From: Enterobacter phage phiKDA1
Sequence record: NC_027980.1
Reading direction: 5' to 3' (one strand)
Length of the DNA stretch: 43,804 bases
Below, piece by piece: positions 1 through 43,804 of the stretch. The notes below the pieces were generated by a model. That model searched no databases and was not told the origin of the DNA. It saw only the letters and a program-made list of their open reading frames with translations. Positions within the stretch are counted from its first letter, which is position 1, and the number at the start of each line of letters is the position of its first letter. A program made the translations under genes and the position numbers.

Positions 1-267
1 CCTCACCCTCAACGCCCCTCGTTTCCCCCATAGGGGGTGCCTCAGCCATAACTAAGGCCGGGGCGGGGTGGGGGCCTGTGCCTGCGTAGGGATAACCTGG
101 GGCCTCTACGAGGCTCTGGGAGCTTCTCTAAGCGCTTCTACCGGATAGCCAATGGGATAGCATAGGGATAGCCCTGCGATAGCTATGAGGATGGCTTAGC
201 GTGGCTCTGTGTAGCGCTGGGGTGATAGCTCTGGGCTGTGCTTAGTACGGCGTGGAGGTGGGCGCAG
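1..267. repeat. Left direct terminal repeat (DTR), at least 267 bp; identical to 43538-43804
   Basis: Exact match of bases 1-267 to 43538-43804, ending at the window edge. Contains the palindrome CCCCCATAGGGGG (24-36) and G-rich tracts. Confidence 0.9.
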
Positions 268-398
268 GCTTACCTCTTTTGTCCGGCTAGGTGATTGCCT
301 GTGCTAACCGCTGTGTGTACCACAGGGATAGCCTCTGTGTTGGCCTAAGGATAGCTGTAGATTCCACAGGTATAGACCGGGGATAGCACAGGAATAGC
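89..398 (+). repeat. Dispersed array of GGATAGC heptamers and close variants, spanning the DTR and adjacent unique DNA
   Basis: Exact GGATAGC at 143, 155, 166, 326, 349 and 381. Variants are GGATAAC 89, GATAGCT 178 and 224, GGATGGC 189, GGAATAGC 391. The region has no ORF. Confidence 0.7.
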
Positions 399-409
399 TC
401 CAGCTAACC

Positions 410-423
410 ATAGAGGTTGCACG
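410..423 (+). promoter_or_regulatory. Conserved 14-mer ATAGAGGTTGCACG, copy 1 of 3; candidate phage-RNAP promoter core
   Basis: The same 14-mer recurs at 3520-3533 and 20739-20752, each time in an intergenic leader upstream of a gene block. Confidence 0.35.
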
Positions 424-511
424 TTAAGGTACAGAGTGCTAAGCTCAGTGTTAGCTAAGGGATACACCCAGCTAACACTATACATATAATATAGGAGATA
501 ATTGAGACACT

Positions 512-1225
512 ATGCCTGAGACAATAAAGAGGGCTAAGAGAACTGTTCAGGGAGTACGCTGCAATGGCTACCTGGTACATGGAGAGTTCTACCTGACTAA
601 GCAGGAGGCTTATACTGCTGCCGGGATAGATAAGCCAGTGCGTAAGGATAAGCTACCAGTATCAGCAGGTAACTGCATTGCGGTAGCTGATGCAGTACTA
701 AGGGAACCTGAGTTGCTACTATCCTGGGCTTATTCAGATACATTCACGAACGCGCACTACAGGGAGTTGAATATGTACCTGGATGGGCGTAGGGCTGGCT
801 ATGCCGGGCTTAAGACTAAGAGCCGTGCTGGTACAGTGCTGAACTGCGTAGAGGACGCTACAGCGTTCTGGAAGCAGCTTAAGCCCAGAGAGGATACTAA
901 GTACCGGGATAGAGCTTATAAGAATCCTACCTGGTGCGATGACAGGGGATGGGTAGAGCAGGAACCTCTGGATGCAGCAGCCTTAGCTATAGATGCTTAT
1001 ATGGATGCTGTACAGGCAGAGTGGGAGCAGCAGAACCAAGAGTATCTACAGGGCTTAAAGGCTCCGGTACTCAGTAAGGATGCGAGAGTATTGATACACA
1101 GAGGTTCAGAGGTAATTGAGTATATACCGGAAGTAGATACCGATACGGATAAGGTTACTAAGCCTAAGCGTAGGTGGACGCAGAGAGAGCTTTACAAGTG
1201 GGCTAAGCAGCATAACCTCTGCTAA
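512..1225 (+). CDS. Early hypothetical protein, 237 aa
   Basis: Long ORF preceded by the SD region ATAGGAGATAATTGAGAC. No recognisable domain. Confidence 0.75.
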   Translation: MPETIKRAKRTVQGVRCNGYLVHGEFYLTKQEAYTAAGIDKPVRKDKLPVSAGNCIAVADAVLREPELLLSWAYSDTFTNAHYRELNMYLDGRRAGYAGLKTKSRAGTVLNCVEDATAFWKQLKPREDTKYRDRAYKNPTWCDDRGWVEQEPLDAAALAIDAYMDAVQAEWEQQNQEYLQGLKAPVLSKDARVLIHRGSEVIEYIPEVDTDTDKVTKPKRRWTQRELYKWAKQHNLC

Positions 1226-1261
1226 CCCCTACAACACTATACAATAGGAGATAATTGAGAC

Positions 1262-1528
1262 ATGAACGCTGTAGCGTTAAAGAAAGGGTTACTGCATGTT
1301 TATGACTATATGCGGAAGCAAGCAGGTTCTTACCCGTCTTATGATACGTCCTTGCAGCTATGGGAAGGGTTGGGTAAGCCTAAGCGGATGCACTTGCTTG
1401 GGCTAGGGCTGGTTGAGTTCTATGTAGAGTTTAATCAGCTAAAGTATAGGGAGGTTTATCCGGATGCAGCAGAGTTTCTTGTTCGGTACTGTGTGCCTAG
1501 CGCCACTATGTATAATGCCCTAAAGTAA
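1262..1528 (+). CDS. Early hypothetical protein, 88 aa
   Basis: ORF preceded by a near-identical 29-bp leader/SD to that of gene 512. Confidence 0.7.
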   Translation: MNAVALKKGLLHVYDYMRKQAGSYPSYDTSLQLWEGLGKPKRMHLLGLGLVEFYVEFNQLKYREVYPDAAEFLVRYCVPSATMYNALK

Positions 1529-1602
1529 CCTATAGCTTACGTTGTATCAGGAAAGCGCTGCTAATGTGGTGCGGGTAGTGACATTAACTGAGGATGTTTA
1601 GG

Positions 1603-1770
1603 ATGCAGCAGAATAAGAACCCTACTCCAGATTACGAACTAGAGTCCGATTGGTTGACAAATCCTATATATTTCGACGAGGAGTGGATTATGGAAGGATT
1701 CTGTAGTACTTGCGGCAATAGCTGCTGCTACAGGGTTTGTCTTGCTTGTGGTGATTTTGACGCTAACTGA
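1603..1770 (+). CDS. Small Cys-rich protein, 55 aa (CSTCGNSCCYRVCLACG; zinc-ribbon-like)
   Basis: ATG with a GAGGA SD 8 nt upstream. Translated manually. Below the ORF-track cutoff. Confidence 0.35.
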   Translation: MQQNKNPTPDYELESDWLTNPIYFDEEWIMEGFCSTCGNSCCYRVCLACGDFDAN

Positions 1771-1814
1771 GGAGGTCCTATGGTTGGTTTCGGTGAAGGT
1801 TAAGTAATGCAGAG

Positions 1815-1847
1815 GGGAAGCACTAGCTGTACAGTGCTTCCCTTTTT
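1815..1847 (+). terminator. Rho-independent terminator (early terminator analog)
   Basis: Perfect 10-bp stem GGGAAGCACT/AGTGCTTCCC with an 8-nt loop, followed by TTTTT. Confidence 0.7.
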
Positions 1848-1877
1848 GCTTAATAGAGAATTATTTTAGAAAGTGTA

Positions 1878-1906
1878 TTGACATTCTGAACTGGGCCTAG
1901 TAGAGT
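1878..1906 (+). promoter_or_regulatory. Candidate sigma70 promoter: TTGACA, 17-bp spacer, TAGAGT
   Basis: Consensus -35 hexamer with a 17-bp spacer and a 4/6 -10, in the non-coding stretch just after the terminator. Confidence 0.35.
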
Positions 1907-2009
1907 TAACTACATCGAGAGGCAAGGAGCCGCCCGGTAACGGGGAGTAGCGCCAGGGCATACGAAACCTGGATAATCGATAAGAAGTAAGAAAGTTTAG
2001 AAATAAAGC

Positions 2010-2038
2010 TTGACAAGTACAGCAACACGAAGTAACTT
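2010..2038 (+). promoter_or_regulatory. Candidate sigma70 promoter: TTGACA, 17-bp spacer, TAACTT
   Basis: Consensus -35 with a weak -10, in the same non-coding region. Confidence 0.25.
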
Positions 2039-2075
2039 AGATAGCAAGCAAGGCGATTACTGAGTAAGTCGGGAG

Positions 2076-2303
2076 TTGGTACAGGGAGTACCTAGCAGCG
2101 ACTCTAAATATCTGCGAACTGGTCCGGTAAAGGGTATGGACCATGAAAGAAGATACCCTGAACGTTTCCGAGCGTCCCTGTCCTTACACAGGGGAATCGA
2201 TGAGAACCTACCCAATAACGGATGGTTCACTAAGAGAAGTTTCTTAGTTAAGTATCCTCATAGTGAGGGTGCAGAATTAAGACATTTACTAAGGAGTTTA
2301 TGA
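2076..2303 (+). CDS. Doubtful ORF, 75 aa, TTG start
   Basis: In the ORF track only. Lies in a region that also holds promoter-like elements. A strong SD for the next gene sits inside its 3' end. Confidence 0.25.
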   Translation: MVQGVPSSDSKYLRTGPVKGMDHERRYPERFRASLSLHRGIDENLPNNGWFTKRSFLVKYPHSEGAELRHLLRSL

Positions 2304-2467
2304 TGAAAGCACTGGCTGAAATGTATCGCCGGGAAGCGTTAGAACAAGCTGCATTATACCGAGCTAAAGCTGCTGCAACTGAGTATTCTGTAGCAGTAGC
2401 GGCGTGGGTATCTCTTGCCGAAAGGTCTGAGCGGGAAGCCTTTGTTTGGGAGTGTGCAGCCCGGTGA
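2300..2467 (+). CDS. Small hypothetical protein, 55 aa
   Basis: Perfect AAGGAG SD 5 nt upstream of ATGATG. Manual translation gives MMKALAEMYRREALEQ... Confidence 0.5.
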   Translation: MMKALAEMYRREALEQAALYRAKAAATEYSVAVAAWVSLAERSEREAFVWECAAR

Positions 2468-2501
2468 TGTATGGGTGCTTAACATTAGCGCTGAGGTATG
2501 T

Positions 2502-2738
2502 ATGGGATACTTGAAGATGTGCAAGAAGCGCGAGCAGTCAATCAAAGCGCTGGTAGCTGCGGCGCAGACTCCAGAAGGCTCTGAGGAGCGTAAGCGCCTT
2601 AAGAAGCTTCAGACCTTTGAAGCTACTGACCGGGCAAGGCCGCGGGGCTTCAGTACGAATGTACGCAGTATTGGCAATAAGACCGATTCTAAGATTAACA
2701 GCTACTACGCGGCAAAGAGCCGTACACCTAAATTCTAA
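2502..2738 (+). CDS. Small basic hypothetical protein, 78 aa (start chosen at the internal ATG with a GAGGT SD)
   Basis: Frame of track ORF 2415-2738. The upstream part overlaps the previous gene. Confidence 0.45.
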   Translation: MGYLKMCKKREQSIKALVAAAQTPEGSEERKRLKKLQTFEATDRARPRGFSTNVRSIGNKTDSKINSYYAAKSRTPKF

Positions 2739-2750
2739 GAGGAAACAATC

Positions 2751-2984
2751 ATGGCTAAGTACAACGGACACAAAAACTGGAATCACTGGAACGTATCTCT
2801 TTGGATTAATAACGACGAGGGGTTGTATGCTTTAGCTGTGGCGTGTGTAAGACGTTGCCGCAATCGTGACGTTGCAGCACAGCAGTTCTTAGACCACATG
2901 CATTTAGTTTGCCGTAAAACCAAAACCCCGGACGGCGCACCTTACTCTAAATCAGCAGTCCGCGCTGCTCTGGTAGGTATGTGA
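2751..2984 (+). CDS. Hypothetical protein, 77 aa
   Basis: ORF with SD AAGAGGAAAC 5 nt upstream. Confidence 0.6.
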   Translation: MAKYNGHKNWNHWNVSLWINNDEGLYALAVACVRRCRNRDVAAQQFLDHMHLVCRKTKTPDGAPYSKSAVRAALVGM

Positions 2985-3078
2985 TGGAGTGGTGCACGGA
3001 GTTCTACATCTTCTTCTTCCTGGTGCTAGTGCCAGCATGGTTCTGGCTAGTATCCCCAACCTCTAAAGGTGACAAGAA

Positions 3079-3318
3079 ATGATTCAGACAGTTACTATCG
3101 CGGTTAAGTCCGCTGTGATGCTACTGAGCAGCAACGTATCCGAACCTATCCCGTACTGCACCGTAGAAGTCACAGGGCAGCCCGGCTATGCGCTTTACGA
3201 GGACCCGGAAGGTGGTTGCAAGGGCTTGGGCAAGCGCCTGCTACAGAGCTTCCAGGGCGCTTATCCTGATAAGCCAGTGCTACTTATCGTTGACGGTAAG
3301 TCAGACCAGGAGATTTAG
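3079..3318 (+). CDS. Hypothetical protein, 79 aa
   Basis: ORF with SD AAAGGTGA. Confidence 0.55.
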   Translation: MIQTVTIAVKSAVMLLSSNVSEPIPYCTVEVTGQPGYALYEDPEGGCKGLGKRLLQSFQGAYPDKPVLLIVDGKSDQEI

Positions 3319-3319
3319 T

Positions 3320-3415
3320 ATGAACAATCAATCTGTGGAGTTCGAACGCAAGCGCGAAGCAGAGATGTTCGCGCTGTTCCTGATGCTTACCGGAGGCCGG
3401 AAATGTTCTGGCTAA
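3320..3415 (+). CDS. Tiny ORF, 31 aa
   Basis: ATG 2 nt after the previous stop, with a GGAG SD. Very short. Confidence 0.25.
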   Translation: MNNQSVEFERKREAEMFALFLMLTGGRKCSG

Positions 3416-3519
3416 CGTTCTTCCTGGTCATGGCAGCTATAGTGCCGCTGCCTTATATCTGCTAAGGCATAGCGCGGTTGATTCTGCGCTTGCTGGAGCT
3501 GTTCCGCTAACTAAACTGA

Positions 3520-3533
3520 ATAGAGGTTGCACG
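3520..3533 (+). promoter_or_regulatory. Conserved 14-mer ATAGAGGTTGCACG, copy 2 of 3
   Basis: Exact copy. Its AGAGG also serves as the SD for the small ORF starting at 3536. Confidence 0.35.
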
Positions 3534-3535
3534 AC

Positions 3536-3652
3536 ATGACTATCCAGAGCATCGCATTCCAGTACATGCAGTACCTACTCGCTAACGGCTACAGTGCCGA
3601 GTTAGCTTGGTCTAAAGCAATGCAATTAATTGAAGAAGGAAGCACAAAATGA
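3536..3652 (+). CDS. Small ORF, 38 aa
   Basis: ATG 3 nt after the conserved 14-mer. ATGA overlap with the next gene. Confidence 0.35.
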   Translation: MTIQSIAFQYMQYLLANGYSAELAWSKAMQLIEEGSTK

Positions 3653-3945
3653 CAGCATTAGAGGCAGCAATTAAACTACGGGAGTACGGGCCTTCGCGGT
3701 GCTTCAGTGGCATTTGCCGTAACTTGCACCATCTGGACGCGGACGCCTACGCCTTGTTTGATGTATATTTACGTGTATGCAGCTACAACTCTACATACCC
3801 CGTCGAGGTCAACTTGATGGGTATGTGCCCGGACTATGCAGAAGCATACTATGCAAGCTGCGGTGATAAGTGGGTCGGTGCTCACGGAGTAGCTCGTATG
3901 CAGTTACTGAACGATTTTATTAACTGGTTGGAGCCTAAGAAATGA
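3649..3945 (+). CDS. Hypothetical protein, 98 aa
   Basis: ORF with a GAAGGAAG SD. Confidence 0.65.
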   Translation: MTALEAAIKLREYGPSRCFSGICRNLHHLDADAYALFDVYLRVCSYNSTYPVEVNLMGMCPDYAEAYYASCGDKWVGAHGVARMQLLNDFINWLEPKK

Positions 3946-4121
3946 CAGCACAGAATCCAGAGGCTATCCTGATTAAGCAGGAGCAGCAAACTATCGAGGG
4001 CTTAGCGCGGGAGCACGCAGCTAAGCAGGGGCTTAAGCACTACTACCAGGTACGGGCACGCCAGCTAGGGCTGAGCCTGCGCACGTACTGCGAGCGCTTT
4101 AATGTTAAAGGGGTTGTATGA
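3942..4121 (+). CDS. Small hypothetical protein, 59 aa
   Basis: ATGA overlaps at both ends (3942-3945 and 4118-4121), suggesting translational coupling. Manual translation. Confidence 0.5.
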   Translation: MTAQNPEAILIKQEQQTIEGLAREHAAKQGLKHYYQVRARQLGLSLRTYCERFNVKGVV

Positions 4122-4558
4122 GCGTGAAACGTTATAATCCAGAATTGGAAAAGGACGGAGGTCTTGGAGTACCTTGTTTGACTATGCGTAGCAACTCTAT
4201 AGGGTCATGGGTAGATTACCATGAGTATGCCGCACTCGAAGCCAGATGCGCGGCTCTGGCTGCGGAGAATGCGGGGCTGAGGGATATCAACGCATGGTGC
4301 AAAACAGATGCATTCAAAAACATGTACCGCGAATTTAAAACAGCAGAATCACTTGGGTGTCCAGATGTTGATTGCATGCATGACGCAATGCTGACGGCAA
4401 TTATGCATGCACCTGAAACCCCAGCTACCGACGCTTTCTTGGCTGAAGTGCGGGCGCGGGGTGTGGAGATGCTGCGTAAACATCCAGCGATAAAACTTTG
4501 CTCTTTAACTCACGTATGTGATGAGTTCGCCGCCCAGCTTCGCAAAGGCGGTGCTTGA
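4118..4558 (+). CDS. Hypothetical protein, 146 aa
   Basis: ORF, ATGA-coupled to the previous gene. Confidence 0.7.
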   Translation: MSVKRYNPELEKDGGLGVPCLTMRSNSIGSWVDYHEYAALEARCAALAAENAGLRDINAWCKTDAFKNMYREFKTAESLGCPDVDCMHDAMLTAIMHAPETPATDAFLAEVRARGVEMLRKHPAIKLCSLTHVCDEFAAQLRKGGA

Positions 4559-4884
4559 TGCTTACTCCCGCTGAGACCGCTGCGCTGTACTGGAAAATGC
4601 TGGAGCAGCAAAGAAGCATGGGCCTGAAGTCCCTGCGGGATATCCCGGTGCAGCTACGGAAGCTAGCGCCTTTGCAGTGGAGAACAGGCTTTGAGTACCG
4701 GGAAGGGCTGCGTTTACTAGAAGGCTGGTACGCGTATAGCCCTGAGAGCGCACAGAAAGCCCTAGGAGAGCTTAAGTTCGATGTAGTAGGGCAACTACAT
4801 CGCTTAGGGTACAAAGGCGCTCGGAGAGCGTTCTACGAAGCTATACAAGACTATTACGATTGGAGGGTGAGTTATGCAAGTTAA
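4555..4884 (+). CDS. Hypothetical protein, 109 aa
   Basis: ORF, ATGA overlap with the previous gene. Confidence 0.7.
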   Translation: MMLTPAETAALYWKMLEQQRSMGLKSLRDIPVQLRKLAPLQWRTGFEYREGLRLLEGWYAYSPESAQKALGELKFDVVGQLHRLGYKGARRAFYEAIQDYYDWRVSYAS

Positions 4885-5116
4885 CGTTGAGACGTTGCAG
4901 GAGAAGATTAAATATCTGGAGCTATGTAAATTAACCCCGGTGCTGGGAATCTCGATTAACGAGGCCTATCAGCTAGAGGCTTACAAGATGCTGCTACAGC
5001 TCTTAAAGGATGGTGCGCGTGCAAATTGCCACTGCAATTGCCAGTTCTGGCACTACGATGAGTCTAGGGAGCAGTGTGTATGCAACAGTTGCTTAGGGGT
5101 AAAGTCCCATGACTAA
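4874..5116 (+). CDS. Hypothetical Cys-rich protein, 80 aa
   Basis: ORF with C-terminal CHCNC...CVCNSC motifs. Confidence 0.6.
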   Translation: MQVNVETLQEKIKYLELCKLTPVLGISINEAYQLEAYKMLLQLLKDGARANCHCNCQFWHYDESREQCVCNSCLGVKSHD

Positions 5117-5339
5117 GCAAACGCAGCACAACCTGGACATCCAGGTACTACCACTTAGAGGACCGCTGGGCAAGAGCATCTACAGCCTCAGGCAAGCTTG
5201 GGGGCCTGAGGATAACCCGAACGTAGACACAGTGTGGCTCACAAGCTATGATGTAGAAGCACTTTGGGAATTATATCAACGTGTACAAGCTCTGGCTGCT
5301 GCTGGCGCTGGCTGTTTCAACACTAAATATGAGGGGTAG
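5109..5339 (+). CDS. Hypothetical protein, 76 aa
   Basis: ORF overlapping the previous gene by 8 nt. Confidence 0.6.
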   Translation: MTKQTQHNLDIQVLPLRGPLGKSIYSLRQAWGPEDNPNVDTVWLTSYDVEALWELYQRVQALAAAGAGCFNTKYEG

Positions 5340-5342
5340 GGT

Positions 5343-5795
5343 ATGCACAAGATTTTAGACCGTAACGAGCTGTTCGAAGGTTTCGCTGTTCCAGAGTGGG
5401 CTACCGCAGCCACGTACTTCAAGGGACAATGGTACTTTGAGGAGAGCTTACAGCAGTTAGATGGTAACAGGTTTGAGCTAGTAGGTAGCGGGCATACTCG
5501 CAAGTACGGTGGCGGGGCTATCAAGGGCTTCGAGACATCTGTGCTGTTCACCCCACTGATTGAGCAAGACGACCCGCTCCCGCCAGCGCCGGAGAGTGGT
5601 GTATACTACAGCCATAACAACGACAGGCGAGTAACGGTTTTACTGGAAGATGGCTTGCCTGAAGATGTTATAGCTGTAGGTACAGACGCCTCTTTTATGA
5701 AGGTGCGTTTGACAGCAGATACGGCGCTAGTGCTAGCGCATGACCTGACGCGCATGGCTATGGAAATCAAACGTAAGGAGAAGCGGCGTGGATAA
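5343..5795 (+). CDS. Hypothetical protein, 150 aa
   Basis: ORF with a GAGGGGTAGGGT SD region. Confidence 0.7.
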   Translation: MHKILDRNELFEGFAVPEWATAATYFKGQWYFEESLQQLDGNRFELVGSGHTRKYGGGAIKGFETSVLFTPLIEQDDPLPPAPESGVYYSHNNDRRVTVLLEDGLPEDVIAVGTDASFMKVRLTADTALVLAHDLTRMAMEIKRKEKRRG

Positions 5796-5967
5796 CACGG
5801 GCAAGGCACCAGCGTTGTACAACGTATACATTAACTGCCGATTCAAGGCGGGGCCTGTTACGGAGGCGGAGGCTTGGGAAGTAATCGGAAAGCAGCCGTT
5901 TGGCTCGGGGCACTTGGTATATGAAGCAGAAACAGGTGAAATCGCAGAGCAGTTTGTCCCGTACTAG
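5788..5967 (+). CDS. Small hypothetical protein, 59 aa, GTG start
   Basis: AAGGAG SD 7 nt upstream of GTG. Manual translation gives MDNTGKAPALYNVYINCRF... Confidence 0.45.
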   Translation: MDNTGKAPALYNVYINCRFKAGPVTEAEAWEVIGKQPFGSGHLVYEAETGEIAEQFVPY

Positions 5968-5975
5968 GAGTAACT

Positions 5976-6761
5976 ATGACAGAAGCCCCCTGGCTACAAG
6001 CATGCAAGCGCCTGGCTGTAGGGCAAACTGCCAGGTTCAGATGCTGCGGTAGAACTCCTGCTGCAGTACTTTTTAATAAACCCGAGGCGTGGCAGCTCTA
6101 TTGCTTCAGATGTCATACGTCGCTCAGTGAGCGCAAACAATATGTATCCCTGGTGCAGCCAGAAGTGTTGCCTAGGGTGCTGCCTGCGCCTGCACAGCTA
6201 ATACAGATTCACCAGACGAGCGCTGAATTGCAGGCGCAGCTTTACGGATTCTTAGTATCAAAAGGGCTGATGCCAGAGATGGTTGGTGCAGTTTACTATT
6301 CAGAGCAACTAAAGAGGTTAGCATGGGATTTACAGAATGGAACGTACCTGGCGAGGGCGCTGCACAGTTATCAAGCTCCCAAATGGGTTATGCTGGGGCA
6401 GCCCGCACAGTATGCAGCAGCCCGGCCTTTGCAGCACCCTACGGAACTAGTGGTGTTAACAGAGGATTGGCTGAGCGCTTTAAAGATTCAATGGGTCTCG
6501 AAGAAGTATTCTTCCGTACCTGTAACGGCGGTTTCGTTGCTGGGGACGCGGTTGTCATTGGCTCTCAAGGCTTCCTTGATTCAGATGAATAAGCCAGTGC
6601 TGCTGATGCTGGACGGGGACAGCGCCGGGTACGCCGGGCGGGACACTATACAGCGCACCTTGAAACCGTTCTTGCAGACGCGTAGTTACACAATCGACGG
6701 ATTGGACCCGAAGGACATGACCTGCCAACAAATACTGGAGGGTTTAAATTGGATTACTTAA
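5976..6761 (+). CDS. DNA primase (zinc-finger plus TOPRIM)
   Basis: N-terminal CxxC...CxxC zinc-binding motif (CKRLAVGQTARFRCCGR ... CFRCH) and the TOPRIM motif LMLDGDSAG. AGGAG SD. Lies immediately upstream of the helicase. Confidence 0.8.
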   Translation: MTEAPWLQACKRLAVGQTARFRCCGRTPAAVLFNKPEAWQLYCFRCHTSLSERKQYVSLVQPEVLPRVLPAPAQLIQIHQTSAELQAQLYGFLVSKGLMPEMVGAVYYSEQLKRLAWDLQNGTYLARALHSYQAPKWVMLGQPAQYAAARPLQHPTELVVLTEDWLSALKIQWVSKKYSSVPVTAVSLLGTRLSLALKASLIQMNKPVLLMLDGDSAGYAGRDTIQRTLKPFLQTRSYTIDGLDPKDMTCQQILEGLNWIT

Positions 6762-8026
6762 TCTGCCGCGCTATGTGTGAGCGCAAGGTTTATGATAGGC
6801 TGCACGACCAGATACCAAAATCCATGCTTGCGCCCGATACTGTAGCCCTTCTGGGTTGGATTCAACTTTACTACAGCACCTACACCGACAGCAACGCTGT
6901 GCAGTGGGACGCTATGCAGACGCTCCTGGGGATGCGCGGGCAGCATCTACAGAAAGAGCAAATGGACATCCTGAAGCACATGCTCAAGCAAGTACAGCAG
7001 GTTCCAGACGAAGCAGCCGCCGGGGTAGTGCGTACTCTGAATGAGATGGCCTACTCCGGCGAGATGGCGGCGCTGGTGCAGCAGTATCAAGACGGGGCAG
7101 AACTGGATTTTATAGCGGAGGCCAAGCAGTTAGAGCGCAAGTACAGCAGCGTAGCGACAGCGCAGGACTCTTTATTGAACTGGGAAGATGGGGGCGTAGA
7201 TGATATTCTTGCAGCGACTGACGAAAGTGGTGGTCTTAAGCTTAATGTGTTTCCTGAGCTTGCTAACAATATTCGGGGTCTCCGTGGTGGGGATTGCGTT
7301 GCTGTTGCTGCACCCGTCGATGCGGGGAAGACCTCTTTGCTGGCTGCAACGGTCGTGGGCTTGGTCGAGCAGATGGTACAGCAAGAGGAAAGCTATGCTG
7401 ATAGACCAGTACTATGGCTCGTCAATGAAAGCTTAGCTAAGCGTACTGTACCGCGTATCTATCAGGCTGCTACCGGGCTGACTCTGCATGAGATTGTAGA
7501 GCAGCACAAGCAAGGTAAATTCGCAGAGAAGTACCTGGCTAAGGTAGGTAGCTGGGACCGCATCAGAGTTAAGGATGCGCACAGTATCACTATGCCTCAG
7601 ATAGCTACGCTGATGGAGGAGATGCGCCCGGCTGTGCTGGTTGTGGATATGCCTGCCAACATTAGAGGTTCGATGGCTGAGACTGAGCATCAGAACCTTG
7701 AGAAGATTTGGCAAGAGCTTCGCATCTTAGGATGTGAGTACGATTGCATTATCATCGGAACCATGCAGCTTTCGGTGGAGGGGTATGACATGATGTATCC
7801 GCCACTAACCGCTATGAAGCAGAGCAAGGTGGGCATACAGGGAACTCTGGACTTATGCATCATGATGGGACGCCTGGACCCAAGCACGCGCCCGGATATG
7901 GTGCATGTCCGAGGTATCTCAACCCCAAAAAATAAGTTAGGTAAGTCTGGGTGTGCAAGTTACTTGCAGTTTCAGGTGGAGTTTGATGGGGGCCGTTGCA
8001 AGTTTGACCCCGGTGTCTTGGCATAA
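6749..8026 (+). CDS. DnaB-like replicative DNA helicase
   Basis: Walker A motif AAPVDAGKTSLL. Size of 425 aa and position after the primase, as in phiKMV-type phages where primase and helicase are separate genes. Confidence 0.85.
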   Translation: MDYLICRAMCERKVYDRLHDQIPKSMLAPDTVALLGWIQLYYSTYTDSNAVQWDAMQTLLGMRGQHLQKEQMDILKHMLKQVQQVPDEAAAGVVRTLNEMAYSGEMAALVQQYQDGAELDFIAEAKQLERKYSSVATAQDSLLNWEDGGVDDILAATDESGGLKLNVFPELANNIRGLRGGDCVAVAAPVDAGKTSLLAATVVGLVEQMVQQEESYADRPVLWLVNESLAKRTVPRIYQAATGLTLHEIVEQHKQGKFAEKYLAKVGSWDRIRVKDAHSITMPQIATLMEEMRPAVLVVDMPANIRGSMAETEHQNLEKIWQELRILGCEYDCIIIGTMQLSVEGYDMMYPPLTAMKQSKVGIQGTLDLCIMMGRLDPSTRPDMVHVRGISTPKNKLGKSGCASYLQFQVEFDGGRCKFDPGVLA

Positions 8027-8062
8027 CTACTAAGCCAGCTTCCAGCAGAGGCTGGCGTGTTG

Positions 8063-8089
8063 GTTGTCTCAATTATCTCCTATTGTATA
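8063..8089 (-). promoter_or_regulatory. Inverted (minus-strand) copy of the early-gene leader TATACAATAGGAGATAATTGAGACA
   Basis: 25-nt reverse-complement match to the leader/SD of genes 512 and 1262, with no start codon following it on the minus strand. Confidence 0.3.
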
Positions 8090-8104
8090 AAGTGTGGAGG
8101 GTGT

Positions 8105-8272
8105 ATGCAGCTTATTAGAAGTACACGCATAGGTGGTAACTTGTTCTTGGCTACCAGTATAAAAGATGGTTGGCGGGTTTATGATTTAAAGTGGCGCTAT
8201 TTAGGCTTAGCTCCCAAAGAGGCGTTTGTTTTAGTGGGTAACAACTACAGGGTTCGCCGTTATGCTAACTAA
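8105..8272 (+). CDS. Small hypothetical protein, 55 aa
   Basis: GGAGGG SD 4 nt upstream of ATG. The upstream GTG-start extension in the track is less likely. Confidence 0.4.
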   Translation: MQLIRSTRIGGNLFLATSIKDGWRVYDLKWRYLGLAPKEAFVLVGNNYRVRRYAN

Positions 8273-8413
8273 AGAAGACGTTACGGACCGGGACTACGAG
8301 GTCATTAAGGCCTACGCTGCATCTGCACGTACTTCCCGTAAAAGCTATGCGCTAGAGTCGAGCCAGCTCATAGTGCATCTAGCGATTAACAAGGCTCGGG
8401 GGGCTAAGTGGAA

Positions 8414-8551
8414 ATGACAAGGTACGTTGTCTGCTATCGCTGCGCGTATGTATATGATTGGGTGACCGCACCTAAAACGCCTACGAAACGACTAAAGAAA
8501 CCTGAACCTGCCTGCCCACGATGTGGGTGCAAAGTTGTATACGGAGGTTAA
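8414..8551 (+). CDS. Small zinc-ribbon-like protein, 45 aa (CYRC ... CPRCGC)
   Basis: Manual translation. ATGA overlap with the preceding small ORF. Weak SD. Confidence 0.3.
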   Translation: MTRYVVCYRCAYVYDWVTAPKTPTKRLKKPEPACPRCGCKVVYGG

Positions 8552-8554
8552 CCA

Positions 8555-8992
8555 GTGACAACAAGCATAATGCACATCGACTGTATTGACCACGGTCGGG
8601 TGAAAGGCGTTAGGCCAGAGGGTTACTACAATGCGTGGGACCCAAAGACTAAGAGTATGCAAATGCTACATCGCTTAGTGTACTGTAAGGCTAACGGCGT
8701 TGAGCTGACTGCCTTAAAAGGCTTTGTCATTCGACACACGTGTGACAACCCCAGATGTATAAACCCGAAACACCTTCTGATAGGAACACAAGCTGACAAT
8801 ATCCGGGATATGGATACAAGAGGACGGCGCAGGAATGTAGAGAAGCGCCCTTGGCAGCAGAAGCTAACAGAGGCCCAAATCAAATGGGTGCGGGAGTTTT
8901 ATAAACCAAGGCACCCTGAATTTGGACAGGCTGCGATGTCGAGAAAGCTCGGCGTCAGCCAGTCTTTACTATCATCGTATATCCGAGGTTGA
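8555..8992 (+). CDS. HNH homing endonuclease, copy 1, with C-terminal HTH
   Basis: His-Me finger motif HRLVY...IRHTCDNPRCINPKHLLIGTQADNIRD. GGAGG SD 9 nt before GTG. Lies directly upstream of the DNA polymerase. Confidence 0.8.
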   Translation: MTTSIMHIDCIDHGRVKGVRPEGYYNAWDPKTKSMQMLHRLVYCKANGVELTALKGFVIRHTCDNPRCINPKHLLIGTQADNIRDMDTRGRRRNVEKRPWQQKLTEAQIKWVREFYKPRHPEFGQAAMSRKLGVSQSLLSSYIRG

Positions 8993-8993
8993 T

Positions 8994-11378
8994 ATGGAAA
9001 CGCGCCCTTGTATTATGCATATAGATTTAGAAACTCAAAATAACCCATACTACGGAGGGGTGGCATCCCCTTATTGCCCGGACAACTATGTTGTAGAATC
9101 AGCGTGGCGCTATGACTACACGAACCCAGACGGTTCTGTGGATATCTCCAGTGTTCAAAGTGTTCGTTACAACAGTCGAGAGGAGTTCTTAAATTCCGAT
9201 GGTGCGTGGTTTAATATCCCCCCTTCATGTTGGCTTATTGTTGCGCACAACGCAGCCTATGAGATTTCTTGGTTTCTCATGTTCCAACGTCAACAGTTCG
9301 AAGCCTTTCTCAAGCGTGGCGGACGCGTCTTTTGTACGATGCATGGGCACTACATTGCCTCGGACTTCCAGGACCTGTATCCCTCACTGGATGAGACGGC
9401 TCCTAAGTATGGCGGTACGCACAAAGTGGACGGCGTGAAGCTGCTGTGGGAGCAAGGGGTGCTGACCTCGGACATCGACCCGTACTTGCTGCATGACTAC
9501 CTCGTGAACGGGGATATCCCGAACACAGCCCTGTGCTTCTACGGGGAGTGCAGTATCTTCGCAGATCGCGGGCAGATGCAAATGGTCTGGGAGCGTATGG
9601 ACGCTATGCTGGCCTGGGCGTACTGCGAATTTTATGGCTTGTTCGTTAACATGCCCGTAGCGCAGCAGAACCAAGCCGAGCAGGAGCAGCGTATTCAGGA
9701 GCTGCGTCAGCAGTTGCAGCAGTATTTGCCTAAGGACTTGCCGGAAGAGTTTGAGTTCAACTACGGCAGCAACTATCATATGTCTGCGCTGGTCTATGGC
9801 GGTCCTATCCGCTACGACATGAAGGTTCCGTATGACCCTCCACAGTACGAGAAGGTAGACGCTTATGAGTACAACGGGAAGTACGTGGATAAACAGGATT
9901 GGGACCTACTTGGTAATGACTTCGAGGGTGTGACTAAGTACGCCTCAGGTAAGAACAAGGGTATGCCCAAGGTATTCCGAGTAGATTCTGACAAGGAGAA
10001 GTTGAAGTGGGGCAAAGGTATCTACAACTTCCCCGGTATCGTGAACATTCAGGAGCTGCCTCAACATTTACAGGAGAAGTATGGAGAGCGCGGAGAGTTC
10101 AGAGGTGCTCAGACGCTGCCCGATGGTTCCCCGGTGTACAGTACCAGCGGTGACGCAATGAACGGCCTGGCTGCGCAGGGATTCGAGTTCGCTAAATTAG
10201 TGAACGAGCTGGCTGCGCTGGAGAAAGATACAGGCACCTACTACCTTAGAACGGAGTACAACAAAGATGGCTCAGTTAAGAAAGTGTCCGGGATGCTCCA
10301 GTATGTCATCCCAACCAGTGAAGATGGCTCGGGCATTATACATCACAGGCTTAACACATGCTCTACGGTCACTGGAAGACTCAGCGCTAGTAACCCAAAT
10401 CTCCAGAACCTTCCAAGGGACGGGACTAGTCGAGTTAAACAGATGTTTACGAGCCGCTTCGGTGCTGCGGGACGTATCACGGAAGTAGATTACTCGGCTC
10501 TGGAAGTTGTTATGTCCTGTGTGCACACTGGGGACTTGAAGCTGCTGGAGCTGCTCCAGAAAGACACGGACATGCACTGCTACCGCTTAGCGTTTAAGGA
10601 AGGTAAGAGCTACGAGGAGATGTATCAGCTCTGCCACGACGCAAGCGGCCCGGACTACAAGTACTGGAAGCAGCAGCGTACAGACATCAAACCCCCTAGC
10701 TTCGCAGCGCAGTACGGCGCTACGGCTAAGGGGATTGCATTTGCCACAGGCTGTACTGTAGAGTACGCACAGAGCTTCCTGGATAACGAGGCGAAGCTGT
10801 TCCCTACAACTATTGGCTTCCGTGATGTAGTACGCGCTGAGGTTGAGCGTACTGGGATGCTGGAGCCTGTGCTGCGTGAGCAGAGTGACGATGGGCAGTG
10901 GCGTTTATATCGCCGAGGGTACTGGACCAGCCCAGCAGGTACGCGCTTATCGTTCAGGCAGAAACTTCAGTGGCAGGTTCCAGAGGGCGGTGGGAGGAAA
11001 GTGCAGGTGATGGATTACAAAGGCACAGAACTAGCTAACTACTGGTGCCAATCAGAAGCATTCTTCCTCATGGCGGTTGCTGCTGGGCAAGTGCTGCGTA
11101 GATTGCTGGCTAAAGATTGGTTCGGGGGCAAGGTCTGCTTAGTAACTAACGTACACGATGCGCTGTACCTGGATAGTGCAGACGAGGAGACAGCGGTACT
11201 AGCAGGTAACTTAGTGAAGGATGCTATGGAAGAAGCCCCACGCCGTATAGCAGCGCTCTGGCCTAACTATGGCATCATTAGTCAAGTGCCTTTCCCGGCA
11301 GCAGCAGAGCACGGTAAGAGCATGTACGATAAGCAACATACACCAACAGTGGAGGAGTATTATGCAGCAGCAAATTAA
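8994..11378 (+). CDS. Family A DNA polymerase (T7 gp5-like)
   Basis: Pol A motifs DYSALEV (motif A), RTDIKPPSFAAQYG (motif B) and VHDALYLD (motif C). Start set at ATG 8994 with a GAGGT SD. The track ORF begins earlier in the same frame, inside the HNH gene. Confidence 0.9.
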   Translation: METRPCIMHIDLETQNNPYYGGVASPYCPDNYVVESAWRYDYTNPDGSVDISSVQSVRYNSREEFLNSDGAWFNIPPSCWLIVAHNAAYEISWFLMFQRQQFEAFLKRGGRVFCTMHGHYIASDFQDLYPSLDETAPKYGGTHKVDGVKLLWEQGVLTSDIDPYLLHDYLVNGDIPNTALCFYGECSIFADRGQMQMVWERMDAMLAWAYCEFYGLFVNMPVAQQNQAEQEQRIQELRQQLQQYLPKDLPEEFEFNYGSNYHMSALVYGGPIRYDMKVPYDPPQYEKVDAYEYNGKYVDKQDWDLLGNDFEGVTKYASGKNKGMPKVFRVDSDKEKLKWGKGIYNFPGIVNIQELPQHLQEKYGERGEFRGAQTLPDGSPVYSTSGDAMNGLAAQGFEFAKLVNELAALEKDTGTYYLRTEYNKDGSVKKVSGMLQYVIPTSEDGSGIIHHRLNTCSTVTGRLSASNPNLQNLPRDGTSRVKQMFTSRFGAAGRITEVDYSALEVVMSCVHTGDLKLLELLQKDTDMHCYRLAFKEGKSYEEMYQLCHDASGPDYKYWKQQRTDIKPPSFAAQYGATAKGIAFATGCTVEYAQSFLDNEAKLFPTTIGFRDVVRAEVERTGMLEPVLREQSDDGQWRLYRRGYWTSPAGTRLSFRQKLQWQVPEGGGRKVQVMDYKGTELANYWCQSEAFFLMAVAAGQVLRRLLAKDWFGGKVCLVTNVHDALYLDSADEETAVLAGNLVKDAMEEAPRRIAALWPNYGIISQVPFPAAAEHGKSMYDKQHTPTVEEYYAAAN

Positions 11379-11601
11379 AGTGGGCAGCATTATTGAGATT
11401 CTGAATCATGATTCCTTGGTAGGTGCTGGTTATACTAAGCACGAGGTAAGGTACTATATGGACCATTATCCCGTAGGCTCGCAGCACGAGGTCTTGGAGT
11501 ACCACCAAGAAACCGGGGAGGTAGAGGTTCGCTACAGCCCTTACGCCTTGCGTAGTGAGTGGCACACCTTCTTCCCCGGCGAGTACAAGCTCGTAGAATA
11601 A
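11362..11601 (+). CDS. Hypothetical protein, 79 aa
   Basis: GGAGGAG SD. The ATG overlaps the 3' end of the DNA polymerase gene. Confidence 0.55.
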   Translation: MQQQIKVGSIIEILNHDSLVGAGYTKHEVRYYMDHYPVGSQHEVLEYHQETGEVEVRYSPYALRSEWHTFFPGEYKLVE

Positions 11602-11604
11602 TAC

Positions 11605-12654
11605 TTGACATTGCAGCAGAACTATGAAACTGCTGCAATAGAAGTATCACGAATAGGACAACACAGGAGAATCCCCTTGAGCAAAGTATCTCTAATTAAG
11701 CTATTCCCTAAAGAAGTACACTTAGATATCCTTAGTAAGTACAAAGATAATACTGAGGCTGCTAACGTATACACAGAGTACACCGATGGGTTTAACCCTG
11801 TGTCCCGCCAGTTAGTACGGTACTGGCGCAGCATCTTCATTGACAACGGCGGTAGCAAGAGCAAGGCTAACAACGCCCTGATGCAAGCCCGTAAAGTAAT
11901 CCAACCGTCCCCTACGGACGACCTGGGCAGTACTTACGTACCGGAAGTGTGCCAGCGCATCCTTGTGGTGGGGGACCTGCACGAGCCTTACGTGCACCCA
12001 GACGCTTACGACTTCCTGAAGTCTGTGCGGGATGAGTACTGCCCCGATATTGTTGTACAGATTGGTGACGAGACTGACGGGCACGCTATCAGCTTCCACG
12101 ACAGTAGCCCGGAGCTGGATAGTGCAGGCGTAGAGCTTGAGAAAGCTAAGGTTGGTTTAGAGAAGCTGCACAGCATCTTCCCGAATATGCTACTGTGCGA
12201 CTCTAACCATGGCTCTCTTATCTACCGCAGAGCTAAAGCACACGGGCTACCTGTTCAGTTCATCAAGAAGTACCGAGACATCCTATTCCCAGAGCATGGT
12301 GCCCCTGGTTGGAGCTGGGGCGATGCCTGGGACTTGGAAACAGCACTTGGTACTGTGCGCTTCCAACACCAAGTAGCCGGGGACCTGTTGCTTAACGCTG
12401 CGCATGAGCGCAAGTCTATGGTCATAGGGCACTTTCACGGTAAGTTAGATATTCAGTACGCAGCTAGCAGCGCAGCCCTGTACTTTGGAGCACACTGTGG
12501 TTGCTTGATTGACAACAAAAGCCTGGCGTTTGCTTATGGTAAGTTGTCTCGTAGCAAGCCGATTCTGGGATGCATGGTAATTACTGAGGGCTGCCCACAA
12601 ATCGTACCCATGCTCCTCGATGAAGATGGACGTTGGGTATCACGTAAGAAGTAA
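11605..12654 (+). CDS. Calcineurin-like metallophosphoesterase
   Basis: Motifs VVGDLHEPY and QIGDETDGH (the GDxH...GDxxD signature). There is no in-frame ATG near the 5' end. The likely start is TTG 11677, with an AGGAGA SD 6 nt upstream. The track uses TTG 11605. Confidence 0.75.
   Translation: MTLQQNYETAAIEVSRIGQHRRIPLSKVSLIKLFPKEVHLDILSKYKDNTEAANVYTEYTDGFNPVSRQLVRYWRSIFIDNGGSKSKANNALMQARKVIQPSPTDDLGSTYVPEVCQRILVVGDLHEPYVHPDAYDFLKSVRDEYCPDIVVQIGDETDGHAISFHDSSPELDSAGVELEKAKVGLEKLHSIFPNMLLCDSNHGSLIYRRAKAHGLPVQFIKKYRDILFPEHGAPGWSWGDAWDLETALGTVRFQHQVAGDLLLNAAHERKSMVIGHFHGKLDIQYAASSAALYFGAHCGCLIDNKSLAFAYGKLSRSKPILGCMVITEGCPQIVPMLLDEDGRWVSRKK
11610..11639 (+). other. Perfect 10-bp stem hairpin (ATTGCAGCAG / CTGCTGCAAT) in the leader of the phosphoesterase gene
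   Basis: Inverted repeat with a 10-nt loop. A TTGACA hexamer lies at 11605-11610. No T-run follows. Confidence 0.5.
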
Positions 12655-12678
12655 CCCATTAAAATACCGGAGATTAAT

Positions 12679-12834
12679 ATGACTAACGAAACACACAGCT
12701 TCGAAGAATGGTTTGATTTCTACCGCGATTACTCACGCTCCCAGGGGGTTATGGCGAACTTCCCAGAAGAGTGGTTAGAGGATTATGAGGCTGGTAAGAC
12801 CCCAGCGGAAGCCTACCGAGACGCTTGGGAATAG
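12679..12834 (+). CDS. Small acidic hypothetical protein, 51 aa
   Basis: GGAG SD. Manual translation gives MTNETHSFEEWFDFYRDY... Confidence 0.45.
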   Translation: MTNETHSFEEWFDFYRDYSRSQGVMANFPEEWLEDYEAGKTPAEAYRDAWE

Positions 12835-12896
12835 CGCAGGTTCCCCCTGCATCTGCACGTAAATAATACATTAATCACACGAGAGAGCTAATCTAT

Positions 12897-13772
12897 ATGA
12901 CTATTCTGAACAACATTGCTGCACTGGTAAACGAAGCCGTAGAAACTCAGGGCGTAGACCACAGCATTACGCAGCAGGGCGGCGGTAACTTCGAGGATGT
13001 ACTCCTTCCACGCGGCACTTACTATGGGCGTATGGTTGAGTACATCGAGCTGGGTAAGAAGATTCCAATGAACGCAGGTAAGCCTACTGGTAAGCCAGCA
13101 GTGCTGAACGTCCGTACAGGCTTTATCATCTACACCCCGGACGGTGGTATCAAGCGCATTAACCCGTTCCCTATGGCGGTGTCCAGCTTCGAGAAAGCTA
13201 AGTTCAAGCAACTGTTCGACAAGATGAACGTAGACGGTACACTGAAGCACTTAGCGCAGGCGCTGGGTAAACCTATGGCGTTTGATATTGAGCAGTACAC
13301 CACCAAGGCAGGCAAGACCTTGAACGTTATTAACTTCGCAGGTACACGCCCGCTGCCTAAGTTCGACCCGAACACGGGTGCGCCTATCGTACTGCCTGAG
13401 CTGGATGAGCAGTTCCTGCGCCTGTTCCTGTGGAACAACCCAACCAAAGAAACCTGGGAGAGCCTGTACATTGAGAAGAACAACTTCATCCAAGAGGACA
13501 TCCTCGCTGCTGTGGACTTCGAAGGCTCCGCGCTTCAGCAATTACTTATGGGCGGTGTTCCATCGCCAGAAGCTCTTGCACCTGCTGCACCGAGTGCACA
13601 AGCGCCTGCGGGACAGTCGGGTGCAGGCGCTGTTGATACTGCCGCAGCACCAGTGGGAGTACAAACACCGCAGGCTCCTGCGGCTCCAGTGGCTCCTGCT
13701 GCGCCTATTGCGCCAGCAGCCCCTGTAGCTCCGCAAGCTCCGGTAGCGCCTATCGCTCCTCCGGTAGCTTGA
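12897..13772 (+). CDS. Hypothetical protein with a Pro/Ala-rich C-terminal repeat tail of about 70 aa
   Basis: 291-aa ORF with strongly biased codons typical of highly expressed genes. Its C-terminus is low-complexity PA-rich sequence. Confidence 0.75.
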   Translation: MTILNNIAALVNEAVETQGVDHSITQQGGGNFEDVLLPRGTYYGRMVEYIELGKKIPMNAGKPTGKPAVLNVRTGFIIYTPDGGIKRINPFPMAVSSFEKAKFKQLFDKMNVDGTLKHLAQALGKPMAFDIEQYTTKAGKTLNVINFAGTRPLPKFDPNTGAPIVLPELDEQFLRLFLWNNPTKETWESLYIEKNNFIQEDILAAVDFEGSALQQLLMGGVPSPEALAPAAPSAQAPAGQSGAGAVDTAAAPVGVQTPQAPAAPVAPAAPIAPAAPVAPQAPVAPIAPPVA

Positions 13773-13838
13773 ACGCCAGCACAGCTAGACTTTGAAACCT
13801 ACCCGATGCAATAGGCCCCTAGTGGGCCTCTAAGGATT

Positions 13839-14228
13839 ATGATGACCGACACTATGATTCAAGAAGCTACCCCAGCTATTCAGTTCCAGAACCTATCCTA
13901 CGAAGTAAGCCGCTTCATCGGGGACCTCTATACCGACATGGAGCCAATGGTTGACGGTATTAAGTCAGACTTAGCGCAGCTAGCTAAGCTGTACGGCGCG
14001 GACCTGGCTCTGGTTGAGGAGCAGATGCAACAGCACAACGATATCCCAGCTAAGGCTGAGAAGCTGCTGGAGGACCCGCTGGTGTACCTGCGCATCGTAG
14101 GCAGTCTCTCAGCGCACCTCGGTAACATCGCTGCGGTGCTGTACGACCCTGAGCAGGGTCTGGTTGCCGTAGAGGTGATGGGGGAGCTGCTGGGGACTGT
14201 GCTGGTTCTGGAAGCTGCGGGGTATTAA
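13839..14228 (+). CDS. Acidic hypothetical protein, 129 aa
   Basis: ORF with a TAAGGA SD. A 6-bp stem hairpin (13813-13829) lies just upstream. Confidence 0.65.
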   Translation: MMTDTMIQEATPAIQFQNLSYEVSRFIGDLYTDMEPMVDGIKSDLAQLAKLYGADLALVEEQMQQHNDIPAKAEKLLEDPLVYLRIVGSLSAHLGNIAAVLYDPEQGLVAVEVMGELLGTVLVLEAAGY

Positions 14229-14722
14229 TGGACAGATTACAAGCCCTGCCCCTGCGGGAATACTTAGCAGTATCTGAAAGCAGTCCAACAGGGCTTGTAT
14301 GGTTACAATCCCCAAGTCCTAAAATTAGAGTGGGGCAACCTGCTCTGACTGCTATTTGCCGAGGTTATTATGTTGGTCAGTTTATGGGTGTAAATCTAAA
14401 AGCCCACCGCGTGATTTACTTCCTAGCAACAGGTACCGCCCCTAAATGTATTGACCACATCAACGGCATCCGCACAGACAACAGGTGGGACAACCTTCGA
14501 GTAGCCACTGTTCAGCAGAACAACTTCAACTCTAAAGTGCAGTCAAACAATAGCACCGGGGTTAAAGGGGTTAGTCGAGAAGGTTCGCGCTGGTTGGCGC
14601 GTATATGTATAAACGGGGTACGTAGGCGTATAGGTACGTACGCTACAATAGAGCTGGCAGAGCAAGCTTACTTAGAGGAGGCTCGGAAACATCATGGTGA
14701 ATTCTACTGTTCGCGGGGTTGA
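14228..14722 (+). CDS. HNH-AP2 homing endonuclease, copy 2
   Basis: Motifs AHRVIY...IDHINGIRTDNRWDNLR, plus an AP2-like GVKGVS...WLARI domain. Overlaps the flanking genes at both ends. Confidence 0.8.
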   Translation: MDRLQALPLREYLAVSESSPTGLVWLQSPSPKIRVGQPALTAICRGYYVGQFMGVNLKAHRVIYFLATGTAPKCIDHINGIRTDNRWDNLRVATVQQNNFNSKVQSNNSTGVKGVSREGSRWLARICINGVRRRIGTYATIELAEQAYLEEARKHHGEFYCSRG

Positions 14723-15659
14723 CTTGAGCGCTCTGCCGGAGCAGCTTGTAACGCCGCCGCCCTCAGACAAGATACTTTTACTGGATGCCGACTTTTTAAT
14801 TTATAAAGCAGCGGCCACGGTGAAACGTTTGGATACCGCTATTCGCAGGTTCTACCAGTTGGTATTAGAAGAAATGTTCTACTCCAATACAAAGACTTGC
14901 TTAGCGTACGTAACACCCACCGGTTGTGCTAAGTGCGGTAGATATCTCTTACCGACTGTACGACCTTACCAGGCGCAGCGTACTGCGCGCCCGGAGTTAC
15001 CTCTCAAGCAACCGCTGAAGCAGCACTTGCTGAGCAACCCTAACGAATACAGTCAGCACGGTATAGAGGTGCTGGGGAGCTACGAGTATGAAGCGGATGA
15101 CCTTATCGTTATGGATTCCTACCGATTCAAAGAGCGCTGCATCATCAGCAGCGGAGACAAAGACCTCAGACTCTCACCTTACGCTAGACTCGAAATGCCC
15201 GCAGGAACTATCCTTCCAGCAGTTCCTGATAGCTTTGGGTATATCGCCTGGGATGAGTCGCACAGCTTCCCTATTGTTGGACAGGGCACGAAATTCTTCT
15301 TTGCCCAGATGCTGGCTGGAGACAACGCGGACAACATCAAAGGCCTTAGCAGGCTCGATGAGAAGCTCTGTGGGGCTACGAAAGCCTTCGAGGTAATCAA
15401 CCCTATTGCTACAGCAGAGGAAGCCGCAGAGCGCGTTCTAGGAGCTTACGCAGCCATAGGGCAGGATGTACTGGCAGAGGCAGAAGCACTCTGGCTGAGA
15501 AGGCATGAACAGGATTCAGCGTATGAGTACCTGATGTCTTTGGTAACTACTCCAGAATACAGGAGCTGGTTAACCCAGCTCAGGGACTATCACAAGCAGT
15601 ATCGAACCTATATTCTGGAGCAAGGTAATGAAGAAACAACTGAAGCAGATGCGCCTTAG
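14694..15659 (+). CDS. 5'-3' exonuclease (T7 gp6-like, FEN/PIN fold)
   Basis: N-terminal ILLLDADFLIYKA (PIN-like acidic motif), later EYEADD and SGDKD motifs. 321 aa. Position matches T7 gp6. Confidence 0.8.
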   Translation: MVNSTVRGVDLSALPEQLVTPPPSDKILLLDADFLIYKAAATVKRLDTAIRRFYQLVLEEMFYSNTKTCLAYVTPTGCAKCGRYLLPTVRPYQAQRTARPELPLKQPLKQHLLSNPNEYSQHGIEVLGSYEYEADDLIVMDSYRFKERCIISSGDKDLRLSPYARLEMPAGTILPAVPDSFGYIAWDESHSFPIVGQGTKFFFAQMLAGDNADNIKGLSRLDEKLCGATKAFEVINPIATAEEAAERVLGAYAAIGQDVLAEAEALWLRRHEQDSAYEYLMSLVTTPEYRSWLTQLRDYHKQYRTYILEQGNEETTEADAP

Positions 15660-15822
15660 AGCCTGGGAGTTATTCTATGCAGACGAATTCATTAAGCTGG
15701 AACTACTTATGCTTGATATGGCAGAGCAGTACCCAGAGCAGCATCGAGAGCTTACTAAAGCTATGGCTGCTGCGATTCACGAGCAGCATGACCTGGATTG
15801 CTTAGCGGAGATTGGGTTATGA
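15628..15822 (+). CDS. Hypothetical protein, 64 aa
   Basis: ORF overlapping the end of the exonuclease gene. Weak SD. Confidence 0.4.
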   Translation: MKKQLKQMRLRAWELFYADEFIKLELLMLDMAEQYPEQHRELTKAMAAAIHEQHDLDCLAEIGL

Positions 15823-16223
15823 GTACCTTCACCAAAGAACAGTTGATTGAAGAAGTTAACTACAACCTGGAGCATTGCTTCTGCTCGGAGAAAACAAAGC
15901 GGCTTATGGAAATCGCGCTGGTATCGCTCAAAGCGGAGGGGTTAGGGCAAAAGCCCGTTGGTTTATTCGCGAAACGTAACGGGACTTGGCTTGAATTATG
16001 CCAAGGTGACACATTCGAACACCCCGATGGTGTACCGCTCTACACCGCCCCGCTAGCTCCGGTATCTGATTCGCTTCTGTCTGAGCTTTTAGCGATAGCG
16101 AAGAAGGCGGCTGATGCAGCAGACGAATGCGCACATGCGGAGTGGAGCGATGACTCCATGGAGCATTCAACTGCTATAGCTGATTGGGAGCGCCGCGCCG
16201 CCATGCTTCAGGAGGCTAAATGA
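15819..16223 (+). CDS. Hypothetical protein, 134 aa
   Basis: ATGA coupling at both ends. GGAG SD 8 nt upstream. Confidence 0.6.
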   Translation: MSTFTKEQLIEEVNYNLEHCFCSEKTKRLMEIALVSLKAEGLGQKPVGLFAKRNGTWLELCQGDTFEHPDGVPLYTAPLAPVSDSLLSELLAIAKKAADAADECAHAEWSDDSMEHSTAIADWERRAAMLQEAK

Positions 16224-16648
16224 CTCTACGCAGGATTACGCGCGCTCAAATCCGCAGCGTAGCTATGAAACTAGCGAAGGAGCAGGGCGGGGCGTGCCTG
16301 CTCTGCGGAGGCGCTCTGGACTTCTCAATCAAAGGGGTTAAAGGTGACTCTGTTGTGGTTGACCATTGCCATATTACTGGGCGTATTCGTGGAGCTTTGC
16401 ACCGCTCTTGTAATGGGGGCGAGGGTAAGGTGGCGTCTGCTGCTGGACGGTGGATTGTTGGGAGTATGCAGTCTAGCGCTGCTATCGCTGCTGCTCTACG
16501 CCGGGTGGCTGACTATCTAGACCGGGAACCAACGCAGCTGCTTTACTACACTTGGAAGACCGAGGAAGAAGCTAAGGCAGCACAGAACGCTAAGCGCCGC
16601 AGGGTGCGAGCACAACGTAAGGCTAGAGAGGTGATTAAGAATGGATAA
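16220..16648 (+). CDS. Endonuclease VII-like Holliday-junction resolvase
   Basis: VVDHCHITGRIRGALHRSCN zinc/HNH-like motif as in T4 endonuclease VII. 142 aa. Lies next to the exonuclease. Confidence 0.7.
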   Translation: MTLRRITRAQIRSVAMKLAKEQGGACLLCGGALDFSIKGVKGDSVVVDHCHITGRIRGALHRSCNGGEGKVASAAGRWIVGSMQSSAAIAAALRRVADYLDREPTQLLYYTWKTEEEAKAAQNAKRRRVRAQRKAREVIKNG

Positions 16649-16943
16649 CAGTGTATGTGCTACATGTTTAGGTACTGGGTGCGAATACTGCAACCCCATC
16701 GCTGGCCGCGCAAAAGCAGCAGCCCCAGACCCAGTGAACCAGCCCCAGCACTACACCTCTGGGGGGATTGAGTGCATCGACGCTATCCGGGCGAGCATGA
16801 CCAAAGAGGCCTTCTGCGGCTATCTCAAAGGCTGTGCACAGAAATACTTCTGGCGCTATGAGAAGAAGGTTAACCCTGTAGAGGATATCAAGAAGGCTCG
16901 CTGGTACTCTGAGCGCTTGATTAAGGAGCTTGAGGATGCCTAA
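16641..16943 (+). CDS. DUF3310-family protein
   Basis: Motif ECIDAIRASMTKEAF.GYLKG.AQKYFWRY..K...EDIKKARWYSERLIKE is typical of the DUF3310 proteins of T7-like phages. Confidence 0.6.
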   Translation: MDNSVCATCLGTGCEYCNPIAGRAKAAAPDPVNQPQHYTSGGIECIDAIRASMTKEAFCGYLKGCAQKYFWRYEKKVNPVEDIKKARWYSERLIKELEDA

Positions 16944-17103
16944 GATTGCCGCAGTGATTGAGCTGGATACGGATAATCTGGACGATGCAGAGGAGTTCAT
17001 GCAGAACCTTCTGCACGTCGGATACCTTGAGGGTGTCGTTACTAGGGACGTGGACTCCTACTTGATTGAGCACTCAGAGAGTGCCGGGGAGACTTTGCAT
17101 TAA
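16936..17103 (+). CDS. Small acidic hypothetical protein, 55 aa
   Basis: AAGGAG SD 7 nt upstream. Manual translation. Confidence 0.35.
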   Translation: MPKIAAVIELDTDNLDDAEEFMQNLLHVGYLEGVVTRDVDSYLIEHSESAGETLH

Positions 17104-17255
17104 GGACGAACAGGAACCCCTGGCACCTAGTGCATGGTGCCGAGAACGCTATGAAAAAGCGCTGGAGCGCGGTGACGCTGCATCTGCACAAGCTTATTTG
17201 AGTATGCACGAGCTTTGGGTAAGACGCGAACAAGAAACTAAGAAAGGGGAATAGC

Positions 17256-17534
17256 ATGACAGGTAAATGCGGAGCAGATTGTACTAACCGTTGCAGCATC
17301 GGGGCTTGCCCTAGAGATAGTGGCTTGATTGTTAAATCTGACCAGGCAAAGATGTTACACGGTGGGGAAGTGGCGGTGGGCACCATTCCCCCATTTAATT
17401 ATGAGTTCGATGGGTTCATCCTGGACTTTGATGAAGATGCCGTAGCGAAGCGTAATGCTGAGCGTGAGCAGGCCCAAACAGAGAGCGCCTGCAAGCTCAA
17501 CGATGACGGTACGTGCGACGGCTGCACTATTTAA
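17256..17534 (+). CDS. Cys-rich hypothetical protein, 92 aa
   Basis: AAAGGGG SD. Cysteines cluster at both termini. Confidence 0.6.
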   Translation: MTGKCGADCTNRCSIGACPRDSGLIVKSDQAKMLHGGEVAVGTIPPFNYEFDGFILDFDEDAVAKRNAEREQAQTESACKLNDDGTCDGCTI

Positions 17535-17546
17535 TCAGGAGGGTGT

Positions 17547-18227
17547 ATGCAGAAAGTTTTATGGTCTATGTTTGACGGTTCAGGTTTAGCCGCCCAACCT
17601 TTCGCAGAGGCGGGGTGGTTATGCTATTGCTTTAATGCGGATGCCGCCGACCACGGACCGTATGCGTCTGTACAGGTGCGCCACCCTAACATTACCTACG
17701 TAAACGCATGGGTGGACTCCAGCTTTGATTACCCAGTTAAACCGGATATGATACTGGCATTTCCGCCGTGTACTGATTTAGCAGTCAGCGGAGCGGCACA
17801 TTTTGCGAGTAAAGCTGCTAAGAACCCCACCTTTCAAGAGGAGGCTGTAGCGACGGCAAAAGTAGCAGCAGCACTTGGGGATAAGTACAACGTACCTTAT
17901 ATGATTGAGAACCCTATTAGCGTACTATCAAGTAAGTGGCGTAAGCCGGATTACAGTTTTCACCCGTATGAATATGGCGGGTATTTACCAGAGGATGATG
18001 CACATCCAAACTTCCCTGATTACATTAATCCGAGAGACTCTTATCCTAAGAAGACCTGCCTGTGGACAGGGAATGGGTTCATAATGCCTGAGCGTGCGCC
18101 TGTCTCTGTTGCAGAAGGATATAGTACACAACACAGTAAGCTGGGTGGTAAATCTGCCCGCACTAAATTGATTCGGTCTTTGACCCCGCGTGGCTTTGCT
18201 AAAGCTGTTTGTTTAGCAAACCGATAA
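17547..18227 (+). CDS. Compact DNA (cytosine-5) methyltransferase-like protein, 226 aa
   Basis: Four C5-MTase-like motifs in the correct order: I (MFDGSGL), IV (AFPPCTDLAVSG, the PC dipeptide), VI (MIENPISVL) and a C-terminal motif-X-like RSLTPRGFAKAV. There is no clear QxRxR motif and no large target-recognition domain. The ORF itself is secure. The functional call is tentative. Confidence 0.5.
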   Translation: MQKVLWSMFDGSGLAAQPFAEAGWLCYCFNADAADHGPYASVQVRHPNITYVNAWVDSSFDYPVKPDMILAFPPCTDLAVSGAAHFASKAAKNPTFQEEAVATAKVAAALGDKYNVPYMIENPISVLSSKWRKPDYSFHPYEYGGYLPEDDAHPNFPDYINPRDSYPKKTCLWTGNGFIMPERAPVSVAEGYSTQHSKLGGKSARTKLIRSLTPRGFAKAVCLANR

Positions 18228-18270
18228 TAGTACCCTCAGAAACGTCCAGATTAACGTAGAGGATAGTGAA

Positions 18271-20712
18271 TTGAAAGAGACCTTAGAAGAACGCACAGAG
18301 CGACAGCTCCAGCTAGAGCAGCAGTACCGTACGCGCAGCCTCGAGCGCAGCAAGAGCCTGGTGCAGAAAGCCCTGGACTCTGGTAGCCTCAGCACCCTGC
18401 CGCCAGTGCAACGCATGATTGCGGCTGCATACGACACGGTATGCGCAGGCATCAACAACACTAAGCAGGAGAAGACTGCTGGTGTAGGCGCTAAGTACCG
18501 CGCGTTCCTGCGCTTAATCCCTACAGACGTACTGGCTGTACTGGCGCTGACGAAGTGCTTCGATTCGCTATTCTCTAACGTAGGCACGAACAGTGCCAGC
18601 TCAGCACAGGCTGTGCTGTCCGGCTTAGGCCGTCAGGTTCAGGCTGAGCTGCTGGCTGTGCAGCTTCAGGCTGTAGCCCCGGCGTACATGAACCGAGTGC
18701 ATGAGTACCTGAAGGAACGTAACACTACAAGCCCATCGCATATCCTGAAGACTCTGCGTGCCTCTGCTGAGAACGTGCACTACCAGCACGAGCCTTGGTC
18801 GAACTCGCAGTGTATCTCCGTAGGGAAGCTCTTGATGCAGGCAGTGTGGGATACAGGGCTGTTCGTATGGAGCAAGCGCGACCGCACGCAGTTGCAGTAC
18901 CTAACCCCAGCTCCGGCGCTGGAGCAGGTCCTGTCTGAGCTGGTAGAGCACGCTGATACAGTGCAGCTGAAGCCACCGATGCTTATCCCGCCGCAGCCGC
19001 ACGATACTATGTTCTCTGGCGGATACCTTACGGACATTGATAGACGCGGTACTTACAGCAACTCCCAGATTCAGCGCAGCATGAAGCGCGAAGTAGCTGA
19101 GGCGTTCAAGCAAGCACCGGAGCTTCGGAGCGCTCTGAACCGTGCTCAGGAGGTTCCTTACCGCATTAACAAGACCATGCTGAGGCTGGTGCAGCAGGCG
19201 CGCGCCTTGGGCGTAAGCACAGGTATGCCCAGCAGCAACCCAGCGCCTAAACCAGAGTGGCGCCTGGATGGTGTACCAAAGGAAGAGTACACTGAGCGTG
19301 AGCTTGAGGAGTTCCAGGAGTGGAAGATGCATATGCGCCAGTGGTATGCTGATGAGCGTACTCGCGTAGGGCAGCTGCGTGCTCTGGTTACAACCGTAAG
19401 TATGTGCGAGGAGTTTAAAGATGAAACCGAATTGTACTTCCCGACTTGTGTTGACTGGCGATACCGTCTGTACTTCAAGTCCAGCCTGCACCCCCAAGGT
19501 TCTGATTTGCAGAAGTCTCTACTCTGTTTCGGACGAGCCAAGCCCTTGGGAGCCAGAGGATTGTTTTGGCTCAAGGTACACGTCGCTACTTGCTTTGGTT
19601 ATGACAAAGCCTTATTCGAAGCCCGCGCAGCTTGGGTTGATGATAATCTTGAACTACTTAGAGCCACAGTTGCAGCGCCTTTTGATGCTGAGGCTTTTAA
19701 ATCTGCGGACAGCCCGTGGTGTTTCCTCGCTGCCTGCATCGACCTTGTTAACGCAATCGAATCAGGTAGGCCGGAGCAATATGCATCTGCAATCCCGGTG
19801 GCTATGGACGCCACCAACTCAGGTTCTCAGCACTACAGCGCAATGCTCCGCGACCCAATCGGCGGGCGCTTAACGAACCTGTTTTGGGAAGGTAACGCGG
19901 AGAAAGCGGACATGTACATGGATGTGAAGGAGCGCACGGACTCTAAGGTAATCATGGACCTCACGGACCCTGAGCATGTAGTACAAGCTATGTACTGGCG
20001 AGAGAACCCAATTACTAGGAGTATGTCTAAGAAGCCCTGTATGACCTATGTATATTCTGCGACTGTACGTAGCTGCTCTGAGTACATCCTCTTGGGTGCT
20101 AAAGATGAGGGATATGAGCCTACTGATGAGTACAGCCTGTTTAAGCTCGCAGGGTACTTAGCTCCGCGTATGCGCGCTGCTGTAGAAGAGGCTAACCCTG
20201 CGGCTGCGGAGGCTATGCGCTTTGCTCAGCAGATTACTGGGCGTGTTCCGACTAGACGGCATTTGCAGTGGAAGACACCGCTGGGTGGCTTGGTCATTAA
20301 CCGCTACACAGAGTCTGATGAGTGCAGGGTCAAAGTCCAGAGTATGAACCTGACGTACCTGCTCAGTTACAACCGAAACTACGAGCAGAATAATCGCCGT
20401 AAGGCTAAGTCTGGTATAGCTCCGAACTTCGTGCACTCCCTGGATAGTACGCACCTGATGATGGTCCTGAACGCCTTCGACGGTGCTATCCTGCCTATCC
20501 ACGACTCACTGGCTACGCACGCCTGCGATGTCGATGCAATGCACAAAGTAATCCGCGAACAGTTCCTGAAGCTGTACACCGAGCACGACCCGTTGCAGAC
20601 ACTGGCTGACGCAGCAGTGGAGTGCGGGGCTGACCTGGAAGGTCTAGAGATGCCGCAGAAGGGTACTTTGGACTTAACGCAAGTACTTGAATCGCCCTTC
20701 TTTTTCTGCTAG
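18271..20712 (+). CDS. Single-subunit DNA-dependent RNA polymerase (T7-like)
   Basis: Motif A DATNSGSQHYSAML and motif C PIHDSLATHA. 813 aa. TTG start with a GAGGA SD. Lies immediately before the structural genes, the phiKMV-type position. Confidence 0.9.
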   Translation: MKETLEERTERQLQLEQQYRTRSLERSKSLVQKALDSGSLSTLPPVQRMIAAAYDTVCAGINNTKQEKTAGVGAKYRAFLRLIPTDVLAVLALTKCFDSLFSNVGTNSASSAQAVLSGLGRQVQAELLAVQLQAVAPAYMNRVHEYLKERNTTSPSHILKTLRASAENVHYQHEPWSNSQCISVGKLLMQAVWDTGLFVWSKRDRTQLQYLTPAPALEQVLSELVEHADTVQLKPPMLIPPQPHDTMFSGGYLTDIDRRGTYSNSQIQRSMKREVAEAFKQAPELRSALNRAQEVPYRINKTMLRLVQQARALGVSTGMPSSNPAPKPEWRLDGVPKEEYTERELEEFQEWKMHMRQWYADERTRVGQLRALVTTVSMCEEFKDETELYFPTCVDWRYRLYFKSSLHPQGSDLQKSLLCFGRAKPLGARGLFWLKVHVATCFGYDKALFEARAAWVDDNLELLRATVAAPFDAEAFKSADSPWCFLAACIDLVNAIESGRPEQYASAIPVAMDATNSGSQHYSAMLRDPIGGRLTNLFWEGNAEKADMYMDVKERTDSKVIMDLTDPEHVVQAMYWRENPITRSMSKKPCMTYVYSATVRSCSEYILLGAKDEGYEPTDEYSLFKLAGYLAPRMRAAVEEANPAAAEAMRFAQQITGRVPTRRHLQWKTPLGGLVINRYTESDECRVKVQSMNLTYLLSYNRNYEQNNRRKAKSGIAPNFVHSLDSTHLMMVLNAFDGAILPIHDSLATHACDVDAMHKVIREQFLKLYTEHDPLQTLADAAVECGADLEGLEMPQKGTLDLTQVLESPFFFC

Positions 20713-20738
20713 CAGTTTCATATGAAAGGGTTTTAGCG

Positions 20739-20752
20739 ATAGAGGTTGCACG
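20739..20752 (+). promoter_or_regulatory. Conserved 14-mer ATAGAGGTTGCACG, copy 3 of 3, in the RNAP-to-late-gene intergenic region
   Basis: Exact copy about 360 bp upstream of the first late gene. Confidence 0.35.
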
Positions 20753-20962
20753 TATAGAAGAAGACAGATAAGGCATAAAACCAATAGGTACTAAGATACC
20801 TCAAATAATAAACAGTCTCAGGTAAGCAGTAAGGGTATAAGATAGCGGTTGGGCTAGCGCAACACAGTGTATCCAGTTACGGGGATGCTGTGCCATGCTG
20901 CGCCTGTATCCGCTTGGGGAACCCTAAGCAAGCGCCGGGATAGTCACCTTCTTCCGTCTTGC

Positions 20963-21022
20963 CTGAGTATTGCTAGCAACAAGGTGCAGTGGTAACTACA
21001 CGGCCTTGTATGCAATACTCAG
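20963..21022 (+). other. Long imperfect hairpin with an 11-bp outer stem (CTGAGTATTGC/GCAATACTCAG) and a 6-bp inner stem
   Basis: Inverted repeats read directly from the sequence. It lies in a roughly 390-bp non-coding region next to an AT-rich stretch (20760-20830). Confidence 0.5.
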
Positions 21023-21098
21023 CTAAGATGCGCTAAGACCCTTTGGTTACTCCACGAGCAGTAGAAACCACACGTATAGAACAAGGGGCAAGAGAAGC

Positions 21099-21524
21099 AT
21101 GAGCCAAACAAAGAAAACACTATATAATACTAGACTCTATAACTGGAATAACTCTAGTGATTATATAATTAATTTAGCTAAGGAGTTCCATATCTATGGT
21201 ATAGGTATGAAACTAGGTATGCCTGAGGAAGAACACTTCCAGAAGGTAGTGCAGGAACTACAAGGTGATTCTGTATTAGCTGTATTCAGCGGGGATGTAC
21301 CTGTAGGTGTAGTTTCTCTTAGTCCTACATTGTTCCAAAATAGCCATTATCCAGGGAAAGCTATGCTTACCGGATTCATAGTGGTGGAGTCTGGCTACAG
21401 TAAGGCCGGAGCTATGCTAATGCGCGACGCTAAACGCATCGCTAAAGAGAACGGTGCGGATTGGCTTATCGTGACTCGCGCTGTAAACGATACGGATTAT
21501 CTTCAAAGAGGATGGAAGTTATAA
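21099..21524 (+). CDS. GNAT-like acetyltransferase (tentative), 141 aa, AT-rich gene
   Basis: The stretch VGVVSL...GFIVVESGYSKAGAMLMRDAKRIAKENGADWLIV resembles the GNAT core. The local GC is visibly lower than the surrounding DNA. Confidence 0.45.
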   Translation: MSQTKKTLYNTRLYNWNNSSDYIINLAKEFHIYGIGMKLGMPEEEHFQKVVQELQGDSVLAVFSGDVPVGVVSLSPTLFQNSHYPGKAMLTGFIVVESGYSKAGAMLMRDAKRIAKENGADWLIVTRAVNDTDYLQRGWKL

Positions 21525-21784
21525 TGGGCGGACTCAAAAAAGGTTTAAGCTCTATCACTGACATGGTAGGGTTAACGGATACAAAATCTCTGGAGGCGCA
21601 GCAGCGCCAGTACGAGGAGCAGCAGAAGCAGCTTGCAGCACAAGCTCAGCTAGACGCTGATGCCTCAGCAGAGAATATTAATACAGTAGACTCAGGTGGT
21701 GCAGCGCGGGCTTCGGCTAGCGATATCACTGCATCACAGAAGAAACGCAGAGCGGGGGCGGTATCCACAGCGCTCGGCATTTAA
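21524..21784 (+). CDS. Hypothetical protein, 86 aa, Q/A-rich
   Basis: Internal ATG of the track ORF, with a GGATGGAAG SD. Directly follows the previous gene. Confidence 0.55.
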   Translation: MGGLKKGLSSITDMVGLTDTKSLEAQQRQYEEQQKQLAAQAQLDADASAENINTVDSGGAARASASDITASQKKRRAGAVSTALGI

Positions 21785-21793
21785 GGAGCTAAG

Positions 21794-23362
21794 ATGCGTG
21801 GAACCAAAGAACCTTTAGCGGGGCTGTTCACTAAGTTGCAGGACAGCTCCTGCTTGACCGCTGCCGAAACCTTCGCGGAGTGGTCGCTCCCGACAGTCTT
21901 CACCAAGGACCTGTCCGGTATGGACGGTAAGCGCTCAGCGCTGCACCGGGACTACCAGAGCCTCGGCGCTATCCTGATTAACACCGCCAGTACCAAAGTG
22001 GTCAAATCGCTGTTCCCTCAAGGGGCCCCGTTCTTCCGCTTCGTAGACAGCGAGGAGCTGGCTGGCGTAGTTGGTGAGTTGGGTATTCAGGGAGAAGTGC
22101 CGAGCGTACAGGCAGAGATTGAGCTGGCTGCGTCGGCACAGGTCTACAAAGACGAGGAGTACGCTGCGAAGCTGCACGCTACGAAGCTTCTGATGGTTAC
22201 AGGGAATGCCCTGGAATACCGGGATAAGCAGCGTCAGCGCTCTCATATCTACAGCATCCGAGACTACGCGGTTAAGCGTAATGGTTCCGGCGATGTAATG
22301 CTGATTGTCCTGAAGGAGCGTATCTGCGTTGGGGACTTACCCGACGAGTACCGTATCCAGTACGACAACAAAGCCGATTACGAGGACCTGGAGCTGTACA
22401 CTGGTGTATGCCGCGAGGTGCGAGCAGGCGGTGCAGTAGTCTACAAGGTGTACCAGGAGGTTGATAATAAACCTGTTGGGGAGCCTAGCTACTACCCAGA
22501 GAAGCAGTGCCCGTACACAGTACTGGTCTGGAACCGCGTTAACTCTGAGCACTATGGTCGCGGCTTGGTTGAGGACTATGCTGGCGAGTTCGCCAGATTA
22601 TCCGAGCTGAGTAAAGCCCTGACACTGTACGAAGTCGAGGCTATGCGTTTCGTGAACATGTCTAACTCTGCATCCGGTGTAGATATTGATGCGTTCAACG
22701 AAGCTGCGGTCGGGGATATCATCCAGACGAATGCCCCTGCTGGTACTACTGGTCCAGGGGTGTGGGCCTACGAGGGTGGTGTCTACCAGAAGATTCAGGT
22801 CATGCAGGCTGAGATTGCCAGCATTGAGCAGCGGCTTGCTAGAGCGTTCATGTACGGCGGGAATATGCGCCAGGCAGAGCGTGTCACGGCGTATGAGATT
22901 CGTCAGAATGCTCAGGAGGCGCAGGAGGCTCTGGGGGATGCGTACAGTCAGCTAAGCAGTGTATGGCTTACTAAGCTGGCGTACCTGTACTGCCTGGAGC
23001 TGTATCCGCAGATGCAGCCTCTGTTGGACCTGCAAGCTATGACGCTGAATGTCATAGTAGGTACAGCAGCCTTGGCTAAGGCAGCTCAGAATGACCGTCT
23101 ACTGGAAGCTACGCAGTCCTTGCAGTTGATTGCGCCAGTGCTCTCGCAGCTTACTAAGCGCACCAACATGGATGCTTTGATTGACACTGTATTTGATAGC
23201 TTCGGCATTAACAGCAGCAGCTTCTTCTACACGGAAGAGCAGCTCAAGCAATTGCAAGAGCAGGAAGATACGCGAGCAGCTCAAGCAGCGCAGCAGCAGC
23301 AACAGGCTCTCCAAGCCGCCGACCCCAATCAAACGGCTCAGCAACTAGGCTTAATCGCATAA
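21794..23362 (+). CDS. Head-tail connector (portal) protein
   Basis: 522 aa, first large gene of the late block, AAGGAG SD. Size and position match T7 gp8. Confidence 0.85.
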   Translation: MRGTKEPLAGLFTKLQDSSCLTAAETFAEWSLPTVFTKDLSGMDGKRSALHRDYQSLGAILINTASTKVVKSLFPQGAPFFRFVDSEELAGVVGELGIQGEVPSVQAEIELAASAQVYKDEEYAAKLHATKLLMVTGNALEYRDKQRQRSHIYSIRDYAVKRNGSGDVMLIVLKERICVGDLPDEYRIQYDNKADYEDLELYTGVCREVRAGGAVVYKVYQEVDNKPVGEPSYYPEKQCPYTVLVWNRVNSEHYGRGLVEDYAGEFARLSELSKALTLYEVEAMRFVNMSNSASGVDIDAFNEAAVGDIIQTNAPAGTTGPGVWAYEGGVYQKIQVMQAEIASIEQRLARAFMYGGNMRQAERVTAYEIRQNAQEAQEALGDAYSQLSSVWLTKLAYLYCLELYPQMQPLLDLQAMTLNVIVGTAALAKAAQNDRLLEATQSLQLIAPVLSQLTKRTNMDALIDTVFDSFGINSSSFFYTEEQLKQLQEQEDTRAAQAAQQQQQALQAADPNQTAQQLGLIA

Positions 23363-23377
23363 TAGAACGAGGTTAAT

Positions 23378-24235
23378 GTGACAGACACTACTACCGCCGC
23401 AGCAGCGGCACCAGAGACAACGGTACTAGAGAACGTAGGTGGCCCTAAGATTCCTGGCGGTCCTGGCGGTCCTAAAGCCCCGAACATGCAGGGCGTACCG
23501 CAGGAACAAGCAGCTACGGCAGCAGCCCCAACACCGGGTGCCGAGCCTCCCGCCTTTGATGTGGAGGCGTTAGCTGCGGCTCTGGCTAAGCACGGTAAGC
23601 CTGAAGCAGCAGAGCCTCAAGCAGAAGCTCAAACAGAACTCGCAGAAACAGGGAACCCGGCTATCGATGCTGGTATCGCCATGTTGAAGCAGGTGTCAAA
23701 GCTCAATGATGCGGACATGGTTCGCGCTATTGGGAAAGCAGTGGAGTATAACGACCCGAATCTCATTGACTCGGCCTTCATCAAAGAGCGCTTTGGTGAG
23801 CACGCACAGTACGCTGAGCTGCTTGCAAAGGCATACCTCGATGATCAGATAGGCCAGGCTCAGCGGGCGGTTACAGCGGCGTACGACCTCGTAGGCGGCA
23901 AGGAGAACTGGGAAACAGCATCGCAACTGTTCAACGCGAAAGCGCCTGAGCATGTACGCGCTGCTGCCCGTGCCCTTGCTAACTCTGGGGATGTAACTGG
24001 CGCTGCTAAACTGGTTGTTGAGACTGTACAAGGTCTGGGTTTAATCGCTAAGGAAGCTGGTATCCTCAAGGGGGGTGCTGCTCTGGACGGTGCATTGTCC
24101 GCAGCAGACTTCTCTAAAGAGTACCAAGCACTTCGCAAAGAGGCCGGGAATCGTAGCTTAGAATCTCCTAAGTTCTCCCAGCGCTATCAGAATCTGTTAT
24201 CACGCCGACAAGCTGGAAAGGCCAAGGGTGTATAA
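23378..24235 (+). CDS. Scaffolding protein
   Basis: Acidic, Ala/Glu-rich 285-aa protein between the portal and capsid genes. GTG start with a GAGG SD. Confidence 0.7.
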   Translation: MTDTTTAAAAAPETTVLENVGGPKIPGGPGGPKAPNMQGVPQEQAATAAAPTPGAEPPAFDVEALAAALAKHGKPEAAEPQAEAQTELAETGNPAIDAGIAMLKQVSKLNDADMVRAIGKAVEYNDPNLIDSAFIKERFGEHAQYAELLAKAYLDDQIGQAQRAVTAAYDLVGGKENWETASQLFNAKAPEHVRAAARALANSGDVTGAAKLVVETVQGLGLIAKEAGILKGGAALDGALSAADFSKEYQALRKEAGNRSLESPKFSQRYQNLLSRRQAGKAKGV

Positions 24236-24241
24236 TTATCT

Positions 24242-24718
24242 GTGGAGATTAATCTCATGCAAGCACTTATCGAACGTTTAGAGTATCAGCCGGACGGGCG
24301 TCTGATTAATAAGGCTACATCAGACTATGCAGACAAGTACACAAACAACTGGGGCTATCGCCGCGTATCGTGGGATAGAGGAAACCTGGGGCGAGTACGA
24401 GAGTACGCGCATCGTTTGGTGTGGGTTATGCATAACGGGGACATCCCCGATGGTATGATGGTGGATCATATTAATTTGGACAAGTCCGACAACCGCATTG
24501 AGAATCTGCGCCTGGTTAATAAATCAGGGAATGCGCAGAATGTTAAGCGGAAGGGCTACTGGCTTGATAAGCGCTCCGGTAAATGGCGTGCTCAGATTAA
24601 AATCGATGGTAAGACTATTGGGCTAGGATTGCACGAGACAGAGTCTCTGGCTAGACAAGTCTACTTAAACGCAAAGCGTGAGCTGCATGAGTTCGCGTCT
24701 GAAACTGTACTTAAATAA
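24242..24718 (+). CDS. HNH-AP2 homing endonuclease, copy 3
   Basis: Motif AHRLVWVMHNGDIPDGMMVDHINLDKSDNRIENLRLV. Paralogous to copies 2 and 4. Inserted between the scaffold and capsid genes. Confidence 0.8.
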   Translation: MEINLMQALIERLEYQPDGRLINKATSDYADKYTNNWGYRRVSWDRGNLGRVREYAHRLVWVMHNGDIPDGMMVDHINLDKSDNRIENLRLVNKSGNAQNVKRKGYWLDKRSGKWRAQIKIDGKTIGLGLHETESLARQVYLNAKRELHEFASETVLK

Positions 24719-24729
24719 GGAACTAAAAC

Positions 24730-25725
24730 ATGGCCAACACAGCATATGCTGGTAACTTAACTAAGCCCCACTGGGGCGGCGCTGCCTCTGACGTAGATAT
24801 CCATCTTGAGGTCTACCAGAACGAGGTCGATACACGTTTCCAGTATCAGGCTATCTTCCTGGGACTGTCTACCCAGCGTTCTACCGCTGACCGCTCTAAC
24901 ACGTATCGTATTGACCGTCTGAACACCAGCACCGTCAAGGGTCGTACTTCTGGCGTAGCGCTGGACCCAACCCCAGTACGTAACGACAAGATGATTATCG
25001 TTGTCGATACCGTGCTGTACATCCGTAACCCTATCGACTACCAGGACGATTGGACTGCGCCGGACTTCCTGACCGAGATGGGTCAGAACAACGGCTCTGA
25101 GTTCGCAGAGACCTTCGACCAGGCGCACCTGATTCAGCTCATCAAGGGCCGCTCTTGGGTTGCCCCTGCGCACCTTAAGCCTGCGTTCAACGACGGTATC
25201 GAGATTCCTGTTACTGTAGACGCTACCCCTGCTGACCAGGCTGCTCGTGAAGCTAACGCCGAGGCTATTAACCTCGCGCATAAAGCTGGTATTGACGAGC
25301 TGATTAAGCGTAAGGTTCCGCTGATGGATATGGTTACTCTGGTTGACGTAGATACCTACTCTATGCTGCTGGAGCATCCGAAGCTGTTCGACCGTGAATT
25401 CGGTATGACCAACGATGATGGTTACAAGAACCGCCGCGTAGTTAAGATGAACGGTATTCCGGTTGTAGAGTGCACTGAGTTCCCTACTACCGCTGGTGCG
25501 CACCCACTGGGTTCTGCGTTCACTGTAACTGCGGACGACGCTAACTGCCGTATGGTTACGTTCAGCAAGAGCAAGACCCTGGTAACTGTCGAAGCTAAGC
25601 CATTCACCTCCCGTATCTGGGATGATGAGCTGAACTTCGCGAACGTACTGGACTGCTACGCTATGTACACCGTTGGTGAGCGTCGTCCTGACACTGCCGC
25701 TGTAGTTAAATTCACCTTCTCTTAA
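24730..25725 (+). CDS. Major capsid protein
   Basis: 331 aa with highly biased codons. Position and size match T7 gp10A. Followed by a strong terminator. Confidence 0.85.
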   Translation: MANTAYAGNLTKPHWGGAASDVDIHLEVYQNEVDTRFQYQAIFLGLSTQRSTADRSNTYRIDRLNTSTVKGRTSGVALDPTPVRNDKMIIVVDTVLYIRNPIDYQDDWTAPDFLTEMGQNNGSEFAETFDQAHLIQLIKGRSWVAPAHLKPAFNDGIEIPVTVDATPADQAAREANAEAINLAHKAGIDELIKRKVPLMDMVTLVDVDTYSMLLEHPKLFDREFGMTNDDGYKNRRVVKMNGIPVVECTEFPTTAGAHPLGSAFTVTADDANCRMVTFSKSKTLVTVEAKPFTSRIWDDELNFANVLDCYAMYTVGERRPDTAAVVKFTFS

Positions 25726-25736
25726 TAGGGGCTAAG

Positions 25737-25955
25737 ATGGCTGTTCTAGCTAGTTTCAGCAGCCGCCCTAGCACTAAGCGCCAGCAAGCTCTGTTGGCGC
25801 TACCTAAGATTGAGGTAGCTCTGAAGCGCCTTAGTCCTGAGGCGACTACAGAGGAAGTGCTGGCTGCGGTGCAAGAGCTGTTAAGTAAGGAGCTGGGTGC
25901 TGAGGTTGCACCTGTTCAAAAGAAAGCTAAGAAGGCTGCTAAAGCCTCAGAATAA
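25737..25955 (+). CDS. Small Lys-rich protein, 72 aa, downstream of the capsid gene and in its -1 frame
   Basis: ORF with an AGGGG SD. Its frame is open from 25710, overlapping the last 5 capsid codons. Confidence 0.5.
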   Translation: MAVLASFSSRPSTKRQQALLALPKIEVALKRLSPEATTEEVLAAVQELLSKELGAEVAPVQKKAKKAAKASE

Positions 25956-25961
25956 GCATAG

Positions 25962-26000
25962 GCCCCGTGCTTCCTTAACTGGAGGTACGGGGCTTTTTTC
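25962..26000 (+). terminator. Strong rho-independent terminator after the capsid gene (T-phi analog)
   Basis: GC-rich stem GCCCCGTGCTTCC/GGAGGTACGGGGC (13 bp with 2 mismatches) followed by TTTTTT. Confidence 0.8.
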
Positions 26001-26184
26001 GTTTCTGGACCTCAGAAACTACAACAGGTAAGAGCATTGACTACACCAGATAAATCCTCGGATGTAATGGTAAAACCATGCAGTGCTCTTTCCGTTGTGG
26101 TCTATATGGTGCTAATAGGGCGATAAGTCTACGGACGAAGCATATACCCACCACAACCCCTTTAATCAAACAGGAGATACCCTA

Positions 26185-26745
26185 ATGAGGGAGATTGATG
26201 CTGTAAACGTCACTATCGAAGCCCTCGGGGAATCTCGTATAGTTGACATCAACACAAGCAACCCCACTGCTGGGCTTGCTCGTGCAGCCCTGAACCGTAC
26301 CCGTAAGGGTGCCATTGCCACTGGTTTCTGGTTCAATACCATCTACCGCGACGCTACCCCTACAAGCACCACAGGCTTCATTAACGTGCCATGGGCGCAG
26401 TTGTCTCTTTATGATAGCTGCACTAACGAGAAGTACGGGGAGCGTGACGGGGTTCTATATAACCTCGTAGACCAGACTAAAGTATTCACTGATACAGTGC
26501 ATCTTAAGATTACGCTGGACATTGAGTTCGAGGACCTGCCAGAGCACTGCGCTATGTGGGTGGCTTATGCTACCGCCGCAGAGGTGTATCTGAACGACCT
26601 TGGCGCTGACGGGAACTACCAGCAGTTGCTTATGAAGGCTGCTGAATACGAGTCCCTGAACTATCGAGAGCACTTGCGTAATCAGAAATACAGTACTGCA
26701 CGTACTCGAACAGCCGGGCGTATCGCCTCCGGCTTCCGCATCTAA
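26185..26745 (+). CDS. Tail tubular protein A (gp11-like)
   Basis: 186 aa with a CAGGAGATA SD. Synteny with T7 gp11. Confidence 0.8.
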   Translation: MREIDAVNVTIEALGESRIVDINTSNPTAGLARAALNRTRKGAIATGFWFNTIYRDATPTSTTGFINVPWAQLSLYDSCTNEKYGERDGVLYNLVDQTKVFTDTVHLKITLDIEFEDLPEHCAMWVAYATAAEVYLNDLGADGNYQQLLMKAAEYESLNYREHLRNQKYSTARTRTAGRIASGFRI

Positions 26746-26760
26746 TTAGGAGATACACCC

Positions 26761-29121
26761 TTGGCGAAAACCTTCGAAGGTGTTATGCCCAGTTTGCTAC
26801 AGGGCGTATCCCAACAGATTCCACGAGAGCGCCAACCTGGGCAGTTAGGCGCTTTAAAGAACATGCTCTGTGACCCAGTTACGGGACTGCGCCGTAGACC
26901 TCCAGCTCGCAGCATCAGCTTAACCACGATGCCTGCCCCAGCAGACGACTTCCTGTTCACTGCGTACATTGAGCGCGGCACGGACGGTAGGCATCTGCTG
27001 ATTAATACGCAGACAGGTTACTGGCAGCTTCTGAGTAAAGACACAGGTACGCTGGTTAACTCAGGCACTAGCGCGTACCTGCAGACCGGCATCGGCGCTA
27101 CAAGCATCCAGACAGCCAGCATCAACGGCTTGACCTATATTCTGAACACAGAGAAGCAACCTGTTACTACAGTAAGTAACACGGGCAAGCTCAACCCTAC
27201 TACTACAGGGTTCTTCCGGGTGAATACAGCAGCCTTTGGCAAGCGCTGGGAAATCTCAGTGTCCTGGACAGGTGGCTCTGTGACAGGTTACTCTAACATC
27301 AGCACCGGGGCCAGCGCAGAGGATGCAGCAACGTCTACGATTACGCAGAACCTGGTAGAGGGTGGCAACCGCTGGAGCAGCGGTATCCGTACAGCGGTAG
27401 AGGCCGCTGGAGGTTCAGTAACCCGAGATTCATCTGGGGCCTGTATCTTCATCAGCGGCCTGCCGAACCTGGTAGTTACTTCCAGCTCAGGCACTACTTA
27501 TGCTACGTGGTCTAACCAAAGCAGAGTGGACCAGGAATCAGACTTGCCCGCAGCCCTCCCGAGTATTGCTGACGGGGCTATGTGTAGAGTAGGTCAGGCT
27601 GGGTCGGATGCTACTTGGTACAGGTATGATTACAGCACCAGGACCTGGGAAGAAGATGGGGCTTACGGTAGTATCAGTAGCATCTCTAATATGCCTCTGG
27701 AACTGGCAGCCGATGATAATATTATCGTGCGCAACTTCGAGGGACGATTAGCGGGCGACGACGATACTAACGAAGACCCGGCATTCGTAAAGAACGGGTA
27801 CATCACAGGTATCGCAGCGTTCCAGGGTAGATTGGTATTGCTATCCGGGGCTAGTGTCTGCATGAGCGCCAGCGGCTTGTACCAGAGATTCTATCGCAGC
27901 ACAGTGACGTCTCTGCTGGATACCGACCGTATTGATATTGCATCTGCATCGGCACAGGACTCAGTGTTCCGTACAGCGCTACAGTTCAACCGGGACTTAG
28001 TAGTGTTTGGGGATAGTATGCAAGCGGTAGTCCCGGGTGGGAACGCGCTTACGCCTACTAATGCAAGCATAACCTTAACCTCAGAGTTCTCTTGCGACAG
28101 CAGAGTGTCCCCGGTAGTTACAGGGCAGACGCTCCTGTATGCTAACCGTAGGAATCAGAGCTACGCTGGGTTGCTAGAGTTCATACCATCAGCTTACACC
28201 TCCTCGCAGTATGTTTCTCAGGATGCTACGGTGCATTTACCGAAGTACATCCCAGGACGTATTATGAATATGGATGTATCCAGCGTTACGAACATCGGGT
28301 TCTTCCGGTACTCTGGGGAGCGCAACTCTCTGCTGGTGTATGAGTTCCTGTGGGGTTCTGATGGGGTTAAGTCCCAGGCAGCCTACCACAAGTGGGTGCT
28401 CCCCGCTACGATACTGAATATGCACGCACAGTCCGAGCTTATGTACTTGTTTGTACGCGGAGCTGATGGGAACGTACAGGCACTGCAAGTGGACCCTCGT
28501 GAGGGGTTCATTGCTGGTGCAGCTTACGATTATCCATATGTAGACCTACCCCTTCCAGTCACAGTAACTGGGCGCAGCTTCTCTTTACCAGCGGCACTAC
28601 GCTTTTCCGGTGTTACCGTAGGGGATATTGCTCTGGCTTATAAAGAGGATGCTACGGCAGCAGGCGCAGAGCTAGGTTTAAGCAGCCTGGATGACTCCTG
28701 GAACGTTCAAACAGTTCGAGGTGTACCAGACGGCAGTTACTACATAGGACTCCGCACAGAGGCTCTGGCGAAGCTTACGCCGCCTATGCTGAAGGACCAG
28801 AACGATAACCTCGTAGGCTCTGGGCATGTACGCTTACTGCGACTGGATGTAGCTACTCGCAGCTCCGGAGACTTTGACGTAGAGGTACTGGATACTACTC
28901 GGGATGTAGATACAACTGACGAAGTATCAGGGGTGCTGATGAACTCTAAAGAACTAGCCCCGGGGCTTCCGCTCAAGGCTGATTTAGGGAATATTATAAT
29001 CCCTTGCCGTACTAACTCAGATACAACCGAGGTAACTCTCAGTACGTCCGGTACTCAGGAGATGAACGTGCTGGATGTTTCGTACATCCTTAGATACAAC
29101 CAACGCAGACAGAGGGTTTAA
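26761..29121 (+). CDS. Tail tubular protein B (gp12-like)
   Basis: 786 aa. The N-terminal stretch LLQGVSQQIPRERQPGQLGALKN...LRRRPP aligns with the T7 gp12 N-terminus. Apparent TTG start with an AGGAG SD. Confidence 0.85.
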   Translation: MAKTFEGVMPSLLQGVSQQIPRERQPGQLGALKNMLCDPVTGLRRRPPARSISLTTMPAPADDFLFTAYIERGTDGRHLLINTQTGYWQLLSKDTGTLVNSGTSAYLQTGIGATSIQTASINGLTYILNTEKQPVTTVSNTGKLNPTTTGFFRVNTAAFGKRWEISVSWTGGSVTGYSNISTGASAEDAATSTITQNLVEGGNRWSSGIRTAVEAAGGSVTRDSSGACIFISGLPNLVVTSSSGTTYATWSNQSRVDQESDLPAALPSIADGAMCRVGQAGSDATWYRYDYSTRTWEEDGAYGSISSISNMPLELAADDNIIVRNFEGRLAGDDDTNEDPAFVKNGYITGIAAFQGRLVLLSGASVCMSASGLYQRFYRSTVTSLLDTDRIDIASASAQDSVFRTALQFNRDLVVFGDSMQAVVPGGNALTPTNASITLTSEFSCDSRVSPVVTGQTLLYANRRNQSYAGLLEFIPSAYTSSQYVSQDATVHLPKYIPGRIMNMDVSSVTNIGFFRYSGERNSLLVYEFLWGSDGVKSQAAYHKWVLPATILNMHAQSELMYLFVRGADGNVQALQVDPREGFIAGAAYDYPYVDLPLPVTVTGRSFSLPAALRFSGVTVGDIALAYKEDATAAGAELGLSSLDDSWNVQTVRGVPDGSYYIGLRTEALAKLTPPMLKDQNDNLVGSGHVRLLRLDVATRSSGDFDVEVLDTTRDVDTTDEVSGVLMNSKELAPGLPLKADLGNIIIPCRTNSDTTEVTLSTSGTQEMNVLDVSYILRYNQRRQRV

Positions 29122-29123
29122 TT

Positions 29124-29744
29124 ATGTGGTGGGTGGTTGCTGCTATGGCAGCTAAAGCGGTTCTTGGGGCCGGGTCTGAGATGAAAGCCTCCAAAGCTCA
29201 AAATACAGCGGCTATGACGCAGCTGGCTAAAGGTGTAACTCAGATTAACCTGAACCGTACAGCCTCCCGCCAGCGCACTGCGCAAGCCCTTTACAATACA
29301 CAAATACAAGCTGACCAGGTACGCTCCCAGATTGGGTTACAGTCCGCTGCCTCTGACACTATCGGGGCATCTGTGCAGGATGCTGTCAGCACGGTTAATA
29401 TTCAAGAGGACCGTCAAACGTCCTCCATTAACCGACAGCAAGCCCAGACTGAGGAGCAGTTGCGCTTACAAGTTGACAGGGCTATTGACGATACCAGTGC
29501 ACGTATGGATTGGGAGAGCGGCTCTGATAAGCTGTGGAACGGGCTACTCAGTATGGGGGGTCAGATGGCTGGGCAGTACGCTGGTGGGGCTATGAGTAGC
29601 CTCGGCAGTTCCGGCGGAGAGTCCGCTGGGGCTGCAAGTACACAGAGCACCAACTCAACTGGCTATGACCTGTGGGGCAGCCAGGGTAGTGGCGGTAACA
29701 GCGGGCAAGTACAATCCTGGAAAAGCTATTTAGGGAGTAACTAA
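29124..29744 (+). CDS. Internal virion protein A (gp13/14-like)
   Basis: 206 aa with an N-terminal hydrophobic segment. Position matches. Confidence 0.6.
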   Translation: MWWVVAAMAAKAVLGAGSEMKASKAQNTAAMTQLAKGVTQINLNRTASRQRTAQALYNTQIQADQVRSQIGLQSAASDTIGASVQDAVSTVNIQEDRQTSSINRQQAQTEEQLRLQVDRAIDDTSARMDWESGSDKLWNGLLSMGGQMAGQYAGGAMSSLGSSGGESAGAASTQSTNSTGYDLWGSQGSGGNSGQVQSWKSYLGSN

Positions 29745-29745
29745 T

Positions 29746-32430
29746 ATGCCAGTAATTAATACACAGCGTCAGGGTCTGAATCTGGGGGCTGCTGAGCTAG
29801 CACCCTCTCAGGCAGACTTTGCTGTAGGCGTAGGTGCTCCTACTATTGACCAGGCATCCCTGAATCGTAGGGCTGCGGTAGAGAAGTTCTTCGGAGACTT
29901 TACAGTAGGGTTTCAGCAGGGCGTAGAGGCTGAGGGTGCTAAGGCTGCTGTACGCGGTGCTATGGATGCCCAAGGCTCTATGGATGCCGCTGGAGAGCTG
30001 GACGAGAACGTTAAGAAGCAAGGGTTCCTTCTCCGTGGTTATTACCAGGAGGGGTACTTACAAGCTGCGGCTAGTGGAGAACTAGCCCGGTGGAAAGCAG
30101 ACTCTGTTAAGCGCGCTAGTGATGCAGCGTTGTCTGGAATGTCAGACCAGGAGTTTCATCAGCAGGAGCAGAAGTACGTCCAGCAGATGCAAGATAAGCT
30201 CGGCCTGTACCTCCCTAAGATGGATACACAGTCTCAGGCAGCTACCCTGAAGCAGTTGCAAATGACCAGCGCAGGTAACTACGTAGCATTCCAGAAAGGA
30301 CGTGCAGAATATGCTGTAGTGCAGGCTGACCGTGCCTTAGATAAGAACCTTAGCGCTAGCTCTGATGAGTTCTATGCTCGTATTGAGCAAGGGCAAGCGG
30401 GGGCTGCTGAAGGCGCTGTGATGGGCGGTATGGAAGCTATCCTGGGTGCTGCACACTTGGACAAAGATAAGAAGCTGGCCCGTGCTAAGAACTACCTGGT
30501 TAGTATCGCTCAGAATACTACTGACCCTATGCTTATTGACAAGCTACAGCAACTGGCTACACGGGAGCTGGGCGTTAACGCGGTTGAGGTTAACAAGGAG
30601 CTGTACTCCGAGTTTAAACGCGCAGGTTCCCAGCTTGAATCCGAAGTCCGCTTTAATATCTCGGACCAGTTGCAGATTCTGCAAAATGCTTCCCCGGAGG
30701 AGCAGGAGCAGGGTATGCAGAATATTCGCGCAGAGTTAATTAAGTACGGGCAGATGGATGTACTCAGCCCAGGCACTCAGATGGAAATCTGGGACAGTGC
30801 CAATAAGCTGCGTGAGCAGGCGTCTGCTAAGTACGCATTAGAGAACGTAATCTCTAGCAATGCGCCTACTACGGTGCTGGCGGGTATGTTCGGAGGGGAC
30901 GTTGACAAGGCTCGTAACCAGGTTCTGGGACAGTTCCCTGACACTGCTCAGGGTAACGTACTGTTAGCGCAGTACGGTGCATCCAGCAAGGACCCATGGG
31001 CTATTCAGACAGCACAATCTCGTATGTCCAAGAACCTGTCTAATACCTTAGCTAGTCTGGACCAGCTTGGGGAGGATGGGCAAATCTCCACAGAGAACCA
31101 AGCCACCATCGCTACTTGGGTGCAGATGTATCAACAGAGTACGGACGTAGGTAAGATGGCACTACTGGACTCTGTACCTGGTGATTGGAAGGGTGTAGTA
31201 CAGCGTGCGGCTTCTCAAGGGCCTAGTAACGCTAGCAACATCATGCTAGACGATATCCGCAGGTTGTCTCAGAATAAGGCGTCGGGACGCTACAACAACC
31301 TTGCAGTAAATCCTACCGAGGATATGCTGGATGCTAAGGGTACTGCTAACTGGTTCAGCTTCGGAGACACTGCGGATATGCAGCGTCAGGAAGGGCGTGC
31401 TGCTATGGAAGCGGAGTACCGCTATCTGTACCGCACTAACCCAGAGGCGCTAGTAGGGAAAAGCGCTGAGGATATCAGCACTATGCTCGCTGGGAACATC
31501 CAGGCTCGTAAGCTAGAGATTGACGTAGCAGGCAAGCCTCGGCATGTGTATCTCCCCGCAGGCTCCTCTATGAAGGACCTGATGGGTAGTTATCAGGGCG
31601 ATACTCAGCAGTACACCACTGCGTTGCAGCAGACTGTGCAAGACGCTGTAGATGGCGTTGTAGACCCTAGCAAGGTGCAGAAGGTTATCATCCAGGCAGG
31701 GACTGCTGGTTCCCGTGGGCAGAACCTTACTGCTACTGTAATTGATACTGACGGGCTTATGCATAACGTTAGCATCAATAACTCGCAGGTACAGGAGCTG
31801 GCTCAGGAAGGTTATGACAAGGCTCTGGCGGGCGGCGTTAAGATTGGCAGTACTGCTGTAGGCTCTAGACCAGCAACCTTCTATGACCACGACAACGGGC
31901 GCACTGTGCAGATGAACGTGGACGGGAAGAATACTATAGGTGTAGACCCGAACCTGTTCTCTGAGATTACAGCTAATACTATGCAGTTCGAAGGGTACAG
32001 GGCTAAGAAGGGCAATGGTAGCGTAGGCTTTGGCCTGCATGACAAGTCCGGTATGCCTGTTCCTAAAGAGCTTACGCCAGCTTGGGCTGTGTCTGTGCTT
32101 AAGACTAGCATGGAGAAGCAGTACCTTCCGGCTGTGCAGAAGCAGCTTAAGTCTAACGCTTTACCAGCAACAGATGAAGCCATGAAGGTTATGTTTGACC
32201 TGAACTATCATGGTGGTAACGGTAGTTCTGCTCCAGTAGCAGAAGCAGTAGCGCAGGTTCGTAAAGCGCGGAAGCAACCTGTAGGGGCTTACCAGTACCC
32301 GGTCTCCGAAGCCGAGGGTAAGGCCTGGCAGACTCTGCGTGCGCAGCCAGCGTACAAGCAGGCGCAGCCATCACGTAAGAAGTACTTGGAAGAGAACTTC
32401 CGCAGTTGGCTGTATGGAACCCGCTTCTAA
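29746..32430 (+). CDS. Internal virion protein B (gp15-like)
   Basis: 894 aa. Synteny with T7 gp15. Confidence 0.7.
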   Translation: MPVINTQRQGLNLGAAELAPSQADFAVGVGAPTIDQASLNRRAAVEKFFGDFTVGFQQGVEAEGAKAAVRGAMDAQGSMDAAGELDENVKKQGFLLRGYYQEGYLQAAASGELARWKADSVKRASDAALSGMSDQEFHQQEQKYVQQMQDKLGLYLPKMDTQSQAATLKQLQMTSAGNYVAFQKGRAEYAVVQADRALDKNLSASSDEFYARIEQGQAGAAEGAVMGGMEAILGAAHLDKDKKLARAKNYLVSIAQNTTDPMLIDKLQQLATRELGVNAVEVNKELYSEFKRAGSQLESEVRFNISDQLQILQNASPEEQEQGMQNIRAELIKYGQMDVLSPGTQMEIWDSANKLREQASAKYALENVISSNAPTTVLAGMFGGDVDKARNQVLGQFPDTAQGNVLLAQYGASSKDPWAIQTAQSRMSKNLSNTLASLDQLGEDGQISTENQATIATWVQMYQQSTDVGKMALLDSVPGDWKGVVQRAASQGPSNASNIMLDDIRRLSQNKASGRYNNLAVNPTEDMLDAKGTANWFSFGDTADMQRQEGRAAMEAEYRYLYRTNPEALVGKSAEDISTMLAGNIQARKLEIDVAGKPRHVYLPAGSSMKDLMGSYQGDTQQYTTALQQTVQDAVDGVVDPSKVQKVIIQAGTAGSRGQNLTATVIDTDGLMHNVSINNSQVQELAQEGYDKALAGGVKIGSTAVGSRPATFYDHDNGRTVQMNVDGKNTIGVDPNLFSEITANTMQFEGYRAKKGNGSVGFGLHDKSGMPVPKELTPAWAVSVLKTSMEKQYLPAVQKQLKSNALPATDEAMKVMFDLNYHGGNGSSAPVAEAVAQVRKARKQPVGAYQYPVSEAEGKAWQTLRAQPAYKQAQPSRKKYLEENFRSWLYGTRF

Positions 32431-32530
32431 CGGAGGTGGTCCTTATCTTGGCTACTAGGAAATAGACTAGTTTAATTAAAGTAAGGGGCCTCGGCCCCTG
32501 CTCTTATCACAATTCTTTTGAGGGAATACA

Positions 32531-35500
32531 ATGGCTCAGTTCTTGAATCAAGAAGCTAATCCACAAGAAAAGGATTCTGCTAAGAGTACTACACTGAACC
32601 CAGCACCAGAGAAGCTGGACTGGAACAGTGCTACGGACATGGGTGTGAATGCGCTTGAGCGTGCTGCTATCCAGGCATCAGGCAAGACCCCTGCTGTTAC
32701 AGCGGGTGAAAGCTTCGCTGCTGGTATGGGTAATAGTATCATTGCCGCTGCCATCCGTAAAGCTGATGCTCCGGACTTTGAGACAGACTACAACTGGGAT
32801 GCTCGTAAGATTATGCCGCAGGACCAGAGTATGCGTCTGCTTGCGCCTAACCAGGACGAGATTGATTACCTGCACGACTCTGTGAGTCAGGATGATTATC
32901 AGTACCGTATACAGCAAATGCTGGATCAACGACAGAGGGACCAGGATGTATCTAAGAACATTGTATCTGGTATTGCCGGTTCTATTATCGGTGATGCTCC
33001 CATTATGCTGGCTCCTCTTGGGGCTGCTGGTATTGCTGGGCGTACTGGGTTAGCTGTACGTACCGCTATCCGTGCTGCTGACGTCGGTAGTGCTGTGTAT
33101 GCATCGGACCAGCTCGGGCAAAGCGAAGGAGTAGCTGCATTGGTTGCAGGTATCTCAGGCGTAGACCAGCTATGGGATATGGCTCGCGTAGCTAAGGCTG
33201 CTGGACGTGCTGAGTCAGCAGCTAGCAGGGCTTCTCGCTTTGACCCGGATGCACCTACTAAGCGTACTGCTAAAGACACTGTGTATGCTCGTACAGCGGC
33301 CTCTGAGGAGGCTGCGGTTAAGCCCCTGGTAGAGCCTATCCAGGTACTGAAGGGACAGCAGGCGAAGGTTGTAGTGCGTGCTAAGGACGTTACTGAGCAT
33401 CTCATGAAGTCTGCGTATCTGGACGATGGTCAGAAAGCTATCCTGAAGACTCTGGATGGTTTAGTAGACGACGTGCCTATGCACCTTACTGGGGATACGA
33501 ACCTGCGCAGCGCGTACTATCGTATGCCTGATGCAGGTACAGACTACATCGCTATGCGTGCCAGTAAAGCTTCTCAGGGTAAGACCTGGAGCACTGTAGG
33601 CGATGCCCTGAACTCACTGGACCAGAACACTGCTAAGATTGCTGTGCATGAGCTTGTACACGCTGCTACAGTACGCGCAATGAACTCTACGGTACCTGAA
33701 GCTGTTGCTGCAAGAGAAGCCTTGCAGAAGCTGGGGCAGGAGCTTTCAGAGCGTGCTGACCTACCTAAGAACCTGCGCTATTTCGCTAATTCTCCAGAGG
33801 AGATGCTGGCGGGGTTAGCGGACAGTAAGCACTGGGTGGATTATCTTAACTCTGTACAGGTCGGGGATAAGACGCTGCTGCGCCGTATTGGTGAGACAGT
33901 GCTGCGTGCCTTGGGGTACAAGGGCAATGACACTGCGTTAGCCAAGGTTCTGGATTCCTACGAGAGCGTACTTAAGGTTGCGGCTGACGATGCTCAGACT
34001 ATACGCTTCAAGAGCGACGCTATGTCCAGCTTCGGCGAGAACGTAGCGGCTACGGCAGCGGGGGACCAGAAGCTACTGGAACGGGTTAAGACAGGCTTCA
34101 AGACCAACTTCGCACTCTACGACAACATTGCGCAGGGTAACAAAGACCTCGCGGATTTACTGGTATCTGACGGAGCTGCCGTAGGCGCTCGTAAACCCTC
34201 TGTAGCAGACTTTAAGCGTAACCTGATGCTTGAGATGGATGCTAGCGCCAGCGTCGTTGAGGACGCTATTACAAGCGCTCTGAAACAACAGCAGGGCGTA
34301 GGTATGCTGGACAGGTTCTTCCATCGCGCTAAGTTTACTACTGCGCGCCGGGACTTGGAGCAACGTGTAGGTGCATACCTTGATGATGCTTACTCTGCTG
34401 AGGTAGCTGGGCGTGCTGTACCTGTACCGCCAGAGGATATCGCCCCAGTAATTAAGGCGTACAAGGACTCCGGCTGGGCTGGGAAATGGTACGACCATAT
34501 GCAAGCCTCTGGGCTTGTAGACGATGCTACCATCGTCCGCTCAGACTACTACTTCCCGCGCCAGTACAGTTACGACAAGATGCGCCAGGTTCTGCGTGAG
34601 GGACGTACTCTGGATAACTACCGAGACCTGTTCCGTCAAGCCCTGCGTGACATCTACCCTACCATGGAATCTGAAGTAGTCCAGCGCGTAGCTAAGGAAA
34701 TCACTGACGGTATCTACAACGGCAGGGCTGGTGGTACTGGTCCTATGTGGAAGCAGCTTATCAACGGCATGGGCAATGATGAGCTTGTCATGGCTATGCG
34801 TCAGGCGGGTATCGACGAGGCAGACATTCAAGGCTTCCTCAGTACTAACGTTAAACCGTCTGGGGCTACTGCTCCCGCCCGGAACCTGAAGCAGCGTAAC
34901 CGCTTTAATATGTCTAAGGAGTACATCGTGGATGGGCAGCCGATGCGCTTACAAGACCTCCTGGACACTGACGTAGCCAAGGTAATGCATGGGTACACTA
35001 ACAGGATGTCGGGGCGTGTAGGCATGTCCTACGCTGGTATAGAGGACCTGAAGCAGCTTGAGACCATGATTAACGAAGGTAAGCACACGCTGGCTGACCC
35101 GGGTAAATGGGAACAGGCTGTGAATGATACCATAGACTTCATGCTCGGAGGTGTAGCGGGTGGTGCAGGGGCACAGCTTCCTGAAATCTTCCGCGCTGCT
35201 GGGAACCTTGCTAATGCGACCATGCTCAAGAACTCCGCGCTGTATCAGATTACCGACACGGCTCTGGCTATGAAAGAGTTCGGCATGGCTAGAGTGCTTC
35301 GGAGTATGCGCGAGCAGTCTTGGTTCAAAGAAGGTTCTGTAGTCTTCAAGGACCAGGACATGGCTGGGCGTCTGGATTCTATCCTGCGAGGGTCTTTGCA
35401 GAAGGAGATGCGTTTCCGCTGGCTCAATACCTATGCTGACGATAACCTGGATTTGACACGCAGTAGCAATTGGTTCAACGTTACACAGAACGTAGGCCAA

Positions 35501-36241
35501 GCTGCTCGGCATGTTAACGGGATGTCCATGGTGCATAGGGCGCAGGTTAACTGGAACTCTGGTATCGTTATGGATGAGTTGCAGAATATGCTCAACGGGT
35601 CTGCCGATGCAGTCAAGCGCCTGGAGCGATGGGGTCTGGATAAGGACCTCGCTAAGCAGATGCAAGCTGCATACGCCAAGAACCCGGGTAAGATGCTGCC
35701 GCCGGACCTGCAAATGCAAATGGAGGTTGTAGGCTCGCGCTTAATGGATTACGTAGTGCAGCAGGTACGTACAGGTGAGACTAGTCACTTTGCACAGTTC
35801 AGCCCAGTAGGGAAGGTTGTTGTAGGCTACCAGAGCTTTGCTATGGCTGCTACGAACAAGATTCTGCGCAGGGAGATGAATGATGCAGGCTGGATTGGCT
35901 TAGCTCATATCGCTGCGTATCAGTTCCCTATGATGCTGCTCATGACTCAGGCTAAGTATGCTCTGGATGGGAAAGCCGGGGAGCAGTCTGACAAGAAACT
36001 CATTACTGATGCAGTAATGGGTATGTCCGTGCTCGGCGGCCTCACCATGATTCAGGGTGTGTTTGGGGACCAATCCCCGCGTCACAGCTTGGCAGGTATG
36101 GGCTACATCATGGGTATGCTCGGCCTAATGCAGGACGTAGCTAGTGGTAACGTGGATGCCAAGGGCCTATCTAAGCAGATGCCTTTAATTCAGGAGTTCG
36201 CGCCTACGCGAGCCATCATTAATAACTTTGGAGATGATTAA
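32531..36241 (+). CDS. Internal virion protein C (gp16-like ejection protein)
   Basis: 1236 aa, the largest gene. Synteny with T7 gp16. Confidence 0.7.
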   Translation: MAQFLNQEANPQEKDSAKSTTLNPAPEKLDWNSATDMGVNALERAAIQASGKTPAVTAGESFAAGMGNSIIAAAIRKADAPDFETDYNWDARKIMPQDQSMRLLAPNQDEIDYLHDSVSQDDYQYRIQQMLDQRQRDQDVSKNIVSGIAGSIIGDAPIMLAPLGAAGIAGRTGLAVRTAIRAADVGSAVYASDQLGQSEGVAALVAGISGVDQLWDMARVAKAAGRAESAASRASRFDPDAPTKRTAKDTVYARTAASEEAAVKPLVEPIQVLKGQQAKVVVRAKDVTEHLMKSAYLDDGQKAILKTLDGLVDDVPMHLTGDTNLRSAYYRMPDAGTDYIAMRASKASQGKTWSTVGDALNSLDQNTAKIAVHELVHAATVRAMNSTVPEAVAAREALQKLGQELSERADLPKNLRYFANSPEEMLAGLADSKHWVDYLNSVQVGDKTLLRRIGETVLRALGYKGNDTALAKVLDSYESVLKVAADDAQTIRFKSDAMSSFGENVAATAAGDQKLLERVKTGFKTNFALYDNIAQGNKDLADLLVSDGAAVGARKPSVADFKRNLMLEMDASASVVEDAITSALKQQQGVGMLDRFFHRAKFTTARRDLEQRVGAYLDDAYSAEVAGRAVPVPPEDIAPVIKAYKDSGWAGKWYDHMQASGLVDDATIVRSDYYFPRQYSYDKMRQVLREGRTLDNYRDLFRQALRDIYPTMESEVVQRVAKEITDGIYNGRAGGTGPMWKQLINGMGNDELVMAMRQAGIDEADIQGFLSTNVKPSGATAPARNLKQRNRFNMSKEYIVDGQPMRLQDLLDTDVAKVMHGYTNRMSGRVGMSYAGIEDLKQLETMINEGKHTLADPGKWEQAVNDTIDFMLGGVAGGAGAQLPEIFRAAGNLANATMLKNSALYQITDTALAMKEFGMARVLRSMREQSWFKEGSVVFKDQDMAGRLDSILRGSLQKEMRFRWLNTYADDNLDLTRSSNWFNVTQNVGQAARHVNGMSMVHRAQVNWNSGIVMDELQNMLNGSADAVKRLERWGLDKDLAKQMQAAYAKNPGKMLPPDLQMQMEVVGSRLMDYVVQQVRTGETSHFAQFSPVGKVVVGYQSFAMAATNKILRREMNDAGWIGLAHIAAYQFPMMLLMTQAKYALDGKAGEQSDKKLITDAVMGMSVLGGLTMIQGVFGDQSPRHSLAGMGYIMGMLGLMQDVASGNVDAKGLSKQMPLIQEFAPTRAIINNFGDD

Positions 36242-36243
36242 GC

Positions 36244-36726
36244 ATGTCAAATCGGGCAGTTGTAGTGTACGATGAACGTAGCCCTAGCTGCCTCGTTTAT
36301 ACGCATAGTCGATTCAAATCTAAAGTAGGCAGACCTGCTGGAGCGGTAAATGCGTGTGGTTATTATGACCTAAGCTCTGCTCCTGTGGGTTGCCGCAGTC
36401 GCTTGGCTCACCGTATCGTGTGGGAGCTGCACTACGGAGAAATCCCAGAAGGATTAGAGATTGACCACATAGATGGTAATCCGGGGAATAACGTTATAAG
36501 TAACCTTCGACTAGCTGATGATAATCTTCAAATGCATAATCGCAAGGTTAGAAAGGATAAACTAAACGACTTGCCGAAGGGTGTGTTTCCCAACGGAAAG
36601 CGATACATGGGTCGGGTAACTGTACATGGTACTCGTATATCTAAAACATTTGCTACCGTAGAGGATGCTGCCGCATGGGTTCGTAGCGTACGTGAGTATG
36701 CTGCTGGCGCAAGCGTCCGGCATTAA
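36244..36726 (+). CDS. HNH-AP2 homing endonuclease, copy 4
   Basis: Motif AHRIVWELHYGEIPEGLEIDHIDGNPGNNVISNLRL. Its 3' end overlaps the start region of the tail-fiber gene. Confidence 0.8.
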   Translation: MSNRAVVVYDERSPSCLVYTHSRFKSKVGRPAGAVNACGYYDLSSAPVGCRSRLAHRIVWELHYGEIPEGLEIDHIDGNPGNNVISNLRLADDNLQMHNRKVRKDKLNDLPKGVFPNGKRYMGRVTVHGTRISKTFATVEDAAAWVRSVREYAAGASVRH

Positions 36727-38245
36727 GGAGGTCATTATCGCCTTTTCCTGGGAAGAACTAACATACCCGGCTGGCACCACTAGCGTTAACGTGAACATTG
36801 ATTATCTGGACAAGTCCTATATTTACTTGTATCTGGATAATGTACTGACTACTGCCTATACCTGGGCCAGTGACACTGTTATTCAGTTAGACAGTGCACT
36901 GGCTGCCAGTACGAATGTGCTTATTGTGCGCCGTACTGATAAGGAGTTTCTGTACATAATGTTTGCAGAGGGTGCCGCGTTCATCCGTGAAAACATAGAT
37001 ACACAGAACACGCAGTTCCTGCATCTTGCTCAGGAGCTAACCGAGGGGCGCTCTGTTGAGGGCTTCTACGGAGACTTGAGCATGAACGGGTTCCGCATCA
37101 CCAACTTAGGTGCTGGGGTTAATCCTGGAGATGCGGTTAACAAGGGGCAGTTTGACGTAGTAGACCAGCGTGTAACTAGTCTAGAACAGACGTGGGTAAC
37201 CGCTACTACTAGCTATCCTTGGTACACTACTACTATCGCCGAGACTGATGTACTGGACCCACCCTTTAACTTCAGTAAAGCAGCCCTTTACATTATGGGC
37301 GTATGCCAGACTCCCGGTTATAGCTACGAGGTGGTAGATAACCAGATTATGTTGGCAGACCCTGTACCTGCTGGTACACACATCTTTGCCCGTCTAGGCG
37401 AGGATGTAGGTCTAGACCATAACTATGCTACCGCAGACCAGTTAGCTACCGCTATCAGCCAAGCGCAGCTTGAGCATAACACGCTACAGGCGGGTATCGA
37501 CAGTAAGGCGGCTAAGGGTGCGAACTCTGATATCACGAGCTTGAGCGGGCTTACAACGCCGCTCAGCACAGCTCAGGGTGGTACAGGTAGTGATACTGGG
37601 GTAGCACCTAAAGCAACTATTCTGGAAACTGCGCGCACCGTGCAGGTGAACTTAGCAACCACCGCCGCAGCTAGCTTTGATGGCTCTGCTAACATCTCCC
37701 CAGGTGTAACGGGGGTGCTACCAGTCGTCAACGGCGGCACAGGCGGTACTACCCCAGCAGGTGCCCGTGGTAATCTAGGAGCCGCCGCCAGCGGTTCTAA
37801 CTCTGACATTACCGCGTTAACCGCGTTGAGCGGGGGTATCACTGGCCTGACTACAGGTACTGCTGCTGCTACTGGTATCGTAGGACAAGAGCTGTCTGCG
37901 TCGTCTGGTACTGCGGTATCCCTAACGTCAGGGACGCTGACCAACATAGCGAGTATCAGCCTACCTGCTGGGGATTGGGAGTTGGAGAGTGCTCTGCGTG
38001 TAACTAACGCAGGTAACGTCACGCTCCTGAACTTTGGGGTTAGCGCTACTTCAGCTACCCTGCCTACAGATTGGTGGGACCGTTACAACATTACCACAAC
38101 TCTAGCAGCAGGTACTTCTACTCGTCAGGGTATGTCCCGCAGGGTTCTGCTCAGCACCACCACTACGCTGTACCTAGTAGCGCAGGCTACCTTCACCAGT
38201 ACTTGTACAGCAGATGGTTATATTAGAGCACGGAGGATGCGTTAA
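36698..38245 (+). CDS. Tail fiber protein (gp17-like N-terminal adaptor domain plus NSDIT-repeat region)
   Basis: The N-terminus EVIIAFSWEELTY...LIVRRTDKEFLY aligns with the T7 gp17 N-terminal domain. The internal motif xNSDITxLS occurs twice. The start is uncertain: nearest in-frame ATG is at 36698, GTG at 36692, and the track uses 36665. Confidence 0.75.
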   Translation: MLLAQASGIKEVIIAFSWEELTYPAGTTSVNVNIDYLDKSYIYLYLDNVLTTAYTWASDTVIQLDSALAASTNVLIVRRTDKEFLYIMFAEGAAFIRENIDTQNTQFLHLAQELTEGRSVEGFYGDLSMNGFRITNLGAGVNPGDAVNKGQFDVVDQRVTSLEQTWVTATTSYPWYTTTIAETDVLDPPFNFSKAALYIMGVCQTPGYSYEVVDNQIMLADPVPAGTHIFARLGEDVGLDHNYATADQLATAISQAQLEHNTLQAGIDSKAAKGANSDITSLSGLTTPLSTAQGGTGSDTGVAPKATILETARTVQVNLATTAAASFDGSANISPGVTGVLPVVNGGTGGTTPAGARGNLGAAASGSNSDITALTALSGGITGLTTGTAAATGIVGQELSASSGTAVSLTSGTLTNIASISLPAGDWELESALRVTNAGNVTLLNFGVSATSATLPTDWWDRYNITTTLAAGTSTRQGMSRRVLLSTTTTLYLVAQATFTSTCTADGYIRARRMR

Positions 38246-38544
38246 TGGCAAAGGCGGCAACCAAGAGCCGCCTCAGCGAACTTCACAGGATGTTTACTGA
38301 GGCGCTAATTAGCGAACTCAAGCAGGCGGACGCGGAGGAGATTCCTTTACCTGCTGCGGATAAATCAGTTATAGCGAAATTTCTCAAAGATAACGACATC
38401 ACGGCAGACGCAGACTCTACGGAGATGCAGGAGCTTCGGGATGAGTTTGAGGATGAACTAGCAGCTAAGCGTAAAGCCAGGGCCGAGGAACTCTTGGCTA
38501 AGGCCGGGGCAGACCCAGAGGATGATTTAGCAGGGATTATTTAA
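38245..38544 (+). CDS. Terminase small subunit (gp18-like)
   Basis: 99-aa acidic protein immediately upstream of the large terminase gene. Confidence 0.6.
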   Translation: MAKAATKSRLSELHRMFTEALISELKQADAEEIPLPAADKSVIAKFLKDNDITADADSTEMQELRDEFEDELAAKRKARAEELLAKAGADPEDDLAGII

Positions 38545-38545
38545 G

Positions 38546-40396
38546 ATGATAAGTCAAACTACACTGAGCAGACTCAAGCTCATCAGTGCCCGTACAACGG
38601 TAATGAATGATAGCCCAAGGACTATCCCGAAGGACCAGCGTGAGGAAGTAGCGCTGATGATGGCTGTGACTCTGAAGGATTTCCGAGAGTTCGCATATTT
38701 AGGTATGAAATTCCTCGGATTTAACCTTACGGAGATGCAAGCCGATATAGCAGAGTTTATGCAGAAAGGCCCGCGCAAGCGCATGGTCGCTGCTCAGCGT
38801 GGTGAGGCTAAGTCTACCCTGGCTGCACTGTACGCAGTGTGGCGTCTGATACAGGACCAGAGCTGTCGTATCCTGATTGTATCCGGTGGTGAGAAGCAGG
38901 CGTCTGAAGTAGCTACGCTGGTCATTCGTATGATTGAGACGTGGCCTTTGCTGTGCTACCTCAAGGCCGACCCGGCTCGTGGGGACCGTACCTCTTATGA
39001 GGGCTATGACGTGCACTGCGACCTGAAGCCTCTGGATAAGTCCGCTAGCATTGCGTGCGTAGGTATTACTGCGCAGTTGCAGGGTAAGCGTGCGGACCTG
39101 CTTATCCCGGATGATATTGAGACTACGAAGAACGGCCTGACCCAGACGATGCGTGAGCAGTTGCTCATGATATCCAAGGACTTCGCCGCTATCTGTACGC
39201 ACGGGGATACGCTGTATCTGGGGACACCTCAGACTAAGGATAGTATCTACAAGACCCTGCCTGGGCGTGGCTTTGAAGTACGCGTATGGCCCGGTCGCAT
39301 ACCAAACGAGGAGATGCAGGAACGTTATGGCGATACACTTGCTCCTTATATCTGTGAGCTTATTGAGCGCGGGTATAAACGTACCGGATTCGGATTAGAT
39401 GGAACTTTAGGAGAATGCGCAGACAAGGGGCGCTACGATGAGGATGCGCTGATTGAGAAGGAACTGGACTTCGGTCCAGAAGGCTTCCAGTTGCAGTACA
39501 TGCTCGACACTACTATGTCTGATGCAATGAGAACAAGGATTAAGCTCAGCGATTGCATGGTCTACTCAGGTTCTCATGACGCAGCACCGGACCGTCTAAG
39601 CTACATTGCGGACAAGCGCTACCTCTACACAGAGGAACACGAGGGTATCCGTGGGCAGTTGCTGTACCAGCCAGCTAGCTACGGCGAGCTGATGCTTCCG
39701 TATCAGCACAAGCTCATGGTGATAGACCCAGCGGGTTGTGGTGGGGATGAGGTCTCCTACGCGGCGGGTGGGGCAGCGAACTCGTACTTGCACCTGTTCT
39801 CTGTGGGCGGGTTCCAGGGCGGTATCAGCACTGAGAATATCGACAAGCTCATCGACCTGGCTATTGAGCTAGGTATCTCGGACTTGTTCATTGAGAGCAA
39901 TATGGGGCATGGTACAGTAGAGATGCTGTTCATGAACCGACTACGTGAGCGTAAGATTCCCGGTATCGGCGTTAGAGGGGGCTACAACACCTCACAGAAG
40001 GAGAAGCGTATCATTGATACTATCTCCCCAGTGACTCGTCGACATCGCCTTGTAGTGCATTCTAGAGCGCTTACAGACGACATTCAGAGCTGCATGGCCT
40101 ATAGCCGTGACAAGCGCTGGTTGTACAGCGCGTTCCAGCAGCTCCAAAGCATCACCTACGACCGTGGTAGCTTAGCAAAGGACGACCGTGCCGATGCCGT
40201 AGCTATGCTAGTAGCAGAACTCAACGGCTTCCTGGTTGAGGATGAGAAGGTTACTGCTGAGAAAGAGCAGCAGAAGCAAGCTCAGAAGTTCATGGATAAC
40301 CCTATGGACTGGAAGCAAAGCATGGTTGCCCCGCGCAGCCGTGGTACTCAGGCACGGCTGGACCGTGGCTTAACTAAACGGAGAGGAAGACGCTAA
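38546..40396 (+). CDS. Terminase large subunit (gp19-like)
   Basis: 616 aa. Size and position match T7 gp19. ATPase-like segments are visible in the N-terminal half. Confidence 0.8.
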   Translation: MISQTTLSRLKLISARTTVMNDSPRTIPKDQREEVALMMAVTLKDFREFAYLGMKFLGFNLTEMQADIAEFMQKGPRKRMVAAQRGEAKSTLAALYAVWRLIQDQSCRILIVSGGEKQASEVATLVIRMIETWPLLCYLKADPARGDRTSYEGYDVHCDLKPLDKSASIACVGITAQLQGKRADLLIPDDIETTKNGLTQTMREQLLMISKDFAAICTHGDTLYLGTPQTKDSIYKTLPGRGFEVRVWPGRIPNEEMQERYGDTLAPYICELIERGYKRTGFGLDGTLGECADKGRYDEDALIEKELDFGPEGFQLQYMLDTTMSDAMRTRIKLSDCMVYSGSHDAAPDRLSYIADKRYLYTEEHEGIRGQLLYQPASYGELMLPYQHKLMVIDPAGCGGDEVSYAAGGAANSYLHLFSVGGFQGGISTENIDKLIDLAIELGISDLFIESNMGHGTVEMLFMNRLRERKIPGIGVRGGYNTSQKEKRIIDTISPVTRRHRLVVHSRALTDDIQSCMAYSRDKRWLYSAFQQLQSITYDRGSLAKDDRADAVAMLVAELNGFLVEDEKVTAEKEQQKQAQKFMDNPMDWKQSMVAPRSRGTQARLDRGLTKRRGRR

Positions 40397-40683
40397 TGCC
40401 ATTTGCATCAGCTACACTAGCGCAGCGCCAAGCTGTGCGAGACGCGAGCATTAACTGCAACAAAGCCATTGAACTGGCGCACGACACTGGGCCGTTGAAT
40501 ACACTAGGCCCTGTAGTAGATACGAAGGCGGCTGCATTAGTAGCAGCGCTTAGTGCAGCAGGTACTGGGACTGGTGGGGACTTTGCTATCGTTACTGATG
40601 GACAAACCGCTACTGCTTCCGGTACTGGGACTACGGCAACCTTCACCGTGACTGACGGTGTTGTTACTGTTACACTATCTTAA
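40396..40683 (+). CDS. Hypothetical protein, 95 aa, Gly/Thr-rich C-terminal half
   Basis: ORF with an ATGA-type overlap onto the terminase stop. Confidence 0.5.
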   Translation: MPFASATLAQRQAVRDASINCNKAIELAHDTGPLNTLGPVVDTKAAALVAALSAAGTGTGGDFAIVTDGQTATASGTGTTATFTVTDGVVTVTLS

Positions 40684-40693
40684 GGAGAATTAA

Positions 40694-40882
40694 ATGGCAA
40701 TTGCAGCACAAACTGAAGCAGTACAGCAGGAGCTTCTGCGCCAGCTCAACATCGTAGCCAAGGCTATGTATCAGTTGAAGACGCAGCCACAATCTGTGGC
40801 ATCCAGTGGTCCTGCGTTCGATACGCTCATGACCCCAGCCCTGGCGGCTATTAAAGCCGCTGGCTATACTCTGCCTGCATAA
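40694..40882 (+). CDS. Hypothetical protein, 62 aa
   Basis: ORF with an AAGGAG SD. Confidence 0.5.
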   Translation: MAIAAQTEAVQQELLRQLNIVAKAMYQLKTQPQSVASSGPAFDTLMTPALAAIKAAGYTLPA

Positions 40883-41295
40883 TGCGTAACCTGGTCGCTG
40901 GGTTACTGCTGGCAGTGATGCTCTCTGGTTGCTCAGCGACCTCTGCCCTGACTGGACTCATCGGCTCTAAGCCGGATGTGTCTGCTCAGGTAGGGGCCGA
41001 GAACACCAAGCAAACTGTAGGCCTCAATAACAAGGTGGACACCAGCACCACCAATAAAACAGATATTCAAGATTCTACTGTAGGCGCTCTGGATACATCA
41101 AGTAAAAAGCAAGTTCAGACTATCAGTACCGGGACTATTACTGCTGATAAACTACAGGTAGTTAATAATGACAGCAGCAGCTTAATTTTAGCAGCAGCAG
41201 TAGGCGCAGCTATCCCGATTCTGATTCTGGTGATTGTGCTACTGTTCCGCAGATTCTCTCGCGGTAAGGATAAGGTTGATGATTCGACTCTCTGA
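40882..41295 (+). CDS. Candidate unimolecular spanin (u-spanin): N-terminal lipoprotein signal plus C-terminal transmembrane helix
   Basis: N-terminus MRNLVAGLLLAVMLSGCSAT carries the lipobox LSGC. C-terminus has the transmembrane segment LILAAAVGAAIPILILVIVLLF followed by basic residues. Same topology as the T1 gp11 u-spanin. Lies directly upstream of the holin and endolysin. Confidence 0.55.
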   Translation: MRNLVAGLLLAVMLSGCSATSALTGLIGSKPDVSAQVGAENTKQTVGLNNKVDTSTTNKTDIQDSTVGALDTSSKKQVQTISTGTITADKLQVVNNDSSSLILAAAVGAAIPILILVIVLLFRRFSRGKDKVDDSTL

Positions 41296-41527
41296 TGTAC
41301 CTGCTGACCTGGCTACCCGAGCGGGAGTAATGGCTACGGGCGTAGCTACTAGCGGCGGTTGGTTAGCAGAGGTTATGTCCTGGAACTGGAGTGCTATTAG
41401 TTTCATCACTGCAACTATATGCGCTATTCTTACCGCTGCATGGAATGCTTATATAGGGCACAAGCGCCTGAAGCTACAGGAAGAAGCTGTACGAAAAGGT
41501 ATACCATTCTATGAGCTTAAGAAATAA
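41279..41527 (+). CDS. Holin (pinholin-like, two hydrophobic segments)
   Basis: 82 aa. Hydrophobic segments AGVMATGVATSGGWLAEV and WSAISFITATICAILTAAW, followed by a charged C-terminus. The start is taken at the internal ATG 41279, not the track start 41234. The gene overlaps the endolysin start. Confidence 0.5.
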   Translation: MIRLSDVPADLATRAGVMATGVATSGGWLAEVMSWNWSAISFITATICAILTAAWNAYIGHKRLKLQEEAVRKGIPFYELKK

Positions 41528-42053
41528 GGTTGTGGGTGCCCTTGCCGGGGCATCTCTCTTGGGTGGCGGTATCACTGCCGTTATCCAGAACAATGAGGGC
41601 TACAGCAGCACTGCTTACCGAGATAGTGCTGGAGTCCCCACTATCTGCTACGGTGAAACTAAGGGTGTGCAGATGGGCCAGAAACGCTCCCTGAGCGATT
41701 GTCAGAAGCAACTGATACAATCAGCAGGGGAGCACGCTAAAGCGCTTGTAGGGCTTCCTGAGAGCCTTCCTGATGTGGTTCTGCTAGGCAGTCTAGATAT
41801 GGCCTACAACGTAGGTATCTATGGCTTCAGCAACAGCACCGCTAAGCGCAAGCTCATGCAAGGTGATTACCGCGCTGCGGGTCAAGCCGTGCTGCAATGG
41901 AAGTACATTACCTTGAATGGCAAGAAGTATGATTGCAGCATCAAAGGGAACAAGGTCTGCTATGGCTTATGGAAACGCCGCTTATGGCAGAGCAAGGCTA
42001 TTGGTAATGAGTTTAAATCTGTGCAGGAGGCTGTAGCAGCCCTGCCTAAGTAA
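41511..42053 (+). CDS. SAR endolysin (GH24 T4-lysozyme family)
   Basis: Catalytic E-8-D-5-T triad in NEGYSSTAYRDSAGVPT. N-terminal Gly/Ala-rich weakly hydrophobic SAR segment VVGALAGASLLGGGITAVI. Confidence 0.85.
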   Translation: MSLRNKVVGALAGASLLGGGITAVIQNNEGYSSTAYRDSAGVPTICYGETKGVQMGQKRSLSDCQKQLIQSAGEHAKALVGLPESLPDVVLLGSLDMAYNVGIYGFSNSTAKRKLMQGDYRAAGQAVLQWKYITLNGKKYDCSIKGNKVCYGLWKRRLWQSKAIGNEFKSVQEAVAALPK

Positions 42054-42063
42054 GGAGTAGAAG

Positions 42064-43446
42064 ATGGCGTTGGTACGTAATATTCAAGTACAACTAGATG
42101 CTTCAGAGATAGATTATAAGTTAAGGGCTGTAGCGGGTGCAGTAAGTCGCACAGTGCAGGACAAGCTTGATGATTTTGTTAGTGTGCTGGACTTCGGAGC
42201 TAAGGGTGACGGAGTTACTGACGATTCTGAAGCATTTCGCAAGGCGGGGGCTACTGGTAAGAAAGTGTTTATCCCTGATGTGTCAGGTAATGGTTCTGGA
42301 TGTATTTACAAAGTAAAAAATGTATATATCAAAAAACCCCTACTTTTCGGAGAGCACATTGGCGTTGAGATACAACCGGTTGCCGCTGGCGATGAAATGT
42401 TTTATTTCGGAGACCCCGACCAGCCATCCACCTACATCATTAATGGCGCGAGGATAGAAAACCTCACCTTTTCATGCCCAGCAGCGAATGATGGAGAGTA
42501 TCCTATAGCCGTACGCTGCCGTCAACAGCAGCAAATGGAAGTATTCGGATGCACATTCTACCGATTAACATTTGAGCTTATAGACTACAGATATGTCACC
42601 TTTAGGAAAATTCGTGGAATAGGTTCAATGTTCTATTCAAACAGGACTCAACCAAATGGTGTTGACTGGGCAGACGCATTAGTTATCTCGGACAGTTTTA
42701 TCGCCTATACTTCCCGCATCGAGGTCCGCAACTCAGTAGGATTTCAAATGCGAAATACCTATTGCGCAAATCCGACATCTACTCCATGCTTGCTATTGGG
42801 ATATGACGATTGGGCAAAACCGAGCCATGGGACGTGCGAACTGACTGACGTAACAATTGAAGGTGTTACGTCACTCAACAATTGCAACCTTTTTGTTTTT
42901 ATTGTAAACGGTCATATGGGTGCATTCCAGGGGCATGGCTTAACACTTAGGGATTGCTTCTCTGTTAATTGCGTAAATACCGAGTTCCATTACAGTAGAG
43001 ACTTCGGTGTATACATGAATGCCTGTAAAAAATCATCATTCACTAATACTCGGTTTACAAACAACGGTGAGGGCGGTATCAGGATTGGTGGTGATACACA
43101 GTACGTTGCATTCGCTGGCTGCCTGTTTGGGGAGGGGGGGATTGCTAATGATGGCCCAACTCAAAAACGGGGCATTAACATTGAGGATACTAGTGGTGGC
43201 GTGACGGTGTTGTCTTCTGTATTCGATGGAAACAGCGAAGTTAATATAGGTGGAGACTCAAGTAAGTACAGGGCGCTGGCATGTCAAGGGGTTCCTGATA
43301 CTGTAATTGTTAGTGGTGGTGCAACATCAGAAAGACCCGCATCTCCAAAAGCAGGGCAACAATTTTATGATGCGAGCTTAGGAATGCCAATCTACTGGAA
43401 CAGTGTAACGAATACATGGAAGAACGCCGTAGGTGCCAATGTCTAA
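42064..43446 (+). CDS. Right-handed beta-helix tailspike / depolymerase-like protein (pectate-lyase superfamily)
   Basis: Motif VSVLDFGAKGDGVTDDSEAF at residues 40-60. 460 aa. Visibly lower GC than the rest of the genome. Last gene before the right DTR. Confidence 0.7.
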   Translation: MALVRNIQVQLDASEIDYKLRAVAGAVSRTVQDKLDDFVSVLDFGAKGDGVTDDSEAFRKAGATGKKVFIPDVSGNGSGCIYKVKNVYIKKPLLFGEHIGVEIQPVAAGDEMFYFGDPDQPSTYIINGARIENLTFSCPAANDGEYPIAVRCRQQQQMEVFGCTFYRLTFELIDYRYVTFRKIRGIGSMFYSNRTQPNGVDWADALVISDSFIAYTSRIEVRNSVGFQMRNTYCANPTSTPCLLLGYDDWAKPSHGTCELTDVTIEGVTSLNNCNLFVFIVNGHMGAFQGHGLTLRDCFSVNCVNTEFHYSRDFGVYMNACKKSSFTNTRFTNNGEGGIRIGGDTQYVAFAGCLFGEGGIANDGPTQKRGINIEDTSGGVTVLSSVFDGNSEVNIGGDSSKYRALACQGVPDTVIVSGGATSERPASPKAGQQFYDASLGMPIYWNSVTNTWKNAVGANV

Positions 43447-43537
43447 TCAGAGACAGTCAATCACGGTGCAGGAGTCTTACTGAGGGGTGCTCGTGTAAAC
43501 CTGTTAGCTAAAAATGTTATACTTACGCGAACCCCTC

Positions 43538-43804
43538 CCTCACCCTCAACGCCCCTCGTTTCCCCCATAGGGGGTGCCTCAGCCATAACTAAGGCCGGGG
43601 CGGGGTGGGGGCCTGTGCCTGCGTAGGGATAACCTGGGGCCTCTACGAGGCTCTGGGAGCTTCTCTAAGCGCTTCTACCGGATAGCCAATGGGATAGCAT
43701 AGGGATAGCCCTGCGATAGCTATGAGGATGGCTTAGCGTGGCTCTGTGTAGCGCTGGGGTGATAGCTCTGGGCTGTGCTTAGTACGGCGTGGAGGTGGGC
43801 GCAG
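43538..43804. repeat. Right direct terminal repeat
   Basis: Identical to 1-267. A possible longer extent cannot be seen because the window ends here. Confidence 0.9.

What the first reader, a model, noticed from the sequence alone, without database searches (positions are those of the whole stretch)
410..20752. Exact 14-mer ATAGAGGTTGCACG three times, at positions mimicking T7 phage-promoter placement
Copies lie at 410-423, 3520-3533 and 20739-20752. All are intergenic and all point the same way. The first is at the left end before gene 1, a position like T7 phi-OL. The second is in the early and middle gene region. The third is in the roughly 390-bp gap between the RNA polymerase gene and the first late genes. 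A specific 14-mer occurring three times by chance in 44 kb is essentially impossible. The motif has no good sigma70 -10 at the right spacing, so a phage-RNAP promoter core or another phage-specific regulatory site is the best guess. In copy 2 the AGAGG doubles as the SD of a small ORF.
Basis: partly seen in the sequence, partly recalled or inferred. Interest (0 to 1): 0.6.

Follow-up and report, generated by a model that had tools for sequence, protein, structure and literature searches.

The report
Promoters for the phage's own RNA polymerase
The thrice-repeated 14-mer is almost certainly the recognition part of the promoter used by this phage's own T7-type RNA polymerase. It is an ordinary but previously undescribed member of a promoter class already proven in the related Klebsiella phage KP34.

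Summary
ATAGAGGTTGCACG occurs exactly three times, all on the + strand, at 410, 3520 and 20739.

The window is a complete 43.8-kb Koutsourovirus-like podophage with 267-bp terminal repeats. It has the KP34/phiKMV gene layout and a T7-type single-subunit RNA polymerase gene at 18271-20712.

In seven relatives of about 90% identity, the core AGAGGTTGCACG, four A/T-rich bases and a G are conserved at the same three places, while the flanks are diverged or unrelated. Aligned without gaps at the predicted start site, the element matches the KP34 strong promoter T(A/G)ATGTTACAGGAGTA at 9 of 16 positions. That promoter was proven by in vitro transcription and 5'-RACE. KP34's copies also sit at the left end and directly after its RNAP gene.

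Predicted starts are G428, G3538 and G20757. Three weaker variant sites (357, 11638, 21061) share TAGA-N5-CASG-WATA-G and are conserved in relatives.

Host sigma-70 promoter, RNA structure, a pure ribosome-binding site and chance all fit worse.

Novelty is a new member of a known kind and interest is modest. A side observation may be more novel: a roughly 320-nt, apparently structured non-coding segment sits between copy 3 and a second promoter-like site.

The parts
410..428 (+). Promoter copy 1: ATAGAGGTTGCACG TTAA G, taken as -18..+1. The predicted start is G428. It lies 143 nt after the left terminal repeat and 84 nt before gene 1 (ATG 512).
   Evidence: Exact match. The core plus TTAAG is identical in L001, L002, L004, L036 and L093 while the flanks diverge. 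L003's record starts inside it. It is positioned like the KP34 promoter at 475-490.
3520..3538 (+). Promoter copy 2: ATAGAGGTTGCACG ACAT G. The predicted start is G3538, which is the G of the ATG of ORF 3536-3652. AGAGG serves as that ORF's Shine-Dalgarno on read-through transcripts.
   Evidence: Exact match. It is conserved in L001-L004, L036 (two tandem copies) and L093, although different ORFs follow it. Buco has an equivalent at 6005-6023 that also overlaps a start codon.
20739..20757 (+). Promoter copy 3: ATAGAGGTTGCACG TATA G. The predicted start is G20757. It begins 27 nt after the RNAP stop codon.
   Evidence: Exact match. In L001, L003 and L121 the same core plus TATAG lies directly upstream of the first late gene, with unrelated upstream flanks. 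KP34's major promoter is 5 nt after its RNAP gene, with the 5'-RACE start at 22213.
357..375 (+). Variant promoter-like site P1: GTAGATTCCACAGG TATA G. It lies 53 nt upstream of copy 1.
   Evidence: It matches the degenerate pattern. It is conserved as an island in L001, L002, L004, L036 and L093. Its function is inferred only.
11638..11656 (+). Variant promoter-like site P4: ATAGAAGTATCACG AATA G. It lies before the metallophosphoesterase-like gene and directly after a 10-bp hairpin.
   Evidence: Found, and conserved in L001-L004. Homologous sites exist upstream of the same gene region in Buco (13093, ATAGAATTCCACGGTATAG) and KP34 (12983, TAATGTGATACGAGTAG, 14 of 17 to the KP34 strong promoter). 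The hairpin has z = -4.0.
21061..21079 (+). Variant promoter-like site P6: GTAGAAACCACACG TATA G. It lies 20 nt upstream of the first late gene's ATG.
   Evidence: Found. The identical element is the only promoter-like site before the late genes in L004. The downstream TATAGAACAAGGGGCAAGAGAAGCATG is shared with relatives' canonical copy 3.
18271..20712 (+). Gene for the T7-type single-subunit RNA polymerase that is proposed to read these promoters.
   Evidence: Pfam RNA_pol 2.8e-88 and RPOL_N 6e-14. T7 RNAP structures match at 1e-63 over residues 9-812. The protein is 64% identical to KP34 RNAP.
20757..21078 (+). A roughly 320-nt non-coding leader between copy 3 and P6, which would be the first RNA made from copy 3. 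It contains a 76-nt extended hairpin at 20955-21030.
   Evidence: It is absent from L001, L003 and L004. It is present at 96-97% identity in L122 and L129. The hairpin folds at -35 kcal/mol with z = -6.3. Substitutions mostly keep pairing. There is no Rfam hit.
3536..3652 (+). A 38-aa ORF whose ribosome-binding site and start codon lie inside promoter copy 2.
   Evidence: The equivalent CDS is annotated in L004 (41508-41624). A different ORF starts at the same ATG in L002 and L003.
21099..21524 (+). First late-region gene (141 aa), the first coding target of copy 3 and P6.
   Evidence: ORF list. It is syntenic with the first gene after the RNAP gene in all relatives.
25960..26005 (+). Strong intrinsic terminator after the capsid gene block. 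It probably attenuates late transcripts that start at copy 3 or P6.
   Evidence: A 15-bp stem with 9 GC pairs followed by a T-run. It is syntenic with KP34's annotated terminator at 26623-26660.

Best explanation
The 14-mer is the upstream, polymerase-binding part of the promoter recognised by the phage's own T7-type single-subunit RNA polymerase (gene at 18271-20712).

The working unit is about 16 bp plus the start base: AGAGGTTGCACG (-16..-5), four A/T-rich bases (-4..-1: TTAA, ACAT or TATA), then G at +1. By analogy with T7 RNAP, the enzyme binds the duplex -16..-5, melts the A/T-rich -4..-1 and starts at G. That predicts 5' ends at 428, 3538 and 20757.

- Copy 3 starts late (virion and lysis) transcription just after the RNAP gene.
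- Copy 1 restarts transcription of the whole genome from the left end.
- Copy 2 reinforces transcription of the early/middle genes up to and including the RNAP gene, which would give positive feedback.

Three variant sites (357, 11638, 21061) are probably weaker promoters of the same enzyme.

Shown here: the sequences, their orientation and placement, their conservation, and their similarity to a validated promoter. Inferred: binding, start sites, relative strengths and physiological roles.
For: 1. The genome encodes a T7-type ssRNAP, and all genes and all motif copies are on the + strand.

2. Lu et al. 2019 (PMC6834552) showed by in vitro transcription and 5'-RACE that the KP34 RNAP strong promoter is T(A/G)ATGTTACAGGAGTA (-16..-1). 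Its copies lie at 475-490 (left end), 22197-22212 (5 nt after the RNAP gene) and 33721-33736. Aligned without gaps at +1, AGAGGTTGCACGTATA shares 9 of 16 bases with it (GTTnCAnG..TA). Copies 1 and 3 occupy the same two positions.

3. Buco is an intermediate. GTTACACG-GTAT-R occurs four times with the same 4-nt spacing to the purine, at equivalent places.

4. Positive control: the same 'longest k-mer present three times' test recovers the validated KP34 promoter in KP34 and the 14-mer here.

5. In relatives, the 12-mer plus 4 nt plus G is an island of identity in diverged or unrelated flanks at all three sites. Conservation begins at -16, matching KP34's 16-nt requirement.

6. Copy 3 in relatives sits directly before the conserved 5' leader of the first late gene.

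7. LUZ19 (phiKMV-like) also has few phage promoters, two of them directly after its RNAP gene (PMC10914365). This parallels copy 3 plus P6.

8. In KP34 the promoter also contains an SD-like AGGAG, and +1 is 3 nt before the next gene's ATG. This is the same promoter and ribosome-binding-site overlap as copy 2.
Against: - There is no transcript or biochemical data for this phage or its genus.
- Identity to the KP34 promoter is only 9 of 16, so the homology rests on register and position as much as on sequence.
- At copy 2 the predicted start is the G of an ATG, so the ORF that follows could not be translated from that transcript. That is odd for a promoter and would fit a translation signal.
- The late-gene copy is not canonical in L002, L004 and L123, so late transcription does not strictly need the exact 12-mer.
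- L004's RNAP differs at 6 specificity-loop residues yet keeps the same motif, so there is no clean polymerase-promoter covariation within the genus.
- The degenerate pattern that yields P1, P4 and P6 was built after seeing them.
Confidence: 0.88

Rival explanations
1. The motif is a conserved translation-initiation cassette: a Shine-Dalgarno AGAGG with a fixed 9-nt spacer and an ATG. It would mark the start of exchangeable small early genes and would not be a promoter.
For: At every copy-2-type site the motif is followed by NNATG. Annotated CDSs start there in L002, L003 and L004. L036 has two such sites in tandem, each before a different ORF. Buco 6005 does the same.
Against: Copies 1 and 3 have no start codon at that spacing (TTAAGG, TATAGA) in any relative. 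The first late gene has its own leader and ribosome-binding site 20 nt further on. An SD does not need 12 invariant bases. The validated KP34 promoter likewise contains an SD-like AGGAG just before an ATG, so the two uses are compatible.
Confidence: 0.03
2. The motif is the binding or cleavage site of some other sequence-specific protein. Candidates are a homing endonuclease target, a recombination hotspot at mosaic boundaries, or a replication or packaging protein site.
For: Flanks on one or both sides of the motif are unrelated between close relatives. The copy-3 junction carries different insertions in relatives: an HNH-motif ORF in L002 and L123, other ORFs in L003 and L121, and the 320-nt segment here. 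Copy 1 lies among short GATAGC-type repeats near the genome end.
Against: The window has the motif without any endonuclease gene nearby. The motif survives on both sides of insertions rather than being disrupted. Strict co-orientation with transcription, the A/T-rich block plus G, and the in-register similarity to a validated promoter are not expected for such sites. Short conserved promoters acting as recombination junctions are a known consequence of being promoters (own knowledge of T7-group phages).
Confidence: 0.05
3. The motif is a host sigma-70 promoter element or part of a conserved RNA structure.
For: None specific. A stable hairpin lies 25-60 nt upstream of copy 2 (z = -2.5).
Against: No sigma-70-like hexamer pair overlaps any copy. 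The best candidates are at 1757-1784 and 1878-1906. Folds of 81 nt around each copy are not better than shuffles (z = -0.46, -0.20, -1.16) and share no structure. There is no Rfam hit.
Confidence: 0.02
4. The three copies are a chance repetition with no function.
For: One of 100 Markov-simulated genomes reached a 14-mer present three times. Near matches with 3 mismatches are not enriched (7 against 3.85 expected).
Against: The same core is conserved at the same three positions in seven relatives, within diverged flanks. All copies are co-oriented and lie outside or at the edge of coding sequence.
Confidence: 0.005

Closest known systems
Klebsiella phage KP34 RNAP strong promoter, T(A/G)ATGTTACAGGAGTA (Lu et al. 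2019, PMC6834552)
   Same: - It belongs to the same subfamily (Slopekvirinae) and has the same genome layout.
- The RNAPs are 64% identical.
- It has three near-identical co-oriented copies.
- One copy lies about 150-260 nt after the left terminal repeat and one lies within 30 nt of the RNAP stop codon.
- It is a 16-nt unit followed by G at +1.
- It shares GTTnCAnG at -12..-5 and TA at -2/-1, giving 9 of 16 identical.
- An SD-like purine run sits inside the promoter, next to a start codon.
   Different: - Seven of 16 positions differ (AGAGG..G.C.TA against TAATG..A.G.AG).
- KP34's third copy is inside the internal virion protein gene. The window has none there, and its GGTTGCAGG at 33142 is not at the homologous position.
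- The window's third copy is instead in the early region at 3520.
- KP34's promoter is experimentally proven, whereas this one is not.
LUZ19/phiKMV phage-specific promoters, GgtTATGTCACacACAnnGG (Putzeys et al. 2024, PMC10914365)
   Same: It is a phiKMV-type genome with only about four phage-RNAP promoters. [quoted passage not shown]
   Different: The sequence is unrelated. One LUZ19 promoter is antisense near the left end, while no conserved minus-strand copy exists here.
T7 phiOL and T7/SP6 class III promoters (own knowledge, not tested with a tool)
   Same: The architecture is the same: a roughly 12-nt specificity region, TATA at -4..-1 and G at +1. T7 phiOL is likewise a left-end promoter upstream of the early genes. 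Copy 3 (AGGTTGCACGTATAGAAG) resembles the SP6 promoter (AGGTGACACTATAGAAG) apart from one extra base.
   Different: T7 and SP6 carry 12-18 promoters and place the RNAP gene early. Here the RNAP gene ends the middle region and only 3-6 sites exist. The sequence is not a member of the T7 or SP6 consensus.

Membership tests
KP34-like (Slopekvirinae) single-subunit RNAP promoter | A cognate T7-type single-subunit RNAP is encoded in the same genome. | tested here: met
   Pfam RNA_pol and RPOL_N, and a full-length match to T7 RNAP structures. The protein is 64% identical to KP34 RNAP.
KP34-like (Slopekvirinae) single-subunit RNAP promoter | There are several near-identical copies, co-oriented with the genes and lying between genes. 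| tested here: met
   There are three exact copies on the + strand. Copies 1 and 3 are intergenic and copy 2 is at a gene start.
KP34-like (Slopekvirinae) single-subunit RNAP promoter | One copy lies immediately downstream of the RNAP gene and ahead of the late genes, and one lies near the left end after the terminal repeat. | tested here: met
   Copy 3 starts 27 nt after the RNAP stop. Copy 1 is 143 nt after the 267-bp terminal repeat. The KP34 positions are 22197 and 475.
KP34-like (Slopekvirinae) single-subunit RNAP promoter | The sequence is similar to the validated promoter, in register with +1. | tested here: inconclusive
   Nine of 16 bases are identical without gaps, with a shared GTTnCAnG core. 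Buco is an intermediate (GTTACACG). This is convincing together with position but too short for a statistical homology claim.
KP34-like (Slopekvirinae) single-subunit RNAP promoter | The element is conserved in relatives that carry the same RNAP specificity loop. | tested here: met
   The core is identical in L001-L004, L036/L121, L093/L123 and L122. The specificity-loop region is identical to the window's in L001, L002 and L121-L123, differs at one residue in L003 and at six in L004.
KP34-like (Slopekvirinae) single-subunit RNAP promoter | The cognate RNAP initiates transcription at the predicted +1, in vitro or in infected cells. | not testable with these tools
   No transcript data were found for this genus in the held literature.
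T7/SP6-group promoter consensus | The sequence matches the 23-bp T7 or SP6 consensus. | not tested
   Only an architectural resemblance was noted, and the comparison with SP6 from memory needs a 1-nt gap. It works like these promoters but is not filed as a member.
Host sigma-70 promoter | There are -35 and -10 hexamers with 16-18 nt spacing. | tested here: not met
   No consensus hit overlaps any copy.

The most novel reading that the evidence does not exclude
The polymerase may use a two-tier promoter set: three identical strong sites plus three variants that share only TAGA-N5-CASG-TATA-G.

Separately, the late promoter may have been duplicated around an inserted, promoter-flanked segment of about 320 nt that encodes a structured non-coding RNA. 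That would be a 'moron' made of RNA rather than protein. Which of its two flanking promoters is canonical flips between near-identical relatives: distal in the window, proximal in L122, neither in L129.
Probability: 0.2. Interest if true: 0.55.

Novelty: new member of a known kind. Interest (0 to 1): 0.3.

Why it matters
It gives a concrete, testable promoter (AGAGGTTGCACG-NNWW-G) for the RNA polymerase of Koutsourovirus phages. No promoter for these phages appears in the literature I could search.

Such polymerase-promoter pairs are useful in two ways:
- as orthogonal expression parts and for in vitro RNA synthesis, as KP34 RNAP already is;
- as data points for rules that link specificity-loop residues to promoter bases.

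It also lets the transcription units of this phage group be annotated. Otherwise it confirms the expected T7-supergroup logic rather than changing it.

Tried and rejected
- **Rfam.** There was no hit on the whole window at gathering thresholds or on 20700-21120 at E up to 5.
- **RNA folds around each copy.** None was better than shuffles.
- **Sigma-70 scan.** Nothing overlapped the copies.
- **Internal promoter as in KP34 and Buco.** GGTTGCAGG at window 33142 (inside gene 32531-36241) lies at alignment column 222. The KP34 and Buco sites lie at columns 294 and 262. The window site encodes a conserved peptide, so I treated it as coding conservation.
- **IMG/VR scan with AGAGGTTGCACGNNAWG.** This pattern wrongly excluded the TATAG (copy 3) form. 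It still found two relatives, and the other roughly 109 hits are single chance matches.
- **IMG/VR search with the gene 1 protein.** It found nothing.
- **Scan for TAGATGATTGACG, the variant in L122 and L129.** It found only the known contig plus chance hits.
- **Other-genus promoter classes.** I tried to define 'S.Kent-type' and 'P64441-type' classes from their post-RNAP sequences. Each sequence is single-copy in its genome, so no class could be defined.
- **Minus-strand near-match in the terminal repeat.** GTAGAGGCCCCAGG at 109 and 43646 is not conserved in relatives and starts with C, so I dismissed it.
- **Literature.** Searches for the motif string and for the relatives' names returned nothing relevant. 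The PhageProm supplement was not available.
- **Shuffle control for the 320-nt RNA structure.** It is uninformative with three sequences.
Full report
**Observation**

ATAGAGGTTGCACG occurs exactly at 410-423, 3520-3533 and 20739-20752, all on the + strand. The next best matches have 3 mismatches and are no more frequent than in shuffles (7 against 3.85). It is the longest k-mer present at least three times on one strand of the genome.

On count alone this is unusual but not impossible. In 100 third-order Markov simulations the longest triple was 11 nt in 74 cases, 12 in 20, 13 in 5 and 14 in 1.

The RNAP ORF ends at 20712 and the first late ORF starts at 21099, so the gap is 386 bp as stated. 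Copy 2 is not strictly intergenic. AGAGG and the ATG at 3536 form the start of a 38-aa ORF.

**Context**

- The window is a complete linear phage genome with an exact 267-bp direct terminal repeat, 1-267 = 43538-43804.
- All sizeable ORFs are on the + strand.
- ORF 18271-20712 is a T7-type single-subunit RNA polymerase: Pfam RNA_pol 2.8e-88, RPOL_N 6e-14, and T7 RNAP structures at 1e-63 over the full length.
- The closest public genomes, at about 90% nucleotide identity, are four Koutsourovirus or Koutsourovirus-like phages (Autographiviridae, Slopekvirinae): Enterobacter phages SDFMU_Pec, Entb_48 and SDFMU_EhYP, and Salmonella phage KKP 3828.
- More distant relatives are Buco, KP34 and other Slopekvirinae, with RNAP identity of 64-73%.
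- The RNAP gene lies at the end of the DNA-metabolism region, directly before the virion genes. This is the phiKMV/KP34 arrangement.

**Conservation**

In the four phage genomes and three IMG/VR contigs, the 12-mer AGAGGTTGCACG recurs at the syntenic places.

Alignments anchored on the motif show an island of identity covering the 12-mer, the next four bases and a G. The flanks are diverged at copy 1. They are unrelated on the downstream side at copy 2, where two different ORFs follow the same ATG. They are entirely unrelated upstream at copy 3.

The two bases before the 12-mer vary (AT, AC, GG, TT, CT). After the motif come TTAA-G at copy 1, ACAT/GTAT/ATAT-G at copy 2 and TATA-G at copy 3. 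One IMG/VR relative (L036) has two copy-2-type sites 174 nt apart, each in front of a different small ORF.

**Link to a proven promoter**

Lu et al. 2019 (PMC6834552) purified KP34 RNAP and used in vitro transcription and 5'-RACE. They found that its strong promoter is the 16-mer T(A/G)ATGTTACAGGAGTA, with the start at the next base (22213). A 14-nt version was much weaker.

The three genomic copies lie at 475-490, at 22197-22212 (5 nt after the RNAP gene) and at 33721-33736. These coordinates check out on the KP34 record.

If the G that follows the four A/T-rich bases is taken as +1 here, AGAGGTTGCACGTATA aligns without gaps to TAATGTTACAGGAGTA at 9 of 16 positions. They share GTTnCAnG at -12..-5 and TA at -2/-1. 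Conservation among relatives begins exactly at -16.

Buco bridges the two. GTTACACG-GTAT-(A/G) or GTTACAGG-GTAT-A occurs four times, with the same spacing and comparable positions.

As a positive control, the 'longest triple k-mer' procedure recovers exactly the validated promoter in KP34.

LUZ19, a phiKMV-type phage mapped by ONT-cappable-seq, also has only four phage-specific promoters, two of them directly downstream of its RNAP gene (PMC10914365).

**Proposed mechanism**

The element is the promoter for the phage's own RNAP. By analogy with T7 (own knowledge), bases -16..-5 are bound as duplex, -4..-1 are melted, and synthesis starts at G. The predicted starts are 428, 3538 and 20757.

- Copy 3 launches late transcription. 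A strong intrinsic terminator after the capsid block (25960-25995), syntenic with KP34's, probably attenuates it.
- Copy 1 mirrors KP34's left-end copy and T7 phiOL.
- Copy 2 would add phage-RNAP transcription of the early/middle genes, including the RNAP gene.

At copy 2 the predicted +1 is the G of the ATG. The 38-aa ORF would therefore be translated only from read-through transcripts, using AGAGG as its Shine-Dalgarno, and not from the transcript that starts there.

KP34 shows the same overlap. Its promoter contains AGGAG, and +1 is 3 nt before the ATG of gp38. Buco's 6005 site overlaps a start codon in the same way.

All of this paragraph is inference.

**Additional sites**

The pattern RTAGA-N5-CASG-NNWW-R has six matches in the window, all on the + strand, against 0.12 expected. 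The pattern was written after seeing the sites, so this statistic is only descriptive. Independent support comes from relatives.

- **P1 (357-375)** is a conserved island 53 nt upstream of copy 1 in five relatives.
- **P4 (11638-11656)** is conserved in all four phage genomes. It has homologues before the same gene region in Buco (ATAGAATTCCACGGTATAG) and in KP34 (TAATGTGATACGAGTAG, 14 of 17 to KP34's own strong promoter). The 5' part of KP34's and the window's P4 follows each genome's own canonical promoter.
- **P6 (21061-21079)** is the only promoter-like element before the late genes in SDFMU_EhYP.

I regard these as probable weaker promoters.

**The copy 3 junction**

The space between the RNAP gene and the first late gene is an insertion hotspot. 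Relatives carry there an ORF with an HNH-like motif (L002, L123), other small ORFs (L003, L121) or nothing (L001, L004).

The window carries about 320 nt (20757-21078), bracketed by copy 3 and P6, which both end in CACGTATAGAA. The same segment, 96-97% identical, is in one IMG/VR contig (L122) and one metagenome contig (L129), and nowhere else that I searched.

The differences between these sequences concentrate in the two promoter recognition regions. The window has the canonical 12-mer distally and a variant proximally. L122 has the reverse. L129 has TAGATGATTGACG at both.

L122's RNAP specificity-loop region is identical to the window's, so the variants do not reflect a changed polymerase there.

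The segment has no convincing ORF. It contains a 76-nt hairpin (z = -6.3). Most substitutions keep pairing on the + strand: one compensatory pair and six wobble-compatible changes, with two pairs broken. With three near-identical sequences the controls cannot distinguish this from chance.

**Rival explanations**

- **A pure translation signal** fits copy 2 but not copies 1 and 3.
- **A homing, recombination or other protein-binding site** fits the mosaic flanks. It does not explain the orientation, the A/T-rich block plus G, or the in-register match to a proven promoter.
- **A sigma-70 promoter and an RNA structure** were tested and not supported.
- **Chance** is excluded by conservation.

**Novelty and limits**

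The promoter class is known (KP34 experimentally; 467 'KP34-like' promoters predicted in 135 genomes by PhageProm, PMC11880802). I found no description of this sequence or of Koutsourovirus promoters in the searchable literature. I could not see the PhageProm tables.

There are no transcript or biochemical data for this phage. Function, start sites and strengths therefore remain predictions.

Noticed in passing
window 20757-21078 (also L122 4981-5323 and L129 about 1300-1625, minus strand): A roughly 320-nt non-coding segment is inserted between promoter copy 3 and a second promoter-like site. It is found in only two other public contigs. It has a 76-nt hairpin at 20955-21030 (z = -6.3), and its substitutions mostly preserve pairing on the + strand. 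There is no Rfam match. It could be a structured RNA or an RNase III-processed leader.
   Followed up: partly
window 8317, 12847, 17178 (+ strand); KP34 9721, 14988; Buco 14321: A second repeated motif, CTGCATCTGCAC(G), occurs three times. The 12847 copy is intergenic (CTGCATCTGCACGTAAATAATACATTAATCACACGAGAGAG). It is conserved at the DNA level across genera, before the same gene in KP34 and Buco. The 8317 copy and its surroundings are about 43 of 45 identical to KP34, far above the genome average. The function is unknown, and it is unlikely to be the RNAP promoter because KP34's promoter differs.
   Followed up: partly
window 3461-3499 and 11610-11639: Stable conserved hairpins lie just upstream of copy 2 (-21.9 kcal/mol, z = -2.5) and directly abutting P4 (10-bp stem, z = -4.0). 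Neither has a T-run. The first resembles the hairpin-like motif that Eriksson et al. 2015 proposed as a KP34-group 'phage promoter'. They may be processing or termination signals placed before promoters.
   Followed up: partly
L002 about 22463-23110, L123, L003 21338-21586, L121: The junction between the RNAP gene and the first late gene is an insertion hotspot in relatives. One ORF has an HNH-like motif and there are other small ORFs. The late promoter there is canonical in some relatives (L001, L003, L121, L122 proximal). It is diverged in others (L002 ATTTGGGTTGTAGG; L004 has a decayed copy plus the P6-type).
   Followed up: partly
L036 (reverse complement) 8857 and 9031: One IMG/VR relative has two copy-2-type promoter sites 174 nt apart, each immediately before the ATG of a different small ORF. 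This suggests that small early genes are exchanged or duplicated together with the promoter and ribosome-binding-site block.
   Followed up: no
KP34 (L007) 12983-12999; Buco (L006) 13093-13111: KP34 has a fourth site, TAATGTGATACGAGTAG, which matches its validated strong promoter at 14 of 17 positions. It lies upstream of gp22/gp23. It is not among the promoters named in the passages of Lu et al. 2019 that I read. Buco has the homologous ATAGAATTCCACGGTATAG.
   Followed up: no
window 1-267 and 43538-43804; 140-400: There are exact 267-bp direct terminal repeats. Between the left repeat and copy 1 lies a run of short GGATAGC/GATAGC-type repeats.
   Followed up: partly
window 480-508 and 1233-1259: A near-identical block, ACACTATACA..ATAGGAGATAATTGAGAC, precedes both gene 1 (ATG 512) and gene 2 (ATG 1262). 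It is a duplicated translation-initiation region that includes a perfect TATAAT at 485-490. The best sigma-70-like sites lie only downstream of these genes (1757-1784, 1878-1906).
   Followed up: no
window 20664-20683: The 3' end of the RNAP gene holds ACTTTGGACTTAACGCAAGT. This is the counterpart (15 of 20 identical) of the KP34 'weak promoter' ACTTTGGACATCCGTCAAGT reported inside the KP34 RNAP gene. It is coding sequence, so the similarity may only reflect protein conservation.
   Followed up: no

What the first reader, a model, noticed from the sequence alone, without database searches (positions are those of the whole stretch)
42064..43446. AT-richer tailspike/depolymerase module as the terminal gene, with only a short N-terminal peptide
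The last gene encodes a pectate-lyase-superfamily beta-helix, marked by the VSVLDFGAKGDGVTDDSEAF motif. Its GC content is visibly lower than the genome average. It has only about 35 residues ahead of the helix, so no gp17-type particle-anchoring domain. It probably docks onto the primary tail fiber (36698-38245). It is likely the horizontally swapped host-range determinant, such as a capsule or O-antigen depolymerase. Placement after the lysis genes and next to the DTR fits a late-acquired, exchangeable receptor-binding module.
Basis: partly seen in the sequence, partly recalled or inferred. Interest (0 to 1): 0.55.

Follow-up and report, generated by a model that had tools for sequence, protein, structure and literature searches.

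The report
Swappable anchorless tailspike gene at genome end
The last gene of this small Enterobacter-type phage encodes a sugar-cutting tailspike with no anchor domain of its own, a well-known arrangement in phages of the KP34 group, so the finding is correct but ordinary.

Summary
ORF 42064-43446 (+, 460 aa) is the last gene before a 267-bp terminal repeat. Its GC is 44.8% against 51.9% elsewhere, mostly from third codon positions. The window is a complete Koutsourovirus-like (Slopekvirinae, KP34-group) podophage genome.

The protein is a right-handed beta-helix tailspike. It is homologous over residues 22-460 to the catalytic domain of CBA120 TSP3, an LPS-cleaving glycosidase. Both TSP3 catalytic carboxylates are kept (D204, D262). 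Only about 29 disordered residues precede the fold, starting MALVRNI, a variant of the MALxxLV peptide described for KP34-type second receptor-binding proteins.

Cultured relatives (~90% nt) lose similarity just after the endolysin stop. A metagenomic sibling keeps the first 39 codons at 97% and then diverges. The same body (83-88% nt, 41.5-45% GC everywhere) occurs behind at least five other N-termini in T7-like and other podophage contigs and in Enterobacter and Salmonella prophages. In the Enterobacter prophage it sits next to a gtrABC-like cassette.

It is most likely an O-antigen endoglycosidase docked on the primary fibre, whose N-terminal half matches HRP29 gp44. The docking, the substrate and the activity are inferred, not shown. 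It is a new member of a known kind, of low interest.

The parts
42064..43446 (+). Tailspike (second receptor-binding protein) gene, 460 aa
   Evidence: ORF. PHROG 7173 tail spike, E 5e-99. CBA120 TSP3 homology, E 2e-29. AF2 model with pLDDT 88. Foldseek top hit 6nw9, TM 0.78.
42052..42057 (+). Shine-Dalgarno AAGGAG, 6 nt before the ATG and overlapping the endolysin stop codon
   Evidence: Read directly from the sequence. This points to co-transcription and translation with the lysis cassette (inference).
42064..42150 (+). N-terminal leader, residues 1-29 (MALVRNIQVQLDASEIDYKLRAVAGAVSR). The heptapeptide MALVRNI at 42064-42084 is the presumed docking peptide.
   Evidence: pLDDT is below 50 for residues 1-29. 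The stretch is 97% nt identical in sibling contig L004, whose body is only ~30% identical. Positions 1-4 and 7 match the MALxxLV consensus seen in 25 distinct last-gene N-termini (PMC6872550).
42148..42180 (+). 5' junction RTVQDKLDDFV (residues 29-39), a conserved linker and 5' recombination boundary of the body cassette
   Evidence: Conserved behind every N-terminal architecture and in CBA120 TSP3. DNA similarity to L004 ends at 42180. Similarity to L005, L006 and L008 starts at 42151-42160.
42181..43332 (+). Right-handed beta-helix catalytic and receptor-binding body (residues 40-423). Putative catalytic Asp204 is at 42673-42675 and Asp262 at 42847-42849.
   Evidence: Pfam PF13229 over residues 273-391. 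Strand pattern of the model. TSP3 E362 aligns to D204 and D426 to D262, both conserved in all relatives of at least 56% identity (PMC6517402).
43333..43446 (+). C-terminal small domain (residues 424-460, RPASPKAGQQFYD..LG.PIYWN...TWKNA.G), equivalent to the TSP3 D4 beta-prism, and the 3' boundary of the cassette
   Evidence: Aligns to TSP3 residues ~590-627 (D4 defined in PMC6517402). Conserved even in the ~30%-identity bodies P0096 and P0097. DNA similarity to L004 resumes at 43261.
36698..38245 (+). Primary tail fibre (first RBP) and presumed docking partner. The true start may be ATC/ATT at 36734-36739.
   Evidence: PF03906 T7 tail-fibre N-terminal domain. Residues 15-265 match HRP29 gp44 (8es4, E 2e-99) and residues 142-515 match PhiM1 gp47 (8vbx, E 8e-139). 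Alignment with relatives.
37205..37402 (+). Conserved domain in the fibre (residues ~170-235, SYPWYT...FARLGED), the candidate platform for the spike
   Evidence: Nearly invariant between the window, three Koutsourovirus relatives and HRP29 gp44. It lies at the position where Latka et al. predicted a T4gp10-like fragment in KP34 gp49 (PMC6872550). hhalign to the CBA120 TSP2 N-terminus is weak (prob 21%, E 0.001) and to T4 gp10 not significant.
41511..42053 (+). Endolysin, the conserved upstream flank of the cassette
   Evidence: PF00959. About 90% nt identity to relatives up to 42055-42058.
43538..43804 (.). Right copy of the 267-bp direct terminal repeat. The conserved downstream flank starts at about 43484.

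Best explanation
The gene encodes the phage's second receptor-binding protein. It is probably a trimeric beta-helix tailspike that recognises and cleaves a surface polysaccharide of an Enterobacter cloacae-complex host. The substrate is most likely the O-antigen, cut by an acid/base glycoside-hydrolase mechanism like that of CBA120 TSP3, with Asp204 and Asp262 as the carboxylate pair.

The protein has no folded anchor. A short, intrinsically disordered N-terminal leader beginning MALVRNI is thought to plug into a conserved domain of the primary tail fibre (36698-38245). That fibre is itself fixed to the tail by a T7 gp17-type N-terminal domain. Each of the six fibres would then carry a side-mounted spike, as in HRP29, PhiM1 and KP34.

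Host range is changed by recombination at two nested levels. The whole gene can be replaced between the endolysin stop and about 40 nt past the spike stop. The body alone can be replaced between the conserved RTVQDKLDDFV linker and the conserved C-terminal small domain. The low GC belongs to the circulating module, not to this genome.

Shown here: the gene, its composition, fold homology, retained catalytic residues, the cassette boundaries and the spread of the module. Inferred: docking, trimer state, enzymatic activity, substrate and host.
For: Fold and enzyme family:
- phmmer to TSP3 (6nw9/5w6f), E 2e-29, query 22-460 against chain 184-627.
- AF2 pLDDT 88. Foldseek top hits are TSP3, TM 0.78; the next hit is at TM 0.42.
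- E362 aligns to D204 and D426 to D262, conserved in the close family. The catalytic roles come from PMC6517402.

Anchorless architecture:
-.

Cassette boundaries:
-.

Same body (56-92% aa) behind other N-termini:
- PF18668 (Enterobacter prophages)
- PF03906 (T7-like contig)
- PF09008 (P22 head-binding, Salmonella prophages)
- two further unassigned types
- another short leader in a 45.7-kb podophage contig

O-antigen clue:
- TSP3 degrades LPS (PMC6517402).
- P22-type head-binding fusions occur in Salmonella.
- The Enterobacter prophage copy is followed by GtrA, a GT2 and a 492-aa protein, which looks like a gtrABC O-antigen glucosylation cassette.

Docking:
- 25 distinct last-gene N-termini in fibre-related podophages share M-A-L-(V/T)-x-L-(V/I) and nothing beyond it, matching PMC6872550.
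- The fibre N-terminal half matches HRP29 gp44. gp44/gp52 was handled as a purified complex (PMC11654681).
- PhiM1 fibre gp47 'adapts trimers of spike protein' (PMC11440229), and the window fibre is homologous to it.

Host:
- The closest genomes are Enterobacter and Salmonella phages.
- The closest spike bodies are in E. hormaechei genomes, in hundreds of contigs.
Against: - No direct evidence of virion incorporation or of a fibre-spike contact in this phage.
- Position 6 of the heptapeptide is Asn, not the consensus Leu. Only one other locus, L018, shares this.
- The T4gp10-like nature of the fibre domain could not be confirmed.
- The E362 equivalent is Asp, not Glu. It rests on alignment in a poorly conserved stretch: HMMER placed it one residue off, at A205, while MAFFT gives D204.
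- Only a monomer was modelled, so the intersubunit active site is untested.
- The HRP29 gp52 chain is not in the PDB, so no atomic model of such a docking peptide is available.
- The capsule-versus-O-antigen call rests on context only.
Confidence: 0.8

Rival explanations
1. The architecture and docking are the same, but the substrate is a capsular or exopolysaccharide (K-antigen or colanic-acid type) rather than the O-antigen. The protein would then be a capsule depolymerase, as in Klebsiella KP34 gp57.
For: The homologous locus in Klebsiella members of the subfamily encodes capsule depolymerases (PMC6872550, PMC8262889). Beta-helix spikes of both specificities share this fold.
Against: The only characterised homologue, TSP3, acts on LPS (PMC6517402). 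The body is fused to P22-type head-binding domains in Salmonella prophages. In Enterobacter it lies beside a gtrABC-like O-antigen modification cassette. No homologue from a Klebsiella capsule phage was found at full length.
Confidence: 0.2
2. The spike is part of the virion but binds directly to the tail (adaptor or nozzle), or to another protein, and not to the primary fibre.
For: The leader is very short and is poorly conserved beyond four to seven residues, even among phages whose fibre N-terminal half is 93-96% identical. The gp10-like docking domain was not confirmed.
Against: HRP29 gp44/gp52 behaves as a complex (PMC11654681). The PhiM1 reconstruction shows a fibre/spike assembly (PMC11440229). 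The window fibre keeps the domain that is invariant between these phages.
Confidence: 0.12
3. The product is a free, soluble enzyme released at lysis. It would strip polysaccharide from neighbouring cells or debris and would not be a structural receptor-binding protein. This would explain its place after the lysis genes and its lack of an anchor.
For: It sits directly behind the endolysin with a shared ribosome-binding region and has no folded anchor.
Against: The N-terminal MAL-type peptide is conserved across 25 otherwise unrelated bodies at this locus, which would be unnecessary for a free enzyme. The equivalent proteins in HRP29 and PhiM1 are virion-associated (PMC11654681, PMC11440229).
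Confidence: 0.04
4. The spike binds its receptor but is catalytically inactive.
For: The first carboxylate is Asp rather than Glu, and TSP3 His334, which hydrogen-bonds Glu362, is Arg here. A 38%-identity subgroup has lost both carboxylates (V and N).
Against: Both acidic positions are strictly kept in all relatives of at least 56% identity across several phage types, which suggests selection for catalysis.
Confidence: 0.08

Closest known systems
Second RBP of KP34-group podophages (Slopekvirinae): KP34 gp57, HRP29/Buco gp52, the PhiM1 spike; 'anchor-branch' model of Latka et al. 2019
   Same: It is the last gene after the endolysin and has no anchor domain. It has a short conserved N-terminal peptide of MAL type and a variable beta-helix body. 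The partner first RBP has a T7 gp17-type N-terminus, and the window fibre is homologous to HRP29 gp44 and PhiM1 gp47 (PMC6872550).
   Different: The heptapeptide is MALVRNI, with Asn at the usually Leu position 6. The body is TSP3-like and probably specific for O-antigen and Enterobacter, rather than a Klebsiella capsule depolymerase or an Sf6-like endorhamnosidase. The first RBP here is a full-length 500-aa fibre, as in PhiM1, not a truncated adaptor as in KP34 or HRP29.
CBA120 TSP3 (ORF212), PDB 6NW9/5W6F
   Same: The beta-helix D3 and C-terminal D4 are homologous end to end (29% identity, E 2e-29, TM 0.78). The linker RTVQDKLDDFV is the same. Both catalytic carboxylate positions are acidic.
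   Different: The D1/D2 head domain and the neck helix (TSP3 residues 1-168) are missing, replaced by a ~21-residue leader. Glu362 is Asp, and His334 is Arg. The virion context differs: podophage fibre against myophage branched baseplate complex.
K1E/K1-5/SP6 tailspikes that dock on adaptor gp37 through 7- or 11-residue N-terminal peptides (as summarised in PMC6872550)
   Same: The principle of an anchorless spike held by a very short N-terminal peptide is the same. Window residues 10-87 are 41% identical to the N-terminal region of the K1E/K1-5 endosialidases. The same body occurs in a 45.7-kb podophage contig that has a separate 306-aa T7-tail-domain protein upstream.
   Different: The leader sequence differs. 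The platform in those phages is a dedicated adaptor that carries two spikes, not a functional fibre.
Enterobacter hormaechei prophage tailspikes (594 aa, PF18668 N-terminus)
   Same: The receptor-binding body is 89-92% aa and 86% nt identical and shows the same low GC.
   Different: They have a folded TSP1/gp66-type N-terminal domain. They sit in a myovirus-like tail module behind a Gp10_C protein and are followed by a gtrABC-like cassette.

Membership tests
KP34-type (Slopekvirinae) second receptor-binding protein | Encoded as the last late gene, downstream of the endolysin and separated from the first RBP by the terminase and lysis genes | tested here: met
   Gene order is fibre, TerS, TerL, small ORFs, spanin, holin, endolysin, spike, DTR. 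HRP29 and about 50 related loci have the same order.
KP34-type (Slopekvirinae) second receptor-binding protein | Conserved N-terminal heptapeptide MALxxLV and no anchor domain | tested here: met
   MALVRNI matches M1, A2, L3 and a hydrophobic residue at position 7. Position 6 is N, where 15 of 25 types have L. There is no PF03906, PF18668 or PF09008 match. Residues 1-29 are disordered. The match is to a variant of the motif, not the exact consensus.
KP34-type (Slopekvirinae) second receptor-binding protein | Partner first RBP with a T7 gp17-like N-terminal anchor | tested here: met
   PF03906, E 1.6e-14, in the fibre at 36698-38245. Homology to T7 gp17 N-terminal structures.
KP34-type (Slopekvirinae) second receptor-binding protein | T4gp10-like fragment in the first RBP that serves as the docking site | tested here: inconclusive
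   The conserved domain at fibre residues ~170-235 lies where it is expected. hhalign to the CBA120 TSP2 N-terminal assembly region gives prob 21%, E 0.001. hhalign to T4 gp10 gives prob below 1%. The profiles were shallow.
KP34-type (Slopekvirinae) second receptor-binding protein | Physical attachment of the spike to the fibre in the virion | not testable with these tools
   Supported only by analogy to HRP29 gp44/gp52 and PhiM1 (PMC11654681, PMC11440229).
CBA120 TSP3-type tailspike glycosidase | Right-handed parallel beta-helix catalytic domain (D3) followed by a small C-terminal D4 domain | tested here: met
CBA120 TSP3-type tailspike glycosidase | Two essential carboxylates (Glu362 and Asp426) | tested here: met
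   D204 and D262 by MAFFT alignment, conserved in all relatives of at least 56% identity. HMMER placed E362 opposite A205, next to D204, so the first position carries some alignment uncertainty.
CBA120 TSP3-type tailspike glycosidase | Homotrimer with the active site in the cleft between subunits | not testable with these tools
   Only a monomer could be modelled.
CBA120 TSP3-type tailspike glycosidase | N-terminal head domain (D1/D2) and alpha-helical neck | tested here: not met
   The alignment starts at TSP3 residue 184, and the query has only 21 residues before it. The protein is therefore a homologue of the catalytic domain only, not a full TSP3-type spike.
Pectate lyase (enzymatic sense) | Significant match to a pectate-lyase family, and lyase catalytic residues | tested here: not met
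   PF12708 covers only residues 38-62 at 24.6 bits, below the 27-bit cut-off. The best structural and sequence relatives are glycoside hydrolases. Lyase catalytic residues were not examined. The resemblance is at the fold level only.
T7 gp17-type directly anchored tail fibre or spike | PF03906 N-terminal domain in the same polypeptide | tested here: not met
   Absent here. It is present in homologue P0004, from a T7-like contig that carries the same body.

The most novel reading that the evidence does not exclude
The whole 29-residue leader, and not just a heptapeptide, may be a lineage-specific docking element. The leader is MALV-x-NI-QVQLDASEIDYKL..., with Asn at the position that is Leu in the KP34 consensus. 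It is kept at 97% nt identity between phages whose spike bodies are only ~30% identical. It would pair with its own fibre variant and form an orthogonal 'plug' distinct from MALxxLV. If so, fibre-spike pairing would have a specificity code that limits which cassettes can be captured, and that code could be used for plug-and-play host-range engineering.
Probability: 0.12. Interest if true: 0.35.

Novelty: new member of a known kind. Interest (0 to 1): 0.2.

Why it matters
The practical value is modest. The gene is the probable host-range determinant of an Enterobacter-type podophage. Its body is almost the same as spikes carried by many E. hormaechei prophages, so it could point to the susceptible O-serotype. 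The cassette boundaries are mapped to within a few codons, which gives ready splice points for swapping specificities in this phage group. It does not reveal a new mechanism. Anchorless second spikes, short docking peptides and cross-family shuffling of beta-helix bodies are all already described.

Tried and rejected
1. Searching the cultured-phage collection with the first 40 residues found only the linker part (residues 22-40) and never the leader. The leader is known only from metagenomic contigs.
2. I looked for an atomic model of a docked leader. HRP29 gp52 is not deposited as a chain, and the HRP29 paper is not in the held library.
3. I tried to confirm the T4gp10-like docking domain by hhalign. 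I used a 5-sequence and then a 56-sequence fibre profile against T4 gp10 and the CBA120 TSP2 N-terminus. The results were weak or not significant.
4. A profile search of the PDB with the fibre alignment returned no gp10 or G7C gp66 hit.
5. The simple promoter and terminator scan around the gene found nothing above shuffled expectation.
6. I considered that low GC might only reflect beta-helix amino-acid composition. This was rejected, because GC2 is unchanged and the drop is at GC3.
7. I considered that the window equals IMG/VR contig 3300045988_016375 (43,806 bp). This was rejected, because its last gene has a different N-terminus and is 691 aa.
8. A fusion construct to co-fold the fibre and the leader could not be submitted under the tool's input rule.

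Full report
**What the window is.** The 43,804-bp window carries an exact 267-bp direct repeat at both ends (1-267 = 43538-43804). It is about 90% identical at the DNA level, over most of its late region, to Salmonella phage KKP 3828 and to Enterobacter phages SDFMU_Pec, SDFMU_EhYP and Entb_48. The first two of these records are classified in Koutsourovirus (Autographiviridae, Slopekvirinae), the subfamily that also holds Klebsiella phage KP34 and Shigella phage HRP29/Buco. It is therefore a complete podophage genome of a known group.

**The observation.**
- ORF 42064-43446 (+) encodes 460 aa.
- It starts 10 nt after the endolysin stop, behind an AAGGAG Shine-Dalgarno sequence.
- It is the last gene before the right terminal repeat.
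- The quoted motif is residues 39-58.
- Its GC content is 44.8% against 51.9% for the rest of the genome. Only 0.12% of equal-length windows are as low, and it ties with an early-region stretch (981-2363) for the genome minimum.
- The deficit lies mainly at synonymous positions. GC3 is 0.403 against 0.554 +/- 0.048 in the other ORFs of at least 150 aa. GC1 is 0.508 against 0.583, and GC2 is unchanged. It is therefore a compositional signature and not a by-product of beta-helix amino-acid usage.
- No ORF longer than 61 aa overlaps the gene on either strand.

**What the protein is.**
- Pfam gives Beta_helix (residues 273-391) and a sub-threshold PF12708 match at residues 38-62.
- PHROGs gives a tail-spike family over residues 37-455, aligned to profile positions 214-626. 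The first 213 profile positions have no counterpart.
- Against the PDB, the only strong hit is CBA120 tailspike protein 3 (6NW9/5W6F), E 2e-29, query 22-460 against chain 184-627.
- An AlphaFold2 model built on 32 homologues has mean pLDDT 88, an uninterrupted beta-helix from residue ~38, and pLDDT below 50 for residues 1-29.
- Foldseek ranks TSP3 first at TM 0.78. The next fold, the AlgE4 epimerase, is at TM 0.42.
- TSP3 is an LPS-degrading glycosidase. Its activity needs Glu362 and Asp426, which lie in an intersubunit cleft, and does not need Asp383 (PMC6517402).
- In a family alignment these map to Asp204, Asp262 and Gly226 of the window protein. Both acidic positions are kept in every relative of at least 56% identity.
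- HMMER placed Glu362 one residue off, opposite Ala205, so the first assignment carries some alignment uncertainty.
- The C-terminal 37 residues align with the TSP3 D4 domain.
- The TSP3 head domain and neck (residues 1-168) are absent.
- 'Pectate-lyase superfamily' is therefore right at the fold level, but the nearest characterised enzyme is a hydrolase.

**Evidence of exchange.** Two nested boundaries are visible.
- Against the cultured Koutsouroviruses, similarity runs to 42055-42058, just past the endolysin stop. It resumes at 43484-43493, about 40 nt after the spike stop. KKP 3828, Entb_48 and SDFMU_Pec each carry an unrelated gene at this position.
- Against a metagenomic sibling contig (L004, same lysis cassette), identity is 97% through 42180, which is codon 39. 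It is then lost until 43261. The encoded protein (P0096) has the same first ~40 residues, but its beta-helix is only ~30% identical.
- Conversely, the body from 42151/42160 to 43383/43446 is 83-88% identical at the DNA level in three unrelated settings:
  - a 45.7-kb podophage contig with a separate 306-aa T7-tail-domain protein;
  - a T7-like contig in which the body is fused to a PF03906 anchor;
  - Enterobacter hormaechei prophages in which it follows a PF18668 domain.
- Protein searches add Salmonella prophage versions with a P22 head-binding domain (73-77% identity), Citrobacter versions (66%) and two further N-terminal types.
- The break points coincide with two conserved segments: RTVQDKLDDFV (residues 29-39, also present in TSP3) and the C-terminal small domain.
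- Wherever it sits, the module has 41.5-45% GC, even inside genomic stretches of 45-51% GC.
- The last genes of KKP 3828, Entb_48 and L004 are also 3-5.5 points below their flanks.
- What is not 'late-acquired' is the locus. A spike gene after the endolysin is present in the related podophages examined.

**How it is probably attached.**
- Latka et al. (PMC6872550) described exactly this arrangement for KP34-type phages. The first RBP has a T7 gp17-like N-terminus and a predicted T4gp10-like fragment. The second RBP, encoded after the endolysin, shares only the heptapeptide MALxxLV.
- I recovered 65 loci related through the fibre and extracted the first large ORF after the terminase. Among 25 distinct N-terminal types, position 2 is Ala in 18, position 3 is Leu in 21, position 6 is Leu in 15 and position 7 is Val or Ile in 19. 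Nothing is conserved beyond that.
- The window's MALVRNI fits except for Asn6, a variant shared only with one close relative (L018).
- Residues 15-265 of the window's primary fibre match HRP29 gp44 (PDB 8ES4, E 2e-99). Residues 142-515 match the PhiM1 fibre gp47 (8VBX, E 8e-139).
- HRP29 gp44/gp52 has been handled as a purified tail-protein complex (PMC11654681).
- The PhiM1 reconstruction describes fibres that 'adapt trimers of spike protein' (PMC11440229).
- A domain at fibre residues ~170-235 is almost invariant from the window to HRP29. It lies where the gp10-like fragment was predicted.
- My own hhalign tests of that resemblance were weak: CBA120 TSP2 N-terminus prob 21%, T4 gp10 not significant. 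I record that feature as inconclusive.
- Docking onto the fibre is therefore well supported by analogy but is not shown for this phage.
- Relatives whose fibre N-terminal half is 93-96% identical have leaders that differ after residue 4. This argues that only a very short element is required. The 97% conservation of the whole leader between the window and L004 may simply reflect recent common ancestry.

**Substrate and host.**
- The closest bodies (89-92% aa) sit in hundreds of E. hormaechei and E. cloacae-complex contigs. The closest phage genomes infect Enterobacter or Salmonella. An Enterobacter cloacae-complex host is therefore likely.
- O-antigen is favoured over capsule for three reasons:
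  - TSP3 acts on LPS (PMC6517402).
  - The body is found on P22-type head-binding domains in Salmonella.
  - The Enterobacter prophage copy is immediately followed by a GtrA-family protein, a GT2 glycosyltransferase and a 492-aa protein. This is the layout of gtrABC O-antigen glucosylation cassettes, which temperate phages that use the O-antigen as receptor commonly carry. That general point is established knowledge and was not tested here.
- This remains contextual evidence.

**Verdict.** The three refinements are hydrolase rather than lyase, O-antigen favoured over capsule, and a conserved locus with exchangeable content. The feature is a further example of the published KP34/HRP29/PhiM1 'fibre plus side-mounted anchorless spike' design and of the well-known shuffling of tailspike bodies. 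It is a new member of a known kind, with interest 0.2.

Noticed in passing
window 36244-36740: An HNH endonuclease gene (PF13392) sits exactly where relatives have the tail-fibre ATG. The ATG that follows the internal-virion-protein stop now starts the HNH gene. After the HNH stop comes AAGGAGG, then 5 nt, then ATC-GCC-TTT-TCC-TGG, which reads (I)AFSW where relatives read MAFSW. The fibre therefore either uses a non-ATG (ATC/ATT) start or begins at an upstream ATG (36698 or 36665) inside the HNH gene, which would add 14-25 residues to the tail-binding N-terminus.
   Followed up: partly
window 40396-40683: A 95-aa Ala/Thr/Gly-rich ORF with no Pfam or PHROG match lies in a ~280-bp stretch (40411-40690). 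This stretch is missing from all four cultured relatives and from sibling contig L004, where the flanks are contiguous.
   Followed up: partly
window 36698-38245: The primary fibre looks mosaic. Its N-terminal half is closest to the HRP29 adaptor-like gp44, and its distal two-thirds are closest to the PhiM1 fibre gp47. Entb_48 has a different, longer distal part.
   Followed up: partly
window 981-2363 and 21099-21524: Two other low-GC patches were seen. The early region has 44.9% GC, tying with the spike gene. A 141-aa ORF has 41.3% GC and GC3 of 0.38. Neither was examined further.
   Followed up: no
window 485-530 and 1238-1283: A 46-nt direct repeat (74% identity) contains TATA(A/C)(T/A)ATAGGAGATAATTGAGACA just upstream of early ORFs. 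It may be a repeated early promoter or ribosome-binding element.
   Followed up: no
L006/L007 9873-12624: In E. hormaechei prophages, the 594-aa spike that carries this body is followed on the opposite strand by GtrA, a GT2 and a 492-aa protein, which looks like a gtrABC O-antigen modification cassette. In L007 the 492-aa gene appears disrupted and a reverse-transcriptase gene lies nearby.
   Followed up: partly
L002 (SDFMU_Pec) 23324-25252: The GenBank record has no annotated gene after the endolysin, but a long ORF (MQELVRDNAYGVRYKS...GAVGDGVADD...) runs to the end of the record. This is presumably its unannotated or truncated spike gene.
   Followed up: partly
window 41816-41948 (endolysin): The endolysin is itself mosaic. 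KKP 3828 and Entb_48 have 200-206-aa versions with an inserted segment and lose DNA similarity across this stretch. SDFMU_Pec and L004 match the window's 180-aa form.
   Followed up: no
proteins P0069-P0095: An Enterobacter/Salmonella prophage subgroup at 37-40% identity has Val and Asn in place of the two catalytic Asp residues, and its alignment to the window protein ends well before the conserved C-terminal domain. It may have a different active site or be a binding-only spike.
   Followed up: no
window 42079-42105 and L012 5274-5300: The motif N-[IV]-Q-[AV]-Q-L-D-[AS] occurs in the window spike leader (residues 6-13) and in HRP29 gp52 (residues 24-31). It could be a shared contact element or chance.
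   Followed up: no
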